Translations under genes and position numbers: made by a program | Notes under the pieces: model-generated | Told to the model about the DNA's origin: nothing | Databases searched by the model: none | What the model saw: only the letters and a program-made list of their open reading frames with translations | From: a virus | Lineage: Duplodnaviria > Caudoviricetes | DNA length: 64,000 nt | IMG/VR virus record: IMGVR_UViG_3300032280_000786 | Location: 1 to 64,000 of that record | Reading direction: 5' to 3' (one strand) | Part shown: positions 1 through 64,000 of the stretch, in pieces | Layout of the letters: every line of letters starts with the position of its first letter | Numbering within the stretch: position 1 is the first letter of the stretch

Positions 1-1076
1 GATTGGTTTTTTATTTGTTCTATTTTATCTAATATATTTTCATCATACTTAATTGTGATTAGTCTAATATTATTATCATTACAATAATTTATCTTAATAG
101 TGTCTCTCTTTTGTACATTTTTAAACTCCGATAGACCACCAAAACACGTTACTTGTTCATAATGTTGTCTACCATTGTACTCTATACAAGTATTATAATC
201 AGGTAGATAAAAATCAAATCGTAATTTATTTATAGATATACAGTCTGTGAATTTATACTCTCTTATATATTTTATGTCTAATTTATCTAATATGGCTGAT
301 ATTTTACTCTCTCCTTTTGACTCATTACATTTTGCACAACCACAACCTGTTAAATGTGTTGATGCTCTTTGTTCAAAGATACCGTGTTTATTACAGATTA
401 TAGATAGTATGGAGTTTGAATTTTTATACTCTATTAAATCATAATTATATTTATTATAGTGTATTTTATTTGCATTCTCTATGAATTTATTATTTGTAAG
501 TCTTTCTTTACCACTACAACTCATACATCCATATCCTAATAAGTGTCCTTTTGCTAATTGTTTAAATTCTCCATGTACATCACATATTATTGTAGTTATT
601 GTTGAACCATTTATATATTCAGATTTCTCGTAATTATATTTATTATTATGTTTTATGTTAGATAATCTAATGAATTCCTCTAAAGTATATTTTTGTGTAC
701 CACTACATTTCGGACATCTTTGTCCAGATAGATGTTTCTTTGGGGTTTGTTCAAAATCACCGTGTATATTACACGTTATAGTAACTTTTGTTGCTTTATT
801 TACATATTCAACTTTGTTATATAGAAATTGATTTTTATGTAGTTTATTTGCTATTTCGATAAACTCTTCATGAGATATAGAATATTTACCACTACACTTA
901 CTACAACCCTTTCCCTTTAAATGACTATTTGCTTCTTGTGTAAATTCTCCGTGTATATTACAAATTATTATTACCTTATCTTTATTGCCTAAGTATAAAG
1001 TTTTTTCATAGTTATATTTGTTTCCGTGTATTTCTATTGAACGATTTATGAAGTCATTATTGTTTAATTTTTTCAT
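1..1076 (-). CDS. Homing endonuclease-like protein: four DUF723-type Zn repeats plus C-terminal PD-(D/E)XK/Vsr-like nuclease (3' end runs off window)
   Basis: Hand-translated from ATG 1076: MKKLNNNDFINRS; 4x C.xHG.F.Q....HL.G.GC..C, then SKGE...F...RFDFYLP....IEYNGRQHY. No stop in window, so absent from the ORF track. Confidence 0.85.
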   Translation of the reverse strand, partial: MKKLNNNDFINRSIEIHGNKYNYEKTLYLGNKDKVIIICNIHGEFTQEANSHLKGKGCSKCSGKYSISHEEFIEIANKLHKNQFLYNKVEYVNKATKVTITCNIHGDFEQTPKKHLSGQRCPKCSGTQKYTLEEFIRLSNIKHNNKYNYEKSEYINGSTITTIICDVHGEFKQLAKGHLLGYGCMSCSGKERLTNNKFIENANKIHYNKYNYDLIEYKNSNSILSIICNKHGIFEQRASTHLTGCGCAKCNESKGESKISAILDKLDIKYIREYKFTDCISINKLRFDFYLPDYNTCIEYNGRQHYEQVTCFGGLSEFKNVQKRDTIKINYCNDNNIRLITIKYDENILDKIEQIKNQ

Positions 1077-1614
1077 TTAAAATAAATTCTAACTTTTTCT
1101 TTGAATTTTCACTTATTTTGGATGAATTTATCGATATAATATATGATTTTATAATATCTTCACTTTTAATTTTTTCGACTTTTTGTGATATTACTCCTAC
1201 TAGTAAATCCTCATCCTCACCATATTTTTCCAAAATCCTTACCAATTTATGATTGGTTTTATAGTTTTGAATATTTTTACTTGTAGTATTGGATTTTAGT
1301 TCATCAATTCTATTGTCAATTACTTCCCAATCTTTCAAATCTGCTTTTAAACTTTCTAATAGTTTTGCTTGTTCTTTGATAGTTTTTTCATCTAATAAGC
1401 TTAAAATCGCATCTGCGGCCATTTCTTTTCCTTTTATCTTAATCAATCCGGCTCTTTGATATTTATCAACGGGTCCGTACATTTCAATTGATAAAAATTG
1501 TTCTAATAGATTGATTACTTTTAATCTAAAAAGATCTGCTTCATCTATTTTGTGTTCTACTTCTGTTGGTTTTTCACCAACTGGATAGTTTGATATATTA
1601 CTAAATTTCTTCAT
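1057..1614 (-). CDS. Hypothetical protein
   Basis: 185-aa ORF, co-oriented with neighbours; no recognisable motif. Confidence 0.75.
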   Translation of the reverse strand: MKKFSNISNYPVGEKPTEVEHKIDEADLFRLKVINLLEQFLSIEMYGPVDKYQRAGLIKIKGKEMAADAILSLLDEKTIKEQAKLLESLKADLKDWEVIDNRIDELKSNTTSKNIQNYKTNHKLVRILEKYGEDEDLLVGVISQKVEKIKSEDIIKSYIISINSSKISENSKKKLEFILNEKIKQ

Positions 1615-1627
1615 AATTTATATTTTT

Positions 1628-2290
1628 TTATTTAGAGTTTTTATATTCATCATATACTTTAGAAAACTCTTCATCTGACATACCTTTATACTTTTCCGCA
1701 CCATTTAATATAGCAGCCCAAGCAAAACCAGTCATATTATTAAGATCTACTCCAAACTCTTCTAGGAAATCATCTACTGTCATTTCAGAATCATCACCAA
1801 GAATTCTTAATTTATTTTCTAATTCAATAGATAAATCAATATTTGAATCTTCTTCGTTAAATTCTTCATCTTCTTGAGAATATAGATAATCGTCAAATTG
1901 TTCAACAAAATCATTCTCATCAATTGGATCTTTATAGTAATCGGAATTTTTAAAATCCTCAATTCTATTATAACTTAAATCTCCCCATCCTTTATCTTTC
2001 ATTAGAGATAGTATTAAGTCTTCATCTTCTACAGACTCACCTAACCAAGAAGGTTTACCCATACCATCTTGCCAACCACCTCTGCTATCGTTACTATCAT
2101 CATAACGTTCGTCATCTCTTGGATACATTCCGTCTGGATCTTCTTTACGAGATCTTTTTTCTCTTTCTTCTCTTTTTTTAGCATCTTTTTTAGCACTATG
2201 AGGGAAGTTAGAAATCTGATTTCTTTCAGCTCTTTCTTTATCTTGTTTATCAAGATCAGAATAATCTTCAAATGTTTTTAAGTTTTTCAT
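1628..2290 (-). CDS. Acidic hypothetical protein with capsid-targeting-like N-terminus
   Basis: Starts MKNLKTFEDY; TATATA motif 4 nt upstream of ATG. Confidence 0.75.
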   Translation of the reverse strand: MKNLKTFEDYSDLDKQDKERAERNQISNFPHSAKKDAKKREEREKRSRKEDPDGMYPRDDERYDDSNDSRGGWQDGMGKPSWLGESVEDEDLILSLMKDKGWGDLSYNRIEDFKNSDYYKDPIDENDFVEQFDDYLYSQEDEEFNEEDSNIDLSIELENKLRILGDDSEMTVDDFLEEFGVDLNNMTGFAWAAILNGAEKYKGMSDEEFSKVYDEYKNSK

Positions 2291-2303
2291 AATGTATATA
2301 TAA

Positions 2304-2332
2304 AAAAAATCAAGTTAAAAACTTGATTTTTT
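2304..2332. terminator. Bidirectional intrinsic terminator
   Basis: AAAAAATCAAGT-TAAAA-ACTTGATTTTTT just past the stop of 2336..2551. Confidence 0.7.
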
Positions 2333-2335
2333 ATA

Positions 2336-2551
2336 TTAGATCTTACCTTTGTACTCTTGAACATCATTTCGTACTTCTTGTGATAATCTTTTAAGTTCTT
2401 GCATAACCTTTCTTATTCTAGTTCCTGCAGTCTTGTTAGCTCTGATGAAAAACTTCTCAAAGTCATCTTTCAAGTTAAATTTCTTTCCATCTACTTCTAC
2501 TTCTTCAGTAAGAATTTTAACTAATTGGTCATATTTGTCTAAATATTCCAT
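2336..2551 (-). CDS. Histone H1-like (Hc1 family) small basic protein
   Basis: EKFFIRANKTAGTRIRKVMQELKRLSQEVR resembles the GNKAAGTRARK..LEL.K...E.R signature of Bacteroidota Hc1-family proteins. Confidence 0.7.
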   Translation of the reverse strand: MEYLDKYDQLVKILTEEVEVDGKKFNLKDDFEKFFIRANKTAGTRIRKVMQELKRLSQEVRNDVQEYKGKI

Positions 2552-2618
2552 AGTATTTTATTATTTTTTATAGAATATATATTTTATTTTATCATCTCTC
2601 TTCAATTACTCACAGTTA

Positions 2619-3473
2619 TTAATTTAATTCTTGATAATAAAGAACTGAGCCTGCTTTTGCAGTAATTGCACTATTTGCAACCTCAGATGCAAATCTTGCA
2701 GTTACTGTACCATCTACTGAAGGTATAATAAAACCCTCTATAATTGCATTATTACCAACTAATTGACCAGATGTTGCATTCGATGTAGCAGGTAAGTCAT
2801 AAGTAATATTATTTGCATTTCTAGTAGTAGTTGTGGCAGTTAGAGAATATTCACTCATATAACATAACGAAGTTGGTGTAGTTGGTCCTGATACACTGAA
2901 TCTAGATCCTGTTGTAGTTGCTGCTGCCGAATAGTTTATAATAAACTTAAAGTAGTAGCTTTTTCCTGCAATAACTGCAAATGATAGACCTGTTATATTT
3001 GCGATAGAATTTGCAACTGCATTATTATTTATAACATCAGTTCCTAATATAACAACTTGTAAAGCAGAAGATACTGGATTTGTACCTTGTACTAAAGATG
3101 TTTTTAAAGATCCATTATTAGTTAAACACTTGAAACCTTGACCTTCTTGAAATTCAATTTTATCACCAGGTGCCAGTGTACCCACAAATAACTCAAATAA
3201 TGATCCATTATCACTAAAACTAATAGCGACATTTGCATTTACCGTATCTGAATTATAAACACTTAAATAATCAACAATTCTTTGTGTTGATGCACCAGGA
3301 GAAGGAACTAAATCAACGGCAGTTGTATTATTTGTATTTAGAACATTTCTCTTAGGTGTTATGTCAGTTGATGTAGTATCTCTATAAGACGCAAAACATC
3401 TTAATTGATTTGTTGTTACTGTACTTAATAAATCTACTATTATCTTATCTGTTGTATTTGTTAAAATTATCAT
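2619..3473 (-). CDS. Putative tail-fibre-associated virion protein
   Basis: 284 aa, T/S/N/G-rich with beta-strand character; downstream of the collagen fibre gene. Confidence 0.55.
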   Translation of the reverse strand: MIILTNTTDKIIVDLLSTVTTNQLRCFASYRDTTSTDITPKRNVLNTNNTTAVDLVPSPGASTQRIVDYLSVYNSDTVNANVAISFSDNGSLFELFVGTLAPGDKIEFQEGQGFKCLTNNGSLKTSLVQGTNPVSSALQVVILGTDVINNNAVANSIANITGLSFAVIAGKSYYFKFIINYSAAATTTGSRFSVSGPTTPTSLCYMSEYSLTATTTTRNANNITYDLPATSNATSGQLVGNNAIIEGFIIPSVDGTVTARFASEVANSAITAKAGSVLYYQELN

Positions 3474-3631
3474 TATATTATATTATTTTTTAATTCACTT
3501 TCTAAAATACATATTCCATAACTTTCATCATCATTTATTAAGTGAATAAATATTTCATCATCTATTATATCAATTAACCAACAAGTAAGTTGTATTCCAT
3601 TGTAATTAATTATGTCATTTATCTGTAGCAT
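3473..3631 (-). CDS. Small acidic protein (52 aa), possible fibre chaperone
   Basis: Hand-found ORF MLQINDIINYNGIQLTCWLIDIIDDEIFIHL...; fills the gap and is coupled to the next gene by a TAATG overlap. Confidence 0.6.
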   Translation of the reverse strand: MLQINDIINYNGIQLTCWLIDIIDDEIFIHLINDDESYGICILESELKNNII

Positions 3632-3648
3632 CTCTAATTTTTATTTTT

Positions 3649-6600
3649 TTATATTCGTAGGAATGCCGCTCTTTGTACTTCATTTAATGTAAGTCCTGAT
3701 GAACCTGTAGGTCCTGCTGGTCCTGTAGGTCCTATTGGTCCTCCTGATGGTCCTGTAGGTCCTTGTATTCCTTGTATCCCTTGTGGTCCTGTTGCTCCTG
3801 CTGGTCCTGTAGGTCCTATTGCTCCTGCAGGTCCTGTAGGTCCTGTTGCTCCTATTCCAACTCCAGTGCTAACAGATCCATCTGCCATAAGGTATTGAGA
3901 TGATGAACCACCAAGAATCTTAAATCCTGTTGCTCTAACAAAACCACCAACTTGTAATTTACTTCCATCTAAACTACTTGTACCCATAAGAATACTATAA
4001 AAACTACCAACTGACATATTTATATTTTGTGACGCATTGAAAGACAAATCAAATGAAGAAATACTTACTAAATTACCAGCAAATAGACTCATAAATGATG
4101 ACGCATTTATATCTATATTACCTCCTGAACCAATACCAAGGCTATCATTACCATCTCCAAACTGATAGCCAATTTGTGCACCACCACTTCCAAGTGTTAT
4201 AGAACTATCACCAGGTAGAGCCAAACCATTTCCATTGAGTTTAAGTGCTTCTGTAGGTGATATACCACTACCACCACGATTTGTATAAAAAACAAAATCT
4301 GATACTCCTGCATCACCTGTGCCAGTATTAGAAGTTGTAAGTACTTTAATCTGAGCATTTGTATAAGCAACTGAATTATCATCTTTTCCAGTAAATTGTA
4401 TTGTACCTATTGTATTTCCATTAAGAATACTACTACTTGAGTTTCTTATGTCTAATACTCCTCCAGCAGTAGCACCCACTATAACATTAGATAATAATCC
4501 TTGAGTGGGTGTACCTGTGGCACCTGTCGCACCAAAAAATGTTTGAGTATTAAAAGTTTTACTTCCTGCAAATGTTTGTACTCCTGTTGTAATAACACCA
4601 CCAAATAAATCAGAAGCTGGTTGTAGATTTAACACCGTGCCTGTTATTGTAGCACCATTTGCATTTGAAGTTGCACCAATAGCAGACAAGGAGATACCAG
4701 GACCTGTAGGTCCTACAGGTCCTTGAATACCTTGTGGTCCTGTTGCACCAGTTGGTCCTTGAATACCTTGTGGTCCTGTTGCACCTGTTGGTCCCTGTAG
4801 TCCTGTTGAACCTGTTGGTCCAATTGGTCCTTGAATACCAATAGATAATGGTACTAGTATTATGTCATACACATTAGAGAATGTGTAACCCCCATTGACA
4901 TATGTAACTGGAATAGATACATAATTATTCGGTATAATACTTGGAGTTCCATTAACTGTCCATTTTTGATAGTTGTTAGAATTATACTCATCTTGTATAA
5001 TTAAAACATCATTATTATTTATTAAAGCCAAAAACACATCAATATCTATACTATCCCTTGTTAAGTGAGAGACATATAATTGAGTAGAATTTATTTGTGT
5101 AACATTATTCCATATTATTTGTGCATTATTTGGAGGAGGTGTCTGAGTATTAGTTATTGCACTATATCTGTAATAAGAAACTGAGATACCATCATTACCC
5201 TGTGATCCTGTTGCACCAGTAGGTCCTGTAGCACCAGTTGCCCCAGTTGGTCCGGTAGCACCAGTTGCACCTCTAATACCTGTATTTCCTTGAAGACCTC
5301 TCAAACCATTAGATTGCCATGATACACTATATTCTCTATTCGCAATAAGAGATGCAGTAGAAGATGAAACTTGTGTAATTGTTAAATCTAAGGATGAAGT
5401 AGCTCCTATATTCCAAGTTGATGAATTTACTACAAATGTACCATATGTATTATTATTTGTTGTATCTCTAAGTTGTAAGAATACTGGCTTACCTGCATCT
5501 ACATCAGCCTTTAATAAACTTAACCAAGGTGTTGCATTTATATTAGATGCAGTTGTTGATAGATAAATATTACTAAGACTACTTATAGCAGGAAAATTAC
5601 CTGATGGCCAGTTTCCATTAAAAGTTCCATTAGGAACAGGAGAACCACCGATCATATTCCATCTCCATCTAAGTGAATTGGCACCATCTGAACCAGTGGC
5701 ACCTTGAGGACCTGTTGATCCAGTAGCACCTGCAGGTCCTGTTGCTCCTGTGGCACCAGGTGTACCAGGACCACCTGATCCAGTACCACCACCAATAGAA
5801 GTAATATCAACCTCAACTAATTGATTATTTATTTTACCAATTAAATAAGGTGCAGAGTTATCTTGTGGAAGATTACCAATATAAAATAATCCATCTTCAA
5901 TTCCAGTAAATCCATTATAACCTCTATCTAATATATAATTATTAAATGTTGTATTTTTTTGATAGTTACCACTAGAATCTACTATATTATTCTGTCTTGA
6001 CATATTCATTGTCAATGTATCTTGATAAGTACCACTACTTAGTTGCATAGAACTTTGAAGCGAACTTTCAAGAACTATATTAGTCTGATAAGAACCAGTG
6101 TAATTGAATGCATCTTGTTGTGAGTTTATTAAATTTATATTAGATTGATATGAACCACTATTTAAAGAAATTGATTGTTGATTTGAATTATTTAGATCAA
6201 TATTTTGTTGATACGATTCTATTAAGTTTATACTTAGTTGGTTTGAATTACTTAAATATAAATTCGATTGGTATCCATCTTGTATTGTGGAATTACTCTG
6301 ATAAGAATTATCTAGATTTATATTAGATTGATAATTTGTACCAATAGTTAGACTAAATATTTCTTGATAGCTATTATTAAATGTAAGTTTATCTTGGTGA
6401 CTATCTATATTTATTTCTATATCAGTTTGATAAGACCCATTATCAAATATAAAATTACTTTGATAACCAAAATTGATTGTATTTTTTTGATATGATAAAT
6501 TATTGAAAATAATGTTATACTGATTACCAACCATGTTTATATTCTCGTTGTATGAATCTGTGATAGTTTGATTATAAATACGATCTAAAACACCTTCAGC

Positions 6601-7572
6601 ATTTTTTCTACCCCATTGAAATACTTTAATTGGGTTATATAAACTCATATCATTTTCCCAATATAAGATATTATCATAGTTGGTGCTTACTATATTTGTA
6701 TTTCTCTCATTACGATAAATAATTCTATCATTAACAATATCATATTTTACTTCATCATAAGAAATATTATAAAATGAAATATAATTGTTAGGATCAAGTA
6801 AACTCCATTCAGATGTATCTAAATCTATTACACTTAGTGAATCATTAACTACAGAAGTTCCTTTTACTTCCCAAACATAGCCACCCCATACTACTTTATC
6901 TCCATTAACATATGATGAAACAGAAGAATAATCAAAAAATTGATAATCAGTATATTTTGGTGTAAAGAAAATACCAGTACCAACCTCAGATAATTTATTA
7001 TTTTCTAAAGCTTGTATAAATATAGTAGTGCCAATATAACCAGTTGTATATAAGTTTTGATCACATTGACTAACTTTATAAATTGTACCAACAATTAATG
7101 AATTAGTATTAATTAATGTTTGTAGATCTGAACGTACAATTTCAGTTACTGTGGTTCCATTGGCACCTGTTGGACCTTGACTTCCAGTAGGACCTATAGG
7201 ACCTGTTGGTCCTTGTATTCCCTGACTACCTGTTGCACCAGTTGAACCGGTCGGTCCTTGACTTCCTGTTGCACCAGTTGAACCGGTCGGTCCTTGACTT
7301 CCTGTTGCACCAGTTGAACCTTGACTACCTGTTGCACCAGTTGAACCTTGACTACCTGTAGGACCTATTGGACCTTGACTTCCTGTTGCACCTGTAGGAC
7401 CTTGAATACCATCTTGGCCAGCGGAACCGGTTGGTCCTTGTGGTCCTATAGAAAAAGTACCACCACCTAAGTTTAAAAGATTACCAAAACCATCATAATA
7501 TAAACCACCGACAATCTGTACTAATCTTCCAAATGTTCCGCTTACTGTTGCACCAAATAGTGAATTAGACAT
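3649..7572 (-). CDS. Collagen-like tail fibre protein (1307 aa)
   Basis: Four or more (G-X-Y)n blocks (GPTGSQGATG...), a Gln-periodic solenoid and beta-rich distal domains. Confidence 0.85.
7215..7400 (-). repeat. Near-identical 27/36-nt tandem DNA repeats encoding collagen triplets
   Basis: CCTGTTGCACCAGTTGAACC recurs several times at 36- and 27-nt spacing. Confidence 0.8.
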
Positions 7573-8434
7573 CTACTAGTTTATAATTTTTAAATTTTTC
7601 ACTTTTTGAGTGTGTTCTATATCGTATTGTTTTGTTCTTAATACCGAGTACTTTTTCTGCTTCTGCATAGGAGTTATATATAATACCATCAATTTCAATT
7701 TTTTTACCACCTAATAACATCTCAGCAATTTTTATCTTCGTCTCTTCACTACATGAAAAATCTGACTTATTTGGTTTTTTACCAAGGTGTGTCTGTCTAT
7801 TCTTCTCTTTAGATTCATCACTATGTTTTTTACCTTTAAATCCAGATTCTTTATTAAGTCTATGTTTATTTCCTTTACTTGATTCACTTATTTTATTTTT
7901 TGCATCTGTTGTATGTTTATATCCCATTGCAAATTTATTACCTACAACTCCTTTATGTCCTAACGCATTCTTATTATTCATTCCTAAAATACTTAATTTA
8001 TTTTTTGTCTCTATACTATGTTTATTTCCAGTGTTTGATTCACTTATTCTATCTTTAGTCTCAGTAGTAAGTACTCTACCTTTTAATGAATTAGATATTT
8101 TTAACTTTGTTTCATCAGATTTAATTATATTAAGACTACCATCACCTCCATCAGTCATGTTACATAGTGTTCCTTTACCAATATCTCTTCTACCATATAA
8201 TGAAACAAACTCAATTTCTTTTAATTTAGCTATATCATATGTTAGATCATCAAGTATTATTTCAACTACATATTTTGATTTATTAGTTATACTTTTCCAA
8301 TATTTATTTCTATTTGATGTATCATACGCTCTACCATAAGAATTAGGCTTTTCTTTTTTAGAAAAACCTCCTATACCTATATAAAAAACTTCATCTTTAT
8401 CTAATCTAATATGTCTGTATAAATAACCCATCAA
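7565..8434 (-). CDS. GIY-YIG homing endonuclease with NUMOD3-like repeats
   Basis: [30 protein letters not shown], repeated H..ETK.KIS motifs; probable ATG at 8431. Confidence 0.9.
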
Positions 8435-8435
8435 C

Positions 8436-8444
8436 TATATATTA
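8436..8444 (-). promoter_or_regulatory. Putative late promoter TAATATATA
   Basis: Exact motif 4 nt upstream of ATG 8431. Confidence 0.65.
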
Positions 8445-8514
8445 AAATAGTTAGGGTTCCTAAGAGTTAAACTGGTTAAATAAAAGAAATATTATTATAT
8501 TTTATATATACATT

Positions 8515-8862
8515 ATGTCACAAAAAAAATACTTGAAATGGGAAGAGGTTGACTCTGTCTGGGAAGAGACAAATTATCTTTGGGAAGATGTTGCTATTCT
8601 TATTGAGATAGAACAAGCTGTTCGTAGAGGTGGTGGAGATTACGCGGCTTATGTAAAAGGAAACCCGTGGGAACAAGTCAGAAAAGACTTAGGTGAGGAA
8701 AAAGCTAAACGAGTTATCAAACTTTATTGTAACTATAAAGGTATCGAATATGATAAGTCTGTTGAGATAAATGAAAGTAAAGTTAAAGTAACTGCATCTG
8801 AATTTGAACAGTTTATTAAGACAAGTATAAGAGAGTCAATAAGTATAAAAGTGAATTTTTAA
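8515..8862 (+). CDS. Hypothetical protein
   Basis: 115-aa ORF preceded by TTTATATATACATT. Confidence 0.75.
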   Translation: MSQKKYLKWEEVDSVWEETNYLWEDVAILIEIEQAVRRGGGDYAAYVKGNPWEQVRKDLGEEKAKRVIKLYCNYKGIEYDKSVEINESKVKVTASEFEQFIKTSIRESISIKVNF

Positions 8863-8865
8863 ATT

Positions 8866-8874
8866 TAATATATA
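8866..8874 (+). promoter_or_regulatory. Putative late promoter TAATATATA
   Basis: Exact motif upstream of 8898. Confidence 0.65.
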
Positions 8875-8897
8875 ATAAAACAAAAATAATATAAAAT

Positions 8898-9506
8898 ATG
8901 GAAGATGTTTTTAATTTTGACGAGTTTTTAAGTGGAGGTTCAACAAAACCACTTATCAAAGAATCTATTAAAGAAGAGGAAGTACCTACTGAAGTAGAAA
9001 AATTTAAAACTCCTGTTGTAGAAAAAGAACTACCAGAACCTAAAGAAGAAAAACAACCTGAGTATAAAGAAACTGAAGAAGTTATGGGTACTCATATTGA
9101 AGAGTTTGTACCAGCTACTGAATCAGTTGAAGATGATACTTTCTATAAACTTTATAAAGATATAAACGAGGAGTTCGTTTGTGATATTGCAATCGAAGGT
9201 TCTTCACCAGAAGATACTTATGCAAGAATCATTGTTGAATCTGATGAATGGTCTTTAATGTTTCCAGGTGAAATAAGAAATGGTAAATGTATCGTTCCTA
9301 TTAAGAAATTAGGAATCTTAAAAGAAGGAGAAATGGGTACAATTAAACTAGAAGTAGTTGCTGAAGGTAACTTATTTATACCATGGCAAGAACAATTCAA
9401 AGTAAAACTTTCAAAGAAAGTAACAGTTTCTCTTAATGAAACAAAACAACAACAAAGAAAACCAATTGTAAATAATAAAGTCGGTGTTAAAGTAAATGTT
9501 AGATAA
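8898..9506 (+). CDS. Hypothetical protein (acidic N-half, beta-rich C-half)
   Basis: 202-aa ORF. Confidence 0.75.
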   Translation: MEDVFNFDEFLSGGSTKPLIKESIKEEEVPTEVEKFKTPVVEKELPEPKEEKQPEYKETEEVMGTHIEEFVPATESVEDDTFYKLYKDINEEFVCDIAIEGSSPEDTYARIIVESDEWSLMFPGEIRNGKCIVPIKKLGILKEGEMGTIKLEVVAEGNLFIPWQEQFKVKLSKKVTVSLNETKQQQRKPIVNNKVGVKVNVR

Positions 9507-9805
9507 TGAAACACTTAAATAAGTATATTCAATTCATAAATGAGAATATTAATCTCTTACAAGATAGTTCTAAAACTGTTGCTCTTGGTAATTGGATTGG
9601 AAAGAAATGTGGTGATTGTGGTAAATCTAATCCTGAAGATTATTGGTTTAGTCATTGGTTCAAATATATACCGAAATCAAAACAAAAGAAATTTATTTGT
9701 ATCAAATGTTTAGAAAAAAGAGTGGGTAGAGAATTAAAAAAATCTGACTTTGAACCATATACACATTATTATAAGGGACAAGAATGGTTTGATAAATTAG
9801 ATTAA
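9506..9805 (+). CDS. Zn-ribbon protein with capsid-targeting-like N-terminus
   Basis: MKHLNKYIQFINE; CGDC...CIKC. Confidence 0.7.
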   Translation: MKHLNKYIQFINENINLLQDSSKTVALGNWIGKKCGDCGKSNPEDYWFSHWFKYIPKSKQKKFICIKCLEKRVGRELKKSDFEPYTHYYKGQEWFDKLD

Positions 9806-9859
9806 AAATTAATTTTTTTAATTAAAAAAAAATTGAATAGGAAACAGATTTATTTTAAT

Positions 9860-9889
9860 AAAAAAAGAGAACATTAGTTCTCTTTTTTT
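9860..9889. terminator. Bidirectional intrinsic terminator
   Basis: AAAAAAAGAGAAC-ATTA-GTTCTCTTTTTTT between convergent units. Confidence 0.85.
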
Positions 9890-9890
9890 A

Positions 9891-9998
9891 TTAAAATATA
9901 AGTGAAAGTATAAACGAAAAAAGTTTATATGCTACATATATTATCACAGTCCACGTTATTAAAAACGTCCAGTTAAATCTTTTAATTTTGTTCCACAT
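9891..9998 (-). CDS. 35-aa single-pass membrane peptide
   Basis: Hand-found MWNKIKRFNWTFLITWTVIIYVAYKLFSFILSLIF; overlaps the end of dam and stops right at the terminator. Confidence 0.55.
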   Translation of the reverse strand: MWNKIKRFNWTFLITWTVIIYVAYKLFSFILSLIF

Positions 9999-10833
9999 AG
10001 TTAGTTATTATTATTTCAGTTGTTTCTTTATTTCCTTTTCTTGATACTTTGTTATAATCGTATTTTATCTCTTTATACTTAAATCCATCAGCTATTAGTT
10101 TATCTAACATCCAACAAGTTTTCCCATCATGATGAATTACTCCTGATACCATAAACGAAGCACCAATTGAATCTATCTTCTTTATAAACTCATAAAGTTT
10201 CACATCATCATCTTTTAACCAGAAGGAATTATATCCTGCTTCTGAGATTTGTTTCTTTCCAATTGAACCATCTTCGTTCTTAATTCTACCGTAAGGTGGA
10301 TCTAAGTAAATCATCATATCAGATTGTATGTCAATGTTTTCAAATTGAGTAGATAAATATACTAATTTATCTTTAAACTTCCTAATATGATCTGTAAAAT
10401 TATTTACTTTTCTTTGTGTTGAATCATTCCAAGATCTTTTACCAAAGGTTTGATTGTATTTGAATTTTTGGTTAAATCTCATCATATTATTAGTTGATGA
10501 GAGCATAAGAGCCCATAAACCTTCCGGTGAAGGATTACTATTATAATTCTCTCTAAGTGTCCCAAAACCAACAGGATTGTCTTTATCAGGACATAAAAAC
10601 TTAGTTTTATTTACTATATCATCTGAATCAAGTAAACCTTTATGAATACCAATTAAATCAGTGATTATATCATTTACGATTACTTTTTCATATTTATCTA
10701 AAACATTAGTGTAAACAGAACCACCACCTGTGAAGACATCAACAAACGTTGATTTCGTTGTGTCAAACTCAGATAGTAGTTGTTCTAATAATTTAAACTT
10801 TGAACCAGTATAGTTGAAAGGTGTTTCTATCAT
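9982..10833 (-). CDS. dam: DNA adenine methyltransferase, D12/Dam class
   Basis: PFNYTGSKFKLL, FVDVFTGGGSV and YLDPPY motifs. Confidence 0.9.
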   Translation of the reverse strand: MIETPFNYTGSKFKLLEQLLSEFDTTKSTFVDVFTGGGSVYTNVLDKYEKVIVNDIITDLIGIHKGLLDSDDIVNKTKFLCPDKDNPVGFGTLRENYNSNPSPEGLWALMLSSTNNMMRFNQKFKYNQTFGKRSWNDSTQRKVNNFTDHIRKFKDKLVYLSTQFENIDIQSDMMIYLDPPYGRIKNEDGSIGKKQISEAGYNSFWLKDDDVKLYEFIKKIDSIGASFMVSGVIHHDGKTCWMLDKLIADGFKYKEIKYDYNKVSRKGNKETTEIIITNYVEQN

Positions 10834-11925
10834 TTATTCTATATTAAAATGCTTTCTTAATGTTTCAAATGCCATTTCTCTTTGTTTACCAAAGTATTTC
10901 GCAGAACCACTTACTCTTATGATGTTAAGATTTGCCATTACTTTTACAAAGTTAATAACATCTTTTGGAAGTACAATAATGTCTGATGCTTTACACATAT
11001 CAATTATTGCTTTGTTAGAAGGTAACTTTTGGTTTACTTTAGTATCCTCTGTAAAGATAACTTGTAACATTTCTTCGTATAGTAACCATTTTTGATAATT
11101 TGGATCTTTCTCAATCTTATCTCTAAATTCTTTATATGATCTAAACTTATAATATTCTGCAAAGTAAACTCCTGCTAAGATTGTTAACTCAATTAAAGTT
11201 GATATAATTACAAACATTAAAGAGTTTTTACTATTGTCTTCTTTTTGTGTAGAAGATTCAGTTGTTACAGACTTAGTATGCTCTTCTAATTTAGTTTTTA
11301 ACTCTGTATCTTTTTCTTTTATCTTAGTATCTAAATCTGTTTTTTGTTTACCTAAGTCAGCAATAGTTTCTTTTTGATCTTTACTTAATCTTTGTGTAAC
11401 TGCTAAACTTTGTAAATTTGTGAGCATTTCATCCTTAGATTTAAAATCATCTTTTAAACTTTTAATTTCATCGTTGTAAACTTTAGTTATACTATCATTG
11501 TAAGTTTTAATAGTTTCTTTACTTTGTGTTTCTATTGCATCACTTTTTGATGAAAACTCTGCTGCTCCCTTTATCGATGCATAAAAAGATAAACTGATAA
11601 TAAGAATGCTTAAAAGAAAAAGAGGAAGTACTTCTTTCTTTAAACCATTTAATTTTAGATATGATATACTAAAACGATCAAAGATATTCCTTTTTAGAAG
11701 TTCTAACCCACCTAGTAAAAAAATTGATGATACAAAAACAATAGTTAAATTATTGGTTACTACACCTTCAATTATTTTTGATAACATAAAGTATGCCAAG
11801 AATATAGATGCAATATGTCCAAAATATGATAACATTTTAAGTACCGTATTTATAGTTTTATAGTTATGATGAAAACTTTGATTATTTATTGATTCTTCTA
11901 ATTTTTTATACTCATTATATTTCAT
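10834..11925 (-). CDS. Multi-pass membrane protein with coiled-coil loop
   Basis: Three N-terminal hydrophobic segments, a long K/E-rich coiled coil, then a fourth hydrophobic segment. Confidence 0.7.
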   Translation of the reverse strand: MKYNEYKKLEESINNQSFHHNYKTINTVLKMLSYFGHIASIFLAYFMLSKIIEGVVTNNLTIVFVSSIFLLGGLELLKRNIFDRFSISYLKLNGLKKEVLPLFLLSILIISLSFYASIKGAAEFSSKSDAIETQSKETIKTYNDSITKVYNDEIKSLKDDFKSKDEMLTNLQSLAVTQRLSKDQKETIADLGKQKTDLDTKIKEKDTELKTKLEEHTKSVTTESSTQKEDNSKNSLMFVIISTLIELTILAGVYFAEYYKFRSYKEFRDKIEKDPNYQKWLLYEEMLQVIFTEDTKVNQKLPSNKAIIDMCKASDIIVLPKDVINFVKVMANLNIIRVSGSAKYFGKQREMAFETLRKHFNIE

Positions 11926-12553
11926 ATTCTAATTTATCTTTTTTTATGTCTCTATTTATTTTACTACAAAGAGGTTGTAGATTAGTGTAATGATTTAATT
12001 TTATTATTTCATCTTCTGTTGTTGCAATTGAAAGTGGTCTAATATGGTCTATATCCCATCCATAATTAAATTCACCATTATATTTACCATAATTTTCCCA
12101 AGTCATCCAAGGTTCAAACTTGGATTCTAAATATATTTTTAAATCAATTAGTGATATTCCAATTATTATATTTTTATCTTCAACCTTACTTAAAAAGGAT
12201 CTTCTTAAAATTTTACTAATTGATTCTTTTAGTCTAAAAAGATTGTCATTCTTTCTTTTTTTATAAATATATTTTTTAGAGTTATTTTTAACTAATTCCT
12301 TATTATTCTCATAATAGTCTTTTGACTTTATTAAAATATTCTCCTTATTTTGAATATAATATTTTTTACTATATTCTTTTCTATCATTACTTCTATTATA
12401 TTCCTTAAATTTTTCTTGGTTTTTTTCCTTATAATCCTTGTTTATAATATCTTTACAAGACTTACATTGTCCAATGTGACCATCTTTATAATTTTTCCCT
12501 TTGTAGAAATTTTCGAGAGATTTTAACTCATTACAACTTGAACATATTTTCAT
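11915..12553 (-). CDS. HNH-family homing endonuclease
   Basis: N-terminal CxxC..CxxC; WENYG...WDIDHIRPLS...NHYTNLQPLCSKINRDIK. Confidence 0.85.
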   Translation of the reverse strand: MKICSSCNELKSLENFYKGKNYKDGHIGQCKSCKDIINKDYKEKNQEKFKEYNRSNDRKEYSKKYYIQNKENILIKSKDYYENNKELVKNNSKKYIYKKRKNDNLFRLKESISKILRRSFLSKVEDKNIIIGISLIDLKIYLESKFEPWMTWENYGKYNGEFNYGWDIDHIRPLSIATTEDEIIKLNHYTNLQPLCSKINRDIKKDKLEYEI

Positions 12554-12583
12554 CTTAAATTATATATTTCTTTTATATATTAA

Positions 12584-12724
12584 TTATTTGTCCGTCCCTT
12601 TTGATTTTTCTCTCAAAATGTATTTACTCTCATTAGATTTACATTTACGATTACAGTATAATTTATTAACTCGTCCTTCTATTAGCCTACCACAATTTCT
12701 ATATTTACAGATTCTTACTTTCAT
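12584..12724 (-). CDS. 46-aa Cys4 zinc-finger mini-protein
   Basis: Hand-found MKVRICKYRNCGRLIEGRVNKLYCNRKCKSNESK... Confidence 0.65.
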   Translation of the reverse strand: MKVRICKYRNCGRLIEGRVNKLYCNRKCKSNESKYILREKSKGTDK

Positions 12725-13052
12725 CTTCTGTTAATATAATTTTTCCAGAAAATCTTTCCTTCCACGTTAGTTTTCTACTCTTTAAAGAGTTTATTAAGTT
12801 ATCTTTATCAGCAACTTTAACTTGTGCATCAAACTCACTTTTTTTAGTATTTTCAAGTTGTTCTTCTAATTTCTTGATAGTTTCTTCTAAACTCATTTTA
12901 GTTTGTTCATTTCTACCTTGAAAGAATCTATGAAAGTATCTCCATTTAGTAAGAAGATACCTGAATTCTGAAGGTGAATAATCACCTTCATTAAACTCAC
13001 TTGTCATTAAAAAGTTAAGTATCTCTTCATCATTTAACTCTGAAATCTTCAT
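12705..13052 (-). CDS. Hypothetical coiled-coil protein
   Basis: 115-aa ORF abutting the AAA gene. Confidence 0.7.
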   Translation of the reverse strand: MKISELNDEEILNFLMTSEFNEGDYSPSEFRYLLTKWRYFHRFFQGRNEQTKMSLEETIKKLEEQLENTKKSEFDAQVKVADKDNLINSLKSRKLTWKERFSGKIILTEDESKNL

Positions 13053-14135
13053 TTATTTTAATCCTATTTTTTTATATTCTTTACTATAAGTATTTCTAAT
13101 TATATCAATTAGTTTTGTTTTGTTTTTGTATTTCTTCTTGTGTCCCAAGTGTTTACTTAATTCAGTTGATTCTTCTTCATTTAAGTATTTAAACTCAATA
13201 ACATCTATTAAAGAGTTACATTCCAATAAAGCATGATCAATTTCAACTTCATCTTCAACATTAAAAATTGTTATAACATTGACTTGTATCGAATCTGATA
13301 AAAGTCCTTCTACCATTTGTAAAAGATTATTAACGTATATATTAGATTTTGTAAATAGTTCATTGAAAATCATCTCACAATCGTCAATAACAATGATAGG
13401 TCGATGAAATTTTCTTAAAAAGCTTCTAAAATCTGAGTTATTTAAGGTAGCTTCTAACAAACTATTTGGTATATAAATAACCATCCTATCAACTTTATCG
13501 GTGATATAACTAATTGCACTAGTTTTTCCCGTACCTCTTTCACCGTAAAGAATACTTAATCCTTTATCTGCCTTTTTAATTGTTTTACATAGTTTATTGA
13601 CTGATTTTAATGTTTCTTCTGTAAAGAAAAGTTCTACATTGTCATCTAAATCAACTCTTGAGATTGGTTCAATTTCTAAACCAGTCGGTGCAATATAAAT
13701 TGTATTTAATTTACTACAGGTTTCATCATCATCTTCAAAATCTACTTGACAGTCTATTAAAGCATTTGTTATTTCATCTACTAATGTAGAATCATCTTGA
13801 TAACTTTTGAAATAAAAACTTATTTCGTGTATAAATGACGAATCACTTTCTCTATCTAATAAAATATAGGAAATATAAATGGTTTCAGATACTTTAATAA
13901 AATAAATATCATTTATAATATCAAAATCATCCGCAGGAATTACCTCACTAGAAAAACTTTTTTCTAATGTATATTTGTCAATAACCTCGTTAAATTGATT
14001 TTTTGAGTAGTTTTGATAGATTTTGATTTTATTTGGTCTATCACCAAAAACATTCCAACAATAAAGAAAGTTATTATCATCTCCCTCATTGCTTATATTT
14101 ATTGATAATTTCGTATTTTTTTTTACGGATTTCAT
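13053..14135 (-). CDS. AAA+ ATPase
   Basis: Walker A GERGTGKT, Walker B IIVIDDCE. Confidence 0.85.
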   Translation of the reverse strand: MKSVKKNTKLSINISNEGDDNNFLYCWNVFGDRPNKIKIYQNYSKNQFNEVIDKYTLEKSFSSEVIPADDFDIINDIYFIKVSETIYISYILLDRESDSSFIHEISFYFKSYQDDSTLVDEITNALIDCQVDFEDDDETCSKLNTIYIAPTGLEIEPISRVDLDDNVELFFTEETLKSVNKLCKTIKKADKGLSILYGERGTGKTSAISYITDKVDRMVIYIPNSLLEATLNNSDFRSFLRKFHRPIIVIDDCEMIFNELFTKSNIYVNNLLQMVEGLLSDSIQVNVITIFNVEDEVEIDHALLECNSLIDVIEFKYLNEEESTELSKHLGHKKKYKNKTKLIDIIRNTYSKEYKKIGLK

Positions 14136-14197
14136 AAAAAATGGTTTTTTCTTTTTATATATAGATTACAATATAAACTATAAACTATTACATTTTT

Positions 14198-14413
14198 ATG
14201 AGAAAAACAGAATTAGATTCTATCCTAATGGTGAATTTGTACTTTACAGGTTGTAAATTACAAAATCCCTATTGTTCTAGAACCGAAACGGTTAGAAAAT
14301 ATTTAGCAAAAAGAATAAACAAAGCTCTAGTTGAAAGAAATAGTACTGGTCGTACTTCACTAACAAGTAAAGCTTTTGTCTTTCTTGGTTTGTTTTTAAT
14401 AACAAACTTTTAG
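14198..14413 (+). CDS. Possible small hypothetical protein
   Basis: The only ORF filling this 270-nt gap; no motif. Confidence 0.35.
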   Translation: MRKTELDSILMVNLYFTGCKLQNPYCSRTETVRKYLAKRINKALVERNSTGRTSLTSKAFVFLGLFLITNF

Positions 14414-14760
14414 TTATTTTCTTTTACTTCCTCAGTTGTTTCCTCAGTCTCCGATTGAGGTGCGGTTTCATCTACTACTGGTACATCAATAACATTATCA
14501 ACAATAGGTCCATCAAATGTTGGTCCATCAAATGTTAGTAAATCTCCATCAAAAGATAAAGGTCCTCCACCAATCATTGGTCCACTCATCATAGGTCCTG
14601 CTTGTACATTATCAAACAAACCTTTCTCCTGTTCTTGTTTAATTAAGTTCATTATGAATTCTTTTTGTGCTTTTTGAACTCTAGCACTTTCATTTTTAAC
14701 TACTACATTACGTGCTGCCACTTTTTGTTTGTGATTCTTTCTTGCTTTAGATTTCGGCAT
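14410..14760 (-). CDS. Hypothetical protein (basic N-terminus, acidic tail)
   Basis: MPKSKARKNHKQK...; low-complexity DGP repeats. Confidence 0.75.
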   Translation of the reverse strand: MPKSKARKNHKQKVAARNVVVKNESARVQKAQKEFIMNLIKQEQEKGLFDNVQAGPMMSGPMIGGGPLSFDGDLLTFDGPTFDGPIVDNVIDVPVVDETAPQSETEETTEEVKENN

Positions 14761-14805
14761 AATTATAATTTTAATTTTTATTTATATATGATTTACTCAA
14801 ATAGT

Positions 14806-17800
14806 TTAAAATGTAAACTCATAATTAAGATCTTTATTTTGTTCAATAAACATATCTAAGTCGTCTCTATTTAAAAACGACTTCGTTGTACCATCTGGTA
14901 ATTTAACTTCATACATAAATCCTTGAACCGCTGGATTTAAAGTATCAACCGAATTAGTATTTGAGCCAGTAATTGGATTTGGTATGTTATTACCATTACT
15001 ACTTGTTGCACCTTTTGGCTCAATACCATCTAAAACCTTTTTAATGTCTTCAGGTGACATACTTGTTGTGTCTTCAGGTACTATTTTTATAAGAGGTGCT
15101 TTAATTAAAGCTTCTATACCAAATAAAGACCAAATAAAATTAATTACACCATTAATAAACTTCTGTAACATTTGAAAGATTACTAACAATCTTAATGGTT
15201 GAACACCCTTCAATAAATCTTTATATTGATCTGGTGTATAATTTGGTAATTTTGGAATCATATTAAGACTAATATACTTACTTAAATCTGCAACTGGTGG
15301 TTTCCCAACATTAAACTTACCTTTGGCAGATGCAGCAATTGCTGCATAAGGTATTAAAGTAAGCGGGTTAAACTTCACTCCAAATATATCTAAGATACCA
15401 GTTGGTGTAAAAAATTTAAGAATCCATTGGAAAGATAAGAACTCTTTCATTTTACTAGCTAATGTCATTGGATTTGTCAAACTCTTAAAGAAGTCAAACA
15501 TCCACTTTATTATATCTGCGACTACCTTAATAGGAAAGGTTGTTATACCTAAAATTGTTTTTAATAAAGGTTGTATATTTTTAGCAAGATCATTGTTCTT
15601 TTCACTTAACTCTTTCTTTTTATCATCAATTACCGAATCATTAGGAAAGTTTTTCTTAGCTTCATCTAACTTCTCACTAGCTTTATCTAAATCTTCTTGT
15701 GTACCACTTTGTAATAAAACATCTACATCAGCAAGAGTTGTATTTAATTCCTCAGTAACGTAAATAAAATTGTACTTATTTTGATTTGTTAAAACAAATG
15801 TTTGTACAGAATCTTTAGGTATATATGTTACTGAACCATCTTCAAATTTTATTTGAACTTTATCCACATCTTCATTAGGATTAATTGTTTGATTCTTGAA
15901 TGGTGGTTGTTTATCTAAAGCAGATAACTGACTTTGTACCGGTGTTTTTAAACTCGTTATCTCTTGCGTTTTAACGGTATTAAATGGTTGATTAGTATTC
16001 TTAGCAGTTGGTTTTGCATTATCCATTAAATATCGAACATTTTTAAAAATACCTTTTGTATCCGGAAAGATTAACTTCAATGGTGGTTTATTAGGAACAT
16101 CAGCCATATTCATTGCCATACCAAAGTTTAATTTCTTACCTAATACATTTAACGGAATTGTTGCGGCACCATCTAATGTAAATATAGTAGAAAGATTACT
16201 TTCATCTAAATAAGCATAGTTGGCTAGTATTGAATTCTTATAAAAGTTTGTTAGTTTATTCGCTAGTTCTTTCTTTTTATCTACCACTTGTTGTAAACTT
16301 TTAACATTTTCTTCTGCTTTCTTTTGAACGTCTGTTGCCATTTTTTGTGCTTGTGTAAACTCTAAATAACTTTTATTGGAAGATTCTCCTAAAATTTTAC
16401 CGGCAGTTCTACTAGCATCAACTCGAATTGAATCAATCTTTTTATTTATATCTTCTATTCCACTAAATTGTCCAGATATTTGACTCTTCAATTGTCCTGC
16501 TTTTTGAAATGTTGATATGGCATCCGGTGTTAAAAATTCAAAGTTCTTACTTAGTTTTTCAGACATTATATCTGTTACAAACTTTGCTGGATTTTGAAAG
16601 AGTGTCATCAGTTTACTAATCTTAGGAAGTAATTTAACTCCTATATCAATAAGTAATCTAATAAATACCCCAATAGCTCCAATCGCGTGAGGTAGTCTGT
16701 ACCAACCACCACCGCCACCTTTACCACGACCATTGTTTAATCTTTTACCATTGTCATCGGTTTCAAATTCGTTATCTACTTTTAATACACCTTCAACAAT
16801 GTAGTATGATTCCTCATCTAAGTCAGTTAAAGCATATCTTTTTATTATACCTAATGTTTGTGGATCATCAGGTGCACCGTGTCCATACCAATCTTCTTTA
16901 ATAAATAAATCGGATGTTGTTAAAAAGTTATTAGTAACTTGAGTTGGATCAATAATTTTAGAATTACTAAATCTGTCATCAATCTTTAATCCCCAAATAG
17001 GTATTGTTTTATCTTTAAAATCAATAGTATCTTTTTCATAATTTATGATAATATTTCTTTCTATACCAAATGGTGGTAGATTTATACCAGTGTTAGGTCC
17101 TCTAAATCTTTCATCATAAATGTAATACCATCTTTTAATTATACCATCCTCTGAATAAACTGCTGCTTTTGTATCACCTAAAAAGTTTATACCATTTCTA
17201 ATATAATTATTTGCGGTTGATGAGTAATACCAAACACCATTTCTTTTAGTAATACTATATATGTCAGGTGGTTGTGTTTGTGATGTTGACGTTCCATCAA
17301 TCCCAAATATCTTTTTTGGTGGTCTATCAACTGTCCATTGGTAATAATTTCTAGTAAATTTAGCGGGTGCTAAATCGGACCAAACACTTATATTAAATGT
17401 ATTAGTATTCTTAATTGTATTATTCTCATAGTTCCAATTCTCAAATGTGTAATCACCTATATTTTCAAATGTCTGAGTATCTGCACCATTTTTTGATATA
17501 CTTAAACTAAAAGTAGCACTATTAGAAAAAGAAAATTTAGTTCTATTCTTAACAAACTTTCTAATACTCGTTCTTACTTCAGGTGCTCCTACTGCATCTA
17601 AGTATTCAATAGAAGTAACAGGATCAATACGAATAACTTTCATATCGTAATCAGCTTCTGGATCTACCCAAATCATACCTGCTTTTTCACCTCTTTGATT
17701 TGCTAGTTTAACTAAACTTTCATCTTTAGCGGCCTCTGGCACAAATATTTGGTAGGGTTTATAAGACTTCTTCATCTCTTCAGGGAAAGGAATTTTATTA

Positions 17801-19260
17801 TTTACTTTCTTATAAATTGAAGCTCTACTATGTCCGTATAAAAAGGATAACTCTATTTGAGGTTTTATATCTAAACGTTCATTTATATCTTTATTTGTTT
17901 GTACCTTTTCTTCTTTTGATAAATCAGTACCATTTAATCCAATGTCAATTAAATCATTATAGTATTTTTTATGACTTTCAGATTCAATTGCATCAAAACT
18001 TTGTATTACCGGATCTTTCGGTATTGCAGGGTTACCAGTTAAAATATTTTTTTCACCTCTTTTATACTTTTTAATTGAAAAATCTGGTCCTGGTTTTTTC
18101 TTACTTACTCTTGTAGTGTATCTACCAAATAATTGTGCTTCCCAAACATAATTAGGTGTTCCAAAATTTGGCCATTCTATTACTCCTTGTGGTAGTTTCC
18201 ACTTTGGTGATCTTAAAATCCAATCCGCTCTTTTGAACGGAGTCACTTCTTCTGTTCTATCATTACCTTTCAAACCAATAGTTTTTAAGTATTCACTAGG
18301 ATCAACAGGTTCTCCTTTAGAATTATAAATACCAAAAATCATTGACTTTGGTTTATAATTATCATAAGGATCAGTATCTTCTATTTGTACTGGATCAACT
18401 TCTGGTAATGGTTCATCTGCTGGTAAGTTTATATAAGTATAAGTATAATCAACATTAGGTTCAAATGTTCCTGTTGAGTAAACGGTAGAAATAACTTTCC
18501 AATTTTGACTAGTAAATCCACTTGTATTTACATTTTGATTAGTTATATTTAACGTAACATTATTAGGATTTGAACTTGTACCACCAATCTTTGAAGTATC
18601 TTTTTTAACCGTACTTGCTTGAATTGAATTAAGTTTCTGTAACTTTTCTTTTGTCTCTGCCGCACCTTTATACCCAATTGCTTTAGGTCTTGCTTTACCA
18701 GAACCTGAATTACCTTTAGGTTTTCTTGACTTAACCGTTAAAGGATCACCAAAGAAAGGCATTACTCTTGCAATAACATCTTCTGCTTTGGCAACTGAAC
18801 CAATAGCAACACCAACAATTTCCATAAATGGTTTTTGTGTTTCAAAGATAGATTGTAAAGTAGTTTTCTCAAAAGCTTTGAAACCGGTCATACTAAACTC
18901 ATCCGGTATTTTAATTTGATCTTTTGGTATTACAAACTTATTACCTTTTTTGAATTTACTTATATCGGAAACATCAATTTTATTTTGTTTAGCAAATTGT
19001 TTAAATATTTCTTCATTTTTAGAAGCAAGAGGACTATTCATATTTTTGAATAACATATTCTTGATAAAGGAATCACTGATTCCTAAATCTCCCTCTGCAA
19101 ACTTTTGTATATAATCTGTGTTTGGTAGTACTAAACCTGTTGAAGAGTTTAGTCCAATTGATTTAGATGCTTCACTAAGAGGTCCAAAGAAAGCTAATGA
19201 TACATTGTAGTTACCTGAACCCAACGGTCCGTAATATGGATATAATGGTGATAATGACAT
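14806..19260 (-). CDS. Large hypothetical protein, probably virion (1484 aa)
   Basis: Uninterrupted ORF preceded by ATATATAGTTTATG; no recognised family. Confidence 0.7.
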   Translation of the reverse strand: MSLSPLYPYYGPLGSGNYNVSLAFFGPLSEASKSIGLNSSTGLVLPNTDYIQKFAEGDLGISDSFIKNMLFKNMNSPLASKNEEIFKQFAKQNKIDVSDISKFKKGNKFVIPKDQIKIPDEFSMTGFKAFEKTTLQSIFETQKPFMEIVGVAIGSVAKAEDVIARVMPFFGDPLTVKSRKPKGNSGSGKARPKAIGYKGAAETKEKLQKLNSIQASTVKKDTSKIGGTSSNPNNVTLNITNQNVNTSGFTSQNWKVISTVYSTGTFEPNVDYTYTYINLPADEPLPEVDPVQIEDTDPYDNYKPKSMIFGIYNSKGEPVDPSEYLKTIGLKGNDRTEEVTPFKRADWILRSPKWKLPQGVIEWPNFGTPNYVWEAQLFGRYTTRVSKKKPGPDFSIKKYKRGEKNILTGNPAIPKDPVIQSFDAIESESHKKYYNDLIDIGLNGTDLSKEEKVQTNKDINERLDIKPQIELSFLYGHSRASIYKKVNNKIPFPEEMKKSYKPYQIFVPEAAKDESLVKLANQRGEKAGMIWVDPEADYDMKVIRIDPVTSIEYLDAVGAPEVRTSIRKFVKNRTKFSFSNSATFSLSISKNGADTQTFENIGDYTFENWNYENNTIKNTNTFNISVWSDLAPAKFTRNYYQWTVDRPPKKIFGIDGTSTSQTQPPDIYSITKRNGVWYYSSTANNYIRNGINFLGDTKAAVYSEDGIIKRWYYIYDERFRGPNTGINLPPFGIERNIIINYEKDTIDFKDKTIPIWGLKIDDRFSNSKIIDPTQVTNNFLTTSDLFIKEDWYGHGAPDDPQTLGIIKRYALTDLDEESYYIVEGVLKVDNEFETDDNGKRLNNGRGKGGGGGWYRLPHAIGAIGVFIRLLIDIGVKLLPKISKLMTLFQNPAKFVTDIMSEKLSKNFEFLTPDAISTFQKAGQLKSQISGQFSGIEDINKKIDSIRVDASRTAGKILGESSNKSYLEFTQAQKMATDVQKKAEENVKSLQQVVDKKKELANKLTNFYKNSILANYAYLDESNLSTIFTLDGAATIPLNVLGKKLNFGMAMNMADVPNKPPLKLIFPDTKGIFKNVRYLMDNAKPTAKNTNQPFNTVKTQEITSLKTPVQSQLSALDKQPPFKNQTINPNEDVDKVQIKFEDGSVTYIPKDSVQTFVLTNQNKYNFIYVTEELNTTLADVDVLLQSGTQEDLDKASEKLDEAKKNFPNDSVIDDKKKELSEKNNDLAKNIQPLLKTILGITTFPIKVVADIIKWMFDFFKSLTNPMTLASKMKEFLSFQWILKFFTPTGILDIFGVKFNPLTLIPYAAIAASAKGKFNVGKPPVADLSKYISLNMIPKLPNYTPDQYKDLLKGVQPLRLLVIFQMLQKFINGVINFIWSLFGIEALIKAPLIKIVPEDTTSMSPEDIKKVLDGIEPKGATSSNGNNIPNPITGSNTNSVDTLNPAVQGFMYEVKLPDGTTKSFLNRDDLDMFIEQNKDLNYEFTF

Positions 19261-19294
19261 AAACTATATATTCAAAGAAAAGGTATTCCTAAAA

Positions 19295-19303
19295 TAATAT
19301 ATA
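19295..19303 (+). promoter_or_regulatory. Putative late promoter TAATATATA (back-to-back with a minus-strand copy)
   Basis: 4 nt before ATG 19308; the divergent partner lies at 19264-19271. Confidence 0.65.
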
Positions 19304-19307
19304 AGTT

Positions 19308-20189
19308 ATGAAGTATTTAAAAAGATTTGATGAACGATTAGGTATATCTCAAGACATGGAACAACAAGTCGAAGGTTATATGAAAATTATTAGAGAAAGA
19401 CCTATTTCTAAAGTTTTTAAATTACTTTATCAATGTGATTTAGGTAGTTACTTTTTCAAATTAGTTATTGACTCAAAGATAAGTTCAGAAGGTTTTTTTA
19501 CAGGATCTCCTACCTACATAGGTGATTTAGAGATATATTTAAAAGATAGAGAAGATGAATCTACATTATTACATGAGGTTAAACATTTAGATTATTATTT
19601 AAGAAAGAAAGGTAAAACTAAGAATATCTATAATAGAATGGAGAGATCTATATCTAATAGTGATGAGAAAAAAGTTAGTAAAAGAACTCTAGGATTATTG
19701 GAACATATTTTTTATATCTATGATGAGAATGAATTTCAATCTAAATACACATCATTTTATAAAGAATTTGATTTATTTCTATCAAAACAGAATAAGGAAT
19801 TTACTACAACTGAAATAAGAGAACTATTTTTTGATTATAAAAAATGGAGTGACGATACTACATTTAGTTGGTATACCGTGGCGAGTGACTATAATTTCAC
19901 CTTTGATAAGTTTGTTGATAAAGATGAGTTAAGAGTTGTATTTAATTATATTATTTCAGAACATTCAAGAAAAACTTTTAAAAATCCTTATTTAGATTTT
20001 CTTAGTTACTTGGCAGCAGACATAAAGAAAAATATAAAAATTAGGTTTAAGTTATTTACTGATAGAGAAAAGTTAGAAATAGAAAAAGTAATAAAATTCT
20101 TTGAAAAAGATATAAGTAGAAGAATACAAAAGTATAAAAAAAGAATGTCACGTATAGTAACTTTAGCGTGTGAAAAATATGTAAAATAA
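19308..20189 (+). CDS. HEXXH-motif (zincin-like) protein with capsid-targeting-like N-terminus
   Basis: MKYLKRFDE; STLLHEVKHLDY; downstream ENEFQS. Confidence 0.65.
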   Translation: MKYLKRFDERLGISQDMEQQVEGYMKIIRERPISKVFKLLYQCDLGSYFFKLVIDSKISSEGFFTGSPTYIGDLEIYLKDREDESTLLHEVKHLDYYLRKKGKTKNIYNRMERSISNSDEKKVSKRTLGLLEHIFYIYDENEFQSKYTSFYKEFDLFLSKQNKEFTTTEIRELFFDYKKWSDDTTFSWYTVASDYNFTFDKFVDKDELRVVFNYIISEHSRKTFKNPYLDFLSYLAADIKKNIKIRFKLFTDREKLEIEKVIKFFEKDISRRIQKYKKRMSRIVTLACEKYVK

Positions 20190-20215
20190 AAAAGAGAACT
20201 AATGTTCTCTTTTTT
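20188..20215. terminator. Bidirectional intrinsic terminator
   Basis: AAAAAAGAGAAC-TAAT-GTTCTCTTTTTT between convergent genes. Confidence 0.85.
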
Positions 20216-21589
20216 TTAATCTTCTAATCCTTCTGTTTTCTTTGTTGAAATCATATAGTTAAATCTACTTGATAGATCAAACTTATATTTAGCAGTTAAT
20301 CTACCCGACATCTCGTGACTAAACTTAACTACGATTGTCATCTCTAATAATTTTTTATCATCTAATCCTAAAATCATTTTAACTTTAAAATCATTATTCT
20401 CTTCTTCTTCACTAACCGTAAAGTTTACGTGATAATCAAACTTAATCTTTAAATCATCATAATTTGTACGGAAGAAATCTCTCTCTGGTAAATAGTTGAA
20501 TATATTACCATTACCACTTAAATAATAAACTGGTCTTTCAGTACAACCCATCTTATCAATAAGTACTTTAAATAATTTCATTTTAACTGCACCTTCAGCT
20601 GATTTGAATCCGTCATCTAACTTTTTAATGTCATCTACAAAATTAGATTTTAATGATGTTGTAAATAAGTTTTCTAAGATTTTAGAATTTAATATAACTA
20701 TTTTAACCTCAGACCATTCTTGATAAACTCTTTCTGGATCCATAAAACAATTATCTCTATTCTTCCATATTTCTGACATCAAATCAGGAAATTTAAGAAT
20801 GTTTTTATTGAAATCTTTAATGAATTCTCCTAAGTGTTTGTATTTATGATCTGAATGTCTTAAATCAAAGTACTCAAAGTAACCTAAACTTTCAATTCTT
20901 TTAGAATCAATAAACTTTTCAATGTGTAATTGAATGTTTTTATTTGCATTCTCATATAATATTCTAACCCACTCTTGAGTTAATTTATCCCATTTAGGTA
21001 AGTATTCTTGTTTAAATAGTAAATCTAAATCTTGTCCAATCAATTCTTCTGCAAATGTATTGAACGAAGCAGTTTTTTGAGAGGATAAGTTTTTATTTAA
21101 AAAGAAAGAGTATTGATTACCATTATCTAATTCAATAATAAGATCTTCCTCGTGGTCATCATCTTTACTTAAATTCCAATATACATTTGAGATCTCTTCT
21201 GATGTTAACTTTGTATCTGGTAAAAGTTTATCAATGATACTTCTTGATATTGTTCTTGAATCTATAAGTATCTTCCAATCTTTTTCTATATCAAAAGTTA
21301 GAGATTCAAAAGTACTATTTATTTTACTTGTATCATCATCTTCAACACACTTACCATCTACAAACTTACCTAGTTTTAATCTATTTTTTGCTAATAATAA
21401 ATTTTTTAGGTCTGTTAAGAATATATTTGAATTTTCACTATATCGTGCCTTTAATCCTCTATCTAAAATTGAGTCTAAAAATTCATTATTGATTAATAGC
21501 ATAGAAACACAAATATCTCTTACAACATTTTTAACGGTTGTATTTTCTTTAGATTCTTTAAATAAGTAATATTTTTTAAGCCATTTCAT
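20216..21589 (-). CDS. Hypothetical protein with capsid-targeting-like N-terminus
   Basis: MKWLKKYYLFKE; 457 aa. Confidence 0.75.
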   Translation of the reverse strand: MKWLKKYYLFKESKENTTVKNVVRDICVSMLLINNEFLDSILDRGLKARYSENSNIFLTDLKNLLLAKNRLKLGKFVDGKCVEDDDTSKINSTFESLTFDIEKDWKILIDSRTISRSIIDKLLPDTKLTSEEISNVYWNLSKDDDHEEDLIIELDNGNQYSFFLNKNLSSQKTASFNTFAEELIGQDLDLLFKQEYLPKWDKLTQEWVRILYENANKNIQLHIEKFIDSKRIESLGYFEYFDLRHSDHKYKHLGEFIKDFNKNILKFPDLMSEIWKNRDNCFMDPERVYQEWSEVKIVILNSKILENLFTTSLKSNFVDDIKKLDDGFKSAEGAVKMKLFKVLIDKMGCTERPVYYLSGNGNIFNYLPERDFFRTNYDDLKIKFDYHVNFTVSEEEENNDFKVKMILGLDDKKLLEMTIVVKFSHEMSGRLTAKYKFDLSSRFNYMISTKKTEGLED

Positions 21590-22325
21590 AATCTAATTTA
21601 TCTTTTTTAATATCTCTGTTTATTTTACTACAAAGTGGTTGTAAGTTAGTATAGTGATTTAACTTAATTATATCTTCCTCTGTTGTTACACTTGATAATG
21701 GTATGATATGATCAATATCCCAACCATAATTTAATTCACCATTATATAATCCTTTATTCTCCCAATTCATCCAGTCTTTAAATTTAGATTCTAAATGAAG
21801 TTTGAACTCTTCGAATGAACATCCTAATATTTCATATGTTTTTGATTTTTTACTATACCCACTATTTTTAAATGATTTATGTATCATTAATCTAATATTA
21901 AAACTCAATCTAAATAAATCAGATGTCTCTTTTTTACTCTTAACATAAGTATATTGTTTCTTTATGATTGAATCTTTGTTGTCTAAGTAGTAATTTTTAT
22001 TTTTTAAATCAATTTTTTCTTTATTTAAAGAATAATATTCCTTTCTATATTCTATAAGTTTTTCCTTATTATTATCATTATAATCTTTAGATCTTTTATT
22101 TGTGATTTCTTTGTTTTTATTATTATAAGTTTTATTTCTATTATCTATATATTCTTTGTTTTTTAAATAATATTCTTTTTTTTGTATAGATATTCTTTCT
22201 TTATTTTCTATTGAAAATTTTTTACAACATTCCTTACAAGATGACCTAGATCCATCTTTAGAGTTGGAACATTTATGAAAATCACTAAGTTCTTTTGAAA
22301 CTTTACATTTTGAACACACTTTCAT
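21576..22325 (-). CDS. HNH-family homing endonuclease
   Basis: CxxC ribbon; WDIDHIIPLS...NHYTNLQPLCSKINRDIKK; paralogue of 11915..12553. Confidence 0.85.
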   Translation of the reverse strand: MKVCSKCKVSKELSDFHKCSNSKDGSRSSCKECCKKFSIENKERISIQKKEYYLKNKEYIDNRNKTYNNKNKEITNKRSKDYNDNNKEKLIEYRKEYYSLNKEKIDLKNKNYYLDNKDSIIKKQYTYVKSKKETSDLFRLSFNIRLMIHKSFKNSGYSKKSKTYEILGCSFEEFKLHLESKFKDWMNWENKGLYNGELNYGWDIDHIIPLSSVTTEEDIIKLNHYTNLQPLCSKINRDIKKDKLDYEMA

Positions 22326-22381
22326 TTATTCGTGTTAATTTTTTTATATATATATTAAAATTTATTATTCAAAAAAAATAA

Positions 22382-22756
22382 ATGAAACATTTAAAAAATT
22401 ATATAAAGAAATCAAAAGTTACAGACGGAACTTTTTATCATGGATCATATTTTTTAACTAGAGATGCTAAAGATCTAAATTTACCTTTATGGATTACGAA
22501 ATCCAAATTAAATGCCATTCATTTTTCTGTATCAATGAAATATGATGAAGTTACTAAAAAGAATAAGTTTGTTGGACAACAATCGGATGTTATTGGATAT
22601 GTTTATACATTAGAAATTTCTAATGCAGATATTGATGAGATGAAGTTTAATGAATTTGTTTTGAATTCTGGTGACATTATTATAAGTAAGATAGAAGAAG
22701 TTAAAGTATCTGGAAACTCATTTGTTAAGTTGCCAAAAATTGTAAGAGAAATATAA
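22382..22756 (+). CDS. Putative ADP-ribosyltransferase-fold protein
   Basis: FYHGS ... LWITKSKLNAIHFS ... GYVYTLEI ... EFVL order matches the ART H-(Y/S)-E core. Confidence 0.5.
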   Translation: MKHLKNYIKKSKVTDGTFYHGSYFLTRDAKDLNLPLWITKSKLNAIHFSVSMKYDEVTKKNKFVGQQSDVIGYVYTLEISNADIDEMKFNEFVLNSGDIIISKIEEVKVSGNSFVKLPKIVREI

Positions 22757-22757
22757 T

Positions 22758-23393
22758 ATGAAATACTTAAAAAAATACACAACATACAAAGAATCTATTA
22801 TGGTAGATTTAATGTTTCAAAATATGGTTGAACTATTAGAATCATTAACAATTTGGCATGATGCACTTCTTAGTTCAATTGCTGCTGAAGAAGTTGATAT
22901 ATATGAAACTTTTAATTTACCAGTAGAAGAATATAAAGATAAATTAGATTTAGACTTTTTAGAAGATCACGTTGAGTTTATTAACTCTTTATCTTCAATT
23001 GCACTGAAGAAATCAGTTTTGCAACATTCAGATGATTACTCCACCTTCATAAATAAACCTTGTAAGTTTATGTTTATTTATGGTATCAATAGAAATGAAT
23101 TAGAAAACCCAGAGTATTTATTATTTCAATCTTGGCAAGAAACTTTAGAGAAGTGGGATGACGTAAAGCTTTATAAGGTAAATGATGATGTTAAGAAGTT
23201 TTATGATAAGTTATCTTCAAGAACTATTGAGTTAATAGATAGTGATGAAAATTTTATCTATGTTACTGCGAATGGAAATGAGTGGGTATTACAAAATGTT
23301 GAAAAAGAAAATGACATTTATAAAAGAGTATTTAGAAAAGAAGAGTTACAAGATTTCTTAGCGGAAAGAAACATAAAAGTAAATATATTATAA
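22758..23393 (+). CDS. Hypothetical protein with capsid-targeting-like N-terminus
   Basis: MKYLKKYTTYKE; 211 aa. Confidence 0.75.
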   Translation: MKYLKKYTTYKESIMVDLMFQNMVELLESLTIWHDALLSSIAAEEVDIYETFNLPVEEYKDKLDLDFLEDHVEFINSLSSIALKKSVLQHSDDYSTFINKPCKFMFIYGINRNELENPEYLLFQSWQETLEKWDDVKLYKVNDDVKKFYDKLSSRTIELIDSDENFIYVTANGNEWVLQNVEKENDIYKRVFRKEELQDFLAERNIKVNIL

Positions 23394-23394
23394 T

Positions 23395-26300
23395 ATGGCA
23401 TTAATTAGTTTCGGATATAGAGTAGATATGTTTGCAATTGATCCACCTTTAGAGGTTGGTGCTTATATTGTTGCATATGATTTAGATGGTGTTTTAAAAC
23501 AAAAAGATCATTTAGGTGTTGTTACCTTAGTTGGTTCTGGTGCAGGTGGTCCACAAGGTCCTCCAGGTCCTGTGGGTCCAGCTGGTTTAACTTGGTCAGG
23601 TGCTTGGGTAGCAACTCAAAGTTATCCTCTAAACTATGCAGTAGGATATGCTTCGGCTTCTTGGTGGTGTATATCTCCAATTACTGGATCACCAAGTAAT
23701 CCTGGTCCTGATGTCGATACTACACATTGGGCTTTATTGGCGGCACAAGGTTCTCCAGGTTCACAAGGTGGTACTGGTTCACAAGGTCTTCAAGGTTCTC
23801 AAGGTCCTATTGGAATAAATTGGATAGGTGATTGGATAATAAATGTTTATGATGTTCGTGATGCTGTTTATTATAATGGTTCTTCTTATGTTTGTATAGC
23901 TAATACGGTTGGTACAGAAACATTATCACCTGATACTAATACAGCTTGTTGGGATATAATTTCATTAAAAGGTGATGTTGGACCACAGGGTGCTACAGGA
24001 ACACCGGGAGTTTCAGGTGCGACTGGTTCTACTTTACAAGATATATTTTATAATATAGGTGGTACGGTATCTGCAACTAATTCAACAACTGCAATTTATA
24101 GAACTGGTTCAATAAATATAGGAACAGGAACTGCCAGTAATAGTAGATTTGTTGTTTCATCTTCTGGTGGTACAAATTCATTAGTTGTTGATGAGAGTGG
24201 TAATATTTATAATGGTGATTTAACTAGTTTAAAGCTTGGTTATAATAGCCTAACTAATCTAGGTGGATTTGTTCCAAATCTATCATTTTTTTATGACCTT
24301 GATAATGGTTCTGGATATACTGATGGTACTTATAGTGTTACAACATCCCTATATAGTGGTTCACCATTAACAGAATATCCTGTTATATTTGTGGATGTTT
24401 CTGGTGGTTTTGCTATTATACAAGAAGTATTATCAATTGGTTCTGGTTGGGTTGATGATGGTTATTCAACAATACTGACTGCTACTATACCAGGTGGATC
24501 TGGTTATCAAGTTCAGATTATAATTTATCTTACAGATACTACTAATCAATATAATACTGCAATTGGTAACAATTCATTATATTCAAATACAACTGGTGCT
24601 TATAATACTTCAATTGGTTACAATTCATTATATTCAAATAAAGATGGTACTTTTAATACTACTCTCGGGCCTCAGTCATTATATTCAAATACAACTGGTG
24701 CTAATAATATAGCAATTAGTTATCAATCATTGTATTCAAATACAACTGGGATTTCTAATATTGCTCTTGGTGCGCAATCATTATATTCAAATACAACTGG
24801 TGCTAATAATACTGCAATTGGTATGTATTCAGCACATCATACGACTGGTTCTTATAATACGGTAATTGGTTATCAATCATTGTTTAATAACATTATGGGT
24901 GATTATAATATTGCAATTGGTGAATCTGCTTGTGTACTAACAACTAGTCTTGGAACTAATACTGCAACAAGTTCATATAATTCTATTTTTATAGGTTCTA
25001 ATACAAAACCTCAATTAAGTAATCAAACTAATCAAATAGTTATTGGGCATGGTGCAACTGGTAATGGTTCAAACTCAGTTACTTTAGGTAATAATGATAT
25101 AATTAAAACAATACTTAAAGGTAATATTGGTATTGGTACAGAATCTCCTTCTACAAAACTTCATGTTTACTCAACTCAATCAGGTGCTTTTAGGTTGGAA
25201 GATGGTACACAAGGTCCTGGTAAAATTCTTATATCAAATGCAAATGGTGTTGCTTCTTGGACTTCATCAGTATCAGTTTCTATATTTTATAATTTAGGAG
25301 GTACAGTATCTGCAACTAATTCAACATCTGCAATTTACAGAACTGGTTCATTAAATATTGGAACAGGTAGTGTATCTACTTATACTTATGGTCCATTGTC
25401 AGTACCTGTTGATGGTAGATTTACTGTTTCATCTTCTACAGGTACTGTATCATTAGTTGTTGATGAGAGTGGAAATATTTTTAACGATAGTATTAATGGT
25501 AATACTAAGTTTGGTTTTCAGGCATTAAATTCTGCAACAAGTAGTTTAATACCATTTGGTGGTCAAGGATGTGTAGCAATAGGTACTAGGGCATTATATT
25601 CATGTACAAGTGGTATTCTTAATACGGCAGTTGGATATGGTGCATTATATTATAATACAACTGCTAGTGGTAATGTGTCGGTTGGTGCGCTGTCATTACA
25701 CAATAACACAACTGGATATAATAATGTAGCAGTTGGTAATAATGCATTAATTTTTAACACAACTGGATATCTAAATACTGCAATTGGAAATTATGCATTA
25801 GGAAAGAATACAACTGGATATTATAATATATCACTTGGTGTACAATCAGGTACTATTATATCAGGAACAGGAGATATAAATACAGGAACTGGTGCAGCAA
25901 ACTCAAATAGTTCTATTTTTATAGGTTATTTTACATGTCCTTCTGCAGCAAGTAATACAAATGAAATAGTTATCGGACATGGTGCAACTGGTAATGGTTC
26001 AAATACTGTTACACTTGGTAATAACTTTGTAACTAGAACATATTTAAAAGGGAGTGTTGTAATAGCAGATGGTACACAAGGAAATGGATATATTCTTACA
26101 TCAGATGCAAATGGTGTTGCTACTTGGACCACATCAATTTATGCAACGGATTCAAATGTAGTTCATAAGACTGGGAATGAAAATATTGATGGAATTAAAA
26201 CATTTACAGGATCTGCTACTACTAAAATTATACTTGATACTGGAAATGGACAAGGAATTTTTGGAGGTGTTGGAGCTTTAAGTAGTGGTACTAATTTTTA

Positions 26301-28842
26301 TTCTCAAAATCAAGGAACTGGTATAGGTGCATATTTTGATACTTCTTCTACAGGTAGAGCAGTATGGATAGCTTCTGGTGCATCTAGTAGTGGTAGAGTA
26401 TTAGATATAACAGCAGGTGGTTCAGGTGATGCAGTATCTATAGCATCTTCTGGATCAGCTAGATTAATTGTTGGTATGAGTGGATCTAATGTAAATTTTA
26501 CTCTTAATAAGGTAGGAGAAATTTATACTGCGGGTTCAATAAATATAGGAACAGGAACTGCCAGTAATAGTAGATTTGTAGTTTCATCATCAGGTGGTAC
26601 TACTTCATTCCATGTAAATGAAGCTGGAGATTCTGTTTTTAGAGGTGATACAAAAATAATAGGTGCAACATTTTCTCCTACCGTTCCGTTACCACCTGGT
26701 TCTATTACTTTTGGAAGTAAAACTGCTATATATCCACCTGGTGACAATGAAATTGTTATAGGTACAGATACATTGTTTAGATATGGATGGAAATTTACAG
26801 GTTATCAAATAACAAACTTATGGGGAAATACAATAGAGTTTCAAAATATAATGGGTACTATTGGTAATTTATTTGTTGGTTCAACTTACCAATTTGCAGG
26901 ATATAATGTATTTTCTCCAAGTCAACGAAGTACATTATTTGTTAAAGGTACTACAGCAAGTATTATGAGAGTTGTTGGTATAGGTGCAACTTGGAGTAAT
27001 AGTCAAAGTATATTTGAAATTAATAATAATGGTGCTGTTAGTATAGGTACATCACTATCAATGAGTGGTACTGAGTTATTTATACAATCAAATACTGCAT
27101 CAACTACAATAGGTAGTAATGTTATGTTAGACTTATATAATGGACAATTAACTGGAACACCTGGGCAGGTTAGTGAATTAGCATTTTCAGCAGATACATC
27201 AGGTGGTGGTGTAAATGCTTATAATACTCAACATAGATATGCAATTATATCTGGTTATGCAACTACTTGGAATGGTATAGTTACTGGTGGTGGAATTAAA
27301 TTTTCAACAAGAGCAACTACTAGTTCAAGTTTAGTTACTTCATTAGTAGTTGATCAAAATGGTAGCGTTTATAATGAGGCTAGAGGTTCAAGTAATACTA
27401 TATATGGTTATCAAGCATTATTAAATGGAACTGCATCATTAAATAATACTGCAATTGGTTATCAAGCATTATTAACTACAACCGCATCATTATATAATAC
27501 TGCAATTGGTTATCGATCATTGTATTCAAATACAACAGGTGATAATAATACTGCACTTGGTTATCAATCATTGTATTCAAATACAACAGGTTTTAATAAT
27601 ACTACACTTGGATTTCAATCATTGCGTAATAATACAACTGGTACTAATAGTGTGGCAATAGGTTATCAAGCATTATATAATAATACAACTGGTTATGATA
27701 ATGTGGCAATAGGTTATAGAGCTCTATATTTTAATGAAGAAGATAATTTTGCTAGACCAGGTAGATTTAATGTGGCAATAGGTTCAAGTGCCTTATATAT
27801 AAATGAGAGTGGTAAATATAATGTGGCAATAGGTCATCAAGCATTATATTCAAATGAAGTGGATAATAATGTGGCACTTGGTTATCAATCATTATATACA
27901 AATTATAATGGAGATAATAATACTGCAGTTGGTAGTCAAGCATTATATTCAAGCTATAGTGGTAGTCAAAATACAGCAATTGGTAGAATTTCTTTATGGT
28001 CTAATACAACTGGTAGTGGTAATACTGCAGTTGGTCATCAAGCATTATGGTCTAATACAACTGGTGGTCAGAATGTTGGTTTAGGTGCGGGTGCATTAAA
28101 TGTTAATACAACTGGTACTTATAATACTGCACTTGGTTATGGTGCATTACAAGCAAATATTTCGGGATCTTATAATATTGCAATCGGTAATCAAGCAGGT
28201 TATTTCAGTACAACTGGAGTGTTGGCAACAAGTTCAAACAATTCTATTTTTATAGGTTATGATACAAAACCACAACTAAGTAATCAAACTAATCAAGTCG
28301 TTATTGGACATGGTGCCACTGGTAATGGTTCTAATTCTTTTACTTTAGGTAATGATAGTATAACTAAAACAATTGTTAAAGGTAATGTTGGAATTGGTTT
28401 AACTGGACCATCTACTAAACTACATATTTATGCAACACAATCAGGTGCTCTTAGATTAGCAGATGGAACACAAGGAAATGGATATATTCTTACATCTGAT
28501 ACTAATGGTGTTGCTTCTTGGACTGCATCATTTGCATTAGGTGTAATAGCAACATCATCAAATATAACAACTGACACATTAGATATAAATGGACTAAGCC
28601 AACGAGGTAGATGTATTATTATAGATAATGGAACATATAGTATCAATTTAACCGTGAATGGTGCTACAGGTTTCAGTTCAACATATTTAAAACATGGTAC
28701 AGCAAGTGTTACGTTTGTACAAGGTTCAGGTAGAACATTAGTTCAAGTTGATGGTACGGCAGTACTAAATGGTGTAGCTGGTTCTACTGCAACTTTATTG
28801 AGTTATGGTACAACTGATTATTTAAGAATAAATAATGCTTAA
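23395..28842 (+). CDS. Long tail fibre/adhesin (1815 aa) with collagen segments and beta-roll repeats
   Basis: GPQGPPGP segments; arrays of NTAIGYQSLYSNTTG-type repeats; internally repeated neck modules. Confidence 0.85.
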   Translation: MALISFGYRVDMFAIDPPLEVGAYIVAYDLDGVLKQKDHLGVVTLVGSGAGGPQGPPGPVGPAGLTWSGAWVATQSYPLNYAVGYASASWWCISPITGSPSNPGPDVDTTHWALLAAQGSPGSQGGTGSQGLQGSQGPIGINWIGDWIINVYDVRDAVYYNGSSYVCIANTVGTETLSPDTNTACWDIISLKGDVGPQGATGTPGVSGATGSTLQDIFYNIGGTVSATNSTTAIYRTGSINIGTGTASNSRFVVSSSGGTNSLVVDESGNIYNGDLTSLKLGYNSLTNLGGFVPNLSFFYDLDNGSGYTDGTYSVTTSLYSGSPLTEYPVIFVDVSGGFAIIQEVLSIGSGWVDDGYSTILTATIPGGSGYQVQIIIYLTDTTNQYNTAIGNNSLYSNTTGAYNTSIGYNSLYSNKDGTFNTTLGPQSLYSNTTGANNIAISYQSLYSNTTGISNIALGAQSLYSNTTGANNTAIGMYSAHHTTGSYNTVIGYQSLFNNIMGDYNIAIGESACVLTTSLGTNTATSSYNSIFIGSNTKPQLSNQTNQIVIGHGATGNGSNSVTLGNNDIIKTILKGNIGIGTESPSTKLHVYSTQSGAFRLEDGTQGPGKILISNANGVASWTSSVSVSIFYNLGGTVSATNSTSAIYRTGSLNIGTGSVSTYTYGPLSVPVDGRFTVSSSTGTVSLVVDESGNIFNDSINGNTKFGFQALNSATSSLIPFGGQGCVAIGTRALYSCTSGILNTAVGYGALYYNTTASGNVSVGALSLHNNTTGYNNVAVGNNALIFNTTGYLNTAIGNYALGKNTTGYYNISLGVQSGTIISGTGDINTGTGAANSNSSIFIGYFTCPSAASNTNEIVIGHGATGNGSNTVTLGNNFVTRTYLKGSVVIADGTQGNGYILTSDANGVATWTTSIYATDSNVVHKTGNENIDGIKTFTGSATTKIILDTGNGQGIFGGVGALSSGTNFYSQNQGTGIGAYFDTSSTGRAVWIASGASSSGRVLDITAGGSGDAVSIASSGSARLIVGMSGSNVNFTLNKVGEIYTAGSINIGTGTASNSRFVVSSSGGTTSFHVNEAGDSVFRGDTKIIGATFSPTVPLPPGSITFGSKTAIYPPGDNEIVIGTDTLFRYGWKFTGYQITNLWGNTIEFQNIMGTIGNLFVGSTYQFAGYNVFSPSQRSTLFVKGTTASIMRVVGIGATWSNSQSIFEINNNGAVSIGTSLSMSGTELFIQSNTASTTIGSNVMLDLYNGQLTGTPGQVSELAFSADTSGGGVNAYNTQHRYAIISGYATTWNGIVTGGGIKFSTRATTSSSLVTSLVVDQNGSVYNEARGSSNTIYGYQALLNGTASLNNTAIGYQALLTTTASLYNTAIGYRSLYSNTTGDNNTALGYQSLYSNTTGFNNTTLGFQSLRNNTTGTNSVAIGYQALYNNTTGYDNVAIGYRALYFNEEDNFARPGRFNVAIGSSALYINESGKYNVAIGHQALYSNEVDNNVALGYQSLYTNYNGDNNTAVGSQALYSSYSGSQNTAIGRISLWSNTTGSGNTAVGHQALWSNTTGGQNVGLGAGALNVNTTGTYNTALGYGALQANISGSYNIAIGNQAGYFSTTGVLATSSNNSIFIGYDTKPQLSNQTNQVVIGHGATGNGSNSFTLGNDSITKTIVKGNVGIGLTGPSTKLHIYATQSGALRLADGTQGNGYILTSDTNGVASWTASFALGVIATSSNITTDTLDINGLSQRGRCIIIDNGTYSINLTVNGATGFSSTYLKHGTASVTFVQGSGRTLVQVDGTAVLNGVAGSTATLLSYGTTDYLRINNA
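27390..28200 (+). repeat. Tandem 14-15-aa coding repeats (NTAIGYQAL/SLYSNTTG)
   Basis: More than 15 units visible in DNA (aatactgca[ac]ttggttatcaa..attatattcaaatacaac); shorter arrays at about 24550-24920 and 25560-25850. Confidence 0.85.
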
Positions 28843-28844
28843 TT

Positions 28845-29627
28845 ATGTTTAATAATATATATTACGAGTTTGGTGCAATTATTAATTATGAGCCTGAGTA
28901 TGAGGCCATATTACAATATGCTATAAGTAATGGTTATACTACACCGAAAAGAAATCAAAATTTCTTAAATAATAAGAAGATTAAACAATTGAAGTCTGAA
29001 GGTATTTTTACTGAATTAGATATATTATATAATTTCAAACAACAATCTGGATTAGAAGACTTTTGTAAAATAAATTGGGTAAATCCAGGTGTTTATAATG
29101 CAACACAAAGTACTTTACTTATGCCTACTTTTGAACCAGATAAAGGATTTAAAGGTACAAACTCAACTTATTTTTTTACAAATTATATTCCATCAGTAAA
29201 TGCAAGTAATGCACTAATAGATGATATGGGTATTTTCTTTAAAACATATGATGAAGTATTAGGTGTTGTTGCGGGAACTAGAAATGGTTCAGGAAATAAC
29301 TTTAATTTTAGAAAAAACAATGGGACAGGCCTTTTAGATAGTGCAAACTTGTGTGGTTCATCAGGTAGTGGTTTAATTGTATTTGATAATAATTCACATA
29401 TTGTACACTCTAAAAATGGACTTACTCATAGTTATTATGTAAATGGAACATTTAGTACATCTACTACATATGCATCAACAACATTAAGTTCAGTGCAATT
29501 AACACTTTTTGCTTGGAATTTAAGTGGTACACCCGGACAATTTTTTACAGGAGGTATAGAATACTTTGCATTAGGTAGTTCCTATTTAGGCACAAAGGCT
29601 GCAGTTTTAAAAACTATATTTGAATAA
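28845..29627 (+). CDS. Putative tail-fibre-associated beta-sandwich protein
   Basis: Directly follows the fibre gene; G/S/T/N-rich. Confidence 0.55.
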   Translation: MFNNIYYEFGAIINYEPEYEAILQYAISNGYTTPKRNQNFLNNKKIKQLKSEGIFTELDILYNFKQQSGLEDFCKINWVNPGVYNATQSTLLMPTFEPDKGFKGTNSTYFFTNYIPSVNASNALIDDMGIFFKTYDEVLGVVAGTRNGSGNNFNFRKNNGTGLLDSANLCGSSGSGLIVFDNNSHIVHSKNGLTHSYYVNGTFSTSTTYASTTLSSVQLTLFAWNLSGTPGQFFTGGIEYFALGSSYLGTKAAVLKTIFE

Positions 29628-30242
29628 TTATTGTAATCTTAATTTAATAAAATTAAGAAGCATTTCAGTTTTCTCTTTTTCACCTTTAGTATTGATCCAT
29701 TGCCAAGTAAATGTACTCTCTAAGAATTGTATTCTTCTTTTAAGATCTTCAATCTTGGATTCAATTATTTGATTGTCATCGTCATCTAAGTCATAGTCGA
29801 TTTCTAATTCAGTACAAACTTTGTAGATACCAATCTTATCATTATTATCATAATACTTTGTTGCCATTAAGTATAAATCATTTAAACTTTTCATACTAAC
29901 TTTATCTGGATGTGTTAGCTTAACAATCTCACGATAAAGTTTTTTAACTTTAGGTAGTTTAGGGTCTTCGTAAGTAATCACTTGATCCATCTCTAGTTCT
30001 TCTTCTTCAAATAATTCAATAACTTCTTCAGTATTTCTAAGAATACTTTGTTGAATATGATTATCTATCTTTTCATCATATATTTCTTTAAGTTGTGGAT
30101 GTTCTTCTAAGAAGTTGTTTACTTGTGTAATAAAATCGGAATCAGCCTCACTGATTATTTCGTTTCGATACTCAAAATCAGATTCTATATAGTCTAATTC
30201 TTTAAATAACTTTTTAGTTTGTAAGTATTGTAAACGATTCAT
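29628..30242 (-). CDS. J-domain (DnaJ-like) protein
   Basis: VKKLYREIVKLTHPDK...LNDLY: J-domain helix II, HPD, helix III. Confidence 0.75.
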   Translation of the reverse strand: MNRLQYLQTKKLFKELDYIESDFEYRNEIISEADSDFITQVNNFLEEHPQLKEIYDEKIDNHIQQSILRNTEEVIELFEEEELEMDQVITYEDPKLPKVKKLYREIVKLTHPDKVSMKSLNDLYLMATKYYDNNDKIGIYKVCTELEIDYDLDDDDNQIIESKIEDLKRRIQFLESTFTWQWINTKGEKEKTEMLLNFIKLRLQ

Positions 30243-30295
30243 AAACTATATATTCTAAAGTTATCTTTTGATTTGAAAATATTTATATATAGTTT

Positions 30296-30784
30296 ATGGA
30301 AAATTTATCTTTAATAGAATTGTACCAAATTAAAAGTCGTTTGATTAAAGAATCAATGATTGAGGAACCATTATGGTTTGAAGTTTTAGAATCAATTAAA
30401 TCAATTGAAGATAAAATATTTGAATCTACATCCGCAACGGGTGGTCCCGTTGTTGGTGGAGGCGGTGGAATGACTGGTAACCCAGTTGATTTAGGTAGAA
30501 CTCCACTTGGTCCTAAATGGGCTTCTGGTGGTGGAGATGATAAAAGTTATATTAATGCACCTTATAACCCAGGTGGTGCTGACAGAATGATGCAAAGAAT
30601 TCCTGTGATGAGTAAAGACCACGGACCTAGAACCGGTAAAAAGTCAAGAGAGAAAAAACTTGACATTAAAGCTTTAAAACAAGCTTTGGCTAAGAGAAAG
30701 GATTTTCAAAGACAAGAAGGCGAGAAAAAAGTTATGAACTTTGATAACTTCACTAAAGATGAAATAAATACTATTAAGAAGTAA
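30296..30784 (+). CDS. Hypothetical protein (Gly-rich middle)
   Basis: 162 aa, preceded by ATATATAGTTTATG. Confidence 0.75.
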   Translation: MENLSLIELYQIKSRLIKESMIEEPLWFEVLESIKSIEDKIFESTSATGGPVVGGGGGMTGNPVDLGRTPLGPKWASGGGDDKSYINAPYNPGGADRMMQRIPVMSKDHGPRTGKKSREKKLDIKALKQALAKRKDFQRQEGEKKVMNFDNFTKDEINTIKK

Positions 30785-30951
30785 TGAAGTATATTAAGTT
30801 ATTTGAAGACATACATATACACGATAGATGGGAACAACAATCTATCGAAGAACAAGATATAGAAGAATTCGCAGAAACTTTATTTGTAAATCTATTAGAT
30901 GATGGATTCACGGTAGATACTGATCGCAGGAGGTTATATATGGAAATATAA
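30784..30951 (+). CDS. 55-aa acidic protein with capsid-targeting-like N-terminus
   Basis: Hand-found MKYIKLFEDIHIHDRWEQQ...; TAATG overlap with the previous gene. Confidence 0.7.
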   Translation: MKYIKLFEDIHIHDRWEQQSIEEQDIEEFAETLFVNLLDDGFTVDTDRRRLYMEI

Positions 30952-30998
30952 ACAAATTGCAAAATAATTTGTATAAATAAAAAAAATAATTCATAAGA

Positions 30999-31547
30999 AT
31001 GTTTAAAACAGAAAAAGTAATAATTATCGGCCCTTCGGGGTCGGGTTAAGGAAAAGATTATTTAATGAGAAAATTAGCAGAGAAAGGTATGAAACCTTGC
31101 TTAAAATGGACTACAAGACCTATAAGAAAATTTGAAAAACAAGGAGTAAATTATAATTTTGTAAATGAACAATTATTTTTACAAACAATAAATGAAGACA
31201 AGTTTTTATCTTGTCAAAAATTTGAAGTAACTCCTGAAAATTCAGAGCCTCAAACTTGGTACTACGGTATTACACTTGAAGAGTTTCACAATTCGGATAT
31301 TTTTATTATGACACCTGGTGAATTTAGAGATTTACCTGCAGAATTAAGAAAAGGTTGTTGTGTTGTTTATTTGAACATAGACAGAGAAACAAGAGAGAAA
31401 CGACTACATAATAGAAAAGATAAAAATGATTCAATACAACGAAGATTAGATGCAGATGAAGAAGATTTTAAACAAAGTTTTGATTATGATTTAGGAATAA
31501 CAGATCCAGACTTTGGAGCAGATGATGTTTATTCACTAATAGATTAA
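30999..31547 (+). CDS. gmk: Guanylate kinase-like protein interrupted by an in-frame TAA (31047-31049) inside Walker A
   Basis: MFKTEKVIIIGPSGSG*GKDYLMRK...TTRPIRKFEKQGVNYNF...YYG...RRLDAD; the ORF track shows only the P-loop-less part from 31065. Confidence 0.8.
31027..31044 (+). promoter_or_regulatory. 7-bp RNA hairpin with C(UUCG)G tetraloop before the in-frame stop
   Basis: UCGGCCC-UUCG-GGGUCGG, two G-U pairs; a GC island in an AT-rich genome. Confidence 0.75.
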
Positions 31548-31574
31548 AAAAAGAGAGCAATTGCTCTCTTTTTT
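31546..31574. terminator. Bidirectional intrinsic terminator
   Basis: AAAAAAAGAGAGC-AATT-GCTCTCTTTTTT. Confidence 0.85.
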
Positions 31575-31578
31575 ATTA

Positions 31579-32298
31579 TTATGGTTCAGTTTTTCCTTCA
31601 TATGTAAGACCGTGTAAAGCGCCATTAATACTATTACAAATACTTTCTGAACTATTTATCGTGTTTTCTAATACTGACATAATAATATTTAGTATAGAAT
31701 AAACCTTCAATAAGTTTTTATCACTATCATAAAATTGAGATGAACATATACCTTCAACTAAGTCAATAGTTAAAAGAATATTATCATTATTTTTAATTTT
31801 CATTTTCTCTATAATAACTGCTGGTATACTAACTTCAACCATCTCTCTTTCATAATCATAAACTGTTTGATTTATTAGATTAAGAAAAGATTTAAGTATT
31901 TGTGGTTCATCCATTGTTTCGTATGTTTTACCTGCTACGAACTTCTCAATGTTTCTCTTGTAGTTTTTAAGATAGATTGTTAAGTATTTTCTAAATACCA
32001 CAGTTCTATATTCTGTTGAGAATTGAAATGTTGGAACTTTTGAATAAGTCCAGAAGTCAATATAGTTAAATACGTCATGATTATCTATATCAGAAATGTT
32101 TATTTTTCTAACAGATGATTCAACCTCTTTAACTTTATTTGACATGAATTTATCAATAAACCAATCGGAAATTTTACCCATAAAATTTCCAAACCAATTA
32201 CTTTTAATTAGTGTATAAATACCAAATAAAACGGCAGAAGTTAAAATTCCTTTTAACCCATGTTTTTCAACAAGTGGTACTAAGTCTGTGTAGTTCAT
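31579..32298 (-). CDS. Membrane-anchored protein (single N-terminal TM)
   Basis: GLKGILTSAVLFGIYTLI followed by a soluble domain of about 190 aa. Confidence 0.6.
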   Translation of the reverse strand: MNYTDLVPLVEKHGLKGILTSAVLFGIYTLIKSNWFGNFMGKISDWFIDKFMSNKVKEVESSVRKINISDIDNHDVFNYIDFWTYSKVPTFQFSTEYRTVVFRKYLTIYLKNYKRNIEKFVAGKTYETMDEPQILKSFLNLINQTVYDYEREMVEVSIPAVIIEKMKIKNNDNILLTIDLVEGICSSQFYDSDKNLLKVYSILNIIMSVLENTINSSESICNSINGALHGLTYEGKTEP

Positions 32299-32397
32299 CT
32301 AATATGATTATTTTGTCTTTTTATATATAAAATTTGAAAAGTAAAAAATTAAAATACCTTTATTTTATTCGTTTTTTAGTTAGTGGATAAAATAATT

Positions 32398-32406
32398 TAA
32401 TATATA
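32398..32406 (+). promoter_or_regulatory. Putative late promoter TAATATATA
   Basis: Heads the baseplate operon. Confidence 0.65.
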
Positions 32407-32426
32407 ATAAAAATTAAATAATCATT

Positions 32427-32753
32427 ATGAGTTTAAGACAAAATATAAACAAAGTTCACTTCGATCTTCAGAATAAATTTGAAGAAGTAACTATCACAGA
32501 GAAGTCTGATTTAAAATTAGGTAACTACTTTGAGTTATCAATTTTAGAAGGAAATAAAGAAGTTAAAGTTATTCTTAGAAAAACTGAGGCAGAGAAAAAT
32601 GTATTTGAATGGTCTTACTTTTCAAACCCATTAAATGAGAGTTCTGATCTAGTTGAAAGAACATCAAAACTTGAAATGTTTTCTTTAGATATTCAAGAAG
32701 TTTTAGAGAAAAATAGATTTGATTCTGATTATCTTAACAAAATAAATAACTAA
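32427..32753 (+). CDS. Hypothetical protein
   Basis: 108 aa, upstream of the baseplate wedge gene. Confidence 0.75.
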   Translation: MSLRQNINKVHFDLQNKFEEVTITEKSDLKLGNYFELSILEGNKEVKVILRKTEAEKNVFEWSYFSNPLNESSDLVERTSKLEMFSLDIQEVLEKNRFDSDYLNKINN

Positions 32754-32757
32754 TAAA

Positions 32758-34482
32758 ATGTCAAATTTTACCTCTATATCATTTACAAATATTAAGTCTG
32801 AGATAGAACGTTTTTTAAAAGAAGAATATAATAAAGCTAATATACTTTTTACTGCGGCAAGTCCGTATGGGCAAATCTTATTAGTTCTAGAAAACTTACA
32901 TCAGTTATCATTACTTTATTTAAAAAATGCAATAAATCAATTTGATTTAAGTCAAGTTAATTCTAATAACGAGAGAGTTATTAGAAATGCTGCTATATAT
33001 GCTGGACATAATCCGGGTAGAGGTATATCAGCAACTGGTACTTTAAAGTTTGTTTTAAAGTCTTCTGCTGACATTGAAGCTGATATCCCAGGTGCTAGAA
33101 TAACATTGAGTAATAAAGCAAATATTAAAAATAAGACTAATGGATTAGATTATTCATTAAACTTAGGAACTGATGTTATTACACATAAGATAACTCCTAA
33201 CTATCAATTCTTTGTGCCAATTATTCAAGGTAAATGGCAAAGTAAGATCTATACTGGTGATGGGGCTGCTTTACAAACTCTTTCAGTAAAAGAAATAGGT
33301 CGTAAAGATGTTGAGAACTTTAATGTACAAGTTTTAGTTAATGGTGACTTTTGGCCAACTAAGAATCACATTTTTGAAATGTTACCAGGTGAAACAGCTT
33401 GTGTTGTTAGAACTGGATTTGATGGTGGTATTGACATTGTATTTGGTAATGAAGGATTTGGATCAATTCCTACAATTGGTTCTATTATAGAAGTAAGATA
33501 CTTAATTACAGATGGTCAATTAGGAAATATATTTAGAAGAACTTCTAATGATTTTAAATTTATTGATGATATGTTAAGTGCTGATGGTCAAGCAATCAAT
33601 GTTGATAAGGTATTTAATATAGAAATTTATACAGATATAAATTTTGGTGCTGATAAAGAAAGTTTATTATTTACTAAGAATATTTTACCAATATCTTCAA
33701 ATAATTTTGTATTAGCTCTACCTCAACAATATGCTTATGCAATTAAGAGACTTGGAGTATTTTCACATGTTAATGCTTATGAAAGATCAGGAACTATATT
33801 CATAGTTGCAACACCAAACATTAGATTATTTAAAAATCAAAATGCAGATTATTTCTCAATTGATATGGCAGCATTTATTTTAGATAACTATGAGAAGTCT
33901 AAAATAGATAAGTATTTAAGAACAGGTGGTAATATTCAACTAACAAGAAAGTATAAAGTTGTTTCTCCAGTTATATCATATTATATCATGAACATATTTG
34001 TTATATCATATTCTGATGTAACAGATGATTCAGTTAATACACAAATATTAAACAAAATATCTGAATACTTTTTAGACTTATCAAGAATTGATAGAGTTCC
34101 TAAATTAGATATTATTAGAGAGTTATCTACAATTACAGATATTCACTCTGTTGATATACAATTTGTATCTAAAAAGAATGAAGATTACCATAATGAGAAT
34201 ATGGTAATAGCCGCTAACAAAGTAAATAAATATGCTTCTAGTTTCAACACAGACATCTCTACCGCGACTTTAGTACCTGGTTACAACCCTTATAGTGTAC
34301 AAGGTTTAGATCCTGTCTTAGGAGACATTATTTTTGAACCAAATGAAATTCCTGTAATAAGAGGTGGTTTCTATGATAGAAATGGTGTTTATTATTCTGA
34401 TTCTGTTGATGGTAATGGATTACGTTCAGTAAACATTATTAAGAAAGGAACAGTTGATTCAAAAAATAGACCTAATACATAA
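32758..34482 (+). CDS. Baseplate wedge subunit, T4 gp6-like
   Basis: SFTNIKSEIERFLK..ASPYGQIL..A..GHNPGRGISATG, IVFGNEGFGSIP, YLITDG..GN, GADKES, QQY: gp6/baseplate-J architecture. Confidence 0.8.
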   Translation: MSNFTSISFTNIKSEIERFLKEEYNKANILFTAASPYGQILLVLENLHQLSLLYLKNAINQFDLSQVNSNNERVIRNAAIYAGHNPGRGISATGTLKFVLKSSADIEADIPGARITLSNKANIKNKTNGLDYSLNLGTDVITHKITPNYQFFVPIIQGKWQSKIYTGDGAALQTLSVKEIGRKDVENFNVQVLVNGDFWPTKNHIFEMLPGETACVVRTGFDGGIDIVFGNEGFGSIPTIGSIIEVRYLITDGQLGNIFRRTSNDFKFIDDMLSADGQAINVDKVFNIEIYTDINFGADKESLLFTKNILPISSNNFVLALPQQYAYAIKRLGVFSHVNAYERSGTIFIVATPNIRLFKNQNADYFSIDMAAFILDNYEKSKIDKYLRTGGNIQLTRKYKVVSPVISYYIMNIFVISYSDVTDDSVNTQILNKISEYFLDLSRIDRVPKLDIIRELSTITDIHSVDIQFVSKKNEDYHNENMVIAANKVNKYASSFNTDISTATLVPGYNPYSVQGLDPVLGDIIFEPNEIPVIRGGFYDRNGVYYSDSVDGNGLRSVNIIKKGTVDSKNRPNT

Positions 34483-34727
34483 TGTTATATAGAGACAGAC
34501 AGTTGCCGGAACTTTACTATATGAAACATAGACATGATAATGATAATGATTTCGTTGATTATGAGAAAACTATATTAAGTAGAAACCTTTCTCCTTATAT
34601 GTATGAGAATAATATGATGAATGGGTTCTTAACAAGACTACAACCTTTAGCTGCATCATTATTTGATAGAATGAATGTTATCAAAAACTTCAAAAATTAT
34701 ATGGTGGATAAAGATTGGTATAAATAA
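34482..34727 (+). CDS. Small baseplate-associated protein (gp7/tail-I-like position)
   Basis: Translationally coupled to the gp6-like gene. Confidence 0.45.
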   Translation: MLYRDRQLPELYYMKHRHDNDNDFVDYEKTILSRNLSPYMYENNMMNGFLTRLQPLAASLFDRMNVIKNFKNYMVDKDWYK

Positions 34728-34795
34728 TATTGAAAAATAAAGAAAACCATTTCTAATATATAATATATAATAAACAATAAAAAAGTAATTAAAAC

Positions 34796-35431
34796 ATGGC
34801 AGATAGTAAAAAAATAGTAAGCTTTAAGAAATTTTCAGATATTAAAGCTGATTCTAGTAAAATAGAAGAAGTTGATCCTTCATTGGATTTAGCTCCTGAG
34901 ACTGATTCTGACAGACCTATGATTCCTAATGTATCATCTTCGACGAATAAAGTAGAGAAACGTTTTTCTTCAAAGAACATTGAACCTACTGATCACGATG
35001 AGGATTTTGAACAAGATGATGAGAATGATGAGTATCCTGAAAAACCTAAGAATGAAGTAAAAACATATGGAAAAGTGGCAAAGTTTCCTAATGGAGTAAA
35101 GGCTTCTAAAGCTCTAAATTTCTTGGAGAACGTAAAGATCTCGAAAAAATCTATATGGTATATTGTTGTAGAACAACAAAGTGATGAACTTCAGTTAGTT
35201 AAATATAATTATAATGAGGGTGTAGATTTATCCAAGTTTGTAAATGAATTAAAATCATACTATATTACTAAAAATAGAGGCAATAAAGCCATATGTGAAG
35301 CAGTTGCTAAAATTGGTGTAGATGGTAATGATAAGTATAGTAAGATCACAAACATATCAAAGATTAAAGTAGATGGAAAGCTACTAATCACTAAAATCAC
35401 AGAAGACTTAATCAAGTTACTCTCAAAATAA
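34796..35431 (+). CDS. Hypothetical protein
   Basis: 211 aa; N-terminal KKIVSFKKFSD. Confidence 0.75.
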   Translation: MADSKKIVSFKKFSDIKADSSKIEEVDPSLDLAPETDSDRPMIPNVSSSTNKVEKRFSSKNIEPTDHDEDFEQDDENDEYPEKPKNEVKTYGKVAKFPNGVKASKALNFLENVKISKKSIWYIVVEQQSDELQLVKYNYNEGVDLSKFVNELKSYYITKNRGNKAICEAVAKIGVDGNDKYSKITNISKIKVDGKLLITKITEDLIKLLSK

Positions 35432-35465
35432 AAAAAAATAGACACTTTTAAGTGTCTATTTTTTT
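35432..35465. terminator. Intrinsic terminator
   Basis: AAAAAAATAGACACT-TTTA-AGTGTCTATTTTTTT. Confidence 0.85.
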
Positions 35466-35549
35466 TATACTATTTTTTACAAAATATTGATAGAAAATTC
35501 TAAAAAGTAGTTTTATTATTTAATATATAATAAAAAATAAAATAAAATA

Positions 35550-36167
35550 ATGAAACATATTAAAAAATTCAATGATGATAAAATAAATGAAGAATTTTTT
35601 GGAGGTCCTCTTAAAGATTTAATGAATCCAAGAGTTGATGAACTTATAGAATTCTTGGAAGATTATAAGACTAAAATCAATGAACCTAATTCATTTGTTA
35701 ATAAAGAGGAAAATAGAAAAGTTGAAAATATGTACCAATATATAATTCATAATTTAGACCTTGATACATTATCTAAATCAAATAGACAAGGTGATAAAGT
35801 AAGAGGGGAAGGTGAAAATTTTTCTCAAAAAGTTAAAAGAAGTATTAAAAATTTTGAAAGTATTTCAGAAGGTAAAGCTGAAAAAGCTTCTAAAAATCCT
35901 TACGGTAACAAAACCAAGGAGGATAAGAAAGACCAATTAAGAAAAGCGGTTGAAGATCATATCAAAACTAAAGAGTGTAAAACTAAACAAGTTGGAGATG
36001 ATTTTGAAATTCATTTTGATGGGGAACATATTGGACAAGTTATGTTTCGTGATGAGAAAATCACCGTTAAGAAACAAGGAGAAAAATTCGGCAAAGAATT
36101 TAAGTATAATGAATTAGGTAAAATTAAAACAGAAATAACTTCTGTAATAAAAGATTGCTGTGAATAA
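35550..36167 (+). CDS. Hypothetical protein with capsid-targeting-like N-terminus
   Basis: MKHIKKFNDDKINE; TAATATATA at 35521-35529. Confidence 0.75.
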   Translation: MKHIKKFNDDKINEEFFGGPLKDLMNPRVDELIEFLEDYKTKINEPNSFVNKEENRKVENMYQYIIHNLDLDTLSKSNRQGDKVRGEGENFSQKVKRSIKNFESISEGKAEKASKNPYGNKTKEDKKDQLRKAVEDHIKTKECKTKQVGDDFEIHFDGEHIGQVMFRDEKITVKKQGEKFGKEFKYNELGKIKTEITSVIKDCCE

Positions 36168-36221
36168 ATGAAAGATTTTTTTAAAGAATCTAGATTTACA
36201 TAAAAATTATTAACAAACTAG

Positions 36222-37250
36222 ATGGAAGAGATAACCCCAAAAAAACGTGTACAATTTATAACATGTGATAGAGTAAAAGACACTTACGGTGTCACTTCGG
36301 GGTTATTTAACTCTGCTAGCTTTGTTGTTAATTATCTAAATGAGTGCGATTTTGAAGCTAAGATTACGCCAGTAGTTGACTCAAATCAAATTGATAGAGT
36401 TGTTACTGAATTTAACCCAGATATAGTTATAATTGAAGCTATTTGGGTTCCACCTGCAAAGTTCAAAGAATTGTTTCAATTACAAAGACACAAGAATAGA
36501 AGATGGATAGTTAGGTTACATTCAAAAGCACCATTTTTGGCTAACGAAGGTGTTGCAACTAGATGGATAAAACAATATGCATCAATTGATGATTTGAAAA
36601 TTGAGATAGCTCCAAACACAACAGAACTTACTGAACAATTAACTTATTGTTTCCCATCAGGTAAATTTATATTTTTACCAAATATTTATAAAGCAAAACC
36701 ATTCACACCTGAAAAACATGTGAAAAGTGAAGACTTTGTTGATATTGGTTCTTTTGGTGCGATTAGACCAATGAAAAACACATACCAACAAGCAATGGCT
36801 GCAATAGAGTTTGTTGAACAAATAGGTAAAACATTAAGATTTCATATAAATGGAACCAGAATAGAACAATCTGGTGACAATGCGTTAAGAAACATTCAAG
36901 CGTTATTTGAACATTCTGAACATGAGCTTATTGAACATAAATGGTATAAACATGCCGAATTTTTGGAAGCAGCATCTAAAATGGATATAGGTATGCAAGT
37001 ATCTTTTTCTGAATCATTTAATATCGTTACCGCTGACTTTGTAACGGCAAAAGTTCCAATAGTAGCTTCTGATGATATAAGTTGGATGCCTTGGATTATG
37101 AAGGTATCACCTACGTCACACAAGGGTATTGTTCGAAAATTAAAAATAGCATACAAATATAGAGGATTTATTACTTGGTTACAAAGTTTTAGTTTGGGAT
37201 TTTATAACATAAAAGCCAAACTACAATGGTTATTAAAATTAAAAAATTAA
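36222..37250 (+). CDS. Glycosyltransferase, GT-B (GT4-like)
   Basis: FGAIRPMKN, MQVSFSESFNIVTAD..TAKVPIVAS resemble the GT4 E-x7-E region. Confidence 0.75.
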   Translation: MEEITPKKRVQFITCDRVKDTYGVTSGLFNSASFVVNYLNECDFEAKITPVVDSNQIDRVVTEFNPDIVIIEAIWVPPAKFKELFQLQRHKNRRWIVRLHSKAPFLANEGVATRWIKQYASIDDLKIEIAPNTTELTEQLTYCFPSGKFIFLPNIYKAKPFTPEKHVKSEDFVDIGSFGAIRPMKNTYQQAMAAIEFVEQIGKTLRFHINGTRIEQSGDNALRNIQALFEHSEHELIEHKWYKHAEFLEAASKMDIGMQVSFSESFNIVTADFVTAKVPIVASDDISWMPWIMKVSPTSHKGIVRKLKIAYKYRGFITWLQSFSLGFYNIKAKLQWLLKLKN

Positions 37251-37253
37251 AAA

Positions 37254-37424
37254 ATGAGAAAAATTGTAAAAATAATTCTAAGATCTGATCACATTAAAAA
37301 AAGATTTCTTGATAGAGTAAAATCTAAAATTAAAATGATTCAAAAAGCTAAACAAAAACATAACCAACTTGAGGAAGATGAATTAGATGACCACAACGAT
37401 TCAAGTAATTGGTCTTATTGTTAA
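37254..37424 (+). CDS. 56-aa hypothetical protein
   Basis: Hand-found MRKIVKIILRSDHIKKRFLDRVK... Confidence 0.5.
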   Translation: MRKIVKIILRSDHIKKRFLDRVKSKIKMIQKAKQKHNQLEEDELDDHNDSSNWSYC

Positions 37425-37464
37425 TAAAACTAAGAACCCCACCAGAAATAGTATTTCTGGTCAG

Positions 37465-37497
37465 ACACCACTTATTTTTTAAGTGGTGTTTCTTTTT
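37465..37497 (+). terminator. Intrinsic terminator preceded by a second hairpin (37442-37460)
   Basis: ACACCACTT-ATTTTTT-AAGTGGTGT-TTCTTTTT; upstream CCAGAAAT-AGT-ATTTCTGG. Confidence 0.7.
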
Positions 37498-37601
37498 AAT
37501 TGGTTTTTTATGATCCTTCCTAACACTTATTTTTGAGTAAAATATATAGATAATGTGAATATACAATCGAATATATTCATAATAAAAAATAAATAAAAAC
37601 T

Positions 37602-37769
37602 ATGAACAAAGAAGAAATTTTAGGTTTACTTAGACACACACTTACATTTGTTGGGGGTGTTTTATTAACTAATGGTTTATTAGAAGCAGGTTTAATCCAA
37701 GAAGCAATTGGTGCAGTAGTTACATTAACTGGTGTTGTTTTATCAGTATTGAACAAAAGAAAAAAATAA
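37602..37769 (+). CDS. Putative holin (Pam3-gp28-like, two TM)
   Basis: Hand-found MNKEEILGLLRHTLTFVGGVLLTNG...AIGAVVTLTGVVLSVLNKRKK; RH.LT..GG signature. Confidence 0.75.
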   Translation: MNKEEILGLLRHTLTFVGGVLLTNGLLEAGLIQEAIGAVVTLTGVVLSVLNKRKK

Positions 37770-37784
37770 AAATACATTTATTTT

Positions 37785-37820
37785 AGAAACATCACTTGAA
37801 AAAGTGATGTTTCTTTTTTT
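37785..37820 (+). terminator. Intrinsic terminator
   Basis: AGAAACATCACTT-GAAA-AAGTGATGTTTCT-TTTT. Confidence 0.85.
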
Positions 37821-37831
37821 ATATATAATGT

Positions 37832-38572
37832 ATGGATAATCTAAAAAGACTTTATAACTATCTTAAAAAGAATGACAAAAAGAAAATACTTTTTCTAACT
37901 ACATCTAATAGATGGGAAGGAGATAAAGAATTACCTAAATCATCAATAATTGCAGATGAATTACTAAAGAAATTAGGTTCTGACAATATTAATCTTATTA
38001 ATGTTTCAAAACTTAAAATATTTCCTTGTGAGGGAAATGTATCAACTAAAAGAGGAAATACCTGTGGTCTTAAACAAGCAAAGTTAGATGATAAGATAAA
38101 AAATCCTACAGGACATATTAGATGTTGGGCAGCATTGAATAATAAAACTGATGAAATGTACAAAGTGGCAAATGCCATTTTTGATGCAGATATAATAATA
38201 TTTTTTGGATCTATACGTTGGGGTAAAATGAATTCTATTTATGGTGAATTGATTGAAAGATTAACTTGGTTAGAGAACAGACACGCAACTCTTGGGGAGT
38301 CTAATTTATTAAAAAATAAAGAATGTGGTATTGTCGCGACCGGTCACAATTGGAATGGTAAAGAAGCAATAAAATTAGAAAAAGAAGTATTGGGATTCTT
38401 TGGATTTAAGACACCTGATATTCTATCATTTAATTGGCAATGGACTAAAGATAAATTTGATGAAAGTAAGAAAGGTTATCTTGAAGATTTTGGTGACTTT
38501 CTCAGAGAGTTTGATTTCGTAGAAACACTTAATGAAAGTATAATTCGATTTAAAGAATGGATAAAAAAATAA
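37832..38572 (+). CDS. Flavodoxin-fold NADPH-dependent FMN reductase / iron-sulfur flavoprotein-like
   Basis: ILFLTTSNR, IFPCEG...TCG...CW, DEM....AIFDADIIIFFGSIRWG. Confidence 0.8.
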   Translation: MDNLKRLYNYLKKNDKKKILFLTTSNRWEGDKELPKSSIIADELLKKLGSDNINLINVSKLKIFPCEGNVSTKRGNTCGLKQAKLDDKIKNPTGHIRCWAALNNKTDEMYKVANAIFDADIIIFFGSIRWGKMNSIYGELIERLTWLENRHATLGESNLLKNKECGIVATGHNWNGKEAIKLEKEVLGFFGFKTPDILSFNWQWTKDKFDESKKGYLEDFGDFLREFDFVETLNESIIRFKEWIKK

Positions 38573-38598
38573 AAATCACTCAAATGAGTGATTTTTTT
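38571..38598. terminator. Bidirectional intrinsic terminator
   Basis: AAAAATCACTC-AAAT-GAGTGATTTTT. Confidence 0.8.
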
Positions 38599-39017
38599 TA
38601 TACTTTTAAGGAATTTAATTTTTTAACCGCTCTATTATATATAGCAGTTTCTTTTATAACTTCACTATCTATGTGTTGATTCCACTTGTCACTTACATCG
38701 ATAACTACGAAAGCATATTGTGATGTATCAAAGTTAAAAGATGTTACCCATCTTCTTTCAATACTCATACCATGACTTAATCTCATTGATTTATCGGCAT
38801 ACTTTTTATTTATCTTATCACATTCTCTGGTCGCACCACCTAAAGTCTTATAAGCTTTTATTTTTAAACTCATTTCTTTTTGTAATTTTCCATTTTTAGT
38901 CCAAATAAATTCAAATGGTATATCAAAAACTTCGTCAGAGTCACTTAATAGTGACCCTAACTTAGCTTCTCTTTGTGCAGCTTTACTTACTATTACTAGT
39001 GTGTACATCTTACCCAT
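38598..39017 (-). CDS. Hypothetical protein
   Basis: 139-aa ORF. Confidence 0.7.
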   Translation of the reverse strand: MGKMYTLVIVSKAAQREAKLGSLLSDSDEVFDIPFEFIWTKNGKLQKEMSLKIKAYKTLGGATRECDKINKKYADKSMRLSHGMSIERRWVTSFNFDTSQYAFVVIDVSDKWNQHIDSEVIKETAIYNRAVKKLNSLKV

Positions 39018-39108
39018 TTATATTATAGATCAAAATTATATTAAGTTTATGTGCCTCCACTAATTTCCAATTTTATTTTTTAATATATACTTAAAAATAA
39101 TTTTGTTT

Positions 39109-39261
39109 ATGTTAGAAAAAATTTGTAGTGACCATAAAGTACCTATGTGTACAGCAAAAAATGAGAGTGAAGTAATTATGTTAAACCATTATACCAATTT
39201 ACAACCATTATGTAGTAAAATAAATATGTGTATCAAAAGAGATAAACTAGATTATAAATAA
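39109..39261 (+). pseudogene. Truncated HNH endonuclease remnant (C-terminal 50 aa)
   Basis: MLEKICSDHKVPMCTAKNESEVIMLNHYTNLQPLCSKINMCIKRDKLDYK behind TAATATATA (39081-39089). Confidence 0.8.
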
Positions 39262-39262
39262 T

Positions 39263-39288
39263 AAAAAAACCCTCAAATGAGGGTTTTT
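39263..39288. terminator. Bidirectional intrinsic terminator
   Basis: AAAAAAACCCTC-AAAT-GAGGGTTTTT. Confidence 0.8.
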
Positions 39289-39289
39289 A

Positions 39290-40465
39290 TTATTTAAAGA
39301 ATTGACCATTCATTTCAATTTTTTGCAAATCATCTGGTGTAAATGCACTAGGATTTGATTTAACTGCTTTTAATATTTCCGCATAAACTTTTCTAGCTTC
39401 GTCTTGACGCCCTGTGTAAAAACAAGCAGCTGCATGTCCTTCTGCAAATTTCCAGATGTAAAGTGATTCATCTACGAATAAAAGTTTCTTAGGATAAGGG
39501 TTTTTACCGTGAAAATTTTCATATCCAAACTTAGTATATAAGTAAGCTAGATGCCATTCTCCCATTTGTAAATAATAATCAACAATTGTTTTAATTGATT
39601 CACCTCTTAACGGATCAATAGCATAAGCCTTTAAACATTGTTGCATTGTTAAGTTCCAAGGATGTTCTAAACTTCTCATAATAGTACCCATACGATAGTG
39701 TGAGTAATATATTTCTTCAACATAACCATCAGTTCTTTCAGTTCTTTCTTTATAGTATTTTAAAGAACGTCTTAATCTTTCTTCATTTTCTTCTCTATTA
39801 TCAGGAATAGAAGCAGAATCATGATAAGATTGTGCAGTATAGAAAATCCATCTTGGATCTTGACGATTTTCATTGATATAAGTTTCTAACTTGTGTGAGT
39901 GAGATAAATACTTTTCAGATATTTTACCTTGCCAAGAAGCACCATCCATACTTACATTTACATGAATACCAGTAGCTAAACCAGAAGTAATATTTTGATC
40001 ATCACATACAATAAACTCGTGAACGACTCCATACCAGCGAAAGGGCATTGATACTCTAAAAAAAGTATTTCTTGTATATTTCATTTGACCTATATAAGTG
40101 TTGATCATATAAAGATCCGCGGTGAATTGATTTTTATTAAATGTTGGATCTATAACTAATTGTTCATCACAATCATACCACATACCATGTATTTTAGTTG
40201 GATCCCAACCTAGTTCGTTTACTACGTCTCTAAGTTTCTCCATAGCAAATGTTCTACTTTTATCAAAAGTATCAAAAGGTCTTTCAAATACGTAAGTTGG
40301 TGTATTATTATCAACACCCCATTTTTTTATTAACTCAATTGTGTTGTCACTTGAACCAGTATCTACTGCAACAACTAAATCTAGAATGTCTTTAGAACTA
40401 TTCAACATTCTCTCTATTACATTCTTTTCATCTTTACATATGAAATTTAATGCTAATTTACCCAT
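39290..40465 (-). CDS. Glycosyltransferase family 2 (GT-A) with TPR-like C-terminus
   Basis: ICKDEKNVIERML, VDTGSSDNT, DCDE, WYGVVHE, then helical TPR-like repeats. Confidence 0.85.
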   Translation of the reverse strand: MGKLALNFICKDEKNVIERMLNSSKDILDLVVAVDTGSSDNTIELIKKWGVDNNTPTYVFERPFDTFDKSRTFAMEKLRDVVNELGWDPTKIHGMWYDCDEQLVIDPTFNKNQFTADLYMINTYIGQMKYTRNTFFRVSMPFRWYGVVHEFIVCDDQNITSGLATGIHVNVSMDGASWQGKISEKYLSHSHKLETYINENRQDPRWIFYTAQSYHDSASIPDNREENEERLRRSLKYYKERTERTDGYVEEIYYSHYRMGTIMRSLEHPWNLTMQQCLKAYAIDPLRGESIKTIVDYYLQMGEWHLAYLYTKFGYENFHGKNPYPKKLLFVDESLYIWKFAEGHAAACFYTGRQDEARKVYAEILKAVKSNPSAFTPDDLQKIEMNGQFFK

Positions 40466-40510
40466 CTATTTTATATTTTTATTTATTATATAGTATAACT
40501 TAGTAAAGTT

Positions 40511-40519
40511 TAATATATA
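40511..40519 (+). promoter_or_regulatory. TAATATATA directly abutting ATG
   Basis: TAATATATA-ATG with no spacer. Confidence 0.6.
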
Positions 40520-41272
40520 ATGAAAAAGAAAATAATTGGTATGTTCGTAATTTACAAGGCAGAATTTCCAAATGGTAAAGTTTATATAGGTAAAAGTAAA
40601 AATTTTAATGATAGAAAATTAAAACATTCGTACAGTCCAAAATATTATAGCACTAAATTAACAAATGCTATAAATAAGTATGGATTCGGATCTATAAATT
40701 GGGAGGTCATTTATGAAACAGATGATATAGATGAACTTAATAAAATGGAAATAGAGTTTATTAAAAAATATGACTCTATTAGACTTGGTTACAATACATC
40801 TACTGGTGGTGATGGTGGTGATACCATTTCAAATAATCCTAGAAAACTGGAAATAATAAAACAACAATTATCTACTAAGGGCAAAGATCCTGACAATTAT
40901 ATTGAAATATCTAGTATTATATCTGATTCAATTTTAGATGATTATATTAATAATAAGTTATCTATACATTCATTAGTTAGAAAGTATGGTATAACAAAAA
41001 ATAGAATTACTCGATTTCTTAAAGTAAAAGAGATTGAAATTGATAAAGAGAGGTGCAAGTTAACTAATTCAAAGGTATTTGATAGTGACTATATAGATAA
41101 AGTAATAAAAATGTATAAAGATGGCCTTTTGATAAAAGATATTGCAAGAATAGAAAATAAGACCATAATGGTGATAAGTAGGATATTACACGATTCTGGT
41201 GTTAGAATATCTAAAAGATTTGGTGAGGGTAGAGCAAGTGATGGAAGTAAACCAAGAGAAAAAGAAAAATAA
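40520..41272 (+). CDS. GIY-YIG homing endonuclease with HTH-like C-terminus
   Basis: VIYKAEFPNGKVYIGKS, GYNTSTGGDGG. Confidence 0.85.
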   Translation: MKKKIIGMFVIYKAEFPNGKVYIGKSKNFNDRKLKHSYSPKYYSTKLTNAINKYGFGSINWEVIYETDDIDELNKMEIEFIKKYDSIRLGYNTSTGGDGGDTISNNPRKLEIIKQQLSTKGKDPDNYIEISSIISDSILDDYINNKLSIHSLVRKYGITKNRITRFLKVKEIEIDKERCKLTNSKVFDSDYIDKVIKMYKDGLLIKDIARIENKTIMVISRILHDSGVRISKRFGEGRASDGSKPREKEK

Positions 41273-41315
41273 GTTTTGTTATTTAATATATACTTTAATA
41301 AAAAAATTGTATATT

Positions 41316-41873
41316 ATGAAATACTTAAAAAAGTTTAATGAAATGTTAGATCCAATGGGAAGTTGGAATCCTATTCAATTAAATAATGAAGAAGATTTAA
41401 AAGAAGAAGTTTGTACTGAATGTGACTGTATACCTTGTCAATGTACTGGCGAAGATGATGATGAAGATGAAGATTTAAAAGAAGGTTTAGATGATCATTT
41501 TAGAGATGTCAGAGTAAATTCTTATCTTAAAATTGCAAGAGATAAATATAAAGGTAAATCCTCAGATGATATTGTTGATACTATTGATAAAGGTAATCCT
41601 GATTTAAGATTTATGGACGATAAAGAAAAGGATTTATTTAGAAGCGCTTGGGATAAAGAGAATACAAAAGGAACCTTTAAATACTTTATGTCTTTATCGA
41701 ATGATGAATTAAAAGATTATCAAAATAACTTTTCACATCATGATTTTGATAATCCTACTGAACATAGTCCAGAATTTGTTGCTTGGAAAAAAGCTTGTGA
41801 GATAAAAAAATGTTTCGATAAAGAACCATTTTATCGTTCTAGAAAAGAAAGTGAATTTCCTAGTAGATACTAA
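41316..41873 (+). CDS. Acidic protein with capsid-targeting-like N-terminus (start revised from 41199)
   Basis: MKYLKKFNE after TAATATATA (41284-41292); CTECDCIPCQC motif. Confidence 0.75.
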   Translation: MKYLKKFNEMLDPMGSWNPIQLNNEEDLKEEVCTECDCIPCQCTGEDDDEDEDLKEGLDDHFRDVRVNSYLKIARDKYKGKSSDDIVDTIDKGNPDLRFMDDKEKDLFRSAWDKENTKGTFKYFMSLSNDELKDYQNNFSHHDFDNPTEHSPEFVAWKKACEIKKCFDKEPFYRSRKESEFPSRY

Positions 41874-41874
41874 T

Positions 41875-41902
41875 AAAAAAGAGAGCTTTTGCTCTCTTTT
41901 TT
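41875..41902. terminator. Bidirectional intrinsic terminator
   Basis: AAAAAAGAGAGC-TTTT-GCTCTCTTTTTT. Confidence 0.85.
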
Positions 41903-41903
41903 T

Positions 41904-42911
41904 TTATCCTAAAATCCATTTAGCATCATGATTTACATTAGTATCATAAAGTGCATATTCAACTTCAACCTTTTCAAATCCGAATTTATCTTCATTAAGT
42001 AAAAACTTAATCAATTCAACATCACGTTCAAAATCTTCTTTACAAGTCATACTATCTCTATAAGTAAGCATATTTACAAACTTACTACCATCTTTAGACT
42101 TCTTAAAGAAGTTTTGTGATAATTTACAAGTACCACCTAGTTCTATTTGTGATGGTTTACTAAATCCTCTACTCGGTGAAAAGAAACCTGCATTTAACTC
42201 TTCAACTAAACCTTCTAAATAAGGCTTTTCTTCTGGTGAGATAACAACACCGATGTGACTTTCAAAGTAACATCCATTTGGTATAGGTTCACCTGTATTA
42301 AAAGTAGGTGCTGCAGGGTGCCAAGGAACTGTTTCTATCTTCTTTCTGACAACTTTATATCCAAATGATGTTAGTTCATTAGCAATACGATTAGCTTCTT
42401 CATAGGCAGTCCTATTGTCTCCAAAGTGTTTTGAACTAGTCATTACATCTTTTAAAGTTCCTTCTTTCATTTCTAAATCTAAAACAATTGGTTTTACTTC
42501 AATAGATTTACAATCTTCTCTAAATTTATCAATAGTAAAATTTGTTTCTAATAGTTTTTCTAAATCAATCGTAATATGTATTTCAAAAGGAAGTGGGAAT
42601 GTTGCCGTTTCTTCTTTTAATTGAAGTTGTGCCCACTTCTTTGATTTTTTATTCAGCATATCATTTACTTCTTCATCAGTAAATCCTAATGAATGTGCAA
42701 TTGAAATGTTCGTTAGATAAACATCGACAATCTCTTCTAGGATCTGTTCTCTATCTGAGAAACGATGATTAGTTCCTGGTGCAGAATCATAAGGTAAAAT
42801 AGCTCTTGCCAATTCACCTACTTCTTCTGCAAGTTTTAATCCTTTTTGTGAAAGTGTTTTCTTATCTTTAATTGATAAGTCCTTTATAAAATCATCTAAA
42901 AATTTATTCAT
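41904..42911 (-). CDS. MazG-like NTP pyrophosphohydrolase fused to an uncharacterised C-terminal domain
   Basis: LKLAEEVGELA...EEIVDV; then FEIHIT...KIETVPW...YFESHI. Confidence 0.75.
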   Translation of the reverse strand: MNKFLDDFIKDLSIKDKKTLSQKGLKLAEEVGELARAILPYDSAPGTNHRFSDREQILEEIVDVYLTNISIAHSLGFTDEEVNDMLNKKSKKWAQLQLKEETATFPLPFEIHITIDLEKLLETNFTIDKFREDCKSIEVKPIVLDLEMKEGTLKDVMTSSKHFGDNRTAYEEANRIANELTSFGYKVVRKKIETVPWHPAAPTFNTGEPIPNGCYFESHIGVVISPEEKPYLEGLVEELNAGFFSPSRGFSKPSQIELGGTCKLSQNFFKKSKDGSKFVNMLTYRDSMTCKEDFERDVELIKFLLNEDKFGFEKVEVEYALYDTNVNHDAKWILG

Positions 42912-43485
42912 CTGCTATTAAGTTAAATCTCATTGTTAAAACAGATAAGTCTTCTGCATGTTTCTGTCTTTCATATTTATTCGTAGAACTATCTTCAATC
43001 ATTTTCAATTTCTCATTGATAACATAAGTAAATGGTGTAATTCTAATACCATTTTGTTCAATAAATTCTGGTAATTCATCAACAATAATTAAATGTACAT
43101 CAACTGCACCACGTCTTATAATATCATCTGAATAATCAGGATAAGAAGTCCAAATTTGTTTCTTAATACTAATTACCGTATCAGTTAGATTATAACTAAA
43201 CTTAAAATGATCACAGATTTGAAAAGCCATTTTCTTTGTGATTAAAAAATCAAAATCATCTGGTCTTCGATCTAACATTGGATTATCATTTATAGTACAA
43301 CACTTCAAAGCACGAGAACCTGTTAGTACACCACCAAGATTGGTGACATACTTAATCAGTTTGTAGTTCAGTTTTAAAAATTGAAATTTACTTCTACTTT
43401 TAGAGGTATCATATTGAACATTATAACCACCAGTTATCATGTTTAAGTTGATGTCTCTTACATAGGATTTTAATGTTCCTGTCAT
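42904..43485 (-). CDS. Nucleotidyltransferase-like protein (Pol-beta superfamily)
   Basis: GGVLTGSRAL...DDFDFLI and a later VDVH. Confidence 0.6.
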   Translation of the reverse strand: MTGTLKSYVRDINLNMITGGYNVQYDTSKSRSKFQFLKLNYKLIKYVTNLGGVLTGSRALKCCTINDNPMLDRRPDDFDFLITKKMAFQICDHFKFSYNLTDTVISIKKQIWTSYPDYSDDIIRRGAVDVHLIIVDELPEFIEQNGIRITPFTYVINEKLKMIEDSSTNKYERQKHAEDLSVLTMRFNLIADE

Positions 43486-44444
43486 TATATCATATTTATT
43501 TCGTGAATACTCTTTTTAGTTGTTAGACCCCAGATGGTTCTCGCGATTATGTTATCACAAGAGATAACTTTTAATTTATCTCCTACTTGATCTTTTTCTT
43601 TTTGTAAAGTTGATGGAATACTATCTGAAACCATTAGTTCTGTTAGTTGTGAAGTATATAAGTTCTCCATTGCAGCACCACTTAGAATACCGTGAGTAGC
43701 AATTGCTCTTACAGATTTAGCTCCTTTCTCCATAATAAGTTCAGAAGCCCTTTTAAGTGTTCCTAATGTATCAGCCATATCATCAACAATAACAACGTTT
43801 CTACCTTCAACGTCACCAACTAATTCCATTGAATGAATTTCATTTGGTTTAATACGTTTTTTGTTTATCATTGCGAATGTAGAATCTGGGAAAGCTTTAC
43901 AGAAATCAGAAGCTCTTTTCACAGCACCTTGGTCAGGAGCAATGATAGTTAAATCTTCAATCTGATTTTTTCTAATATGTTCGATAAAGATTTTATTACC
44001 GTTCAAGTGAATAATTGGTACATCATAAAATCCTTGAATAGAAGAAGCGTGTAAGTCCACGGTGATTATTCTAGACATACCAACGGTTTCTAAGATGTCT
44101 GCTAACATTTTAGAACCAATAGAAGAACGTAAGTGATCTGTTTTGTCTTGTCTTGAGTAACCTTGGAAAGGTGAGATAAGTGTAAATGATTTACAATCAG
44201 CTCGTTTAGCAGCATCGATAACTAATAATGTTTCCATTATTGTATCAGATGATGTTGTTGACTGTACGAAGAGGATGTCTTCACCTCTTACAGACTCTTC
44301 AAATAGTGGAAGTATTTCACCATCTAAAAATTTGTCAATTTTTAGGCGACCTCTTGTAAAAGATTCGTCTAATGTTTTTTTGTTTAAAATTGCACAGATA
44401 CTATCTGCAAGGTCTGGGTTTGATGTTCCACTGAAAATCTTCAT
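43485..44444 (-). CDS. prs: Ribose-phosphate pyrophosphokinase
   Basis: FLDGE, GYSRQDK, VDLHA..IQGFY, APDQG..KRA, IVDDMADTLGTL, ATHGILS. Confidence 0.92.
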   Translation of the reverse strand: MKIFSGTSNPDLADSICAILNKKTLDESFTRGRLKIDKFLDGEILPLFEESVRGEDILFVQSTTSSDTIMETLLVIDAAKRADCKSFTLISPFQGYSRQDKTDHLRSSIGSKMLADILETVGMSRIITVDLHASSIQGFYDVPIIHLNGNKIFIEHIRKNQIEDLTIIAPDQGAVKRASDFCKAFPDSTFAMINKKRIKPNEIHSMELVGDVEGRNVVIVDDMADTLGTLKRASELIMEKGAKSVRAIATHGILSGAAMENLYTSQLTELMVSDSIPSTLQKEKDQVGDKLKVISCDNIIARTIWGLTTKKSIHEINMI

Positions 44445-44448
44445 AATA

Positions 44449-44769
44449 CTAATTATTTTTATTTAGAATTAAATCTATTGCATTCTGTCTTAAAGTTTGT
44501 TTATTTACTTTAAAATTATGTTGTGTCTTTAATTTATTTATAAAGTGTTTAAAATTAGGTGGGTATTTAGTTATATCTCCCCATCTATTTTTAACTATTG
44601 TTGGTTCAGTTAGATTGTTAAATCGTTTCTCTTGTTTCCATAAGAATAAAACATCGTATTGTTTCTTTGGAGATAGTGATTCAAACCAAACTAAATGATT
44701 TGACATTTTATTTCTAAGAGATTTCATCTCTTTTATATGTTTTCTCTTTTTTCTTTCCTTCTCTAACAT
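44449..44769 (-). CDS. Hypothetical protein (start revised to ATG 44769)
   Basis: MLEKERKKRK...; the TATATTTG promoter lies inside the longer ORF call. Confidence 0.65.
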   Translation of the reverse strand: MLEKERKKRKHIKEMKSLRNKMSNHLVWFESLSPKKQYDVLFLWKQEKRFNNLTEPTIVKNRWGDITKYPPNFKHFINKLKTQHNFKVNKQTLRQNAIDLILNKNN

Positions 44770-44773
44770 AGTG

Positions 44774-44781
44774 CAAATATA
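44774..44781 (-). promoter_or_regulatory. Bacteroidota-type -7 element TATATTTG
   Basis: TATATTTGCACT-ATG. Confidence 0.7.
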
Positions 44782-44787
44782 CAAAAA

Positions 44788-45129
44788 TTATTCTGATTTG
44801 GGTAAAATCTTATTTAATTTAATTTCTCTTAATTCTTGTAAAGAAAAATCAATATACTCAGACGAAGATAAACTTATTGAATAACTATTATTAAATGAAT
44901 TTTTAGACTCAATCCTATATCTACCATTCTCTTGTGTAACCTTACAATCTGGATCGATTTTGGCTAGTTTTAATATGTTATTATTGTAATCCCAAACAAT
45001 TTCATATTTACCTATTTCTTTATACTCAAGAAGTTTTTTAATTTGATCTGTTGTATAAAGTTGTAAACCATTTAACGATCGTCTGGCATTTACTTTATCC
45101 TTTAACTTTTTTACAAAATAGTTATTCAT
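44788..45129 (-). CDS. Hypothetical protein
   Basis: 113-aa ORF ending LREIKLNKIL. Confidence 0.7.
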   Translation of the reverse strand: MNNYFVKKLKDKVNARRSLNGLQLYTTDQIKKLLEYKEIGKYEIVWDYNNNILKLAKIDPDCKVTQENGRYRIESKNSFNNSYSISLSSSEYIDFSLQELREIKLNKILPKSE

Positions 45130-45592
45130 TGATAATCGTTTTTAAATCTGCAGGTGAATAATTCACAGATTTTAAAACTTTATCATCTTCTTTTCTGTAA
45201 ACTAACCATTTACCATTATTTTCTTTATAGTAACCTTCAGTACCATCTTTTTGTTTATAGTGTTCTAATGTAGATTGTGCTTCTAATTCTGAATTACAAG
45301 CTTTAGACATATTACTTCTTTGTACTTCATTGAATAATTCAACAAACTTATCTCCTAGTCCAAACTCTAATACTGCACCTGAAAGAACATATTGTAAATC
45401 AGCTAAAGCATCTGCAATTTCTACTAAGTCATTATTTTCAATGGCTTCTTTTAATTCATTCAATTCTTCTTGTAATAAAGATACTCTTAATTCACATCTT
45501 TGAGAAGATGGTATTTGAGGTGTATCTAAGATTGGTGCGTTAAAAGTTTTATGAAAGTCTGCTACTTGATTTAGTGAATTTATTTTTTCCAT
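45122..45592 (-). CDS. MazG-like / PRA-PH-family NTP pyrophosphohydrolase
   Basis: VADFHKTF, LLQEELNEL, EIADALADLQYV, EVQRSNMSK, GK..R..D.KVLKS..YSPADL. Confidence 0.88.
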   Translation of the reverse strand: MEKINSLNQVADFHKTFNAPILDTPQIPSSQRCELRVSLLQEELNELKEAIENNDLVEIADALADLQYVLSGAVLEFGLGDKFVELFNEVQRSNMSKACNSELEAQSTLEHYKQKDGTEGYYKENNGKWLVYRKEDDKVLKSVNYSPADLKTIINE

Positions 45593-45640
45593 TTAAAAAT
45601 ATATTTTATTGATTATATTGATTTTTAAAAAATGGTTTTA

Positions 45641-45648
45641 CAAATTTA
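45641..45648 (-). promoter_or_regulatory. Bacteroidota-type -7 element TAAATTTG
   Basis: Heads the nucleotide-metabolism operon; divergent TAATATATA at 45654-45662. Confidence 0.6.
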
Positions 45649-45682
45649 TAAATTAATATATACATAAAAATATGTTATAAAC

Positions 45683-46783
45683 ATGAAATATGTAAATACT
45701 TTCGAATCATTTAAAACTAAGAGATTACAACCATTGAATGAAGAATTATTAGGTACAGTAATCAACTTTTTTAAAAATATGTGGGCTAAAGCTACTCAAG
45801 AGTTGAAAAAACTTGGAGATAATCCATCATTACAGCAATTAGATCAATGGATTGAGAAAAATCCATTTAATCCTGCTGATGATACTTATGTATTAAAGTC
45901 AGTAATGGAAGAGTTTAATAAAAAACCAACTGCAAATGATCAAGATTGTTTAACACTTATAGATAGCATATTAGATCCTGAAACTGGTGCATTGGGTAAA
46001 CAAGGTATGCAACCATTTTTTGATCAAATAATTAAAGCATTTGGTAATAATGCAGGTCCACTTAATGTAATTCAATATTATATGGAGAGAATTAGAGATA
46101 GAGCTATTAAAGATTATAAATTTGCAGGTGGACCTGATTTAAAAGTTGGACAACCTGTAAAGTTAGATCCTAAAAAGAAAACATTAGGATTAGATGATGC
46201 AACTCACTTACCCGATTTTAAGAAGATTTTAAAGGCAGCAACTGATGATAAGAAAAAGAAAGAAGCTACGATTAACTGGGTTAACAAAACATTAGTTCCT
46301 AGATTAGAAAAGTACACAACTGAAGTAACTGAGGATGAAGTTAACGCTTATTTAAAGACTAAAGGTGTTGAAGTGAGTGGTGATTATAAAGTAGGTGATA
46401 CTGTTATTTATAAGAGAGAAAAATTCAATCAAGCTAATTGGGATGCTTTAACTGATGATGATAAGAAAAAACCAAACGAAGGAAAAATAAATGATTTAGA
46501 GACCAAAGAAGAAATTGGAACTAAAAAGATTTCTAAGATAGAAGGTGAGAAAGTTAGCTTTGAAGGTGCAGATTTTACTAAACTAACATCAGATATTTTA
46601 ATGAAAATAGAAGTTAATGCGGTAGCAGGTCAAGAAGATTTAACTAATACATTAAAAGATCTAAAAACTAAAAATGCTGATGCAATTCAAAAAATAGATG
46701 ATATTTCTAAATTATATATGGATCCTGTTGCGAATAAGGAAAAAATTGAAGAAATTGAAAAAGCCATTGGAGGTGGAGCATAA
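45683..46783 (+). CDS. Hypothetical protein with capsid-targeting-like N-terminus
   Basis: MKYVNTFESFK...PLNE. Confidence 0.75.
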   Translation: MKYVNTFESFKTKRLQPLNEELLGTVINFFKNMWAKATQELKKLGDNPSLQQLDQWIEKNPFNPADDTYVLKSVMEEFNKKPTANDQDCLTLIDSILDPETGALGKQGMQPFFDQIIKAFGNNAGPLNVIQYYMERIRDRAIKDYKFAGGPDLKVGQPVKLDPKKKTLGLDDATHLPDFKKILKAATDDKKKKEATINWVNKTLVPRLEKYTTEVTEDEVNAYLKTKGVEVSGDYKVGDTVIYKREKFNQANWDALTDDDKKKPNEGKINDLETKEEIGTKKISKIEGEKVSFEGADFTKLTSDILMKIEVNAVAGQEDLTNTLKDLKTKNADAIQKIDDISKLYMDPVANKEKIEEIEKAIGGGA

Positions 46784-47664
46784 TGACAACAAATACAAAA
46801 AGAATTGAAAGTATTCGTTCAAGATTAGATAAAATTGCACTTAAAGGTAAAGATAATTACCTTGAGTTTAGTAACTATTTCAACGATTTATCTACTACTG
46901 GTGATTATGATAATTTACTACAATGTTTATATATTCATTACTCTGCAAAAGTTGATGATATAAAAAACTATGAATCATTTAAAAAGGGTGTTTGGAAAGA
47001 AGTTCTATTCAAAACAGATAGTAATATGAATAAAAGAATAAAAAAGCTGTATGATAAGAAACTAGTTTACCAAACAGGTTTTGATATTTATAGTTCTGAT
47101 ACAAACTTATCAACTATTACTTTATCTAATCCATTATCTTCAACATATTCGACTACTAATCTTTCTAAAGGTATATCACTAACATATTCTAATAAAGTTA
47201 TTAGTTTAAATAGAACAAATAATCGTGTTTATGACGTAATAATAAGTAAGGCAATTTGGGCAACTGCATCAAATATACCGACAAAAGTTCAGGAGTTTCA
47301 AAGAATAATTGGTTTAACACAATCTACATATAAAACTGAGATACCGACTACTCACGATACTCAATGGTTAATAACAACTTATGAGAGGCCGAATTATAAA
47401 GTACTTAACTATAAATTAAATGTTAATAAAACTAATAATTATTTAGGTCAAATCATTGAAGATGGTATTTATACAGACGAGTATAAGTATTTAATAAAGA
47501 ATAGAGAATACGCTAGAATTACTAAAACTAGAAAAACTTTTCTAGAAGTTAAAAAATTTGGAGCTACTCAATCTGTTATAATAGACCAAGACAATCTACA
47601 ATTATCAGAAGATAATAATCTTTATAATAGATATGTAATAGCAGTAAACTTATTGTTATCATAA
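46783..47664 (+). CDS. Hypothetical protein
   Basis: 293 aa, coupled to the previous gene. Confidence 0.75.
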   Translation: MTTNTKRIESIRSRLDKIALKGKDNYLEFSNYFNDLSTTGDYDNLLQCLYIHYSAKVDDIKNYESFKKGVWKEVLFKTDSNMNKRIKKLYDKKLVYQTGFDIYSSDTNLSTITLSNPLSSTYSTTNLSKGISLTYSNKVISLNRTNNRVYDVIISKAIWATASNIPTKVQEFQRIIGLTQSTYKTEIPTTHDTQWLITTYERPNYKVLNYKLNVNKTNNYLGQIIEDGIYTDEYKYLIKNREYARITKTRKTFLEVKKFGATQSVIIDQDNLQLSEDNNLYNRYVIAVNLLLS

Positions 47665-47690
47665 ATATATAACCAATAAAAATATATATT

Positions 47691-48122
47691 ATGATAATTA
47701 AAGTAGTAAACTTTGAAACCTTATCAAGACATTATAAAAACTACCAAGACGGTATTACTAACATAACTGATGTTAAAAAGGATTTCATTGCAAAATTAGA
47801 ACCATTCAAAAAAGAATTAGAATCTATTATAAATAGATCCCAAGGTGGTGAAAAACTTGATGATGCAACTCAAGCAAGATTTAATGAATTGCAAGAGTAT
47901 GCAATGAGTGTTGATGAAGAGTTTAAAGCAACGATGAGAAAAATGAATGATGAACTTTCTAAAACTATCTATGGTGAATTAGCACAATTTATTGAAGAAT
48001 GGTCTGAGAAAAATGAAATTGATATGGTTATTGGAAGTACAGAAGTAGTTTTCTTAAAAGATGAACACGATGTAACTGAACAAGTTTTAGAAATCATTAG
48101 AGAAAAAGGATTACACGTATAA
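47691..48122 (+). CDS. Skp/OmpH-like chaperone without a signal peptide
   Basis: IKVVNFETL, long coiled-coil hairpin, I.E..EKNEIDMVI..VVF...DVTEQVL. Confidence 0.7.
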   Translation: MIIKVVNFETLSRHYKNYQDGITNITDVKKDFIAKLEPFKKELESIINRSQGGEKLDDATQARFNELQEYAMSVDEEFKATMRKMNDELSKTIYGELAQFIEEWSEKNEIDMVIGSTEVVFLKDEHDVTEQVLEIIREKGLHV

Positions 48123-48150
48123 AAAAAGAGAGCCATTGGCTCTCTTTTTT
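48121..48150. terminator. Bidirectional intrinsic terminator
   Basis: AAAAAAAGAGAGCC-ATT-GGCTCTCTTTTTT. Confidence 0.85.
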
Positions 48151-48151
48151 A

Positions 48152-48850
48152 TTATCTTTCCCATCCATTATCTTTATGACTTAAATCCTCATTAACAAGT
48201 TCTTCTAACATTTTAGAAATACTATTATATCTAACTTTTCTACCGTATAAGTTTGTAATATATAATTCTGTTTCACTTACATAAAGTACAAAGTCTAAAT
48301 CTACCGTACTAAAGTAATAACTCACATAAAATTTCACTGCATTACCTACACCAAAATACTCACCACGTTCTCTACTATTAGTATCTACTTTTTTAAGATT
48401 TTCTCCTAAAAACTTTATAGTATTAACTTGTTGTTCATTTTCTGTATAACCTTCTGCCAAATCTTCATCATCATTATCAAATGAGTGTGATGTCGTTATT
48501 GCAAATGTAGTTTGATTTGTAACTCTATTATACCCATAATCATGTACACCTAATAATTCTTGATAAAATTCTCTAGCCAAATCATATTGTTTTTGATTTA
48601 CACCTTCATGATGTTCAAATATAAAATCTAATTGTTCTTGATTAAAATCAAATATACTTTCAGGTAAAGTTTTTGCAAACTCTGTAACACTATTAGTTTT
48701 TCTATATTCAAGAATACTTCTTATTGAAGCCATTTCTTCTTGAAGTTCTGTCATTTGTAATTGAAGATCCTCTAACTTAGCTTCTAATGTTTCTGTACTG
48801 ATTGCATTAAGATAACTTGATTCCTTTATAAACTCTAAATACTTTTTCAT
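48152..48850 (-). CDS. Hypothetical protein with T4 CTS-like N-terminus (start revised to 48850)
   Basis: MKKYLEFIKE directly after TATATATACTTAT. Confidence 0.75.
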   Translation of the reverse strand: MKKYLEFIKESSYLNAISTETLEAKLEDLQLQMTELQEEMASIRSILEYRKTNSVTEFAKTLPESIFDFNQEQLDFIFEHHEGVNQKQYDLAREFYQELLGVHDYGYNRVTNQTTFAITTSHSFDNDDEDLAEGYTENEQQVNTIKFLGENLKKVDTNSRERGEYFGVGNAVKFYVSYYFSTVDLDFVLYVSETELYITNLYGRKVRYNSISKMLEELVNEDLSHKDNGWER

Positions 48851-48895
48851 ATAAGTATATATAAAACTTTTCATTTCAAAATCAATATAAATAAA

Positions 48896-49729
48896 ATGAT
48901 AGACTTATACCAAATCGCTAATGAAATAAGAGTTTTATTAGAAGAAAGAAGAAAAGAACTAAATCTATACTTTATAGAAGATAATCATAAATACTTTATG
49001 AACAATGAACAAGGTCAATCCAAAAGTAATTGGCCATCTGTTTCAAAAGTACTTAAAAGTTTTTATCCACCATTTCCCACTCAGGAAGCATCACTTAAAA
49101 AAGCTAAAGGTGATGTAGTTCTACAAAAGAAACTTATTAAAGAATGGTCTCAAATGGCAGACTATGCTAACAATACCGGAAGTAGAGTTCACTACTTCTT
49201 AGAAAAGAAAATCATTGAACGATTTGAATTAGATAAAGAAGTAAGAGAACCAGAGTTCGATTGCGACTTTGAACAAATTATCACGTCAGATCATATGATT
49301 AATTATGGTGTTCAGTTCTATGAAAAGATGATTAAGAATGGTGCTGTTCTTATTGACACAGAGGTTGTAATGGGTGATCCTGATTTAGGATATACCGGAC
49401 AAGCTGATAAGATTTGGTTAGTAGCTAATAAAGAGAAAACACAATTAGGTATTGTAGTAACCGATTGGAAGACAAATTTTTTAAAAAATTTCGTTGAGAC
49501 AAAGTGGACAACTAGAATGTATGAACCATATGAAGACTTACCCAATACTGCATTAGGTCATTATTATGTACAATTATCACTATATGCAAAATTATTTAAA
49601 AAAATGTTACAAGGAACTAAATATGAAGATATTAAAATAGTAAGAATGATAATTGTGTTGTTAAGTGATAATTCATATGAAGAATACAAAGTACCTATTG
49701 ATATAATAGATAGACAAATTGTTATATAA
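48896..49729 (+). CDS. PD-(D/E)XK exonuclease (Cas4/RecB-like)
   Basis: H.Y, WPSVS, GSRVHYFLE, E.....TGQADKI, VTDWKT, YYVQLSLY. Confidence 0.8.
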   Translation: MIDLYQIANEIRVLLEERRKELNLYFIEDNHKYFMNNEQGQSKSNWPSVSKVLKSFYPPFPTQEASLKKAKGDVVLQKKLIKEWSQMADYANNTGSRVHYFLEKKIIERFELDKEVREPEFDCDFEQIITSDHMINYGVQFYEKMIKNGAVLIDTEVVMGDPDLGYTGQADKIWLVANKEKTQLGIVVTDWKTNFLKNFVETKWTTRMYEPYEDLPNTALGHYYVQLSLYAKLFKKMLQGTKYEDIKIVRMIIVLLSDNSYEEYKVPIDIIDRQIVI

Positions 49730-50276
49730 TTCTATCACCTTTTTTATAGTTATCATCTGCCCACATAGGTTGAAGATTTGTATAGTGACATAATTTATGG
49801 ACATCATCATTATTTTCACATGCTGCAAGTGGTATAATATGATCGATGTGCCAACCCCTAAATCCATAATTTTCCCAACTCATACCTTCCAAAAATTGTT
49901 TTTGAATATGATCTTTTAATTCAGTAGGGGTACATCCTACTATATTAAAAGTTCCATTTTTGATTTTATCAAAATTTGAACTTTTTAAAAAGTGTTTAAT
50001 TCTATTTCTTGTATTGATTTTTAATCTATACAAAATATCAGTATCATATTTCTTCTTAACCCTTATATTTCTTGAAACTCTTACAGAAGATTTATTATTA
50101 TTTTGATAGTTTGTTTGTCTTTCTATTTCTCTTTCTTTATTATTCTCATAATAAATACTATATCGTTTTTTAGTACATTCTCTACAACTATATTTAAGTC
50201 CATCTGGTGCACTTTTATCTTTGTTGAATTGATCTAATTCTTTATCTACCTTACAACTACTACAATTTTTAATCAT
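49722..50276 (-). CDS. HNH-family homing endonuclease
   Basis: CSSC..C.EC; WENYGFRGWHIDHIIPL..HYTNLQPMWADDNYKK. Confidence 0.85.
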   Translation of the reverse strand: MIKNCSSCKVDKELDQFNKDKSAPDGLKYSCRECTKKRYSIYYENNKEREIERQTNYQNNNKSSVRVSRNIRVKKKYDTDILYRLKINTRNRIKHFLKSSNFDKIKNGTFNIVGCTPTELKDHIQKQFLEGMSWENYGFRGWHIDHIIPLAACENNDDVHKLCHYTNLQPMWADDNYKKGDRII

Positions 50277-50341
50277 TATAAATTAATTTAATTTTTAATT
50301 ATTAAAGTATATATTAAATTTATAAAATGACTTTTTGATAT

Positions 50342-50368
50342 AAAAAAAGAGCCATTAAAATGGCTCTT
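50342..50368 (-). terminator. Intrinsic terminator
   Basis: AAGAGCCAT-TAAA-ATGGCTCTT with T-tract on the minus strand. Confidence 0.75.
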
Positions 50369-51983
50369 CATTATTTTCTGTCTCTGATTCACTCAAATCC
50401 ATTGAGGTCCAAGCAGATGTATCATACCAATCCGAATAGTAATTTCCTCTAGGTAGGGTTATACCTTCTACTGCACCTTCGATTGGTGGTGCTTCATTTG
50501 TTGTTTCAATATCTGCAACAACTCGATCCGTCATAGATTGCCAATAACCTCTAGTGACAGGCTCTCTTTCTACTTCTCTTTCTACACGACCTTCCGTAGG
50601 AACTTCCTCAAGTCTTGTAGGTCTAGCAACTTCTTCTTCATTTTGTCTTGTTCTTTGTGGTCTAGTACGTCTAAGCATATCACGTAGTTCTGCACCATTT
50701 GGTATACCACCTCCACCATATACCGAGGTTAAATCTCCCCAACCACGTAAAGTTGCGGCAACTCCGTCAAGTTCTTCGATTAGCTCTTTAGTACCTTTTT
50801 TATCTTTTAATTTTTTATAAGCTTCTTGTCTAGCTTCTTCTTCTTTTTGACGTTGTTCAATAAGTTTAAGAACTCTCTCACTATTCTTATCATTATTCTC
50901 TTCGTTGAAGATATAATCATCCAACAAGTTCTCATAACGAGCATCTTTGTTAAGAATCCACTTATCGTTGTAATTTGAATATGTTACGTTTTGTCTGCCA
51001 GTCCAAATGTTAAGATAGGTAATATAAGCGGCATCATTTCTGTATCTCATTACAAAGTCAATCTCGTCGAATACCAAGTAATCAGACGGGTGTTTACCAC
51101 CATCAGAAGATGTTAAAGTTTTTAAACTAGACGTATCTTCTGGGATATAGTTATACAAAATACCTTTATCAAGATCAATGAACTTGAAGGTATCCATGTA
51201 TGGATAGTAATGTTGTTTAATGTTTGGTAATTTTACCTCAAGTTTAAACTCTTTTTTACCAGAACCGATTTGTTCAAAGAACATAGTATTGAACCAGTTT
51301 TGTTCTGATTTATAGAAGTAACCGTGTTCAGTTGCCCATTGTTTAAAGTAGAATGATAACTCTTCGTCATTGTAAGTGTAAATTCTATCCATAATTTTAT
51401 GAGTATCAAAATCCCATAAAAGTGCACGACCAATTAAACGATTTTTATCGTTAAACATAGCCAACATAGAAACATTTTCTTGGTTCTCTGTATATAAGTC
51501 AAAGAATTTTTGGCAGTGTTCGTGTTTCATACAAGACACACCTAAAGAACCTCTCTCATTAGATTGGTAGCTTTCGTAGTAGTAAAAATCTTTGATTGCA
51601 TCACCTTTAACAACTTCAAAACGGAAAGGAGCTTTCACTGCTTGAGATCTGAAAAGGTTAGAGAATTTCTCTACTTCTTTTGCAGAAATGTTATTGAAAA
51701 CTTTGACGATAAAAGCACCTGGCTTTGCAATATATCTACGAGAAGAAGTCCAATACTCTTGTGGATCAAGTGTATCAACTCTATCTTGAGATAGATAAGA
51801 TAGTTTAGTTCTATCTTGTTTAGAGATAGATATATAGTTCACATAAGATTCCGCTAAATCTTCTCTGTTGTGTCTTCTTTTTAAAAGAAGTGCGGCAACT
51901 TCTGATTCTGCTTCAATCACGTTTAATACATTTCTTAGATCATCAGAAATTTGAATATCAACGGTTTTTCTTTCGTAAGGCAT
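50355..51983 (-). CDS. Conserved-type phage protein of unknown function (542 aa)
   Basis: GSLGVSCMKH, GRALLWD, MDRIYT, YPYMDTF; charged low-complexity tail. Confidence 0.65.
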   Translation of the reverse strand: MPYERKTVDIQISDDLRNVLNVIEAESEVAALLLKRRHNREDLAESYVNYISISKQDRTKLSYLSQDRVDTLDPQEYWTSSRRYIAKPGAFIVKVFNNISAKEVEKFSNLFRSQAVKAPFRFEVVKGDAIKDFYYYESYQSNERGSLGVSCMKHEHCQKFFDLYTENQENVSMLAMFNDKNRLIGRALLWDFDTHKIMDRIYTYNDEELSFYFKQWATEHGYFYKSEQNWFNTMFFEQIGSGKKEFKLEVKLPNIKQHYYPYMDTFKFIDLDKGILYNYIPEDTSSLKTLTSSDGGKHPSDYLVFDEIDFVMRYRNDAAYITYLNIWTGRQNVTYSNYNDKWILNKDARYENLLDDYIFNEENNDKNSERVLKLIEQRQKEEEARQEAYKKLKDKKGTKELIEELDGVAATLRGWGDLTSVYGGGGIPNGAELRDMLRRTRPQRTRQNEEEVARPTRLEEVPTEGRVEREVEREPVTRGYWQSMTDRVVADIETTNEAPPIEGAVEGITLPRGNYYSDWYDTSAWTSMDLSESETENNEEPF

Positions 51984-52006
51984 ATTTTATTGTTTTTTTA
52001 TTTCTA

Positions 52007-52037
52007 CAAAGATAAGTAATTATATTTAATATACAAA
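52007..52037 (-). promoter_or_regulatory. Bacteroidota sigma-A promoter TTTG-N19-TATCTTTG
   Basis: Both elements present with a 19-nt spacer; a second -7 element at 52092-52099. Confidence 0.8.
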
Positions 52038-52128
52038 TATTTTATTAAGTTTCCTAATTATTTTTTTAGTTATCAACAATTATTTGTTTTACAAAGATAT
52101 GAATTTTATTTTTAATATATACTATTGT

Positions 52129-52800
52129 ATGAAACATTTAAAAGTATTTGAAAATTTTGATAAACAAGAAGATCAGTTTGACATTGAAAATGTTATGCTT
52201 TATATGGTCAATGTACTTGACAACTATAAAGTAAACTTCTTTGATGTTGATAATAATATGATCAATTCTAATGATGAAAATATAAATGATTTTCAACTAA
52301 CAAAAGATTTCCATAGTATTAGAAGAAGTAGATTTATGATAGAGATTATGCAAGATAATTCTAAACAACTTAGTATTCACGATATCGCAGAAATTTCAAT
52401 TGAAATGAGTACTACTATAAAACACTTAGAAAGAGAAGGTTGGATTTTATCTAGTTACCACCTTAATCAAACAAAACTTTCAAGTCATTTGAATGGAAAA
52501 GTTGTATTTTATTATATTCATTATACTTTTTCAAAAGAAGATCAAGAAATTGAACCTACTAAAAGTTTACAAGATACTATACCTACTAATACAATATTAA
52601 GAGCATTTAAAAAAGAAGGTATTGAAATTGAAAAACAAGATATTAAACATTTAGATGATTGTATTGAAATTGAAGATTGGTACACTGAGTATCTATCAAA
52701 TAATGAAGTAGAAGATTCTCTTGATAAAATAACAGATCTTTTAGGTGCTACTGAATGGGAATGGTATCATGGAACAAATGGTATAAGATTTCAATTCTAA
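52129..52800 (+). CDS. Hypothetical protein with capsid-targeting-like N-terminus (start revised from 52084)
   Basis: MKHLKVFENF after TAATATATA (52113-52121). Confidence 0.75.
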   Translation: MKHLKVFENFDKQEDQFDIENVMLYMVNVLDNYKVNFFDVDNNMINSNDENINDFQLTKDFHSIRRSRFMIEIMQDNSKQLSIHDIAEISIEMSTTIKHLEREGWILSSYHLNQTKLSSHLNGKVVFYYIHYTFSKEDQEIEPTKSLQDTIPTNTILRAFKKEGIEIEKQDIKHLDDCIEIEDWYTEYLSNNEVEDSLDKITDLLGATEWEWYHGTNGIRFQF

Positions 52801-53144
52801 GAATATAAAAAGTCTTGATACTTTTCTTCGTCAGTTAAATCTATCTCAATCACACAATCCTTCTTTAAAGGTGTAGTAAATACAACACAAACAGACTTTA
52901 AATATTCTGTTTCAATACCATTTAAAAGTTCATCTAAGATTAAATCTCTTTCATCTTCTTTAGAAAGTTTCTCACCGGTGTCTATATAGATGTTTATCTT
53001 CCAAGGTAGACGCTTATTTACAAAACCCATAACAGACTGCTTAAAAACATTTGGTTGTCTTAATTGTCTTTTAAATGTAAAAACTGCAAAGATTACAACT
53101 CTTATAATATATTGATGATAAACTTCATTTATGTCTAATTTCAT
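52797..53144 (-). CDS. Hypothetical protein
   Basis: 115-aa ORF. Confidence 0.6.
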   Translation of the reverse strand: MKLDINEVYHQYIIRVVIFAVFTFKRQLRQPNVFKQSVMGFVNKRLPWKINIYIDTGEKLSKEDERDLILDELLNGIETEYLKSVCVVFTTPLKKDCVIEIDLTDEEKYQDFLYS

Positions 53145-53173
53145 TTAATATATATAAATAAAAAAGCTATTCA

Positions 53174-53572
53174 ATGGATATAAAAAAATATGCTGACCAG
53201 TTTATTGGTGAGTATTCTAAAAAGTATGATTTAAGATTAGGTAAATCATTTGATAAAGAAAAAGCTAATTGTTCTTGGTTTACAAATGTTTTTTGTGACT
53301 GGGCTAAAGAAAAGGATTTACCAGTTAAAGTAGTTTATTTTGATTCTAATGAAGAAGCACATACGGCTCCTATTATTGATGGTAAGATTATTGATTTTAC
53401 AATCAAACAATTTACTAAAAATCCTAATGATGATTATAAGATTACAAAACCAGAAGATTATAAAAAGTATGGTTATGATAAATCTGAAATTTTAGATAAA
53501 GTACCAAATTGGTTTACAATTAGAAAAGCAGATAAGATACTTGAAAGGATAAAAAGATATGATCAATTTTAA
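53174..53572 (+). CDS. Transglutaminase/papain-fold-like protein
   Basis: ANCSWF ... AHTAPIIDGKIIDFTIKQF: Cys-His-Asp triad in the expected order. Confidence 0.55.
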   Translation: MDIKKYADQFIGEYSKKYDLRLGKSFDKEKANCSWFTNVFCDWAKEKDLPVKVVYFDSNEEAHTAPIIDGKIIDFTIKQFTKNPNDDYKITKPEDYKKYGYDKSEILDKVPNWFTIRKADKILERIKRYDQF

Positions 53573-53574
53573 AC

Positions 53575-53603
53575 AAGAAACCCACTAATTTAGTGGGTTT
53601 CTT
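53575..53603. terminator. Bidirectional intrinsic terminator
   Basis: AAGAAACCCACTA-ATT-TAGTGGGTTTCTT. Confidence 0.8.
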
Positions 53604-54197
53604 TTATTCATTAGCTTTTGCTTTCATTTCTTCTATTCTATCTCTTACTTTACATGCTATCTCAAATTCCTCATTAGCGACTGCGTGCTCTAACATCTTC
53701 TCTAAGTTTTCAATAGAAGTAGTTTTTTCTTCCACAGTTACTTCATCTTCGTCATCCATATCTTCATCAGATAGTGCTGTTCCATCATCATTGATTAAAA
53801 CTCCGGCAGAGTTCATAACATCAGAAGAAACAAAAATAGGACAACCATAAATGTTTGCTAAGATAACTGCATCACCAATAGATGATTCAATTTCTACATC
53901 TGCAGTACCATTTGTAAAAATAATTTTAGTATAAAAAATACCTTCTGCAAGAGAGTAAACAAATACTTCTTGTATATCAAGACCAAACGCATTAGTCATT
54001 GATAAAAACAAATCGTGTGTTAAAGGTTTAGTAGATTTAATACCTTCTAAATCTAACGCAATACGTTGAGCATCTTGTGGTTTAATTATTACTGGTAGCT
54101 TAACTTTCCCTTTCATTTCTGAAAGAACTAGTACGTAAGAACCAATTTGACTTTGACTATAAGATAGTCCTAAAATTTTTACTTTTCTTTTTTTCAT
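53604..54197 (-). CDS. Bifunctional nuclease (BFN/DUF151) with C-terminal UVR motif
   Basis: LPVII...AQRIA...PLTHDLF, GIFY, SSIGDAVILA; LEHAVANEEFEIACKVRDRI. Confidence 0.88.
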   Translation of the reverse strand: MKKRKVKILGLSYSQSQIGSYVLVLSEMKGKVKLPVIIKPQDAQRIALDLEGIKSTKPLTHDLFLSMTNAFGLDIQEVFVYSLAEGIFYTKIIFTNGTADVEIESSIGDAVILANIYGCPIFVSSDVMNSAGVLINDDGTALSDEDMDDEDEVTVEEKTTSIENLEKMLEHAVANEEFEIACKVRDRIEEMKAKANE

Positions 54198-54214
54198 TAT
54201 TTTATGTTATACTA

Positions 54215-54568
54215 TTATTTGTTTAATATACTTGAAAGTTTAAAATGTCTTTGATACTCTTTTATACAAGCATCATTTTTCTTAATACAATTTATCATTT
54301 CTGCATTCGACTTAATTTCTATTTTCTCTTCTATATTTTCTACCTTTTTTAGATGTGATGATACATTATAAAAACTACTAGTTCTATTTGGATAACCTTT
54401 TTTATCTAAATCAAAAGTACCTTTGGATTTAATAAAATAAACCTTATCATTCTCGTAAAGAATTGAATAAATTCGGTCGGGTGCATGAAATACCCATGGA
54501 TATTCCTTAGCCCAATGGTTCATAACCCAACCGAATTTATATAAAAAAATTGTATTTACTTCAAACAT
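54215..54568 (-). CDS. Hypothetical protein (start probably ATG 54568)
   Basis: MFEVNTIFLYKFGW...; overlaps the GIY-YIG stop by 8 nt. Confidence 0.6.
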   Translation of the reverse strand: MFEVNTIFLYKFGWVMNHWAKEYPWVFHAPDRIYSILYENDKVYFIKSKGTFDLDKKGYPNRTSSFYNVSSHLKKVENIEEKIEIKSNAEMINCIKKNDACIKEYQRHFKLSSILNK

Positions 54569-55319
54569 TCGGGTTCTGTTTACATTTATCAAAATGCCAT
54601 CTTTTACCATTTCCTATATCAACAAACTTTCCACAATGAGGACACTCTGTCTTTTCCATTTCTTTTCCTTTATTCCAAGCCTCTTGTAATCCTTTAGTTC
54701 CTTTATTCCAAGGTTCTACTCCTTTTGAATGATGTTCCTGTGTTTTCCATCTTTCTTTTAAAGTTTTTGATCTCTTTTCTTTTTCTTCATCTGTCATAGG
54801 TCCTAATTCTAATCCTTTGTTCCATCCTTCTTGAACACCTTTTAAACCTTTATTCCAAGGTTCTACACCTTTTAAGTGATGTTCTATAATTTTATATCTT
54901 TCCTTTAATATAAAAGACATATTACTTTTTTGTTCTTCTGTCGGATTGTAACTAAAGGTTCTTTTTTCTATCTCACCACTCTCATACTTTCGTTTAAGAG
55001 TTTCTGAAATTTTCTTTTTAGATTCATCTGATAGAATACCAGCAGATTGACCACCGGTTTTTAAATTGTAGTTTGATTTATCCTTTACCCATTCTTCATC
55101 AACATATATTGCCTCTTTTTCTAAAAGTTCATCATATGACTCACAAAATTCTAAAATTTCTCTTCTAAAATTTTCTTTACCATATTTTTTGATAGATTTT
55201 TCAAGGGCTAGACCACTACCGAGATAACCATCTTCTAATTTAGAAGTTTTGTGAATACCTCGGTAGTTTTTACCATTGATTAGGTTCGTTGTTTCGTATA
55301 ATATATAATAATTTTCCAT
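54561..55319 (-). CDS. GIY-YIG (Seg-like) homing endonuclease with PWNKG repeats
   Basis: YILYETTNLINGKNYRGIHKT, YLGSG, YNLKTGG, 4x (P/G/A)WNKG, CPHC. Confidence 0.88.
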   Translation of the reverse strand: MENYYILYETTNLINGKNYRGIHKTSKLEDGYLGSGLALEKSIKKYGKENFRREILEFCESYDELLEKEAIYVDEEWVKDKSNYNLKTGGQSAGILSDESKKKISETLKRKYESGEIEKRTFSYNPTEEQKSNMSFILKERYKIIEHHLKGVEPWNKGLKGVQEGWNKGLELGPMTDEEKEKRSKTLKERWKTQEHHSKGVEPWNKGTKGLQEAWNKGKEMEKTECPHCGKFVDIGNGKRWHFDKCKQNPNV

Positions 55320-55359
55320 ATACTATATATAAAATAATCCTCCTCCCCTGCTGATAAAA

Positions 55360-56007
55360 TTACCCCTTTAATAGTAAATCCGCGGCCGATGTTGCGCTAA
55401 ACGCGAGCGGTTTTGCCCATACTCTAAATCCTAGAGCTCTTAACCAAGGTACGTAACTTTTGTAAGCAATAAATGATTTATTTCTATGACCTTTCTCATA
55501 TTGAGAACTTTCAAATGGGTTGAAATCAACGTGTAAGTCAATAACTTTTGTATCCATTAAATCAACATCTGTCATAACTAAGTTTCTAACAACTGCTTCT
55601 TCATTGTGTAATTCAATGTTTGCGTATTCACCTGCACTTTTTTGTAAGTGATACTTATATTTTCTTTTCTCTAATTCAGGTAAGTCTCTTGTAACACCAA
55701 CTTTCTCTAACTCGTCATTAATCCAAGTACCAACATCGTGTAAAAATTGTGCTTCTTTATATAATCTCTCTTGAGTTTCTCTGATTTTTGGACATGATTC
55801 TCTAAAGAATACAACGTGTGCACCTTTTTTGACCTCGGTATCATAAATCATGACAGTTACAGCATAGATGGTTCTTCTACGAACTTGAATAGAGTCACAA
55901 CCAACAGATACAACTGATCCTGGTTCTCTCTCCATAATTTCTCTTATGTATTCTATAACGTCGGGGATTTGTTCTCCACCGAACTTTTTGAAACGACTGT
56001 TATACAT
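55360..56007 (-). CDS. DUF458/YkuK RNase H-like protein
   Basis: VSVGCDS, GAHV, RL..EA, LHVDFNP, KP.AF.ATSAAD. Confidence 0.8.
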   Translation of the reverse strand: MYNSRFKKFGGEQIPDVIEYIREIMEREPGSVVSVGCDSIQVRRRTIYAVTVMIYDTEVKKGAHVVFFRESCPKIRETQERLYKEAQFLHDVGTWINDELEKVGVTRDLPELEKRKYKYHLQKSAGEYANIELHNEEAVVRNLVMTDVDLMDTKVIDLHVDFNPFESSQYEKGHRNKSFIAYKSYVPWLRALGFRVWAKPLAFSATSAADLLLKG

Positions 56008-56236
56008 CTTCTAGTATTATTTTTTTAATTTTTAATATTGATTTTTGAACTATCTCTGGTGCAAAAACCATGAAACTACCATCTTCACAAGTTAGGTCAA
56101 AACTACCATTGGTATAAAAACCTTTTGCTACTTTGATTATACTTTCATAATCTTCTTTAGTTACAATGAATTTTCTACCACTGAATTCTCCGAACTCATT
56201 AGTGATAACCATTTGTATTTCTATTTTAGATCCCAT
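56000..56236 (-). CDS. Hypothetical protein
   Basis: 78 aa after TATATATAATCAT. Confidence 0.7.
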   Translation of the reverse strand: MGSKIEIQMVITNEFGEFSGRKFIVTKEDYESIIKVAKGFYTNGSFDLTCEDGSFMVFAPEIVQKSILKIKKIILEDV

Positions 56237-56273
56237 ATGATTATATATAGAAATCTTTATTAGTTGTTAAACA

Positions 56274-56302
56274 AAAAAGGAGTATCAGTTACGATACCCC
56301 TT
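56274..56302 (-). terminator. Imperfect intrinsic terminator
   Basis: AAGGAGTATC-AGTTAC-GATACCCCTT with T-tract on the minus strand. Confidence 0.6.
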
Positions 56303-56322
56303 AATTCAACTCACTCACACTA

Positions 56323-57471
56323 TTACTTAGTACTACCAGGCTTGTTGATTTTCTTGATAGTTACTAACAAATCTTGAAACTTCAACAAGAAACGTTTAAG
56401 TTTTGGATTTGTAACATCTGCGATATTATCCAAGATGTGTAACAAGTATGCAGTTTTTTCATCATCACCTACTTGGTTCAAGAACTTCTCACAGTTGTCA
56501 AGTTGCTTGTCGGATAACTTAGTGATGTCCATTTCTTTCAAACTTTGGATAAGTTCAGAATTTTTATCACGGTTATATTTCTTCAAGTCTTCCTTAACTT
56601 TATCAAAGTTATTAAGTACGTCCATAATGTTGATGTTCATCATATCTTCACAATAAGTGACAAACTTCATTGCTGAGTTTCCGATGTAACCAGCGGCTAC
56701 TTCTTTCAACAAAGGTAGAAACTCTCTTGGAGAAGAATTCATACCGTAGTTTGCTACGATGAACTCAGACATCATAGTCCAAGAACGTGGGGTTGCATAA
56801 CCTTTTGCATTGTCACTTGTTTTGTACATATGCTCAGGGTGTGTGTTGATGTAAGACACAATCATTGGGTGTACATTCTCTGTAGCGAAATCGTCAACCC
56901 ACTCTTTTACATCTAAAGTGTGGTTAATGTGTACTAAACGGTTGTTTAGAGCACTATCAAACTCTTCTACGTCTGTACCATCTTCGTCACCTAAGTTACC
57001 AGAAGACATCATAAGAACGTTATCATTGAATTTGAAATCTGTACCGATTTGACGCTCCAACAGGATTTGAAGTGCTGCGTTACGAACTTGTTGAGAAGCT
57101 CTATTCAACTCTTCAAAGTGAATGATTGTTGGTTGTTTGTTAGCTTCAATAGCCCAACGAGGAACTACGAAATCTAAACATTTTACGGTTCTAGTACCAT
57201 TCTCGTCTGTTACGTCGATTTCTGATACATTTGGATAAAGACCTACGTCAGTTTCATCAACCATAGATAAACGAATATCCATATATCTAAAGCCCATTTT
57301 GTCTGCGATTGAGCGACCAATCGCTGATTTTGCGATACCTGGTTTAGAGGTAATATTAAGAACTCCGTACTTTGCCCACATAATGGCCATATACTTTCTT
57401 TCTTTTAAAGTTAGTGTAGCTAACTTCTCAACCATTGCCTCGGGCATCAACTTTGAATTTTTCTCTGTCAT
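56323..57471 (-). CDS. MoxR-like AAA+ ATPase (AAA_5)
   Basis: SKPGIAKSA, IHFEELNRA, LQILLER, GNLG, ALNNRLVH, TPRSW. Confidence 0.88.
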   Translation of the reverse strand: MTEKNSKLMPEAMVEKLATLTLKERKYMAIMWAKYGVLNITSKPGIAKSAIGRSIADKMGFRYMDIRLSMVDETDVGLYPNVSEIDVTDENGTRTVKCLDFVVPRWAIEANKQPTIIHFEELNRASQQVRNAALQILLERQIGTDFKFNDNVLMMSSGNLGDEDGTDVEEFDSALNNRLVHINHTLDVKEWVDDFATENVHPMIVSYINTHPEHMYKTSDNAKGYATPRSWTMMSEFIVANYGMNSSPREFLPLLKEVAAGYIGNSAMKFVTYCEDMMNINIMDVLNNFDKVKEDLKKYNRDKNSELIQSLKEMDITKLSDKQLDNCEKFLNQVGDDEKTAYLLHILDNIADVTNPKLKRFLLKFQDLLVTIKKINKPGSTK

Positions 57472-57503
57472 ATTGAATTATTTATTTTTTTATTATTATT
57501 GTA

Positions 57504-57511
57504 CAAATGTA
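57504..57511 (-). promoter_or_regulatory. Bacteroidota-type -7 element TACATTTG
   Basis: Intergenic, upstream of the AAA gene. Confidence 0.65.
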
Positions 57512-57557
57512 TAACTTTTTTTTGAATAAAAAAGCATTTTGTTAAAATTTTTATTTT

Positions 57558-58082
57558 TTATTGGATTTCGTATTTAATGAAATGTTCGTCAAATTTACCA
57601 TAAATTTCTTCTGCAAAAAGATTTCTTGACTTTAGTGTACCAATACCATTATCAGTAACAATCCAAATAATTGGTTTGATTTTACTAATATAATCCGCAA
57701 TACCCTCTGGAACTTCAGCATCTTTGTATTCTTTAGCCATATCATCAATCTTAACATAGTAGTTATTACCAGTAGTACAAACATTTACATCTTTAATACA
57801 AGTGTAAAGTTGCCACTTACCAGGAAACATTTCTAATTCTAAATTGATTAGATAATCATCTTGAATTTGTAGTTCTTGTCTATAGTCTTGTAATTGAGCA
57901 CGGTATTCGACCATTCTCTCTTTATTTTCGGGAATAGTGAAGTCAATATCGGAGTCAAGAAGTTTATTCAAAACATCTTGTTTAGCACTTTCAGATTGTG
58001 CTTCGTTAAATTCTTTTTCAAATATGTCAAGAGTATAACTTTCGTTATACTCTACACCAGTTATTTCTTTAGTATCGTTCAT
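57558..58082 (-). CDS. Hypothetical protein
   Basis: 174-aa ORF. Confidence 0.75.
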   Translation of the reverse strand: MNDTKEITGVEYNESYTLDIFEKEFNEAQSESAKQDVLNKLLDSDIDFTIPENKERMVEYRAQLQDYRQELQIQDDYLINLELEMFPGKWQLYTCIKDVNVCTTGNNYYVKIDDMAKEYKDAEVPEGIADYISKIKPIIWIVTDNGIGTLKSRNLFAEEIYGKFDEHFIKYEIQ

Positions 58083-58084
58083 TA

Positions 58085-58708
58085 TTATCCTTTGATTACT
58101 TCTACGTTTTTAAGAGCAACTACTGGTTTAGTAGCGTCCATCATTTCAGCAACACTATCTCCTAATTTAGAGAAGTTATCGATTGTACCTTTAGCCACAG
58201 AGTAAGTAGTAACGGCTTTGATGATTTTTTCTTTGTCTCTTTCAGAGATTTCAGCACTTTCTTCGATCAAACGAGAAAGAACTTCACCATATTTTTCAAT
58301 CATTTCGTTATCAAAAGCGAAAGTTGTTTTCTCTTCAACGATGTCCTCACCGTACATTTCTTGTAACTCGGTAGCACGATCTTCGTTGATAGAAATATAA
58401 CGATCAGTCGGTACAAACATAAATTGTGCCGTGTCGTCTAAGTCATTTACAGACTCTAACATAACAGAACCTGGGTTTTTACCAGTTCTATCATATAATT
58501 TAGCCCACTCATTTTGAGCTAAGTCTTTCAACTCGTCTGCAATCATATCGGCCTTAGCTTTATCTCTCTTCATGTTGTCTTGAAGTTGAGATAATCTAGC
58601 TACATTACCGAAGAAGTCTTGGTTATCAACTGTAATTCTTACTTTTGTATCTTTTGCAGCTGCTTTTACTGGTGCTGCTTTCTTCGCTTTTGTAAATAAA
58701 TTAGACAT
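58085..58708 (-). CDS. Hypothetical protein
   Basis: 207-aa ORF with host-like codon use. Confidence 0.75.
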   Translation of the reverse strand: MSNLFTKAKKAAPVKAAAKDTKVRITVDNQDFFGNVARLSQLQDNMKRDKAKADMIADELKDLAQNEWAKLYDRTGKNPGSVMLESVNDLDDTAQFMFVPTDRYISINEDRATELQEMYGEDIVEEKTTFAFDNEMIEKYGEVLSRLIEESAEISERDKEKIIKAVTTYSVAKGTIDNFSKLGDSVAEMMDATKPVVALKNVEVIKG

Positions 58709-58747
58709 AGTGTATATTTTTTAGTGAGTGAGTTATTATTTCTTCTA

Positions 58748-58778
58748 CAAAGATAAGGAATATTTTTAATTATACAAA
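58748..58778 (-). promoter_or_regulatory. Bacteroidota sigma-A promoter TTTG-N19-TATCTTTG
   Basis: Both elements present; a second -7 element at 58840-58847. Confidence 0.8.
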
Positions 58779-58902
58779 CTTTATTTTAATTTATTTTTAA
58801 AGTCTTTTGAGTAATTAAATATGTTCCTCATTTGTTTTACAAAGATACAAAAATTATTTGATAAAACAATAAAGGGACACATATATTTTTAATATATATA
58901 AT

Positions 58903-59823
58903 ATGAAAGAAATTAAAAAGTGTAAGTGGTGTAATAAAGAGATAGTTGAACTAAGATCAGATGCTATATTTTGTAGAAGGCTTGTAAAAATATTTACAGA
59001 AGATCTGAAAAAAATAAAAGAGTTAAGAATGAGAGTTTGTAATGTATGTGAAATTGAAAAAGAAATGACTGAATATAATCTTACTAAGGAAGGTAAGTAT
59101 AAATACAAATGTTGTAAGTCTTGTTATTCTATTAAAAGAAAGGTAGGTAGTAAAATTTACTATGAAGAAAACAAAGATATACTAAATGAGAAAAGTAGAA
59201 AATACTATCAGGAAAATAAAGAAGTTATCTATGAAAAATATAAGTTATATCTTACTAATAATAAAGATAAGATAAATGAATATATCAAAGATTGGAGGGA
59301 AGAGAATAAAGAAATTATAAAAGAAAAGAGTTTGAAATATAGAGAAGAAAATAAAGATACTTTAATAGAGAGTAAAAAATTATATTATCAAAATCTATCA
59401 ACTGATGAGAAAGAAAAGTTGAAAGAACAAAAGAGAATAAACTATAATAATAATTTAGAAGAGAATAGAATAAAAAAGAATAACTATATCAAACAAAAAA
59501 TGAATGATCCATTATTCAAATTATGTTTTAATACACGAACTCTTATCAGAAACTCTATTAAAAGACAATTCACTAAAAAATCTAAAAAAACACAAGAAAT
59601 ACTTGGATGTTCGTTTGAAGAGTTTAAGATATATTTAGAAGAACAATTTGATGAAAATATGAACTGGGATAACCAAGGTTCGTATTGGCACATGGATCAT
59701 AAAAAACCTATATCATTGGCAATGACTGAAGAAGAAGTTTATAAATTAAATCATTATACCAATTTTCAACCACTTTATTGGGAGGATAATTTAAGTAAAG
59801 GAAATAAATATAATTTTATTTAA
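58903..59823 (+). CDS. HNH-family endonuclease with a fused partial Zn-finger leader
   Basis: CKWC..RSDAIFC leader; MRVCNVC from 59029; WHMDHKKP..HYTNFQPLYWEDNLSK. Confidence 0.82.
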   Translation: MKEIKKCKWCNKEIVELRSDAIFCRRLVKIFTEDLKKIKELRMRVCNVCEIEKEMTEYNLTKEGKYKYKCCKSCYSIKRKVGSKIYYEENKDILNEKSRKYYQENKEVIYEKYKLYLTNNKDKINEYIKDWREENKEIIKEKSLKYREENKDTLIESKKLYYQNLSTDEKEKLKEQKRINYNNNLEENRIKKNNYIKQKMNDPLFKLCFNTRTLIRNSIKRQFTKKSKKTQEILGCSFEEFKIYLEEQFDENMNWDNQGSYWHMDHKKPISLAMTEEEVYKLNHYTNFQPLYWEDNLSKGNKYNFI

Positions 59824-59834
59824 TATATACTTTA

Positions 59835-60698
59835 ATGAAATATATTAAAACATACGAAGGTTTATTCGACTACTTCAAAAAAGAAAGTAAAGATAAACGC
59901 ACTAAGACTAAACAGATTAAACAAGGTCTTACTAAACTAATAAATGATTATAAGTTAAGAATTGATAATAATTGGTCTCGTACTTTAATTCCTATCAGTG
60001 GTAAAGGAAATACACAACTTAATACAAATGATGGTAAAATTTGGATAAACATAAATGATGATTTTACAGTAGATGTTGCAGGTAATGTTGCTATGCGTTT
60101 TGGCTATGACAAAGATTTACCTTGTAAGTTTAATAGAATAAATGGTAATTTCTTTATTGAGTTAAGTTTTTCTATCGATGATTTTATTGATAAATTTCCT
60201 GAAAGGGTTGAGGGTAAACTAAGTATAACTAATTGTGGATTGGATTCACTAAAAAATCTACCAACAAAATATGTTGGTAAAGACTTTGATTGTAGTTCTA
60301 ATAATTTAGAAACACTTGAAGGATTACCAGAACATATTGGTATTGAAATTAACGCAGAGTCAAATGATATTTATGCATTTGATGGTTTAGAAAATTATGG
60401 AATTACTATTCATACATATCTTAACCCAATCATAAACGTTAAATTTTATGATAAAATTAGTAATGATTATATCAATTTAGAAACACTTATTTTAAGTACT
60501 AGTATTCATAACCGTCATGATTTAAAAGATAGAGATTCAAATCTTGATATATATAAAGCGTGTGATCCAATTCATCCACCTTTAAAGAAAGGAGATAAAC
60601 CTATCATCTATCTTAATAGAATGGAAGCATTTGCTAGTGAACTAGATATAGAATTTAAGGTAACTGATCTTTTAAAACGATACTATGATGTAAGATAA
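59835..60698 (+). CDS. Leucine-rich-repeat-like protein with capsid-targeting-like N-terminus
   Basis: MKYIKTYEG; ITNCGLDSLKNLP..VGKDFDCSSNNLETLEGLP..SNDIYAFDGL. Confidence 0.65.
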   Translation: MKYIKTYEGLFDYFKKESKDKRTKTKQIKQGLTKLINDYKLRIDNNWSRTLIPISGKGNTQLNTNDGKIWININDDFTVDVAGNVAMRFGYDKDLPCKFNRINGNFFIELSFSIDDFIDKFPERVEGKLSITNCGLDSLKNLPTKYVGKDFDCSSNNLETLEGLPEHIGIEINAESNDIYAFDGLENYGITIHTYLNPIINVKFYDKISNDYINLETLILSTSIHNRHDLKDRDSNLDIYKACDPIHPPLKKGDKPIIYLNRMEAFASELDIEFKVTDLLKRYYDVR

Positions 60699-61190
60699 TT
60701 ATAGGAGAACATCTAACGCTCTTTCTACATCAACGAAACCTACTTGTGGATTTACTTTAATAACTTTCCAATCTGGAATTATATCAACTATATCAGAAAT
60801 TTGATCATCAATAACTAAATACTTTGTAAAATGATTACTATTTAACCAATCTTGTATTTCTAAACCTCTGTGTCCTATTGGGATTGGACTACCATCTTTT
60901 AAATGTCCTAATCCGGTTTTACCAATAACTTCACCGATAACACCTCTATCTTTAAAGATTTTTTGAAGTTCTTCTAATGATAGATGTATTCTCCAGTTTG
61001 AAGTAACAACAATCTTAGCGTTGGTTAAAAAGATAACTTCATTTAGATTATCAACTAATTCTTTATCAAATAAACGATTGACACCACGATATACGGGTGC
61101 TACAAGTTTTTTAGACCAATCTAAATCACTTTTATGAGTTCTTAAAACTCCGTCTATATCTAAAAAGATTATTTTTGTTGTGAAGATCAT
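60699..61190 (-). CDS. HAD-superfamily phosphatase (Swiss-Army-knife RNA-repair type)
   Basis: IIFLDIDGVL, IVVTSNWR, RGLEIQDWL, YLVIDD. Confidence 0.85.
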   Translation of the reverse strand: MIFTTKIIFLDIDGVLRTHKSDLDWSKKLVAPVYRGVNRLFDKELVDNLNEVIFLTNAKIVVTSNWRIHLSLEELQKIFKDRGVIGEVIGKTGLGHLKDGSPIPIGHRGLEIQDWLNSNHFTKYLVIDDQISDIVDIIPDWKVIKVNPQVGFVDVERALDVLL

Positions 61191-61201
61191 TTTATTTTTT
61201 A

Positions 61202-61209
61202 CAAATATA
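61202..61209 (-). promoter_or_regulatory. Bacteroidota-type -7 element TATATTTG
   Basis: Upstream of the HAD gene; divergent TAATATATA at 61230-61238. Confidence 0.7.
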
Positions 61210-61262
61210 CAAAAAAGTATGATAAGATTTAATATATAGTATAATAAAAATAAAATACCTAC

Positions 61263-62423
61263 ATGAGAAATCTGTATAAATTCATAGATTTTATAAAAGA
61301 AGAACTTAGAATTGATAAAATGAATTCTGAAGATTTGGAAAGAATAAAGATTGATTTATTAAAAAGAATTGATGAATATAAAGTTTTCATATTAAATAAT
61401 ATAGAATACGACCTTAAAACTAATAAAATTGTTTATAAAGGATTTGAAGAAATAAATGTTGATTTAATAGTAACTGAATTAAATAATGAATTTGGTGCTG
61501 AAGTTATACAAGATTTAAACATTGAAACCTTACTTCTAAAAGTAGAACAACTTTTAGAACTTAAAAGAAGAGATACTAAAAAAAATATCAGAAAACAGTT
61601 TGATGATTTTGCCAAAACAATTGATAATAGAATATCTGTTATTAAAACTGGTGAAGAAGCTCAACACTTTGATGAATTTGAAGGAGAAAGTTCTCTTATT
61701 AAAAGAAAAGAATTTGAGGCAGAGAAATATCATATACAAGTAGAACTTTTAAAACTTCAAGAATGGGTAATAGCTAATAAAAAAAGAGTTGCCATAGTTT
61801 TTGAAGGAAGAGATTCTGCAGGAAAAGGATCTACAATCAAAAGATTTATTGAATATCTTAATCCAAAGGGATTTAGAGTAGTTGCTTTAGGAGTTCCAAC
61901 ACCAGAAGAGAAAGAAAATTGGTTTGCAAGATATGAAGCTCAGATGCCAAAAGAAGGAGAAATTGTTTTCTTTGATAGATCTTGGTATAATAGAGCGGTG
62001 GTAGAACCAGCAATGGGATATTGTACTGAAGAACAATATAAAGATTTTATGGAAAATGTTGTCAAGTGGGAAGAAAAGATGATAAGAAAACAAGATCTTT
62101 ATTTAGTAAAATTATGGTTTTCTATAACAAAAGAAAAACAATTAAAACGTTTTGATTTAAGACAACAAAGCCCTTTAAAATATTGGAAGTTTTCTCCTAA
62201 TGATGCAAAGGTTGTAGATAAATGGGATGTAATAGGTGAATATAAAAATCAAATGTTTACTGTAACTTCAAGTAGAACAACACCTTGGGTAATAATAAAC
62301 TCTAATGATAAGAAGATAGGAATGCTCAATGCAATGAGATATGTACTTTCTAAAATACCCTATGATGGTAAAAATAGAAAAATAAGTGAATACTATCCAG
62401 AAGTAGTAAGTGTATTAACATAA
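61263..62423 (+). CDS. ppk2: Polyphosphate kinase 2 with an N-terminal extension of about 140 aa
   Basis: QVELLKLQ, FEGRDSAGKG, FDRSWYNRAVVEP, R...PLKYWKFSPND, PW.II.SNDK. Confidence 0.93.
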   Translation: MRNLYKFIDFIKEELRIDKMNSEDLERIKIDLLKRIDEYKVFILNNIEYDLKTNKIVYKGFEEINVDLIVTELNNEFGAEVIQDLNIETLLLKVEQLLELKRRDTKKNIRKQFDDFAKTIDNRISVIKTGEEAQHFDEFEGESSLIKRKEFEAEKYHIQVELLKLQEWVIANKKRVAIVFEGRDSAGKGSTIKRFIEYLNPKGFRVVALGVPTPEEKENWFARYEAQMPKEGEIVFFDRSWYNRAVVEPAMGYCTEEQYKDFMENVVKWEEKMIRKQDLYLVKLWFSITKEKQLKRFDLRQQSPLKYWKFSPNDAKVVDKWDVIGEYKNQMFTVTSSRTTPWVIINSNDKKIGMLNAMRYVLSKIPYDGKNRKISEYYPEVVSVLT

Positions 62424-62450
62424 AAAAACTCTTTATATAAAGAGTTTTTT
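62423..62450. terminator. Bidirectional intrinsic terminator
   Basis: AAAAAACTCTTTA-TA-TAAAGAGTTTTTT. Confidence 0.75.
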
Positions 62451-62455
62451 ATTTA

Positions 62456-62734
62456 CTAGTAATCATCATTATCAAAAGAGTCGTCTGACCAACCATCATC
62501 ATCCCAATCATCATCTTCTTCACCATGTTCTAAATCTTCAAATATGTCATTTTCTTCAAAAAGATCAATTAGTTGTTCAACTTCAGTTTCGTCTAAGTCA
62601 ATGTCTTCAATTTTTAACATATCTCCGTTTAGGTCATACTCAATTTTTCCTTCGTTTTTAAGTGATTTTAGTTTCGCTAAAACACCTTTTCTGTCGATAC
62701 ATTCATCCATGTTCCACCATTTTTCTAGTTCCAT
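62456..62734 (-). CDS. Very acidic small protein
   Basis: 92 aa, D/E-rich tail. Confidence 0.7.
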   Translation of the reverse strand: MELEKWWNMDECIDRKGVLAKLKSLKNEGKIEYDLNGDMLKIEDIDLDETEVEQLIDLFEENDIFEDLEHGEEDDDWDDDGWSDDSFDNDDY

Positions 62735-62752
62735 AATATATAATTATTTTTT

Positions 62753-62938
62753 TTAAAATTTTTTAATAACATCCTTACCTCTTTTTTCCATATCATTTCT
62801 AATGAGGTTTTCAATATATTTAGACTTATTAGAGATTTCATTATCGTCTAAATATTTTTCAAATAATTCTACAACTTTTTCATCAATTGTAAGTGTCATT
62901 TTCTCTTTTTTCTTATCATCTGGTATTCTATGTCTCAT
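62753..62938 (-). CDS. Ribbon-helix-helix DNA-binding protein
   Basis: KEKMTLTID (strand) EKVVELFEKY (helix) SNKSKYIENLI (helix). Confidence 0.75.
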   Translation of the reverse strand: MRHRIPDDKKKEKMTLTIDEKVVELFEKYLDDNEISNKSKYIENLIRNDMEKRGKDVIKKF

Positions 62939-63048
62939 AACTTATAAAGTTTTTTATTTTTTTATAAAAAAATACTAAAAAAACACAAAAATAATACTTT
63001 TTGACTTTTTTTATTTAATATATATATTATAAAAAATTAGTAAATTAT

Positions 63049-63210
63049 ATGAAAAAGAAAAGTAAAGTTGTTTTATCGGTATCAGTTGATAGACAATTAT
63101 CGGATTTAATGAAAGAAAATATATCAAATAAGTCTAAATATATTGAATGGTTGATATATCAAGATATGAAGAATAATAATGTAAATGGAATAGAAAAAAT
63201 AATAATATAA
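63049..63210 (+). CDS. Ribbon-helix-helix DNA-binding protein (53 aa)
   Basis: Hand-found MKKKSKVVLSVSVDRQLSDLMKENISNKSKYIEWLIYQDM...; TAATATATA at 63016-63024. Confidence 0.75.
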   Translation: MKKKSKVVLSVSVDRQLSDLMKENISNKSKYIEWLIYQDMKNNNVNGIEKIII

Positions 63211-63918
63211 ATGAAAATCTGTAATACTTGTAGTGAATTAAAAGACATAGAATTGTTCTTTAGAAATAAAAATACTAAAGATGGTAGACATTCATCATGT
63301 AAAGATTGTCAAAATAAATCTAAAAATTATGATAAGATAAAAAGAAAAGAGTATTATGATAATACTAAACATAGAGACAATGAAAAAATAAAAATGAGAC
63401 GTAGAAATTATTATTTGAATAACAAAGAAAAAGAAAATAAACTATCTGTGGAGTATAAAGAAAAAAACAGAGAAAATATAAATAAATATGCTATAGATTA
63501 TTATTATACTAATAAAGATACAGAGAAATATAAAGAAACTAAAAGAAATTACTATAAAAATAGATTAGATAATGATACTTTGTATAAAATTAGACATTAT
63601 TTAACTTGTATGTTAGGAACTTACTTTAGAAATGGTGGATTTACAAAGAAGACTAGAACATATGAAATATTAGGATGTTCATTTGAAGAGTTCAAATTAC
63701 ACCTAGAAAGTAAGTTTGAACCTTGGATGAATTGGGAAAATAGAGGTTTATATAATGGTGAAGTAAATTATGGATGGGACCTAGATCATATTATACCAAT
63801 TTCCTCGGCCGAAACCGAGGAAGATATAATTAAACTAAACCACTATACTAATTTAAGACCTTTGTGTAGTTATGTAAACAGAGTAATCAAGAAGGACAAA
63901 CTAGGTTTCTCTTTTTAA
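63211..63918 (+). CDS. HNH-family homing endonuclease
   Basis: CNTC..CKDC; WDLDHIIPIS..NHYTNLRPLCSYVNRVIKK. Confidence 0.85.
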   Translation: MKICNTCSELKDIELFFRNKNTKDGRHSSCKDCQNKSKNYDKIKRKEYYDNTKHRDNEKIKMRRRNYYLNNKEKENKLSVEYKEKNRENINKYAIDYYYTNKDTEKYKETKRNYYKNRLDNDTLYKIRHYLTCMLGTYFRNGGFTKKTRTYEILGCSFEEFKLHLESKFEPWMNWENRGLYNGEVNYGWDLDHIIPISSAETEEDIIKLNHYTNLRPLCSYVNRVIKKDKLGFSF

Positions 63919-64000
63919 AATTCTTGAAATTTCAGTTTCTGGTAATCTCGGCAAATCTTTATCTGCTGAGTACTTTGTCGCAATCCAAAATTTCTCTCCT
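63901..64000 (-). CDS. 3' end of a gene entering from beyond the window
   Basis: Open frame ...GEKFWIATKYSADKDLPRLPETEISRILKRET*. Confidence 0.4.
   Translation of the reverse strand, partial: GEKFWIATKYSADKDLPRLPETEISRILKRET

Follow-up and report, generated by a model that had tools for sequence, protein, structure and literature searches.

A short N-terminal tag on unrelated proteins of a huge Bacteroidota phage is a candidate head-loading signal of the T4 type

Phage T4 marks proteins for its capsid with a 10-residue signal. Mutagenesis found residues 4 and 7 of the signal to be needed for targeting; residues 8 and 10 are needed for processing, and the signal is cut after L/I-x-E (PMC9026906). 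What the signal binds is called unresolved in the T4 literature (PMC9958956). The phiKZ-like giant phages load many different proteins into the head; a diverged homologue of gp21 trims these after Glu, and conserved N-termini are found there between diverged paralogues (PMC5694885).

The DNA studied here is a window of 64,000 nt within a 90,205-bp contig. The whole contig was the sequence set, and hits beyond the window were counted separately. The contig is a fragment (CheckV completeness, 27%) of a 630-640-kb "Mahaphage," a huge uncultured phage of Bacteroidota with a genome G+C of 28.7%. A nucleotide search against phage records returned a single short match. The untagged baseplate wedge gene (32758..34482, plus strand; PHROG 219; 74% identity to LR745206.1) was the context marker for finding relatives, and its operon has an ATATATA-type promoter motif. 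The median protein identity across the compared genomes was 52%.

A sequence-only reading of the window had listed 14 ORFs as sharing an N-terminal tag. All 14 translate as listed, and 12 of them fit M[KR][HYWN][LIV][KN]x[FY]. However, the ORFs at 48850(-) and 61263 deviate from this pattern, and the F or Y at position 10 that had been counted as part of the tag is present in only 6 of the 12 pattern-matching ORFs. The two deviating ORFs carry a class II variant, KKYxEFIKE, which is nearer to the T4 signal than the main tag (class I). The 14 ORFs are as follows (a slash within a motif marks the candidate cut).

1628..2290, minus strand: 220 aa, class I tag MKNLKTFEDY; 4 nt separate the end of the ATATATA motif from the ATG; the product matched neither Pfam nor PHROG families.
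9506..9805, plus strand: 99 aa, translation beginning MKHLNKYIQFINEN, a class I head with a class II core and I-N-E/N; the start overlaps the stop of the upstream ORF by one base (TAATG).
19308..20189, plus strand: 293 aa, MKYLKRFDER; promoter motif 4 nt upstream; in LR745206.1 the orthologue, at 33% identity, has a tag-like start, MKYIQSFNEK.
20216..21589, minus strand: 457 aa, translation beginning MKWLKKYYLFKES; an orthologue (68% identity) begins MKWLRNFELFKEA.
22382..22756, plus strand: 124 aa, MKHLKNYIKK; promoter motif about 25 nt upstream.
22758..23393, plus strand: 211 aa, beginning MKYLKKYTTYKES; shares a unit with an 1815-aa fibre-like gene; an orthologue (71% identity) begins MRYIKSYKTFKES.
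30784..30951, plus strand: 55 aa, MKYIKLFEDI; the start overlaps the stop of the upstream ORF.
35550..36167, plus strand: 205 aa, beginning MKHIKKFNDDKINEE; promoter motif 20 nt upstream.
41316..41873, plus strand: 185 aa, MKYLKKFNEM; a longer ORF contains this start as an internal ATG.
45683..46783, plus strand: 366 aa, translation beginning MKYVNTFESF; the alignments with orthologues in LR745206.1 (52-57% identity) and LR756502.1 (42%) begin at residue 1.
48152..48850, minus strand: 232 aa, MKKYLEFIKES, class II, T4-like; promoter motif 5 nt upstream.
52129..52800, plus strand: 223 aa, MKHLKVFENF; promoter motif 7 nt upstream.
59835..60698, plus strand: 287 aa, MKYIKTYEGL; promoter motif 5 nt upstream.
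61263..62423, plus strand: PPK2 enzyme (Pfam match at residues 147-372, 244 bits) whose N-terminal extension of 146 aa opens with MRNLYKFIDFIKEE and has a class II core, F..FI.E; the LR745206.1 orthologue keeps the class II core (...YNFHKFINEE).

The starts at 48850 and 52129, like that at 41316, are internal ATGs of longer ORFs. At all three, the ATATATA motif lies between the alternative upstream ATG and the ATG of the tag.

The tag is real and short, and it stands at the N terminus of unrelated proteins. It is 10 to 13 residues long and occurs in about one-sixth of the genes of the fragment. In the six-frame translation of the contig, the strict pattern matched 18 times (12 inside the window and 6 beyond), always at an ORF start, and the count expected at position 2 from the internal frequency of the pattern was 0.004. 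The possibility had been raised that the motif is no commoner than in shuffled N-termini. We found the opposite: shuffling residues 2-12 of all N-termini of the contig gave a mean of 0.03 matches and a maximum of 2. Among 720 residue-class permutations the median count was 0, and only one order of residues was enriched. In LR745206.1, 64 to 65 of 67 strict-pattern matches fell at ORF starts, with 0.1 expected and 0.17 in shuffles. Hydrophobic or aromatic side chains recur at positions 3/4, 7, and 10/11. Basic, aromatic, and acidic residues alternate, and a hydrophobic core of the Sec, Tat, or lipoprotein type (7 to 15 residues after a basic N-region) was not found. We found no paper that describes the tag.

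The likeness of the tag to the T4 signal depends on the class. The similarity of the main tag (MKYLKxF...) to the T4 letters was not significant, with a PSSM score of -13 bits that 13 to 27% of controls equaled. The main class has a hydrophobic residue at 4 and an aromatic one at 7, and its hydrophobic-x-E is shifted by -1 to +2 relative to T4. The MKKYLEFIKE start at 48850, which had been singled out, holds up and is not unique. It belongs to class II, which has the four residues that are critical in the T4 signal. The class comprises 48850(-), 61263, and 21 N-termini in LR745206.1 (2.5 expected), with Y..FI.E at T4 spacing.

The carriers are otherwise unrelated, as had been proposed. With the tag removed, BLASTP among 21 tagged proteins gave 0 pairs at E<0.05, and 64 carriers fell into 59 BLAST clusters. 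Carrier folds include a Rossmann oxidase, PPK2, NUDIX, and an M15 peptidase. A single paralogous family is ruled out, because no contig pair passes E=0.05 beyond the tag and the folds are unrelated. One complete relative has about 110 tagged ORFs among 917 (about 12% of genes), arranged in arrays. The proteins are soluble and mostly acidic, and TM-like segments are present in 3% of carriers versus 10% of other proteins. Pfam and PHROG searches for their function were almost blank: Pfam matched 5 of 108 tagged proteins, versus 51 families in 108 length-matched controls. The suggestion that the payload includes enzymes therefore stands for very few cases, since a known domain is missing from about 95% of tagged proteins. 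The cultured jumbo Bacteroidota phages that we scanned (MaF61, pT24, PTm1, PAU, and MA9V-1) were without the tag.

Third codon positions of the tag are free to vary (TAT/TAC, CAT/CAC, AAA/AAG), and identical residues use different codons in 55% of cases in the tag versus 42% in the protein bodies (8 orthologue pairs). The DNA upstream of the tags is not conserved. These results indicate that selection acts on the peptide and not on the RNA. An RNA-level element or a promoter cassette is ruled out by the same two observations and by tags inside operons. In the FAD-oxidase-like protein, the best 120 homologues (at least 54% identity) retain the tag, and of 147 distant representatives 146 are without it and start 2 to 7 residues before the Rossmann strand. 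Its AlphaFold model has a mean pLDDT of 92.5, with residues 1-10 below 50 and the first strand from residue 15. In this one carrier, then, the tag is predicted to be an add-on outside the fold, unstructured in the monomer model.

The claim that most listed ORFs follow a TATATA late motif was borne out. An ATATATA-type motif stands no more than 45 nt upstream in 10 of the 14, and the remaining 4 abut or overlap the upstream gene. Overall, ATATATA-motif units contain 90% of tagged genes, and 2% follow the host-type TAnnTTTG. In complete relatives the motif also precedes the portal, protease, and capsid genes. However, it is found upstream of 40% of untagged genes as well, and co-regulation is therefore weak evidence. 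A second terminal motif, C-terminal, is found on early proteins of the clade, which shows that the clade uses terminal tags for something other than capsid loading. The early C-terminal set and the late N-terminal set are disjoint proteins.

The 90-kb contig carries no head genes, and the gp21-like protease that was looked for is absent from this fragment. It is present beside a gp23-type capsid gene in all 6 complete relatives, which also have a T4-type portal, and we infer from them that the source phage has head genes of its own. The Peptidase_S77 domain scored above cut-off in two genomes, and the GEFDHP and SSRAAG motifs are conserved; a comparison of one relative's protease domain with solved structures, by sequence, gave no match. 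In the complete relatives the gp21-like S77 protease forms a fusion with a scaffold of repeats rich in [LI]AE/N, and the Gp23 capsid protein gene lies 2 to 3 kb downstream. The protease ORF has about 11 YSEY[IL]AEN.. repeats and ranks first of 449 proteins in hydrophobic-x-E-small density. The gp23-like capsid protein has a conserved [ILM]xE/N site before its Gp23 domain.

The tag was said to be followed often by (I/L/F/Y)-x-E, and indeed 88% of tags end in hydrophobic-x-Glu. Within residues 5-20, hydrophobic-x-E was found in 88% of tags versus 38% of untagged N-termini (P=6e-28), an enrichment that is partly circular because the Glu belongs to the conserved tag. The Glu is at position 8, 9, 11, or 12, the residue after it is S, N, E, A, or G, and the residue three positions before the predicted cut is F, L, I, or Y. 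The bodies of tagged proteins are slightly depleted in hydrophobic-x-E (O/E of 0.95 versus 1.10). One motif, hydrophobic-x-E-small, recurs in the tags, in the repeats of the scaffold, and in the capsid propeptide. A long propeptide of the phiKZ type (>100 residues, S/A-x-E) is ruled out, with the Glu at residues 8-12.

We tentatively favor, at slightly less than an even chance, the reading that the tag is an N-terminal address tag of T4-type head assembly and that its carriers may be packaged, cleaved, and injected. The T4-like build of the tag, and its ending at what appears to be the protease motif of the relatives, suggest that the unrelated carriers are probably capsid cargo. In this scenario, tagged genes would be transcribed late, from the promoter motif that they have in common with head genes. 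The first 10 to 13 residues, outside the fold, would dock the carrier onto the scaffolding core as the gp23-like shell closes, and the YSEY[IL]AEN repeats fused to the prohead protease are the likely docking surface. The gp21-like S77 protease would then cut after the Glu of hydrophobic-x-Glu at residues 8-12, which would free the mature protein inside the head, and the protein would leave with the DNA at infection. Several points count against head loading, among them the C-terminal motif of the early proteins and the non-significant match of the main tag to the T4 letters. The scale would be unprecedented, at about 12% of genes and >100 proteins, and mostly acidic cargo fits packed DNA poorly. 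In addition, a 735-kb relative and Lak carry the same protease and capsid genes and have few tags of this pattern (7 versus 3 and 7 versus 2 in the control).

This last point also speaks for the strongest rival, in which the tag is a docking peptide for another late partner or place and hydrophobic-x-Glu is part of a binding helix with no cleavage site. The partner could be a chaperone or hub protein of the phage, and the place could be the membrane or a compartment for assembly or replication. A conserved, exposed tag, unstructured in the modeled monomer, is what any partner-binding peptide would show, and a face of basic and aromatic residues would be in keeping with a helix lying in the plane of the membrane as well. 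Moreover, the C-terminal motif on early proteins of the clade must serve a non-capsid role. However, this explanation does not account for the hydrophobic-x-E-small match to the protease-scaffold repeats and capsid propeptide or for the four critical T4 residues of class II, and a candidate partner was not found. We consider it rather unlikely.

A less probable rival, which we regard as quite unlikely, is that the N-terminal codons or peptide set expression or lifetime rather than location, either by optimizing the start of translation on leaderless or nearly leaderless late mRNAs or through an N-terminal signal for stability or degradation. In 41 tagged genes the promoter motif stops only 4 to 5 nt short of the ATG, so many transcripts may be leaderless, and residues with A/U-rich codons (K, Y, L, I, F, and N) abound in the tag. 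However, the same spacing occurs in 69 untagged genes, and several tagged genes lie inside operons without an adjacent promoter. Synonymous sites are unconstrained, a single order of residue classes was enriched in the permutations, and His (CAY) and Trp (TGG) at position 3 do not have A/U-only codons.

It is very improbable that the shared start is a relic, an inert peptide left as new genes reuse a 5' end by recombination or duplication. The clustering of tagged genes in arrays and the few detectable paralogues (5 small clusters) would fit a relic. Conserved DNA that encodes the signal may also help cassettes to be exchanged among T-even phages, which would speak for a relic as well. However, the residue classes are kept despite low nucleotide identity, and the tag is fused to unrelated folds and persists in hundreds of homologues down to 54% identity and across genomes of 52% median protein identity. 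A chance product of A+T-rich composition, which the low G+C might suggest, is ruled out by the permutations and by shuffles that fall far short of the 18 (contig) and 64 (LR745206.1) observed, and its probability is negligible.

The head-loading reading can be taken further, to a version that we consider somewhat unlikely. In this version, the T4 principle would have been expanded into a general address system within one subclade of the largest phages known (630-640 kb, with hosts among the Bacteroidota), and by this system >100 proteins per genome would be docked, trimmed, packed, and injected as effectors of host takeover and anti-defence. The cargo would be fast-evolving, mostly acidic, domain-less late proteins and a few enzymes, and a separate C-terminal tag would send disjoint early proteins to another destination. 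Should the tag prove to load proteins into the head, the sequence itself could show which proteins uncultivated huge phages package and inject. Each genome would then yield candidates for host takeover or anti-defence in the hundreds, and capsid cargo could exceed 10% of phage gene content. Tying the T4 signal to a scaffold-repeat motif would give a testable idea of its binding target. If the carriers go somewhere other than the capsid, the two terminal tags, one late and one early and on disjoint proteins, still point to an undescribed protein-sorting logic.

Encapsulin cargo-loading peptides are likewise short terminal peptides that send diverse enzymes inside an HK97-fold shell. However, they are usually C-terminal, have another sequence, are not removed by proteolysis, and serve a cellular compartment rather than a virion. 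In phiKZ, 201phi2-1, and SPN3US, the propeptides cut by gp175/gp245 are mostly >100 residues long with an S/A-x-E or A-x-E motif, and no single short tag is common to dozens of unrelated proteins. The tag described here, in contrast, has 10 to 13 residues and a hydrophobic residue three positions before the predicted cut. The T4 capsid-targeting sequence (on IPII/IPIII, IPI, and Alt; removed by gp21) is likewise N-terminal, about 10 residues long, and carried by unrelated proteins. Both start with M-K and have a hydrophobic residue at 4 and an aromatic one at 7, followed by hydrophobic-x-Glu, and both belong to lineages with gp20-, gp21-, and gp23-type head genes in T4 order. T4 has a handful of carriers, whereas a genome here has about 110 (12% of its genes), and the main tag has a strongly conserved Tyr/His at 3 and Lys at 5 that T4 lacks. 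The position of the Glu varies, the protease carries a repeat scaffold as a fusion, and the host belongs to the Bacteroidota. Class II (KKYxEFIKE/S) is the closest to the T4 letters, matching them at 7 of 10 positions.

The window is the initial 64 kb of a single viral contig of 90,205 bp (28.7% G+C), which IMG/VR classes as a linear fragment and which is ~27% complete according to CheckV. Besides many small ORFs, the window has genes for a PPK2, a T4-type baseplate wedge, a fibre-like protein of 1815 aa, and a collagen-repeat protein. The collagen-repeat protein (window 3649-7572, minus strand; 1307 aa; triple-helix repeats, Pfam Collagen, 119 bits) is presumably a fibre. In protein searches, the nearest public relatives were two uncultured phages with genome sizes of 634,780 bp (LR745206.1) and 642,428 bp; three others (636, 735, and 462 kb) were more distant, and the Lak phages more distant still. 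The wedge protein is 74% identical to that of LR745206.1. The contig is collinear with positions 486-568 kb of that genome, with a median protein identity of 52%; genes of both were taken from simple ORF calls. Al-Shayeb et al. (2020) assigned the four largest genomes of their study to a clade, 'Mahaphage', whose predicted hosts are Bacteroidetes (PMC7162821). A gene just past the window, for a tagged oxidase (contig 68878-70029), is absent from LR745206.1. A 635,274-bp public contig (P0002) encodes a protein 99% identical to its product, and a near-identical complete genome of the phage studied here probably exists.

The sequence-only reading had described 14 unrelated ORFs with a T4 capsid-targeting-like N-terminal tag and proposed them as head cargo. 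All 14 starts read as described, and 12 of them fit a strict pattern, M[KR][HYWN][LIV][KN]x[FY]; the starts at 48850(-) and 61263 differ. Translated in six frames, the entire contig has 18 strict matches, each of them at an ORF start and six of them outside the window. The full LR745206.1 genome (917 ORFs) contains 67 matches, of which 64 to 65 are at real ORF starts. The pattern's internal frequency predicted 0.004 and 0.1 matches, respectively. As the earlier reading required of a genuine signal, the motif is commoner than in shuffled N termini: shuffling residues 2-12 gave 0.03 (contig) and 0.17 (LR745206.1) starts versus the observed 18 and 64 to 65. When the residue classes were permuted in 720 ways, enrichment was confined to the observed order and its trivial K/K swaps. 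A tag profile found ~55 further N termini above the 99.9% control level, bringing the tagged total to ~110 of 917 ORFs (12%) in LR745206.1 and 19 to 21 of 120 in the contig. The original observation stands.

We then counted the tag at the nucleotide level in 11 genomes, with the reversed pattern as a control.

Matches to the tag nucleotide pattern and to the reversed-pattern control
634-kb genome: tag pattern 68, control 1
642-kb genome: tag pattern 88, control 2
636-kb genome: tag pattern 39, control 5
462-kb genome: tag pattern 19, control 2
735-kb genome: tag pattern 7, control 3
Lak-A1: tag pattern 7, control 2
Five cultured jumbo Bacteroidota-type phages: tag pattern 1-2 each, control 0-1 each

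Because of these counts, we regard the tag as specific to a subclade. By nucleotide pattern, none of the five cultured jumbo Bacteroidota-type phages is a tag carrier.

An RNA element or promoter cassette was ruled out. Third codon positions are free to vary, the upstream DNA has no in-register conservation, and several tagged genes begin within operons. In eight orthologue pairs, identical residues used different codons at 55% of positions in the tag versus 42% in the protein bodies. A relic of a single gene family was also ruled out, as no pair of contig carriers matched at E<0.05 once the tag was removed. The 64 strict carriers of LR745206.1 fall into 59 clusters. Orthologues keep a degenerate tag (K/R, L/I, F/Y, Y/H/W), while the remainder has diverged to 33-71% identity.

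We examined the position of the tag relative to the fold in one carrier, the FAD amine-oxidase-like protein. Nearly all of its top 120 database homologues (at least 54% identity) start MKWIKLFENF. Among remoter cluster representatives, 146 of 147 lack the tag. Residue 2-7 of these untagged proteins aligns from query residue 13-17, and the GxGxxG motif, which begins at residue 20 in the tagged oxidase, begins at residue 9 in them. An AlphaFold model built with 28 homologues has a mean pLDDT of 92.5. However, residues 1-10 have a pLDDT below 50 and no secondary structure, and the first strand begins at residue 15. In this one carrier, the tag is an appendage lying outside the predicted fold.

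Of 108 carriers, only five have a Pfam domain (NUDIX in two; an M15 peptidase, a DUF, and a Zn-protease-like domain in one each), whereas 108 length-matched untagged proteins matched 51 families. The carriers are acidic (median pI of 4.9 versus 5.8), have few membrane-like segments (3% versus 10%), and are encoded in arrays (38 adjacent pairs versus 13 expected). A retropepsin-like 'Zn_protease' domain (PF05618, 29 bits) is present in a tagged 172-aa protein (contig 68026-68544); an LR745206.1 orthologue has a degenerate tag, MIYLEKFNDW. Five Cys-rich paralogues starting MK[IV]C..C.. all match one LR745206.1 ORF (197841-198470) at 35-43% identity, and one of them overlaps the 5' end of the tagged gene at 21589:

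11915-12553, minus strand, Cys-rich paralogue
21576-22325, minus strand, Cys-rich paralogue
49722-50276, minus strand, Cys-rich paralogue
58903-59823, plus strand, Cys-rich paralogue
63211-63918, plus strand, Cys-rich paralogue

Most tagged genes had been said to follow a TATATA late motif. This was borne out: by operon-level assignment, 90% of them are in ATATATA-headed units and 2% are behind the host-type TAnnTTTG, compared with 40% and 21% of untagged genes. The motif is also upstream of the LR745206.1 portal, protease-scaffold, and capsid genes. The recognised structural proteins (capsid, portal, wedge, and fibres) carry no tag, so the tag singles out some late proteins and not the late class as a whole. 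In the contig and LR745206.1, the promoter-like motif ends 4-5 nt before the ATG of 41 tagged and 69 untagged genes, with a second mode at 19-25 nt. A leader may be lacking from many of the late transcripts. Examples in the window are as follows:

2291-2305, minus strand, ATATATA motif close to ATG
19293-19307, ATATATA motif close to ATG
48851-48866, minus strand, ATATATA motif close to ATG
59819-59834, ATATATA motif close to ATG

Neither an S77 protease nor a gp23 gene was found in the contig fragment. A gp21-like protease was found beside a Gp23-type capsid gene in LR745206.1 and in five other complete relatives. In LR745206.1, which also has a portal (PHROG 213, E=2e-59), the protease is a 707-aa ORF (198546-200669) with a weak Peptidase_S77 match over its initial ~160 residues. 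The capsid gene (94 bits) starts ~80 bases downstream. The protease domain exceeds the Pfam cut-off in two of the five other relatives, and GEFDHP and SSRAAG are kept throughout. Past the S77 domain, the protease ORFs of the relatives have ~11 tandem 14-residue repeats, YSEY[IL]AEN[LV]DKNI., and then a poly-acidic tail. Ranked by hydrophobic-x-E-small density, the protease ORF comes first among 449 proteins, as expected for a scaffold destined to be cut to pieces, like T4 gp22 (PMC9026906). Some 45 residues into the capsid proteins of the relatives, before the Gp23 domain, lies a conserved [ILM]xE↓N. The protease starts MKPVLIIE↓N, and a matching LIE-9 site is noted for T4 gp21 (PMC9026906).

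Hydrophobic-x-E occurs within residues 5-20 of 88% of tagged N termini, versus 38% of untagged ones and 25% of a deeper window of the same proteins. The Glu is at residue 8, 9, 11, or 12 and is followed by S, N, E, A, or G; the dominant endings are FNE, LFE, IFE, YNE, and INE. The tag ends in a motif common to the scaffold repeats and the capsid, a comparison that is partly circular because this Glu is a conserved tag column. A cut after FNE-12 of the oxidase would leave a start resembling that of its untagged homologues. In carrier bodies, hydrophobic-x-E is mildly depleted (observed/expected of 0.95 versus 1.10 in untagged proteins), with no such depletion of the D and K control motifs. This weak signal is in the direction expected if carriers meet a protease.

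The reading with the most support is a T4-like head-loading tag of unprecedented scale, whose carriers would dock, be cleaved, be packaged, and be injected; we put this somewhat short of an even chance. The main rival, that the tag docks proteins to another late partner, is unlikely but gains from a second motif at the opposite terminus: R[DE]xK[IL]xx[IL]L, lying no more than 4 residues from the C-terminal end. This motif is present in 78 of 917 LR745206.1 ORFs and 9 of 120 contig ORFs, versus ~1 expected. Its carriers (median, 105 aa) are disjoint from the N-tagged set (one overlap, P=1e-4) and biased to early, host-type promoters, with 41% behind TAnnTTTG. In the contig, they are as follows:

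44788-45129, minus strand, C-terminal motif ORF
66943-67404, minus strand, C-terminal motif ORF
73633-73914, minus strand, C-terminal motif ORF
73911-74099, minus strand, C-terminal motif ORF
75337-77163, minus strand, C-terminal motif ORF
82603-83103, minus strand, C-terminal motif ORF
84305-84550, minus strand, C-terminal motif ORF
87006-87263, plus strand, C-terminal motif ORF
87570-88091, plus strand, C-terminal motif ORF

Expression or stability control, a relic, and chance are less likely readings.

We found no paper linking capsid-targeting sequences to huge phages. The T4 signal, whose letters as quoted in the sequence-only reading appear verbatim in PMC8442874, comprises IPIII residues 1-10. 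Residues 4 and 7 serve targeting, residues 8 and 10 serve processing, and gp21 cleaves after L/I-x-E (PMC9026906). The main tag shares with it M1, K2, a hydrophobic residue 4, and an aromatic residue 7, but against the main-tag profile the T4 letters score no higher than background. A second class does resemble the T4 signal: M-x(1-3)-KKY-x-[EQ]-FI-[KN]-E-[SEN] occurs at 21 N termini of LR745206.1 versus 2.5 expected. In the window, it is found at 48850(-) and in the PPK2 protein (61263), with a hybrid at 9506. When T4 residues 4-10 were compared with all 188,346 seven-residue windows of the LR745206.1 proteome, the scaffold repeat YSEYIAE matched best. This post hoc match suggests that the tags may imitate a scaffold unit.

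Follow-up and report, generated by a model that had tools for sequence, protein, structure and literature searches.

The window, that is, the whole stretch of 64,000 nucleotides analysed here (positions 1 to 64,000 of IMG/VR record IMGVR_UViG_3300032280_000786), belongs to a giant freshwater phage with a single-copy guanylate-kinase gene; one copy of the gene is present in each of four related genomes of 281-642 kb. The body of the window kinase matches Pfam Guanylate_kin (PF00625), PHROG 1815 'guanylate kinase' (E 6e-31) and solved guanylate kinases, and it contains the GMP-binding TTRP-x-R motif as TTRPIRKFEKQGVNYNF. Within the ATP-binding loop, among the Walker A codons, the gene carries 6 extra nucleotides that include a stop codon. 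In the frame of the ATG at 30999, the leader peptide MFKTEKVIIIGPSGSG is followed by GGT-TAA-GGA and then by a guanylate-kinase body that is open up to the TAA at 31545-31547. In particular, the stretch 30999-31070 reads ATG TTT AAA ACA GAA AAA GTA ATA ATT ahead of the hairpin codons (ATC GGC CCT TCG GGG TCG), then GGT TAA GGA, and continues with AAA GAT TAT TTA ATG. An earlier note on this DNA had described such a leader, its TAA and an in-frame guanylate-kinase-like body, and both the sequence and the family matches bear the description out. The features of the locus are collected in Table 1.

Table 1. Features of the interrupted kinase locus, in window coordinates
Feature	Position	Strand	Basis
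5' fragment of a 161-aa gene (called ORF 30784-30951, 55 aa)	30784..30921	+	intact copy at L009 2420-2905, same N-terminus MKYIKLFEDIHIHDRWEQQ
3' remnant of a GIY-YIG/NUMOD endonuclease, last 14 codons and stop, ending in IAGGYIWKYKQIAK	30923..30967	+	tblastn, frame translations
TATAAATA motif, 20 nt 5' of the leader ATG, possible late-type promoter	30972..30979	+	TATAAA invariant in 11/11 aligned loci
Leader ORF, 16 codons, MFKTEKVIIIGPSGSG; strand beta-1 and Walker A residues 1-6	30999..31046	+	window sequence and translation
C(UUCG)G hairpin, codons ATC GGC CCT TCG GGG TCG G, ending on the first base of the take-off codon	31027..31044	+	-10.9 kcal/mol
GGT (candidate take-off), TAA, GGA (candidate landing); nine bases would encode one glycine	31044..31052	+	absent from 86/86 relatives, unchanged in 14 loci
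Kinase body, beginning at the Walker A lysine (AAA GAT = K D) and ending with the TAA stop; intact, guanylate-kinase-like	31053..31547	+	family matches
Internal ATG, start chosen by gene callers; 160-aa product lacking beta-1 and P-loop	31065..31067	+	gene calls
A-run, palindrome AGAGAGCAATTGCTCTCT and T-run closing the kinase gene	31546..31575	.	window sequence

At the Walker A position, an unbroken G-x-S/A/G-G-S/G-G-K-D motif is found in all 86 relatives with an N-terminus, and an intact ORF with G-x-x-G-x-G-K-D/S is present in 82/82 complete relatives and in all full-length database proteins examined. The window kinase acquires this Walker A only when the 6 nt are skipped, as their deletion in silico yields GPSGSGKD. 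The layout is that of a stop-hop, in which an in-frame stop stands between synonymous codons and the hop yields the same protein as an unbroken gene: a glycine take-off codon, an adjacent 3' stop and a glycine landing codon after a noncoding gap are all present. The earlier note had held that a skip of exactly 6 nt gives GPSGSGKD and simple readthrough does not, which agrees with the family-invariant motif, and that the take-off and landing codons are unlike at the wobble base, as is indeed the case for GGU and GGA. Interrupted alleles were traced in the protein collection through the 160-aa call that starts at the internal ATG.

The region 5' of the leader reads as a decayed homing-endonuclease cassette. 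A deletion of ~320 nt truncates the 161-aa gene and fuses its 5' part to the endonuclease remnant, and the blastn match between the window and its relatives is broken at 30921/30969. The remnant aligns to the C-termini of intact endonucleases, which end in TAGGFIWKYKQVII in locus L106 and in TAGGYIWKYL in L072, each followed by the stop codon; in the near-identical locus L091, a longer, frameshifted endonuclease remnant occupies the same position. Among loci with the 6-nt insertion (type A), the endonuclease has decayed through two different deletions. The 158-, 161- and 165-aa ORFs 5' of other type A loci and the neighbours in the window were considered as further endonucleases and rejected, having no Pfam match; PHROG matches of the L009 161-aa ORF and of the window neighbours suggest no nuclease. 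The invariance of TATAAA covers intact as well as interrupted loci, and the motif around it possibly acts as a late-type promoter. The element that closes the kinase gene has the look of a bidirectional terminator, and similar copies are found at 20184-20222, 41867-41907 and 48120-48155.

The break in the kinase gene is a real, widespread and heritable insertion. Type A was read in 14 loci from independent assemblies, the window included, and look-ups report 20 contigs. The same leader, hairpin and GGT-TAA-GGA recur in the 13 other loci, which come from JGI, ENA and Logan assemblies of different samples, and the sole change in the leader across all 14 is a synonymous one, AAA to AAG at Lys3. 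Alignment of orthologues, which the earlier note had named as a check on conservation, showed Gly-stop-Gly and the hairpin patch unchanged in these loci and absent from intact relatives. Type A is found on at least three kinase backgrounds. Its bodies do not form one group among the intact alleles but are polyphyletic (AU test p 0.0009), and its 5' modules differ by at most one base; this combination implies that the module moved by gene conversion, and it has been copied into several kinase backgrounds. A nucleotide search of phage records gave no match, the exact 20-mer across the site occurs in no second IMG/VR record, and a degenerate Gly-stop-Gly-Lys-Asp pattern had zero matches in IMG/VR. 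The single GTDB match to that pattern was dismissed as chance, being the ribosome-binding site of a Clostridia MAG.

A sister allele, type B, has the same GGCCCTTCGGGGTCGGG patch with 1 extra base and reads GGG-TAA-A; it was read in 10 loci, and 16 contigs are reported. Here, +1 re-pairing of tRNA-Gly from GGG to GGU would restore GPSGSGKD. Such a 'shifty stop' follows automatically from one base added before T-AAA and is thus no independent evidence of design. Directly 5' of the type B allele lies an intact 327-aa ORF with GIY-YIG, NUMOD1 and I-HmuI-like domains (L106:1923-2906; PF01541 at 32.1 bits with a cut-off of 22.6, PF07453 twice and PF22083 once). A 1.7-kb block that comprises the endonuclease ORF, leader, interruption and a further 32 nt has 100% identity between two backgrounds that are separated by 67/480 nt in the kinase body. 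Specifically, L106 and L111 share 100% identity over ~1300-3033, against a divergence of 3-20% in the flanks and 14% in the kinase bodies. An identical copy within divergent flanks points to recent mobility of the GIY-YIG cassette. The insertion belongs to the 5' module of this free-standing cassette, a link that is direct in type B and represented by the remnant in the window. Intact kinase alleles beside an endonuclease also exist (L002, L039, L053, L071, L072 and L084), so the interruption is not required by every endonuclease of the family.

The hairpin ahead of the stop consists of 7 bp, two of them G-U pairs, with a UUCG loop, and its last pair involves the G that opens GGT. Among 87 family members it ranks first in stability (relatives: mean -4.1, sd 2.2, best -9.9 kcal/mol), and it is marginal against dinucleotide shuffles of its 37 nt (z -1.9; 11/200 shuffles equally stable); for the type B hairpin, shuffles do as well (z -0.3). 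When a 3' stimulatory structure was sought, the 77 nt after the stop-side site folded like shuffles (z 0.03). On the contig, which has 28.7% GC, GGC and GGG account for 2.9% and 2.8% of Gly codons, TCG for 2.8% of Ser codons and ATC for 12% of Ile codons. Folding and codon usage therefore confirm the 7-bp C(UUCG)G hairpin of locally rare codons, reaching into the take-off codon, that had been pointed out before. Of the six P-loop codons, 4-5 end in G or C in interrupted alleles as against 0-3 in 87 intact ones, and the rare-codon patch of the hairpin was found in no intact allele compared. The idea that rare P-loop codons generally mark endonuclease-linked alleles was ruled out among intact alleles (mean G/C-ending codons 1.25 vs 1.38, p 0.67). 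The 17-nt core of the patch, GGCCCTTCGGGGTCGGG, is identical in type A and the sister +1 allele. Its 32 matches in IMG/VR lie in unrelated, mostly GC-rich phage DNA, where many resemble terminator hairpins and two are unrelated intact P-loops; with matches so scattered, the patch itself is no mobile signature.

TAA closes 93/107 ORFs (87%) on the contig, and UAA-G is a normal, dominant terminator in this phage, which counts against a programmed hop. In E. coli, termination is strong where G follows UAA. An alternative genetic code was ruled out, since code 11 gives 92% coding with TAA at those ORF ends. Other genes of the phage start in an A/T-rich context devoid of Shine-Dalgarno motifs.

The kinase body of the window has a dN/dS of 0.05-0.10 relative to intact relatives, like that of intact pairs, and no amino-acid change private to the window. 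Residues absent from 132 intact bodies number 0-2 per interrupted allele and 0-1 in the four type A bodies, all of which are open; P0145 has one private Ala-to-Val change where the 132 intact bodies have Ala, Ser or Thr. A test for a decaying pseudogene found no second lesion in the six interrupted body alleles, the interrupted alleles being reported from 36 contigs; their youth and their recombination make it a weak test. No other nonsense or frameshift allele was found among the 82 complete loci or several hundred proteins, one site alone being broken. Other truncated kinase calls were considered as further broken alleles. Five of them were traced, two by DNA, with some short calls outside the tracing, and were put down to an N-gap or contig ends: P0026 has a scaffold N-gap, P0129, P0139 and P0128 stop at contig ends, and P0273 is a C-terminal truncation.

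We tentatively propose, with a confidence a little short of even, an endonuclease-linked protective insertion whose kinase output is rescued by a low-level +6 stop-hop, which would make the locus a short counterpart of the T4 gene 60/MobA cassette. The insertion and the rare synonymous codons would together disrupt the target of the endonuclease and may thereby shield carrier genomes, much as the T4 gene 60 insert does against MobA. With UAA in the A site, peptidyl-tRNA-Gly would come off GGU and pair again with GGA 6 nt downstream to give GPSGSGKD, and on type B the same tRNA would slip +1; some active kinase would presumably still result, in small amounts. Synthetic constructs have shown stop-hops that turn 9 nt into one residue (PMC5009743). 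More speculatively, the hop may be helped by the 5' C(UUCG)G hairpin and the rare-codon run, through a slowing of the ribosome and refolding behind it; the leader of 16 residues leaves no room for a nascent-peptide signal of the gene 60 type. The suggestion in the earlier note that a 6-nt bypass controls kinase output is unsupported. A broader version, which we hold with somewhat less than even confidence, sees a natural, population-maintained one-codon stop-hop and a type B +1 slip behind the same hairpin as two products of the GIY-YIG cassette, which would protect its own target site by a tiny recoding insert in place of an intron, an intein or a 50-nt gap, with the 5' hairpin as a general driver of forward slips over variable distances.

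The main rival, to which we give somewhat less than even odds and only slightly less than to the stop-hop, is that the interrupted alleles are null or strongly hypomorphic. At the endonuclease target, the insertion would then represent either a scar of repair or a mutation conferring immunity, inactivating the kinase and spreading with the endonuclease or through cleavage resistance, and the bodies would seem intact only through youth and recombination with intact alleles. The scar or pseudogene alternative of the earlier note is still a serious rival in this form, as an endonuclease-driven null allele. Both modules are very young (0 substitutions over 1.7 kb in type B and one, synonymous, in the type A module), so the intact bodies may reflect only recency and recombination; recombination in the kinase gene is indeed rampant, and signals of purifying selection may thus come from intact donors. 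The automatic origin of type B, the lack of a statistically prominent stimulatory structure, the low hop efficiencies known so far and the private substitution of P0145 point the same way. However, a single-copy gene that is intact in all other relatives examined and evolves at a dN/dS of ~0.05 should be costly to lose, and neither the complete loci nor the several hundred proteins contain a second broken site. Moreover, type A persists without an endonuclease in the backgrounds of L094, L096, L102 and the window, where the drive is gone and recombination could restore an intact gene, and at type A loci the endonuclease has decayed twice but the kinase body never. The in-frame length of the type A insertion and the regenerated Gly codon are likewise left unexplained by a null allele.

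The other readings are far less probable. With the body in frame, any readthrough of UAA by a near-cognate or suppressor tRNA would yield a full-length protein, GPSGSG-X-GKD, with two extra residues and some activity kept, and many tRNAs are common in giant phages. Nevertheless, we regard readthrough as quite improbable: it would upset the G-x(4)-G-K spacing kept by every relative, a phage with TAA at 87% of its ORF ends would pay a price for an ochre suppressor, the window and the 90-kb contig hold zero tRNA genes, and the +1 allele behind the same patch would not be rescued. Termination followed by re-initiation at the internal ATG would make the leader an upstream ORF and give a 160-aa P-loop-less protein with a new, non-kinase role. 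This ATG lies 15 nt past the stop in an A/T-rich context like that of other phage starts lacking Shine-Dalgarno motifs, is favoured by gene callers and would give the same kind of product from both allele types. Aligned to guanylate kinase 3tr0, however, the product is missing beta-1, the Walker A lysine and the beginning of helix alpha-1 and is therefore unlikely to fold, and no relative encodes such a short form, artefacts aside; we consider re-initiation very improbable. An assembly or sequencing error, which the earlier note had allowed for, is conceivable in a metagenomic contig and is refuted to the point of a negligible chance by the identical 6 nt in independent assemblies: three pipelines, more than 10 samples and four body alleles give the same sequence, and the contig is otherwise clean (92% coding density, ORFs up to 1815 aa).

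Natural short-range bypassing has been sought by the recoding field since 1987, and T4 gene 60 has long been an isolated case. The interrupted kinase is a candidate for a minimal stop-hop with an unusually good genetic context: +6 and +1 alleles affect one codon of an invariant enzyme motif, at both only exact re-pairing yields a plausible active protein, a homing endonuclease is linked to them, and intact alleles sharing the leader peptide provide natural controls. With two allele forms, the linked endonuclease and these controls, short constructs would allow a direct test. Should the hop be real, selfish nucleases could enter the most conserved coding DNA at the cost of a few bases, and gene callers would systematically mis-annotate such genes as N-terminally truncated. 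If it is not, the locus is still informative as a record of a homing endonuclease spreading loss-of-function alleles of a conserved phage gene in lake populations.

The T4 gene 60 bypass and its MobA homing-endonuclease element, reportedly treated by Bonocora et al. in 2011, resemble the kinase locus in several respects. In both, a stop-bearing insert lies in a conserved enzyme gene of a large phage, with a Gly take-off codon, an adjacent stop, a Gly landing codon and a C(UUCG)G hairpin nearby; the insert is tied to a homing endonuclease that stands free, copies of the cassette pass between genomes, and the insert often outlasts an endonuclease that has decayed or disappeared. Thus, of the likeness to gene 60 drawn in the earlier note, the Gly-stop-Gly layout holds, and a homing-endonuclease context, that of the one phage bypass studied in depth, can be added, whereas the hairpin analogy is misplaced and both a 3' stem-loop and a nascent-peptide signal are lacking. 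The T4 layout used for comparison (PMC5462505) has a gap of 47 nt (a hop of 50) in contrast to 3 nt (a hop of 6) here, and GGA at both sites where the window has GGU and GGA, synonymous but non-identical. It also has a KKYK... nascent-peptide signal 14-30 residues before take-off, a distance impossible in the 16-residue leader, which has no such motif. Gene 60 encodes a topoisomerase without sequence homology to the kinase, and MobA is an HNH enzyme, unlike the GIY-YIG endonuclease here. The T4 bypass insert protects against MobA and is often retained after endonuclease loss (bioRxiv 10.1101/2022.08.31.505936); at the kinase locus, bypass and protection are candidates only.

The cassette shares its domain architecture, GIY-YIG of the Seg or I-TevI type plus NUMOD, with endonucleases of T4-like phages, as well as an intergenic position beside a conserved gene. 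As in the Seg family, an identical cassette with flanking co-conversion tracts occurs in divergent backgrounds and decays to remnants. Seg elements have not, to our knowledge, been described as linked to an insertion that breaks the frame of the neighbouring gene or puts a stop into it. The GGG-UAA-A of type B recalls the shifty stop of prfB, where a P-site codon is able to re-pair +1 with the stop in the A site, while the shift at the window allele would be +6. A Shine-Dalgarno-like element lies 3 nt upstream in prfB and GGGG lies 3 nt upstream in type B, yet a stimulator of this kind is doubtful because Shine-Dalgarno motifs are not in use in the phage genes. Low-level frameshifting that compensates for 'savior' indels has been described, for example in the G-run of herpes thymidine kinase (PMC5009743). 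There, too, the indel shields the genome from an outside agent and can be borne because a small minority of ribosomes restores the frame; at the kinase locus, the agent would be a homing endonuclease.

Synthetic stop-hops are said to go back to Weiss, Dunn, Atkins and Gesteland in 1987, with a low efficiency of roughly 1%, and tRNA hopping was reportedly described by O'Connor et al. in 1989. As proposed here for the kinase, nine bases made up of a codon, a stop and a synonymous codon yield one residue when the P-site peptidyl-tRNA un-pairs and re-pairs with the stop in the A site. According to the 2016 Atkins review, no natural stop-hops were known, only synthetic constructs (PMC5009743). Whereas those were engineered E. 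coli reporters, the layout in the window is a natural, population-maintained candidate.

The kinase gene of the window is broken within its P-loop. From ATG 30999 on the plus strand, it reads MFKTEKVIIIGPSGSG as far as TAA 31047-31049 and continues in the same frame with GKDYLMRK up to TAA 31545-31547; as the earlier note had held, the body is guanylate-kinase-like and finds matches in Pfam (Guanylate_kin), in PHROG 1815 'guanylate kinase' (E 6e-31), and among solved guanylate kinase structures, including 3tr0. Gene callers take ATG 31065 as the start of the interrupted gene and so call a protein of 160 aa. Among relatives, the beginning of the gene was read in 3 phage records, 4 IMG/VR contigs, and 79 metagenome contigs (86 in total), all of which carry an uninterrupted G-x-S/A/G-G-S/G-G-K-D; the window differs by exactly six extra bases. 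Seven of these relatives share 87-96% protein identity and 86-94% nucleotide identity over the gene, and the complete genes among the relatives are all open (82/82, 179-229 aa). As had been proposed, a skip of 6 nt would restore the family's Walker A, and a skip of no other length does so. The window comes from a 90,205-bp IMG/VR virus contig (completeness estimate 27%, GC 28.7%, 92% coding under code 11) in which TAA ends 93 of 107 ORFs and no tRNA genes were found. The relatives are uncultured giant phages that have genomes of 281-642 kb and a single kinase copy apiece.

The interrupted allele (type A, carrying GGT-TAA-GGA) was traced by seeking 160-aa members within clusters of 181-aa proteins. 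Four body alleles (P0121, P0134, P0145, and P0148) were found on 20 reported contigs, which come from many samples in JGI, ENA, and Logan assemblies. The stretch from ATG through ATCGGCCCTTCGGGGTCGGGTTAAGGAAAAGAT is identical in all 13 further loci with readable DNA, save for a synonymous AAA to AAG change at codon 3; this recurrence across assemblies and samples effectively refutes an assembly error. The other short kinase calls that were traced were rejected as broken alleles, being caused by an N-gap or contig ends. On an ENA contig (L089:255-275), for example, scaffold Ns right after an intact GPSGSGKDF produce a 160-aa call and a falsely 'truncated' allele.

A sister allele, type B, is represented by P0174 and P0175 (160 aa) in a cluster 69% identical to the window kinase (16 contigs reported, 10 loci read). 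Its leader is ATG TCT GAA AAA ACA GAA AAA ATA ATA ATT GTA GGC CCT TCG GGG TCG GGG TAA, and the body resumes in the +1 frame, (G)GT AAA GAC TTC TTA ATG; type B has one inserted nucleotide at the codon that is interrupted in type A, after the same 17-nt patch. Here, while UAA occupies the A site, tRNA-Gly would leave GGG and re-pair +1 on GGU, which would give GPSGSGKD. In L116, an intact allele that shares the type B leader peptide, the sequence is GGT CCT TCT GGG TCA GGT AAA, and no endonuclease adjoins it.

The codons preceding the putative take-off site are rare, as had been noticed: GGC, GGG, and TCG each make up <3% of their synonymous set in the contig, and for the seven codons taken together usage is 2e-8. 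Among six P-loop codons, those ending in G or C number 0-3 in intact alleles (n=87), 4 in type A, and 5 in type B. This GC enrichment is absent from the P-loop codons of endonuclease-linked intact alleles; thus, the patch goes with the interruption and not with endonuclease linkage generally. Types A and B share it by descent, so it has the weight of a single evolutionary observation rather than two. As RNA, the patch forms the C(UUCG)G hairpin (-10.9 kcal/mol, the best among 87 alleles), which stands out only marginally from shuffles (z -1.9); that of type B has 5 bp (-8.3 kcal/mol, z -0.3), and no folding was found 3' of the stop.

The type B kinase is directly preceded by a 327-aa ORF that carries a GIY-YIG domain, two NUMOD1 domains, and an I-HmuI-NUMOD-like domain. 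In two type B loci, L106 and L111, the kinase bodies differ at 67/480 nt, yet a block of ~1.7 kb that spans a holin gene, the endonuclease, the leader, and the interruption, plus 32 bases beyond, is 100% identical. Such identity marks a cassette that homed recently, with its co-conversion tracts. Homologous endonucleases occupy the same position beside intact kinases in L002, L039, L053, L071, L072, and L084, and remnants persist in L015, L025, L089, and the type A locus L091. The window also holds a remnant, and the tail of the adjacent 55-aa ORF, a gene fragment, derives from the deletion junction with it. This remnant, together with the cassette next to the sister allele, indicates that the Gly-stop-Gly site belongs to a decayed homing-endonuclease cassette, and we link the origin of the insertion to a homing endonuclease with high confidence.

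Type A bodies differ from one another at up to 57/480 nt and 17 residues and are scattered among intact alleles on the tree (monophyly rejected by the AU test, delta lnL 85.5, p 0.0009), yet the segment ~30972-31064 is virtually invariant. Their flanks vary, with a full upstream gene in L094 and L096 and an IS605-type TnpB in L102. Polyphyletic bodies, differing flanks, and an invariant 5' segment together indicate that the interrupted 5' module was placed onto at least three kinase backgrounds through recombination. Both kinase flanks are insertion hot spots, and the downstream cargo of type B differs between backgrounds. The TnpB gene lies between a 162-aa gene and the kinase, a spot filled elsewhere by a 158/161-aa gene or an endonuclease.

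Features of the window and of related kinase loci
Feature	Position	Strand	Remarks
Endonuclease 3' remnant, last 14 codons (..IAGGYIWKYKQIAK*)	30923-30967	+	joined by deletion to first 46 codons of upstream 161-aa gene
55-aa ORF starting MKYIKLFEDIHIHDRWEQQ	30784-30951	+	truncated copy of 161-aa gene, intact in L009:2420-2905
TATAAATA, T4 late-promoter consensus	30972-30979		candidate promoter, ~20 nt 5' of kinase ATG
A-run, palindrome AGAGAGCAATTGCTCTCT, T-run	31546-31575; also 20184-20222, 41867-41907, 48120-48155		bidirectional terminator-like, convergent gene ends
Second GIY-YIG-like ORF, 289 aa	7565-8434 (window)	minus	residues 5-134 29% identical to kinase-linked endonuclease
IS605-type OrfB/TnpB, 394 aa	L102:1451-2635 (400-kb ENA scaffold)	minus	HTH_OrfB_IS605, OrfB_IS605, Cas12f1-like TNB domains
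347-aa zinc-ribbon ORF (DUF4379/DUF723)	L106:3509-4552	minus	immediately 3' of type B kinase
505-aa Glu_synthase-domain ORF	L111:3510-5027	minus	immediately 3' of type B kinase

Upstream of the kinase, TATAAA is invariant in the window and 10 other loci, both interrupted and intact. Shine-Dalgarno-like motifs are nearly absent 5' of 95 ORFs of the 90-kb contig (0-3 hits per motif), the leaders being A/T-rich. This scarcity fits a host not reliant on such pairing, e.g., Bacteroidota, and speaks against frameshift stimulators of the Shine-Dalgarno type on the contig.

On the sequence evidence, functional rescue of the kinase by a +6 hop, in which peptidyl-tRNA-Gly would re-pair from GGT over TAA to GGA, stands just short of an even chance. 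Several points favor a working gene. Every other relative keeps the kinase, a single-copy gene, intact and under strong purifying selection (dN/dS ~0.05); the breaks are confined to this one codon, re-pairing of the same P-site tRNA would resolve both kinds to an exact Walker A, type A outlasted its endonuclease on several backgrounds, and a second lesion is seen in no interrupted body. A null or hypomorph allele driven by the endonuclease is a serious, if somewhat less probable, reading, since a homing endonuclease is able to push costly alleles. It also counts against a working gene that the type A and B modules are both young, that recombination with intact alleles is able to keep the bodies clean, and that the type B layout is automatic; moreover, hops are usually inefficient, and UAA-G is a good terminator. 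Readthrough, re-initiation, and artefact are, even jointly, unlikely.

In T4 gene 60, bypassing requires an essential nascent peptide. The UUCG hairpin of that gene forms within the A site, downstream of the take-off GGA, and contains the stop (PMC5462505); another stem-loop, on the 5' side, ends 9 nt ahead of the take-off codon, and forward movement has been proposed to be driven by re-pairing of the exiting mRNA (bioRxiv 10.1101/2024.12.09.627546). The T4 insert guards its genome against MobA and often persists once MobA decays (bioRxiv 10.1101/2022.08.31.505936). The likeness to gene 60 drawn in the earlier note therefore holds only in part: the kinase locus shares the Gly-stop-Gly layout, a linked endonuclease, and an insert retained past endonuclease decay, but it differs in hairpin position and is without the nascent peptide, identical take-off and landing codons, and homology. 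The synthetic 'stop-hop', of which natural occurrences were unknown according to a 2016 review (PMC5009743), is a closer mechanistic precedent for the kinase site, and the concept of a 'savior indel' with low-level compensatory frameshifting (PMC5009743) comes likewise close to the kinase case.
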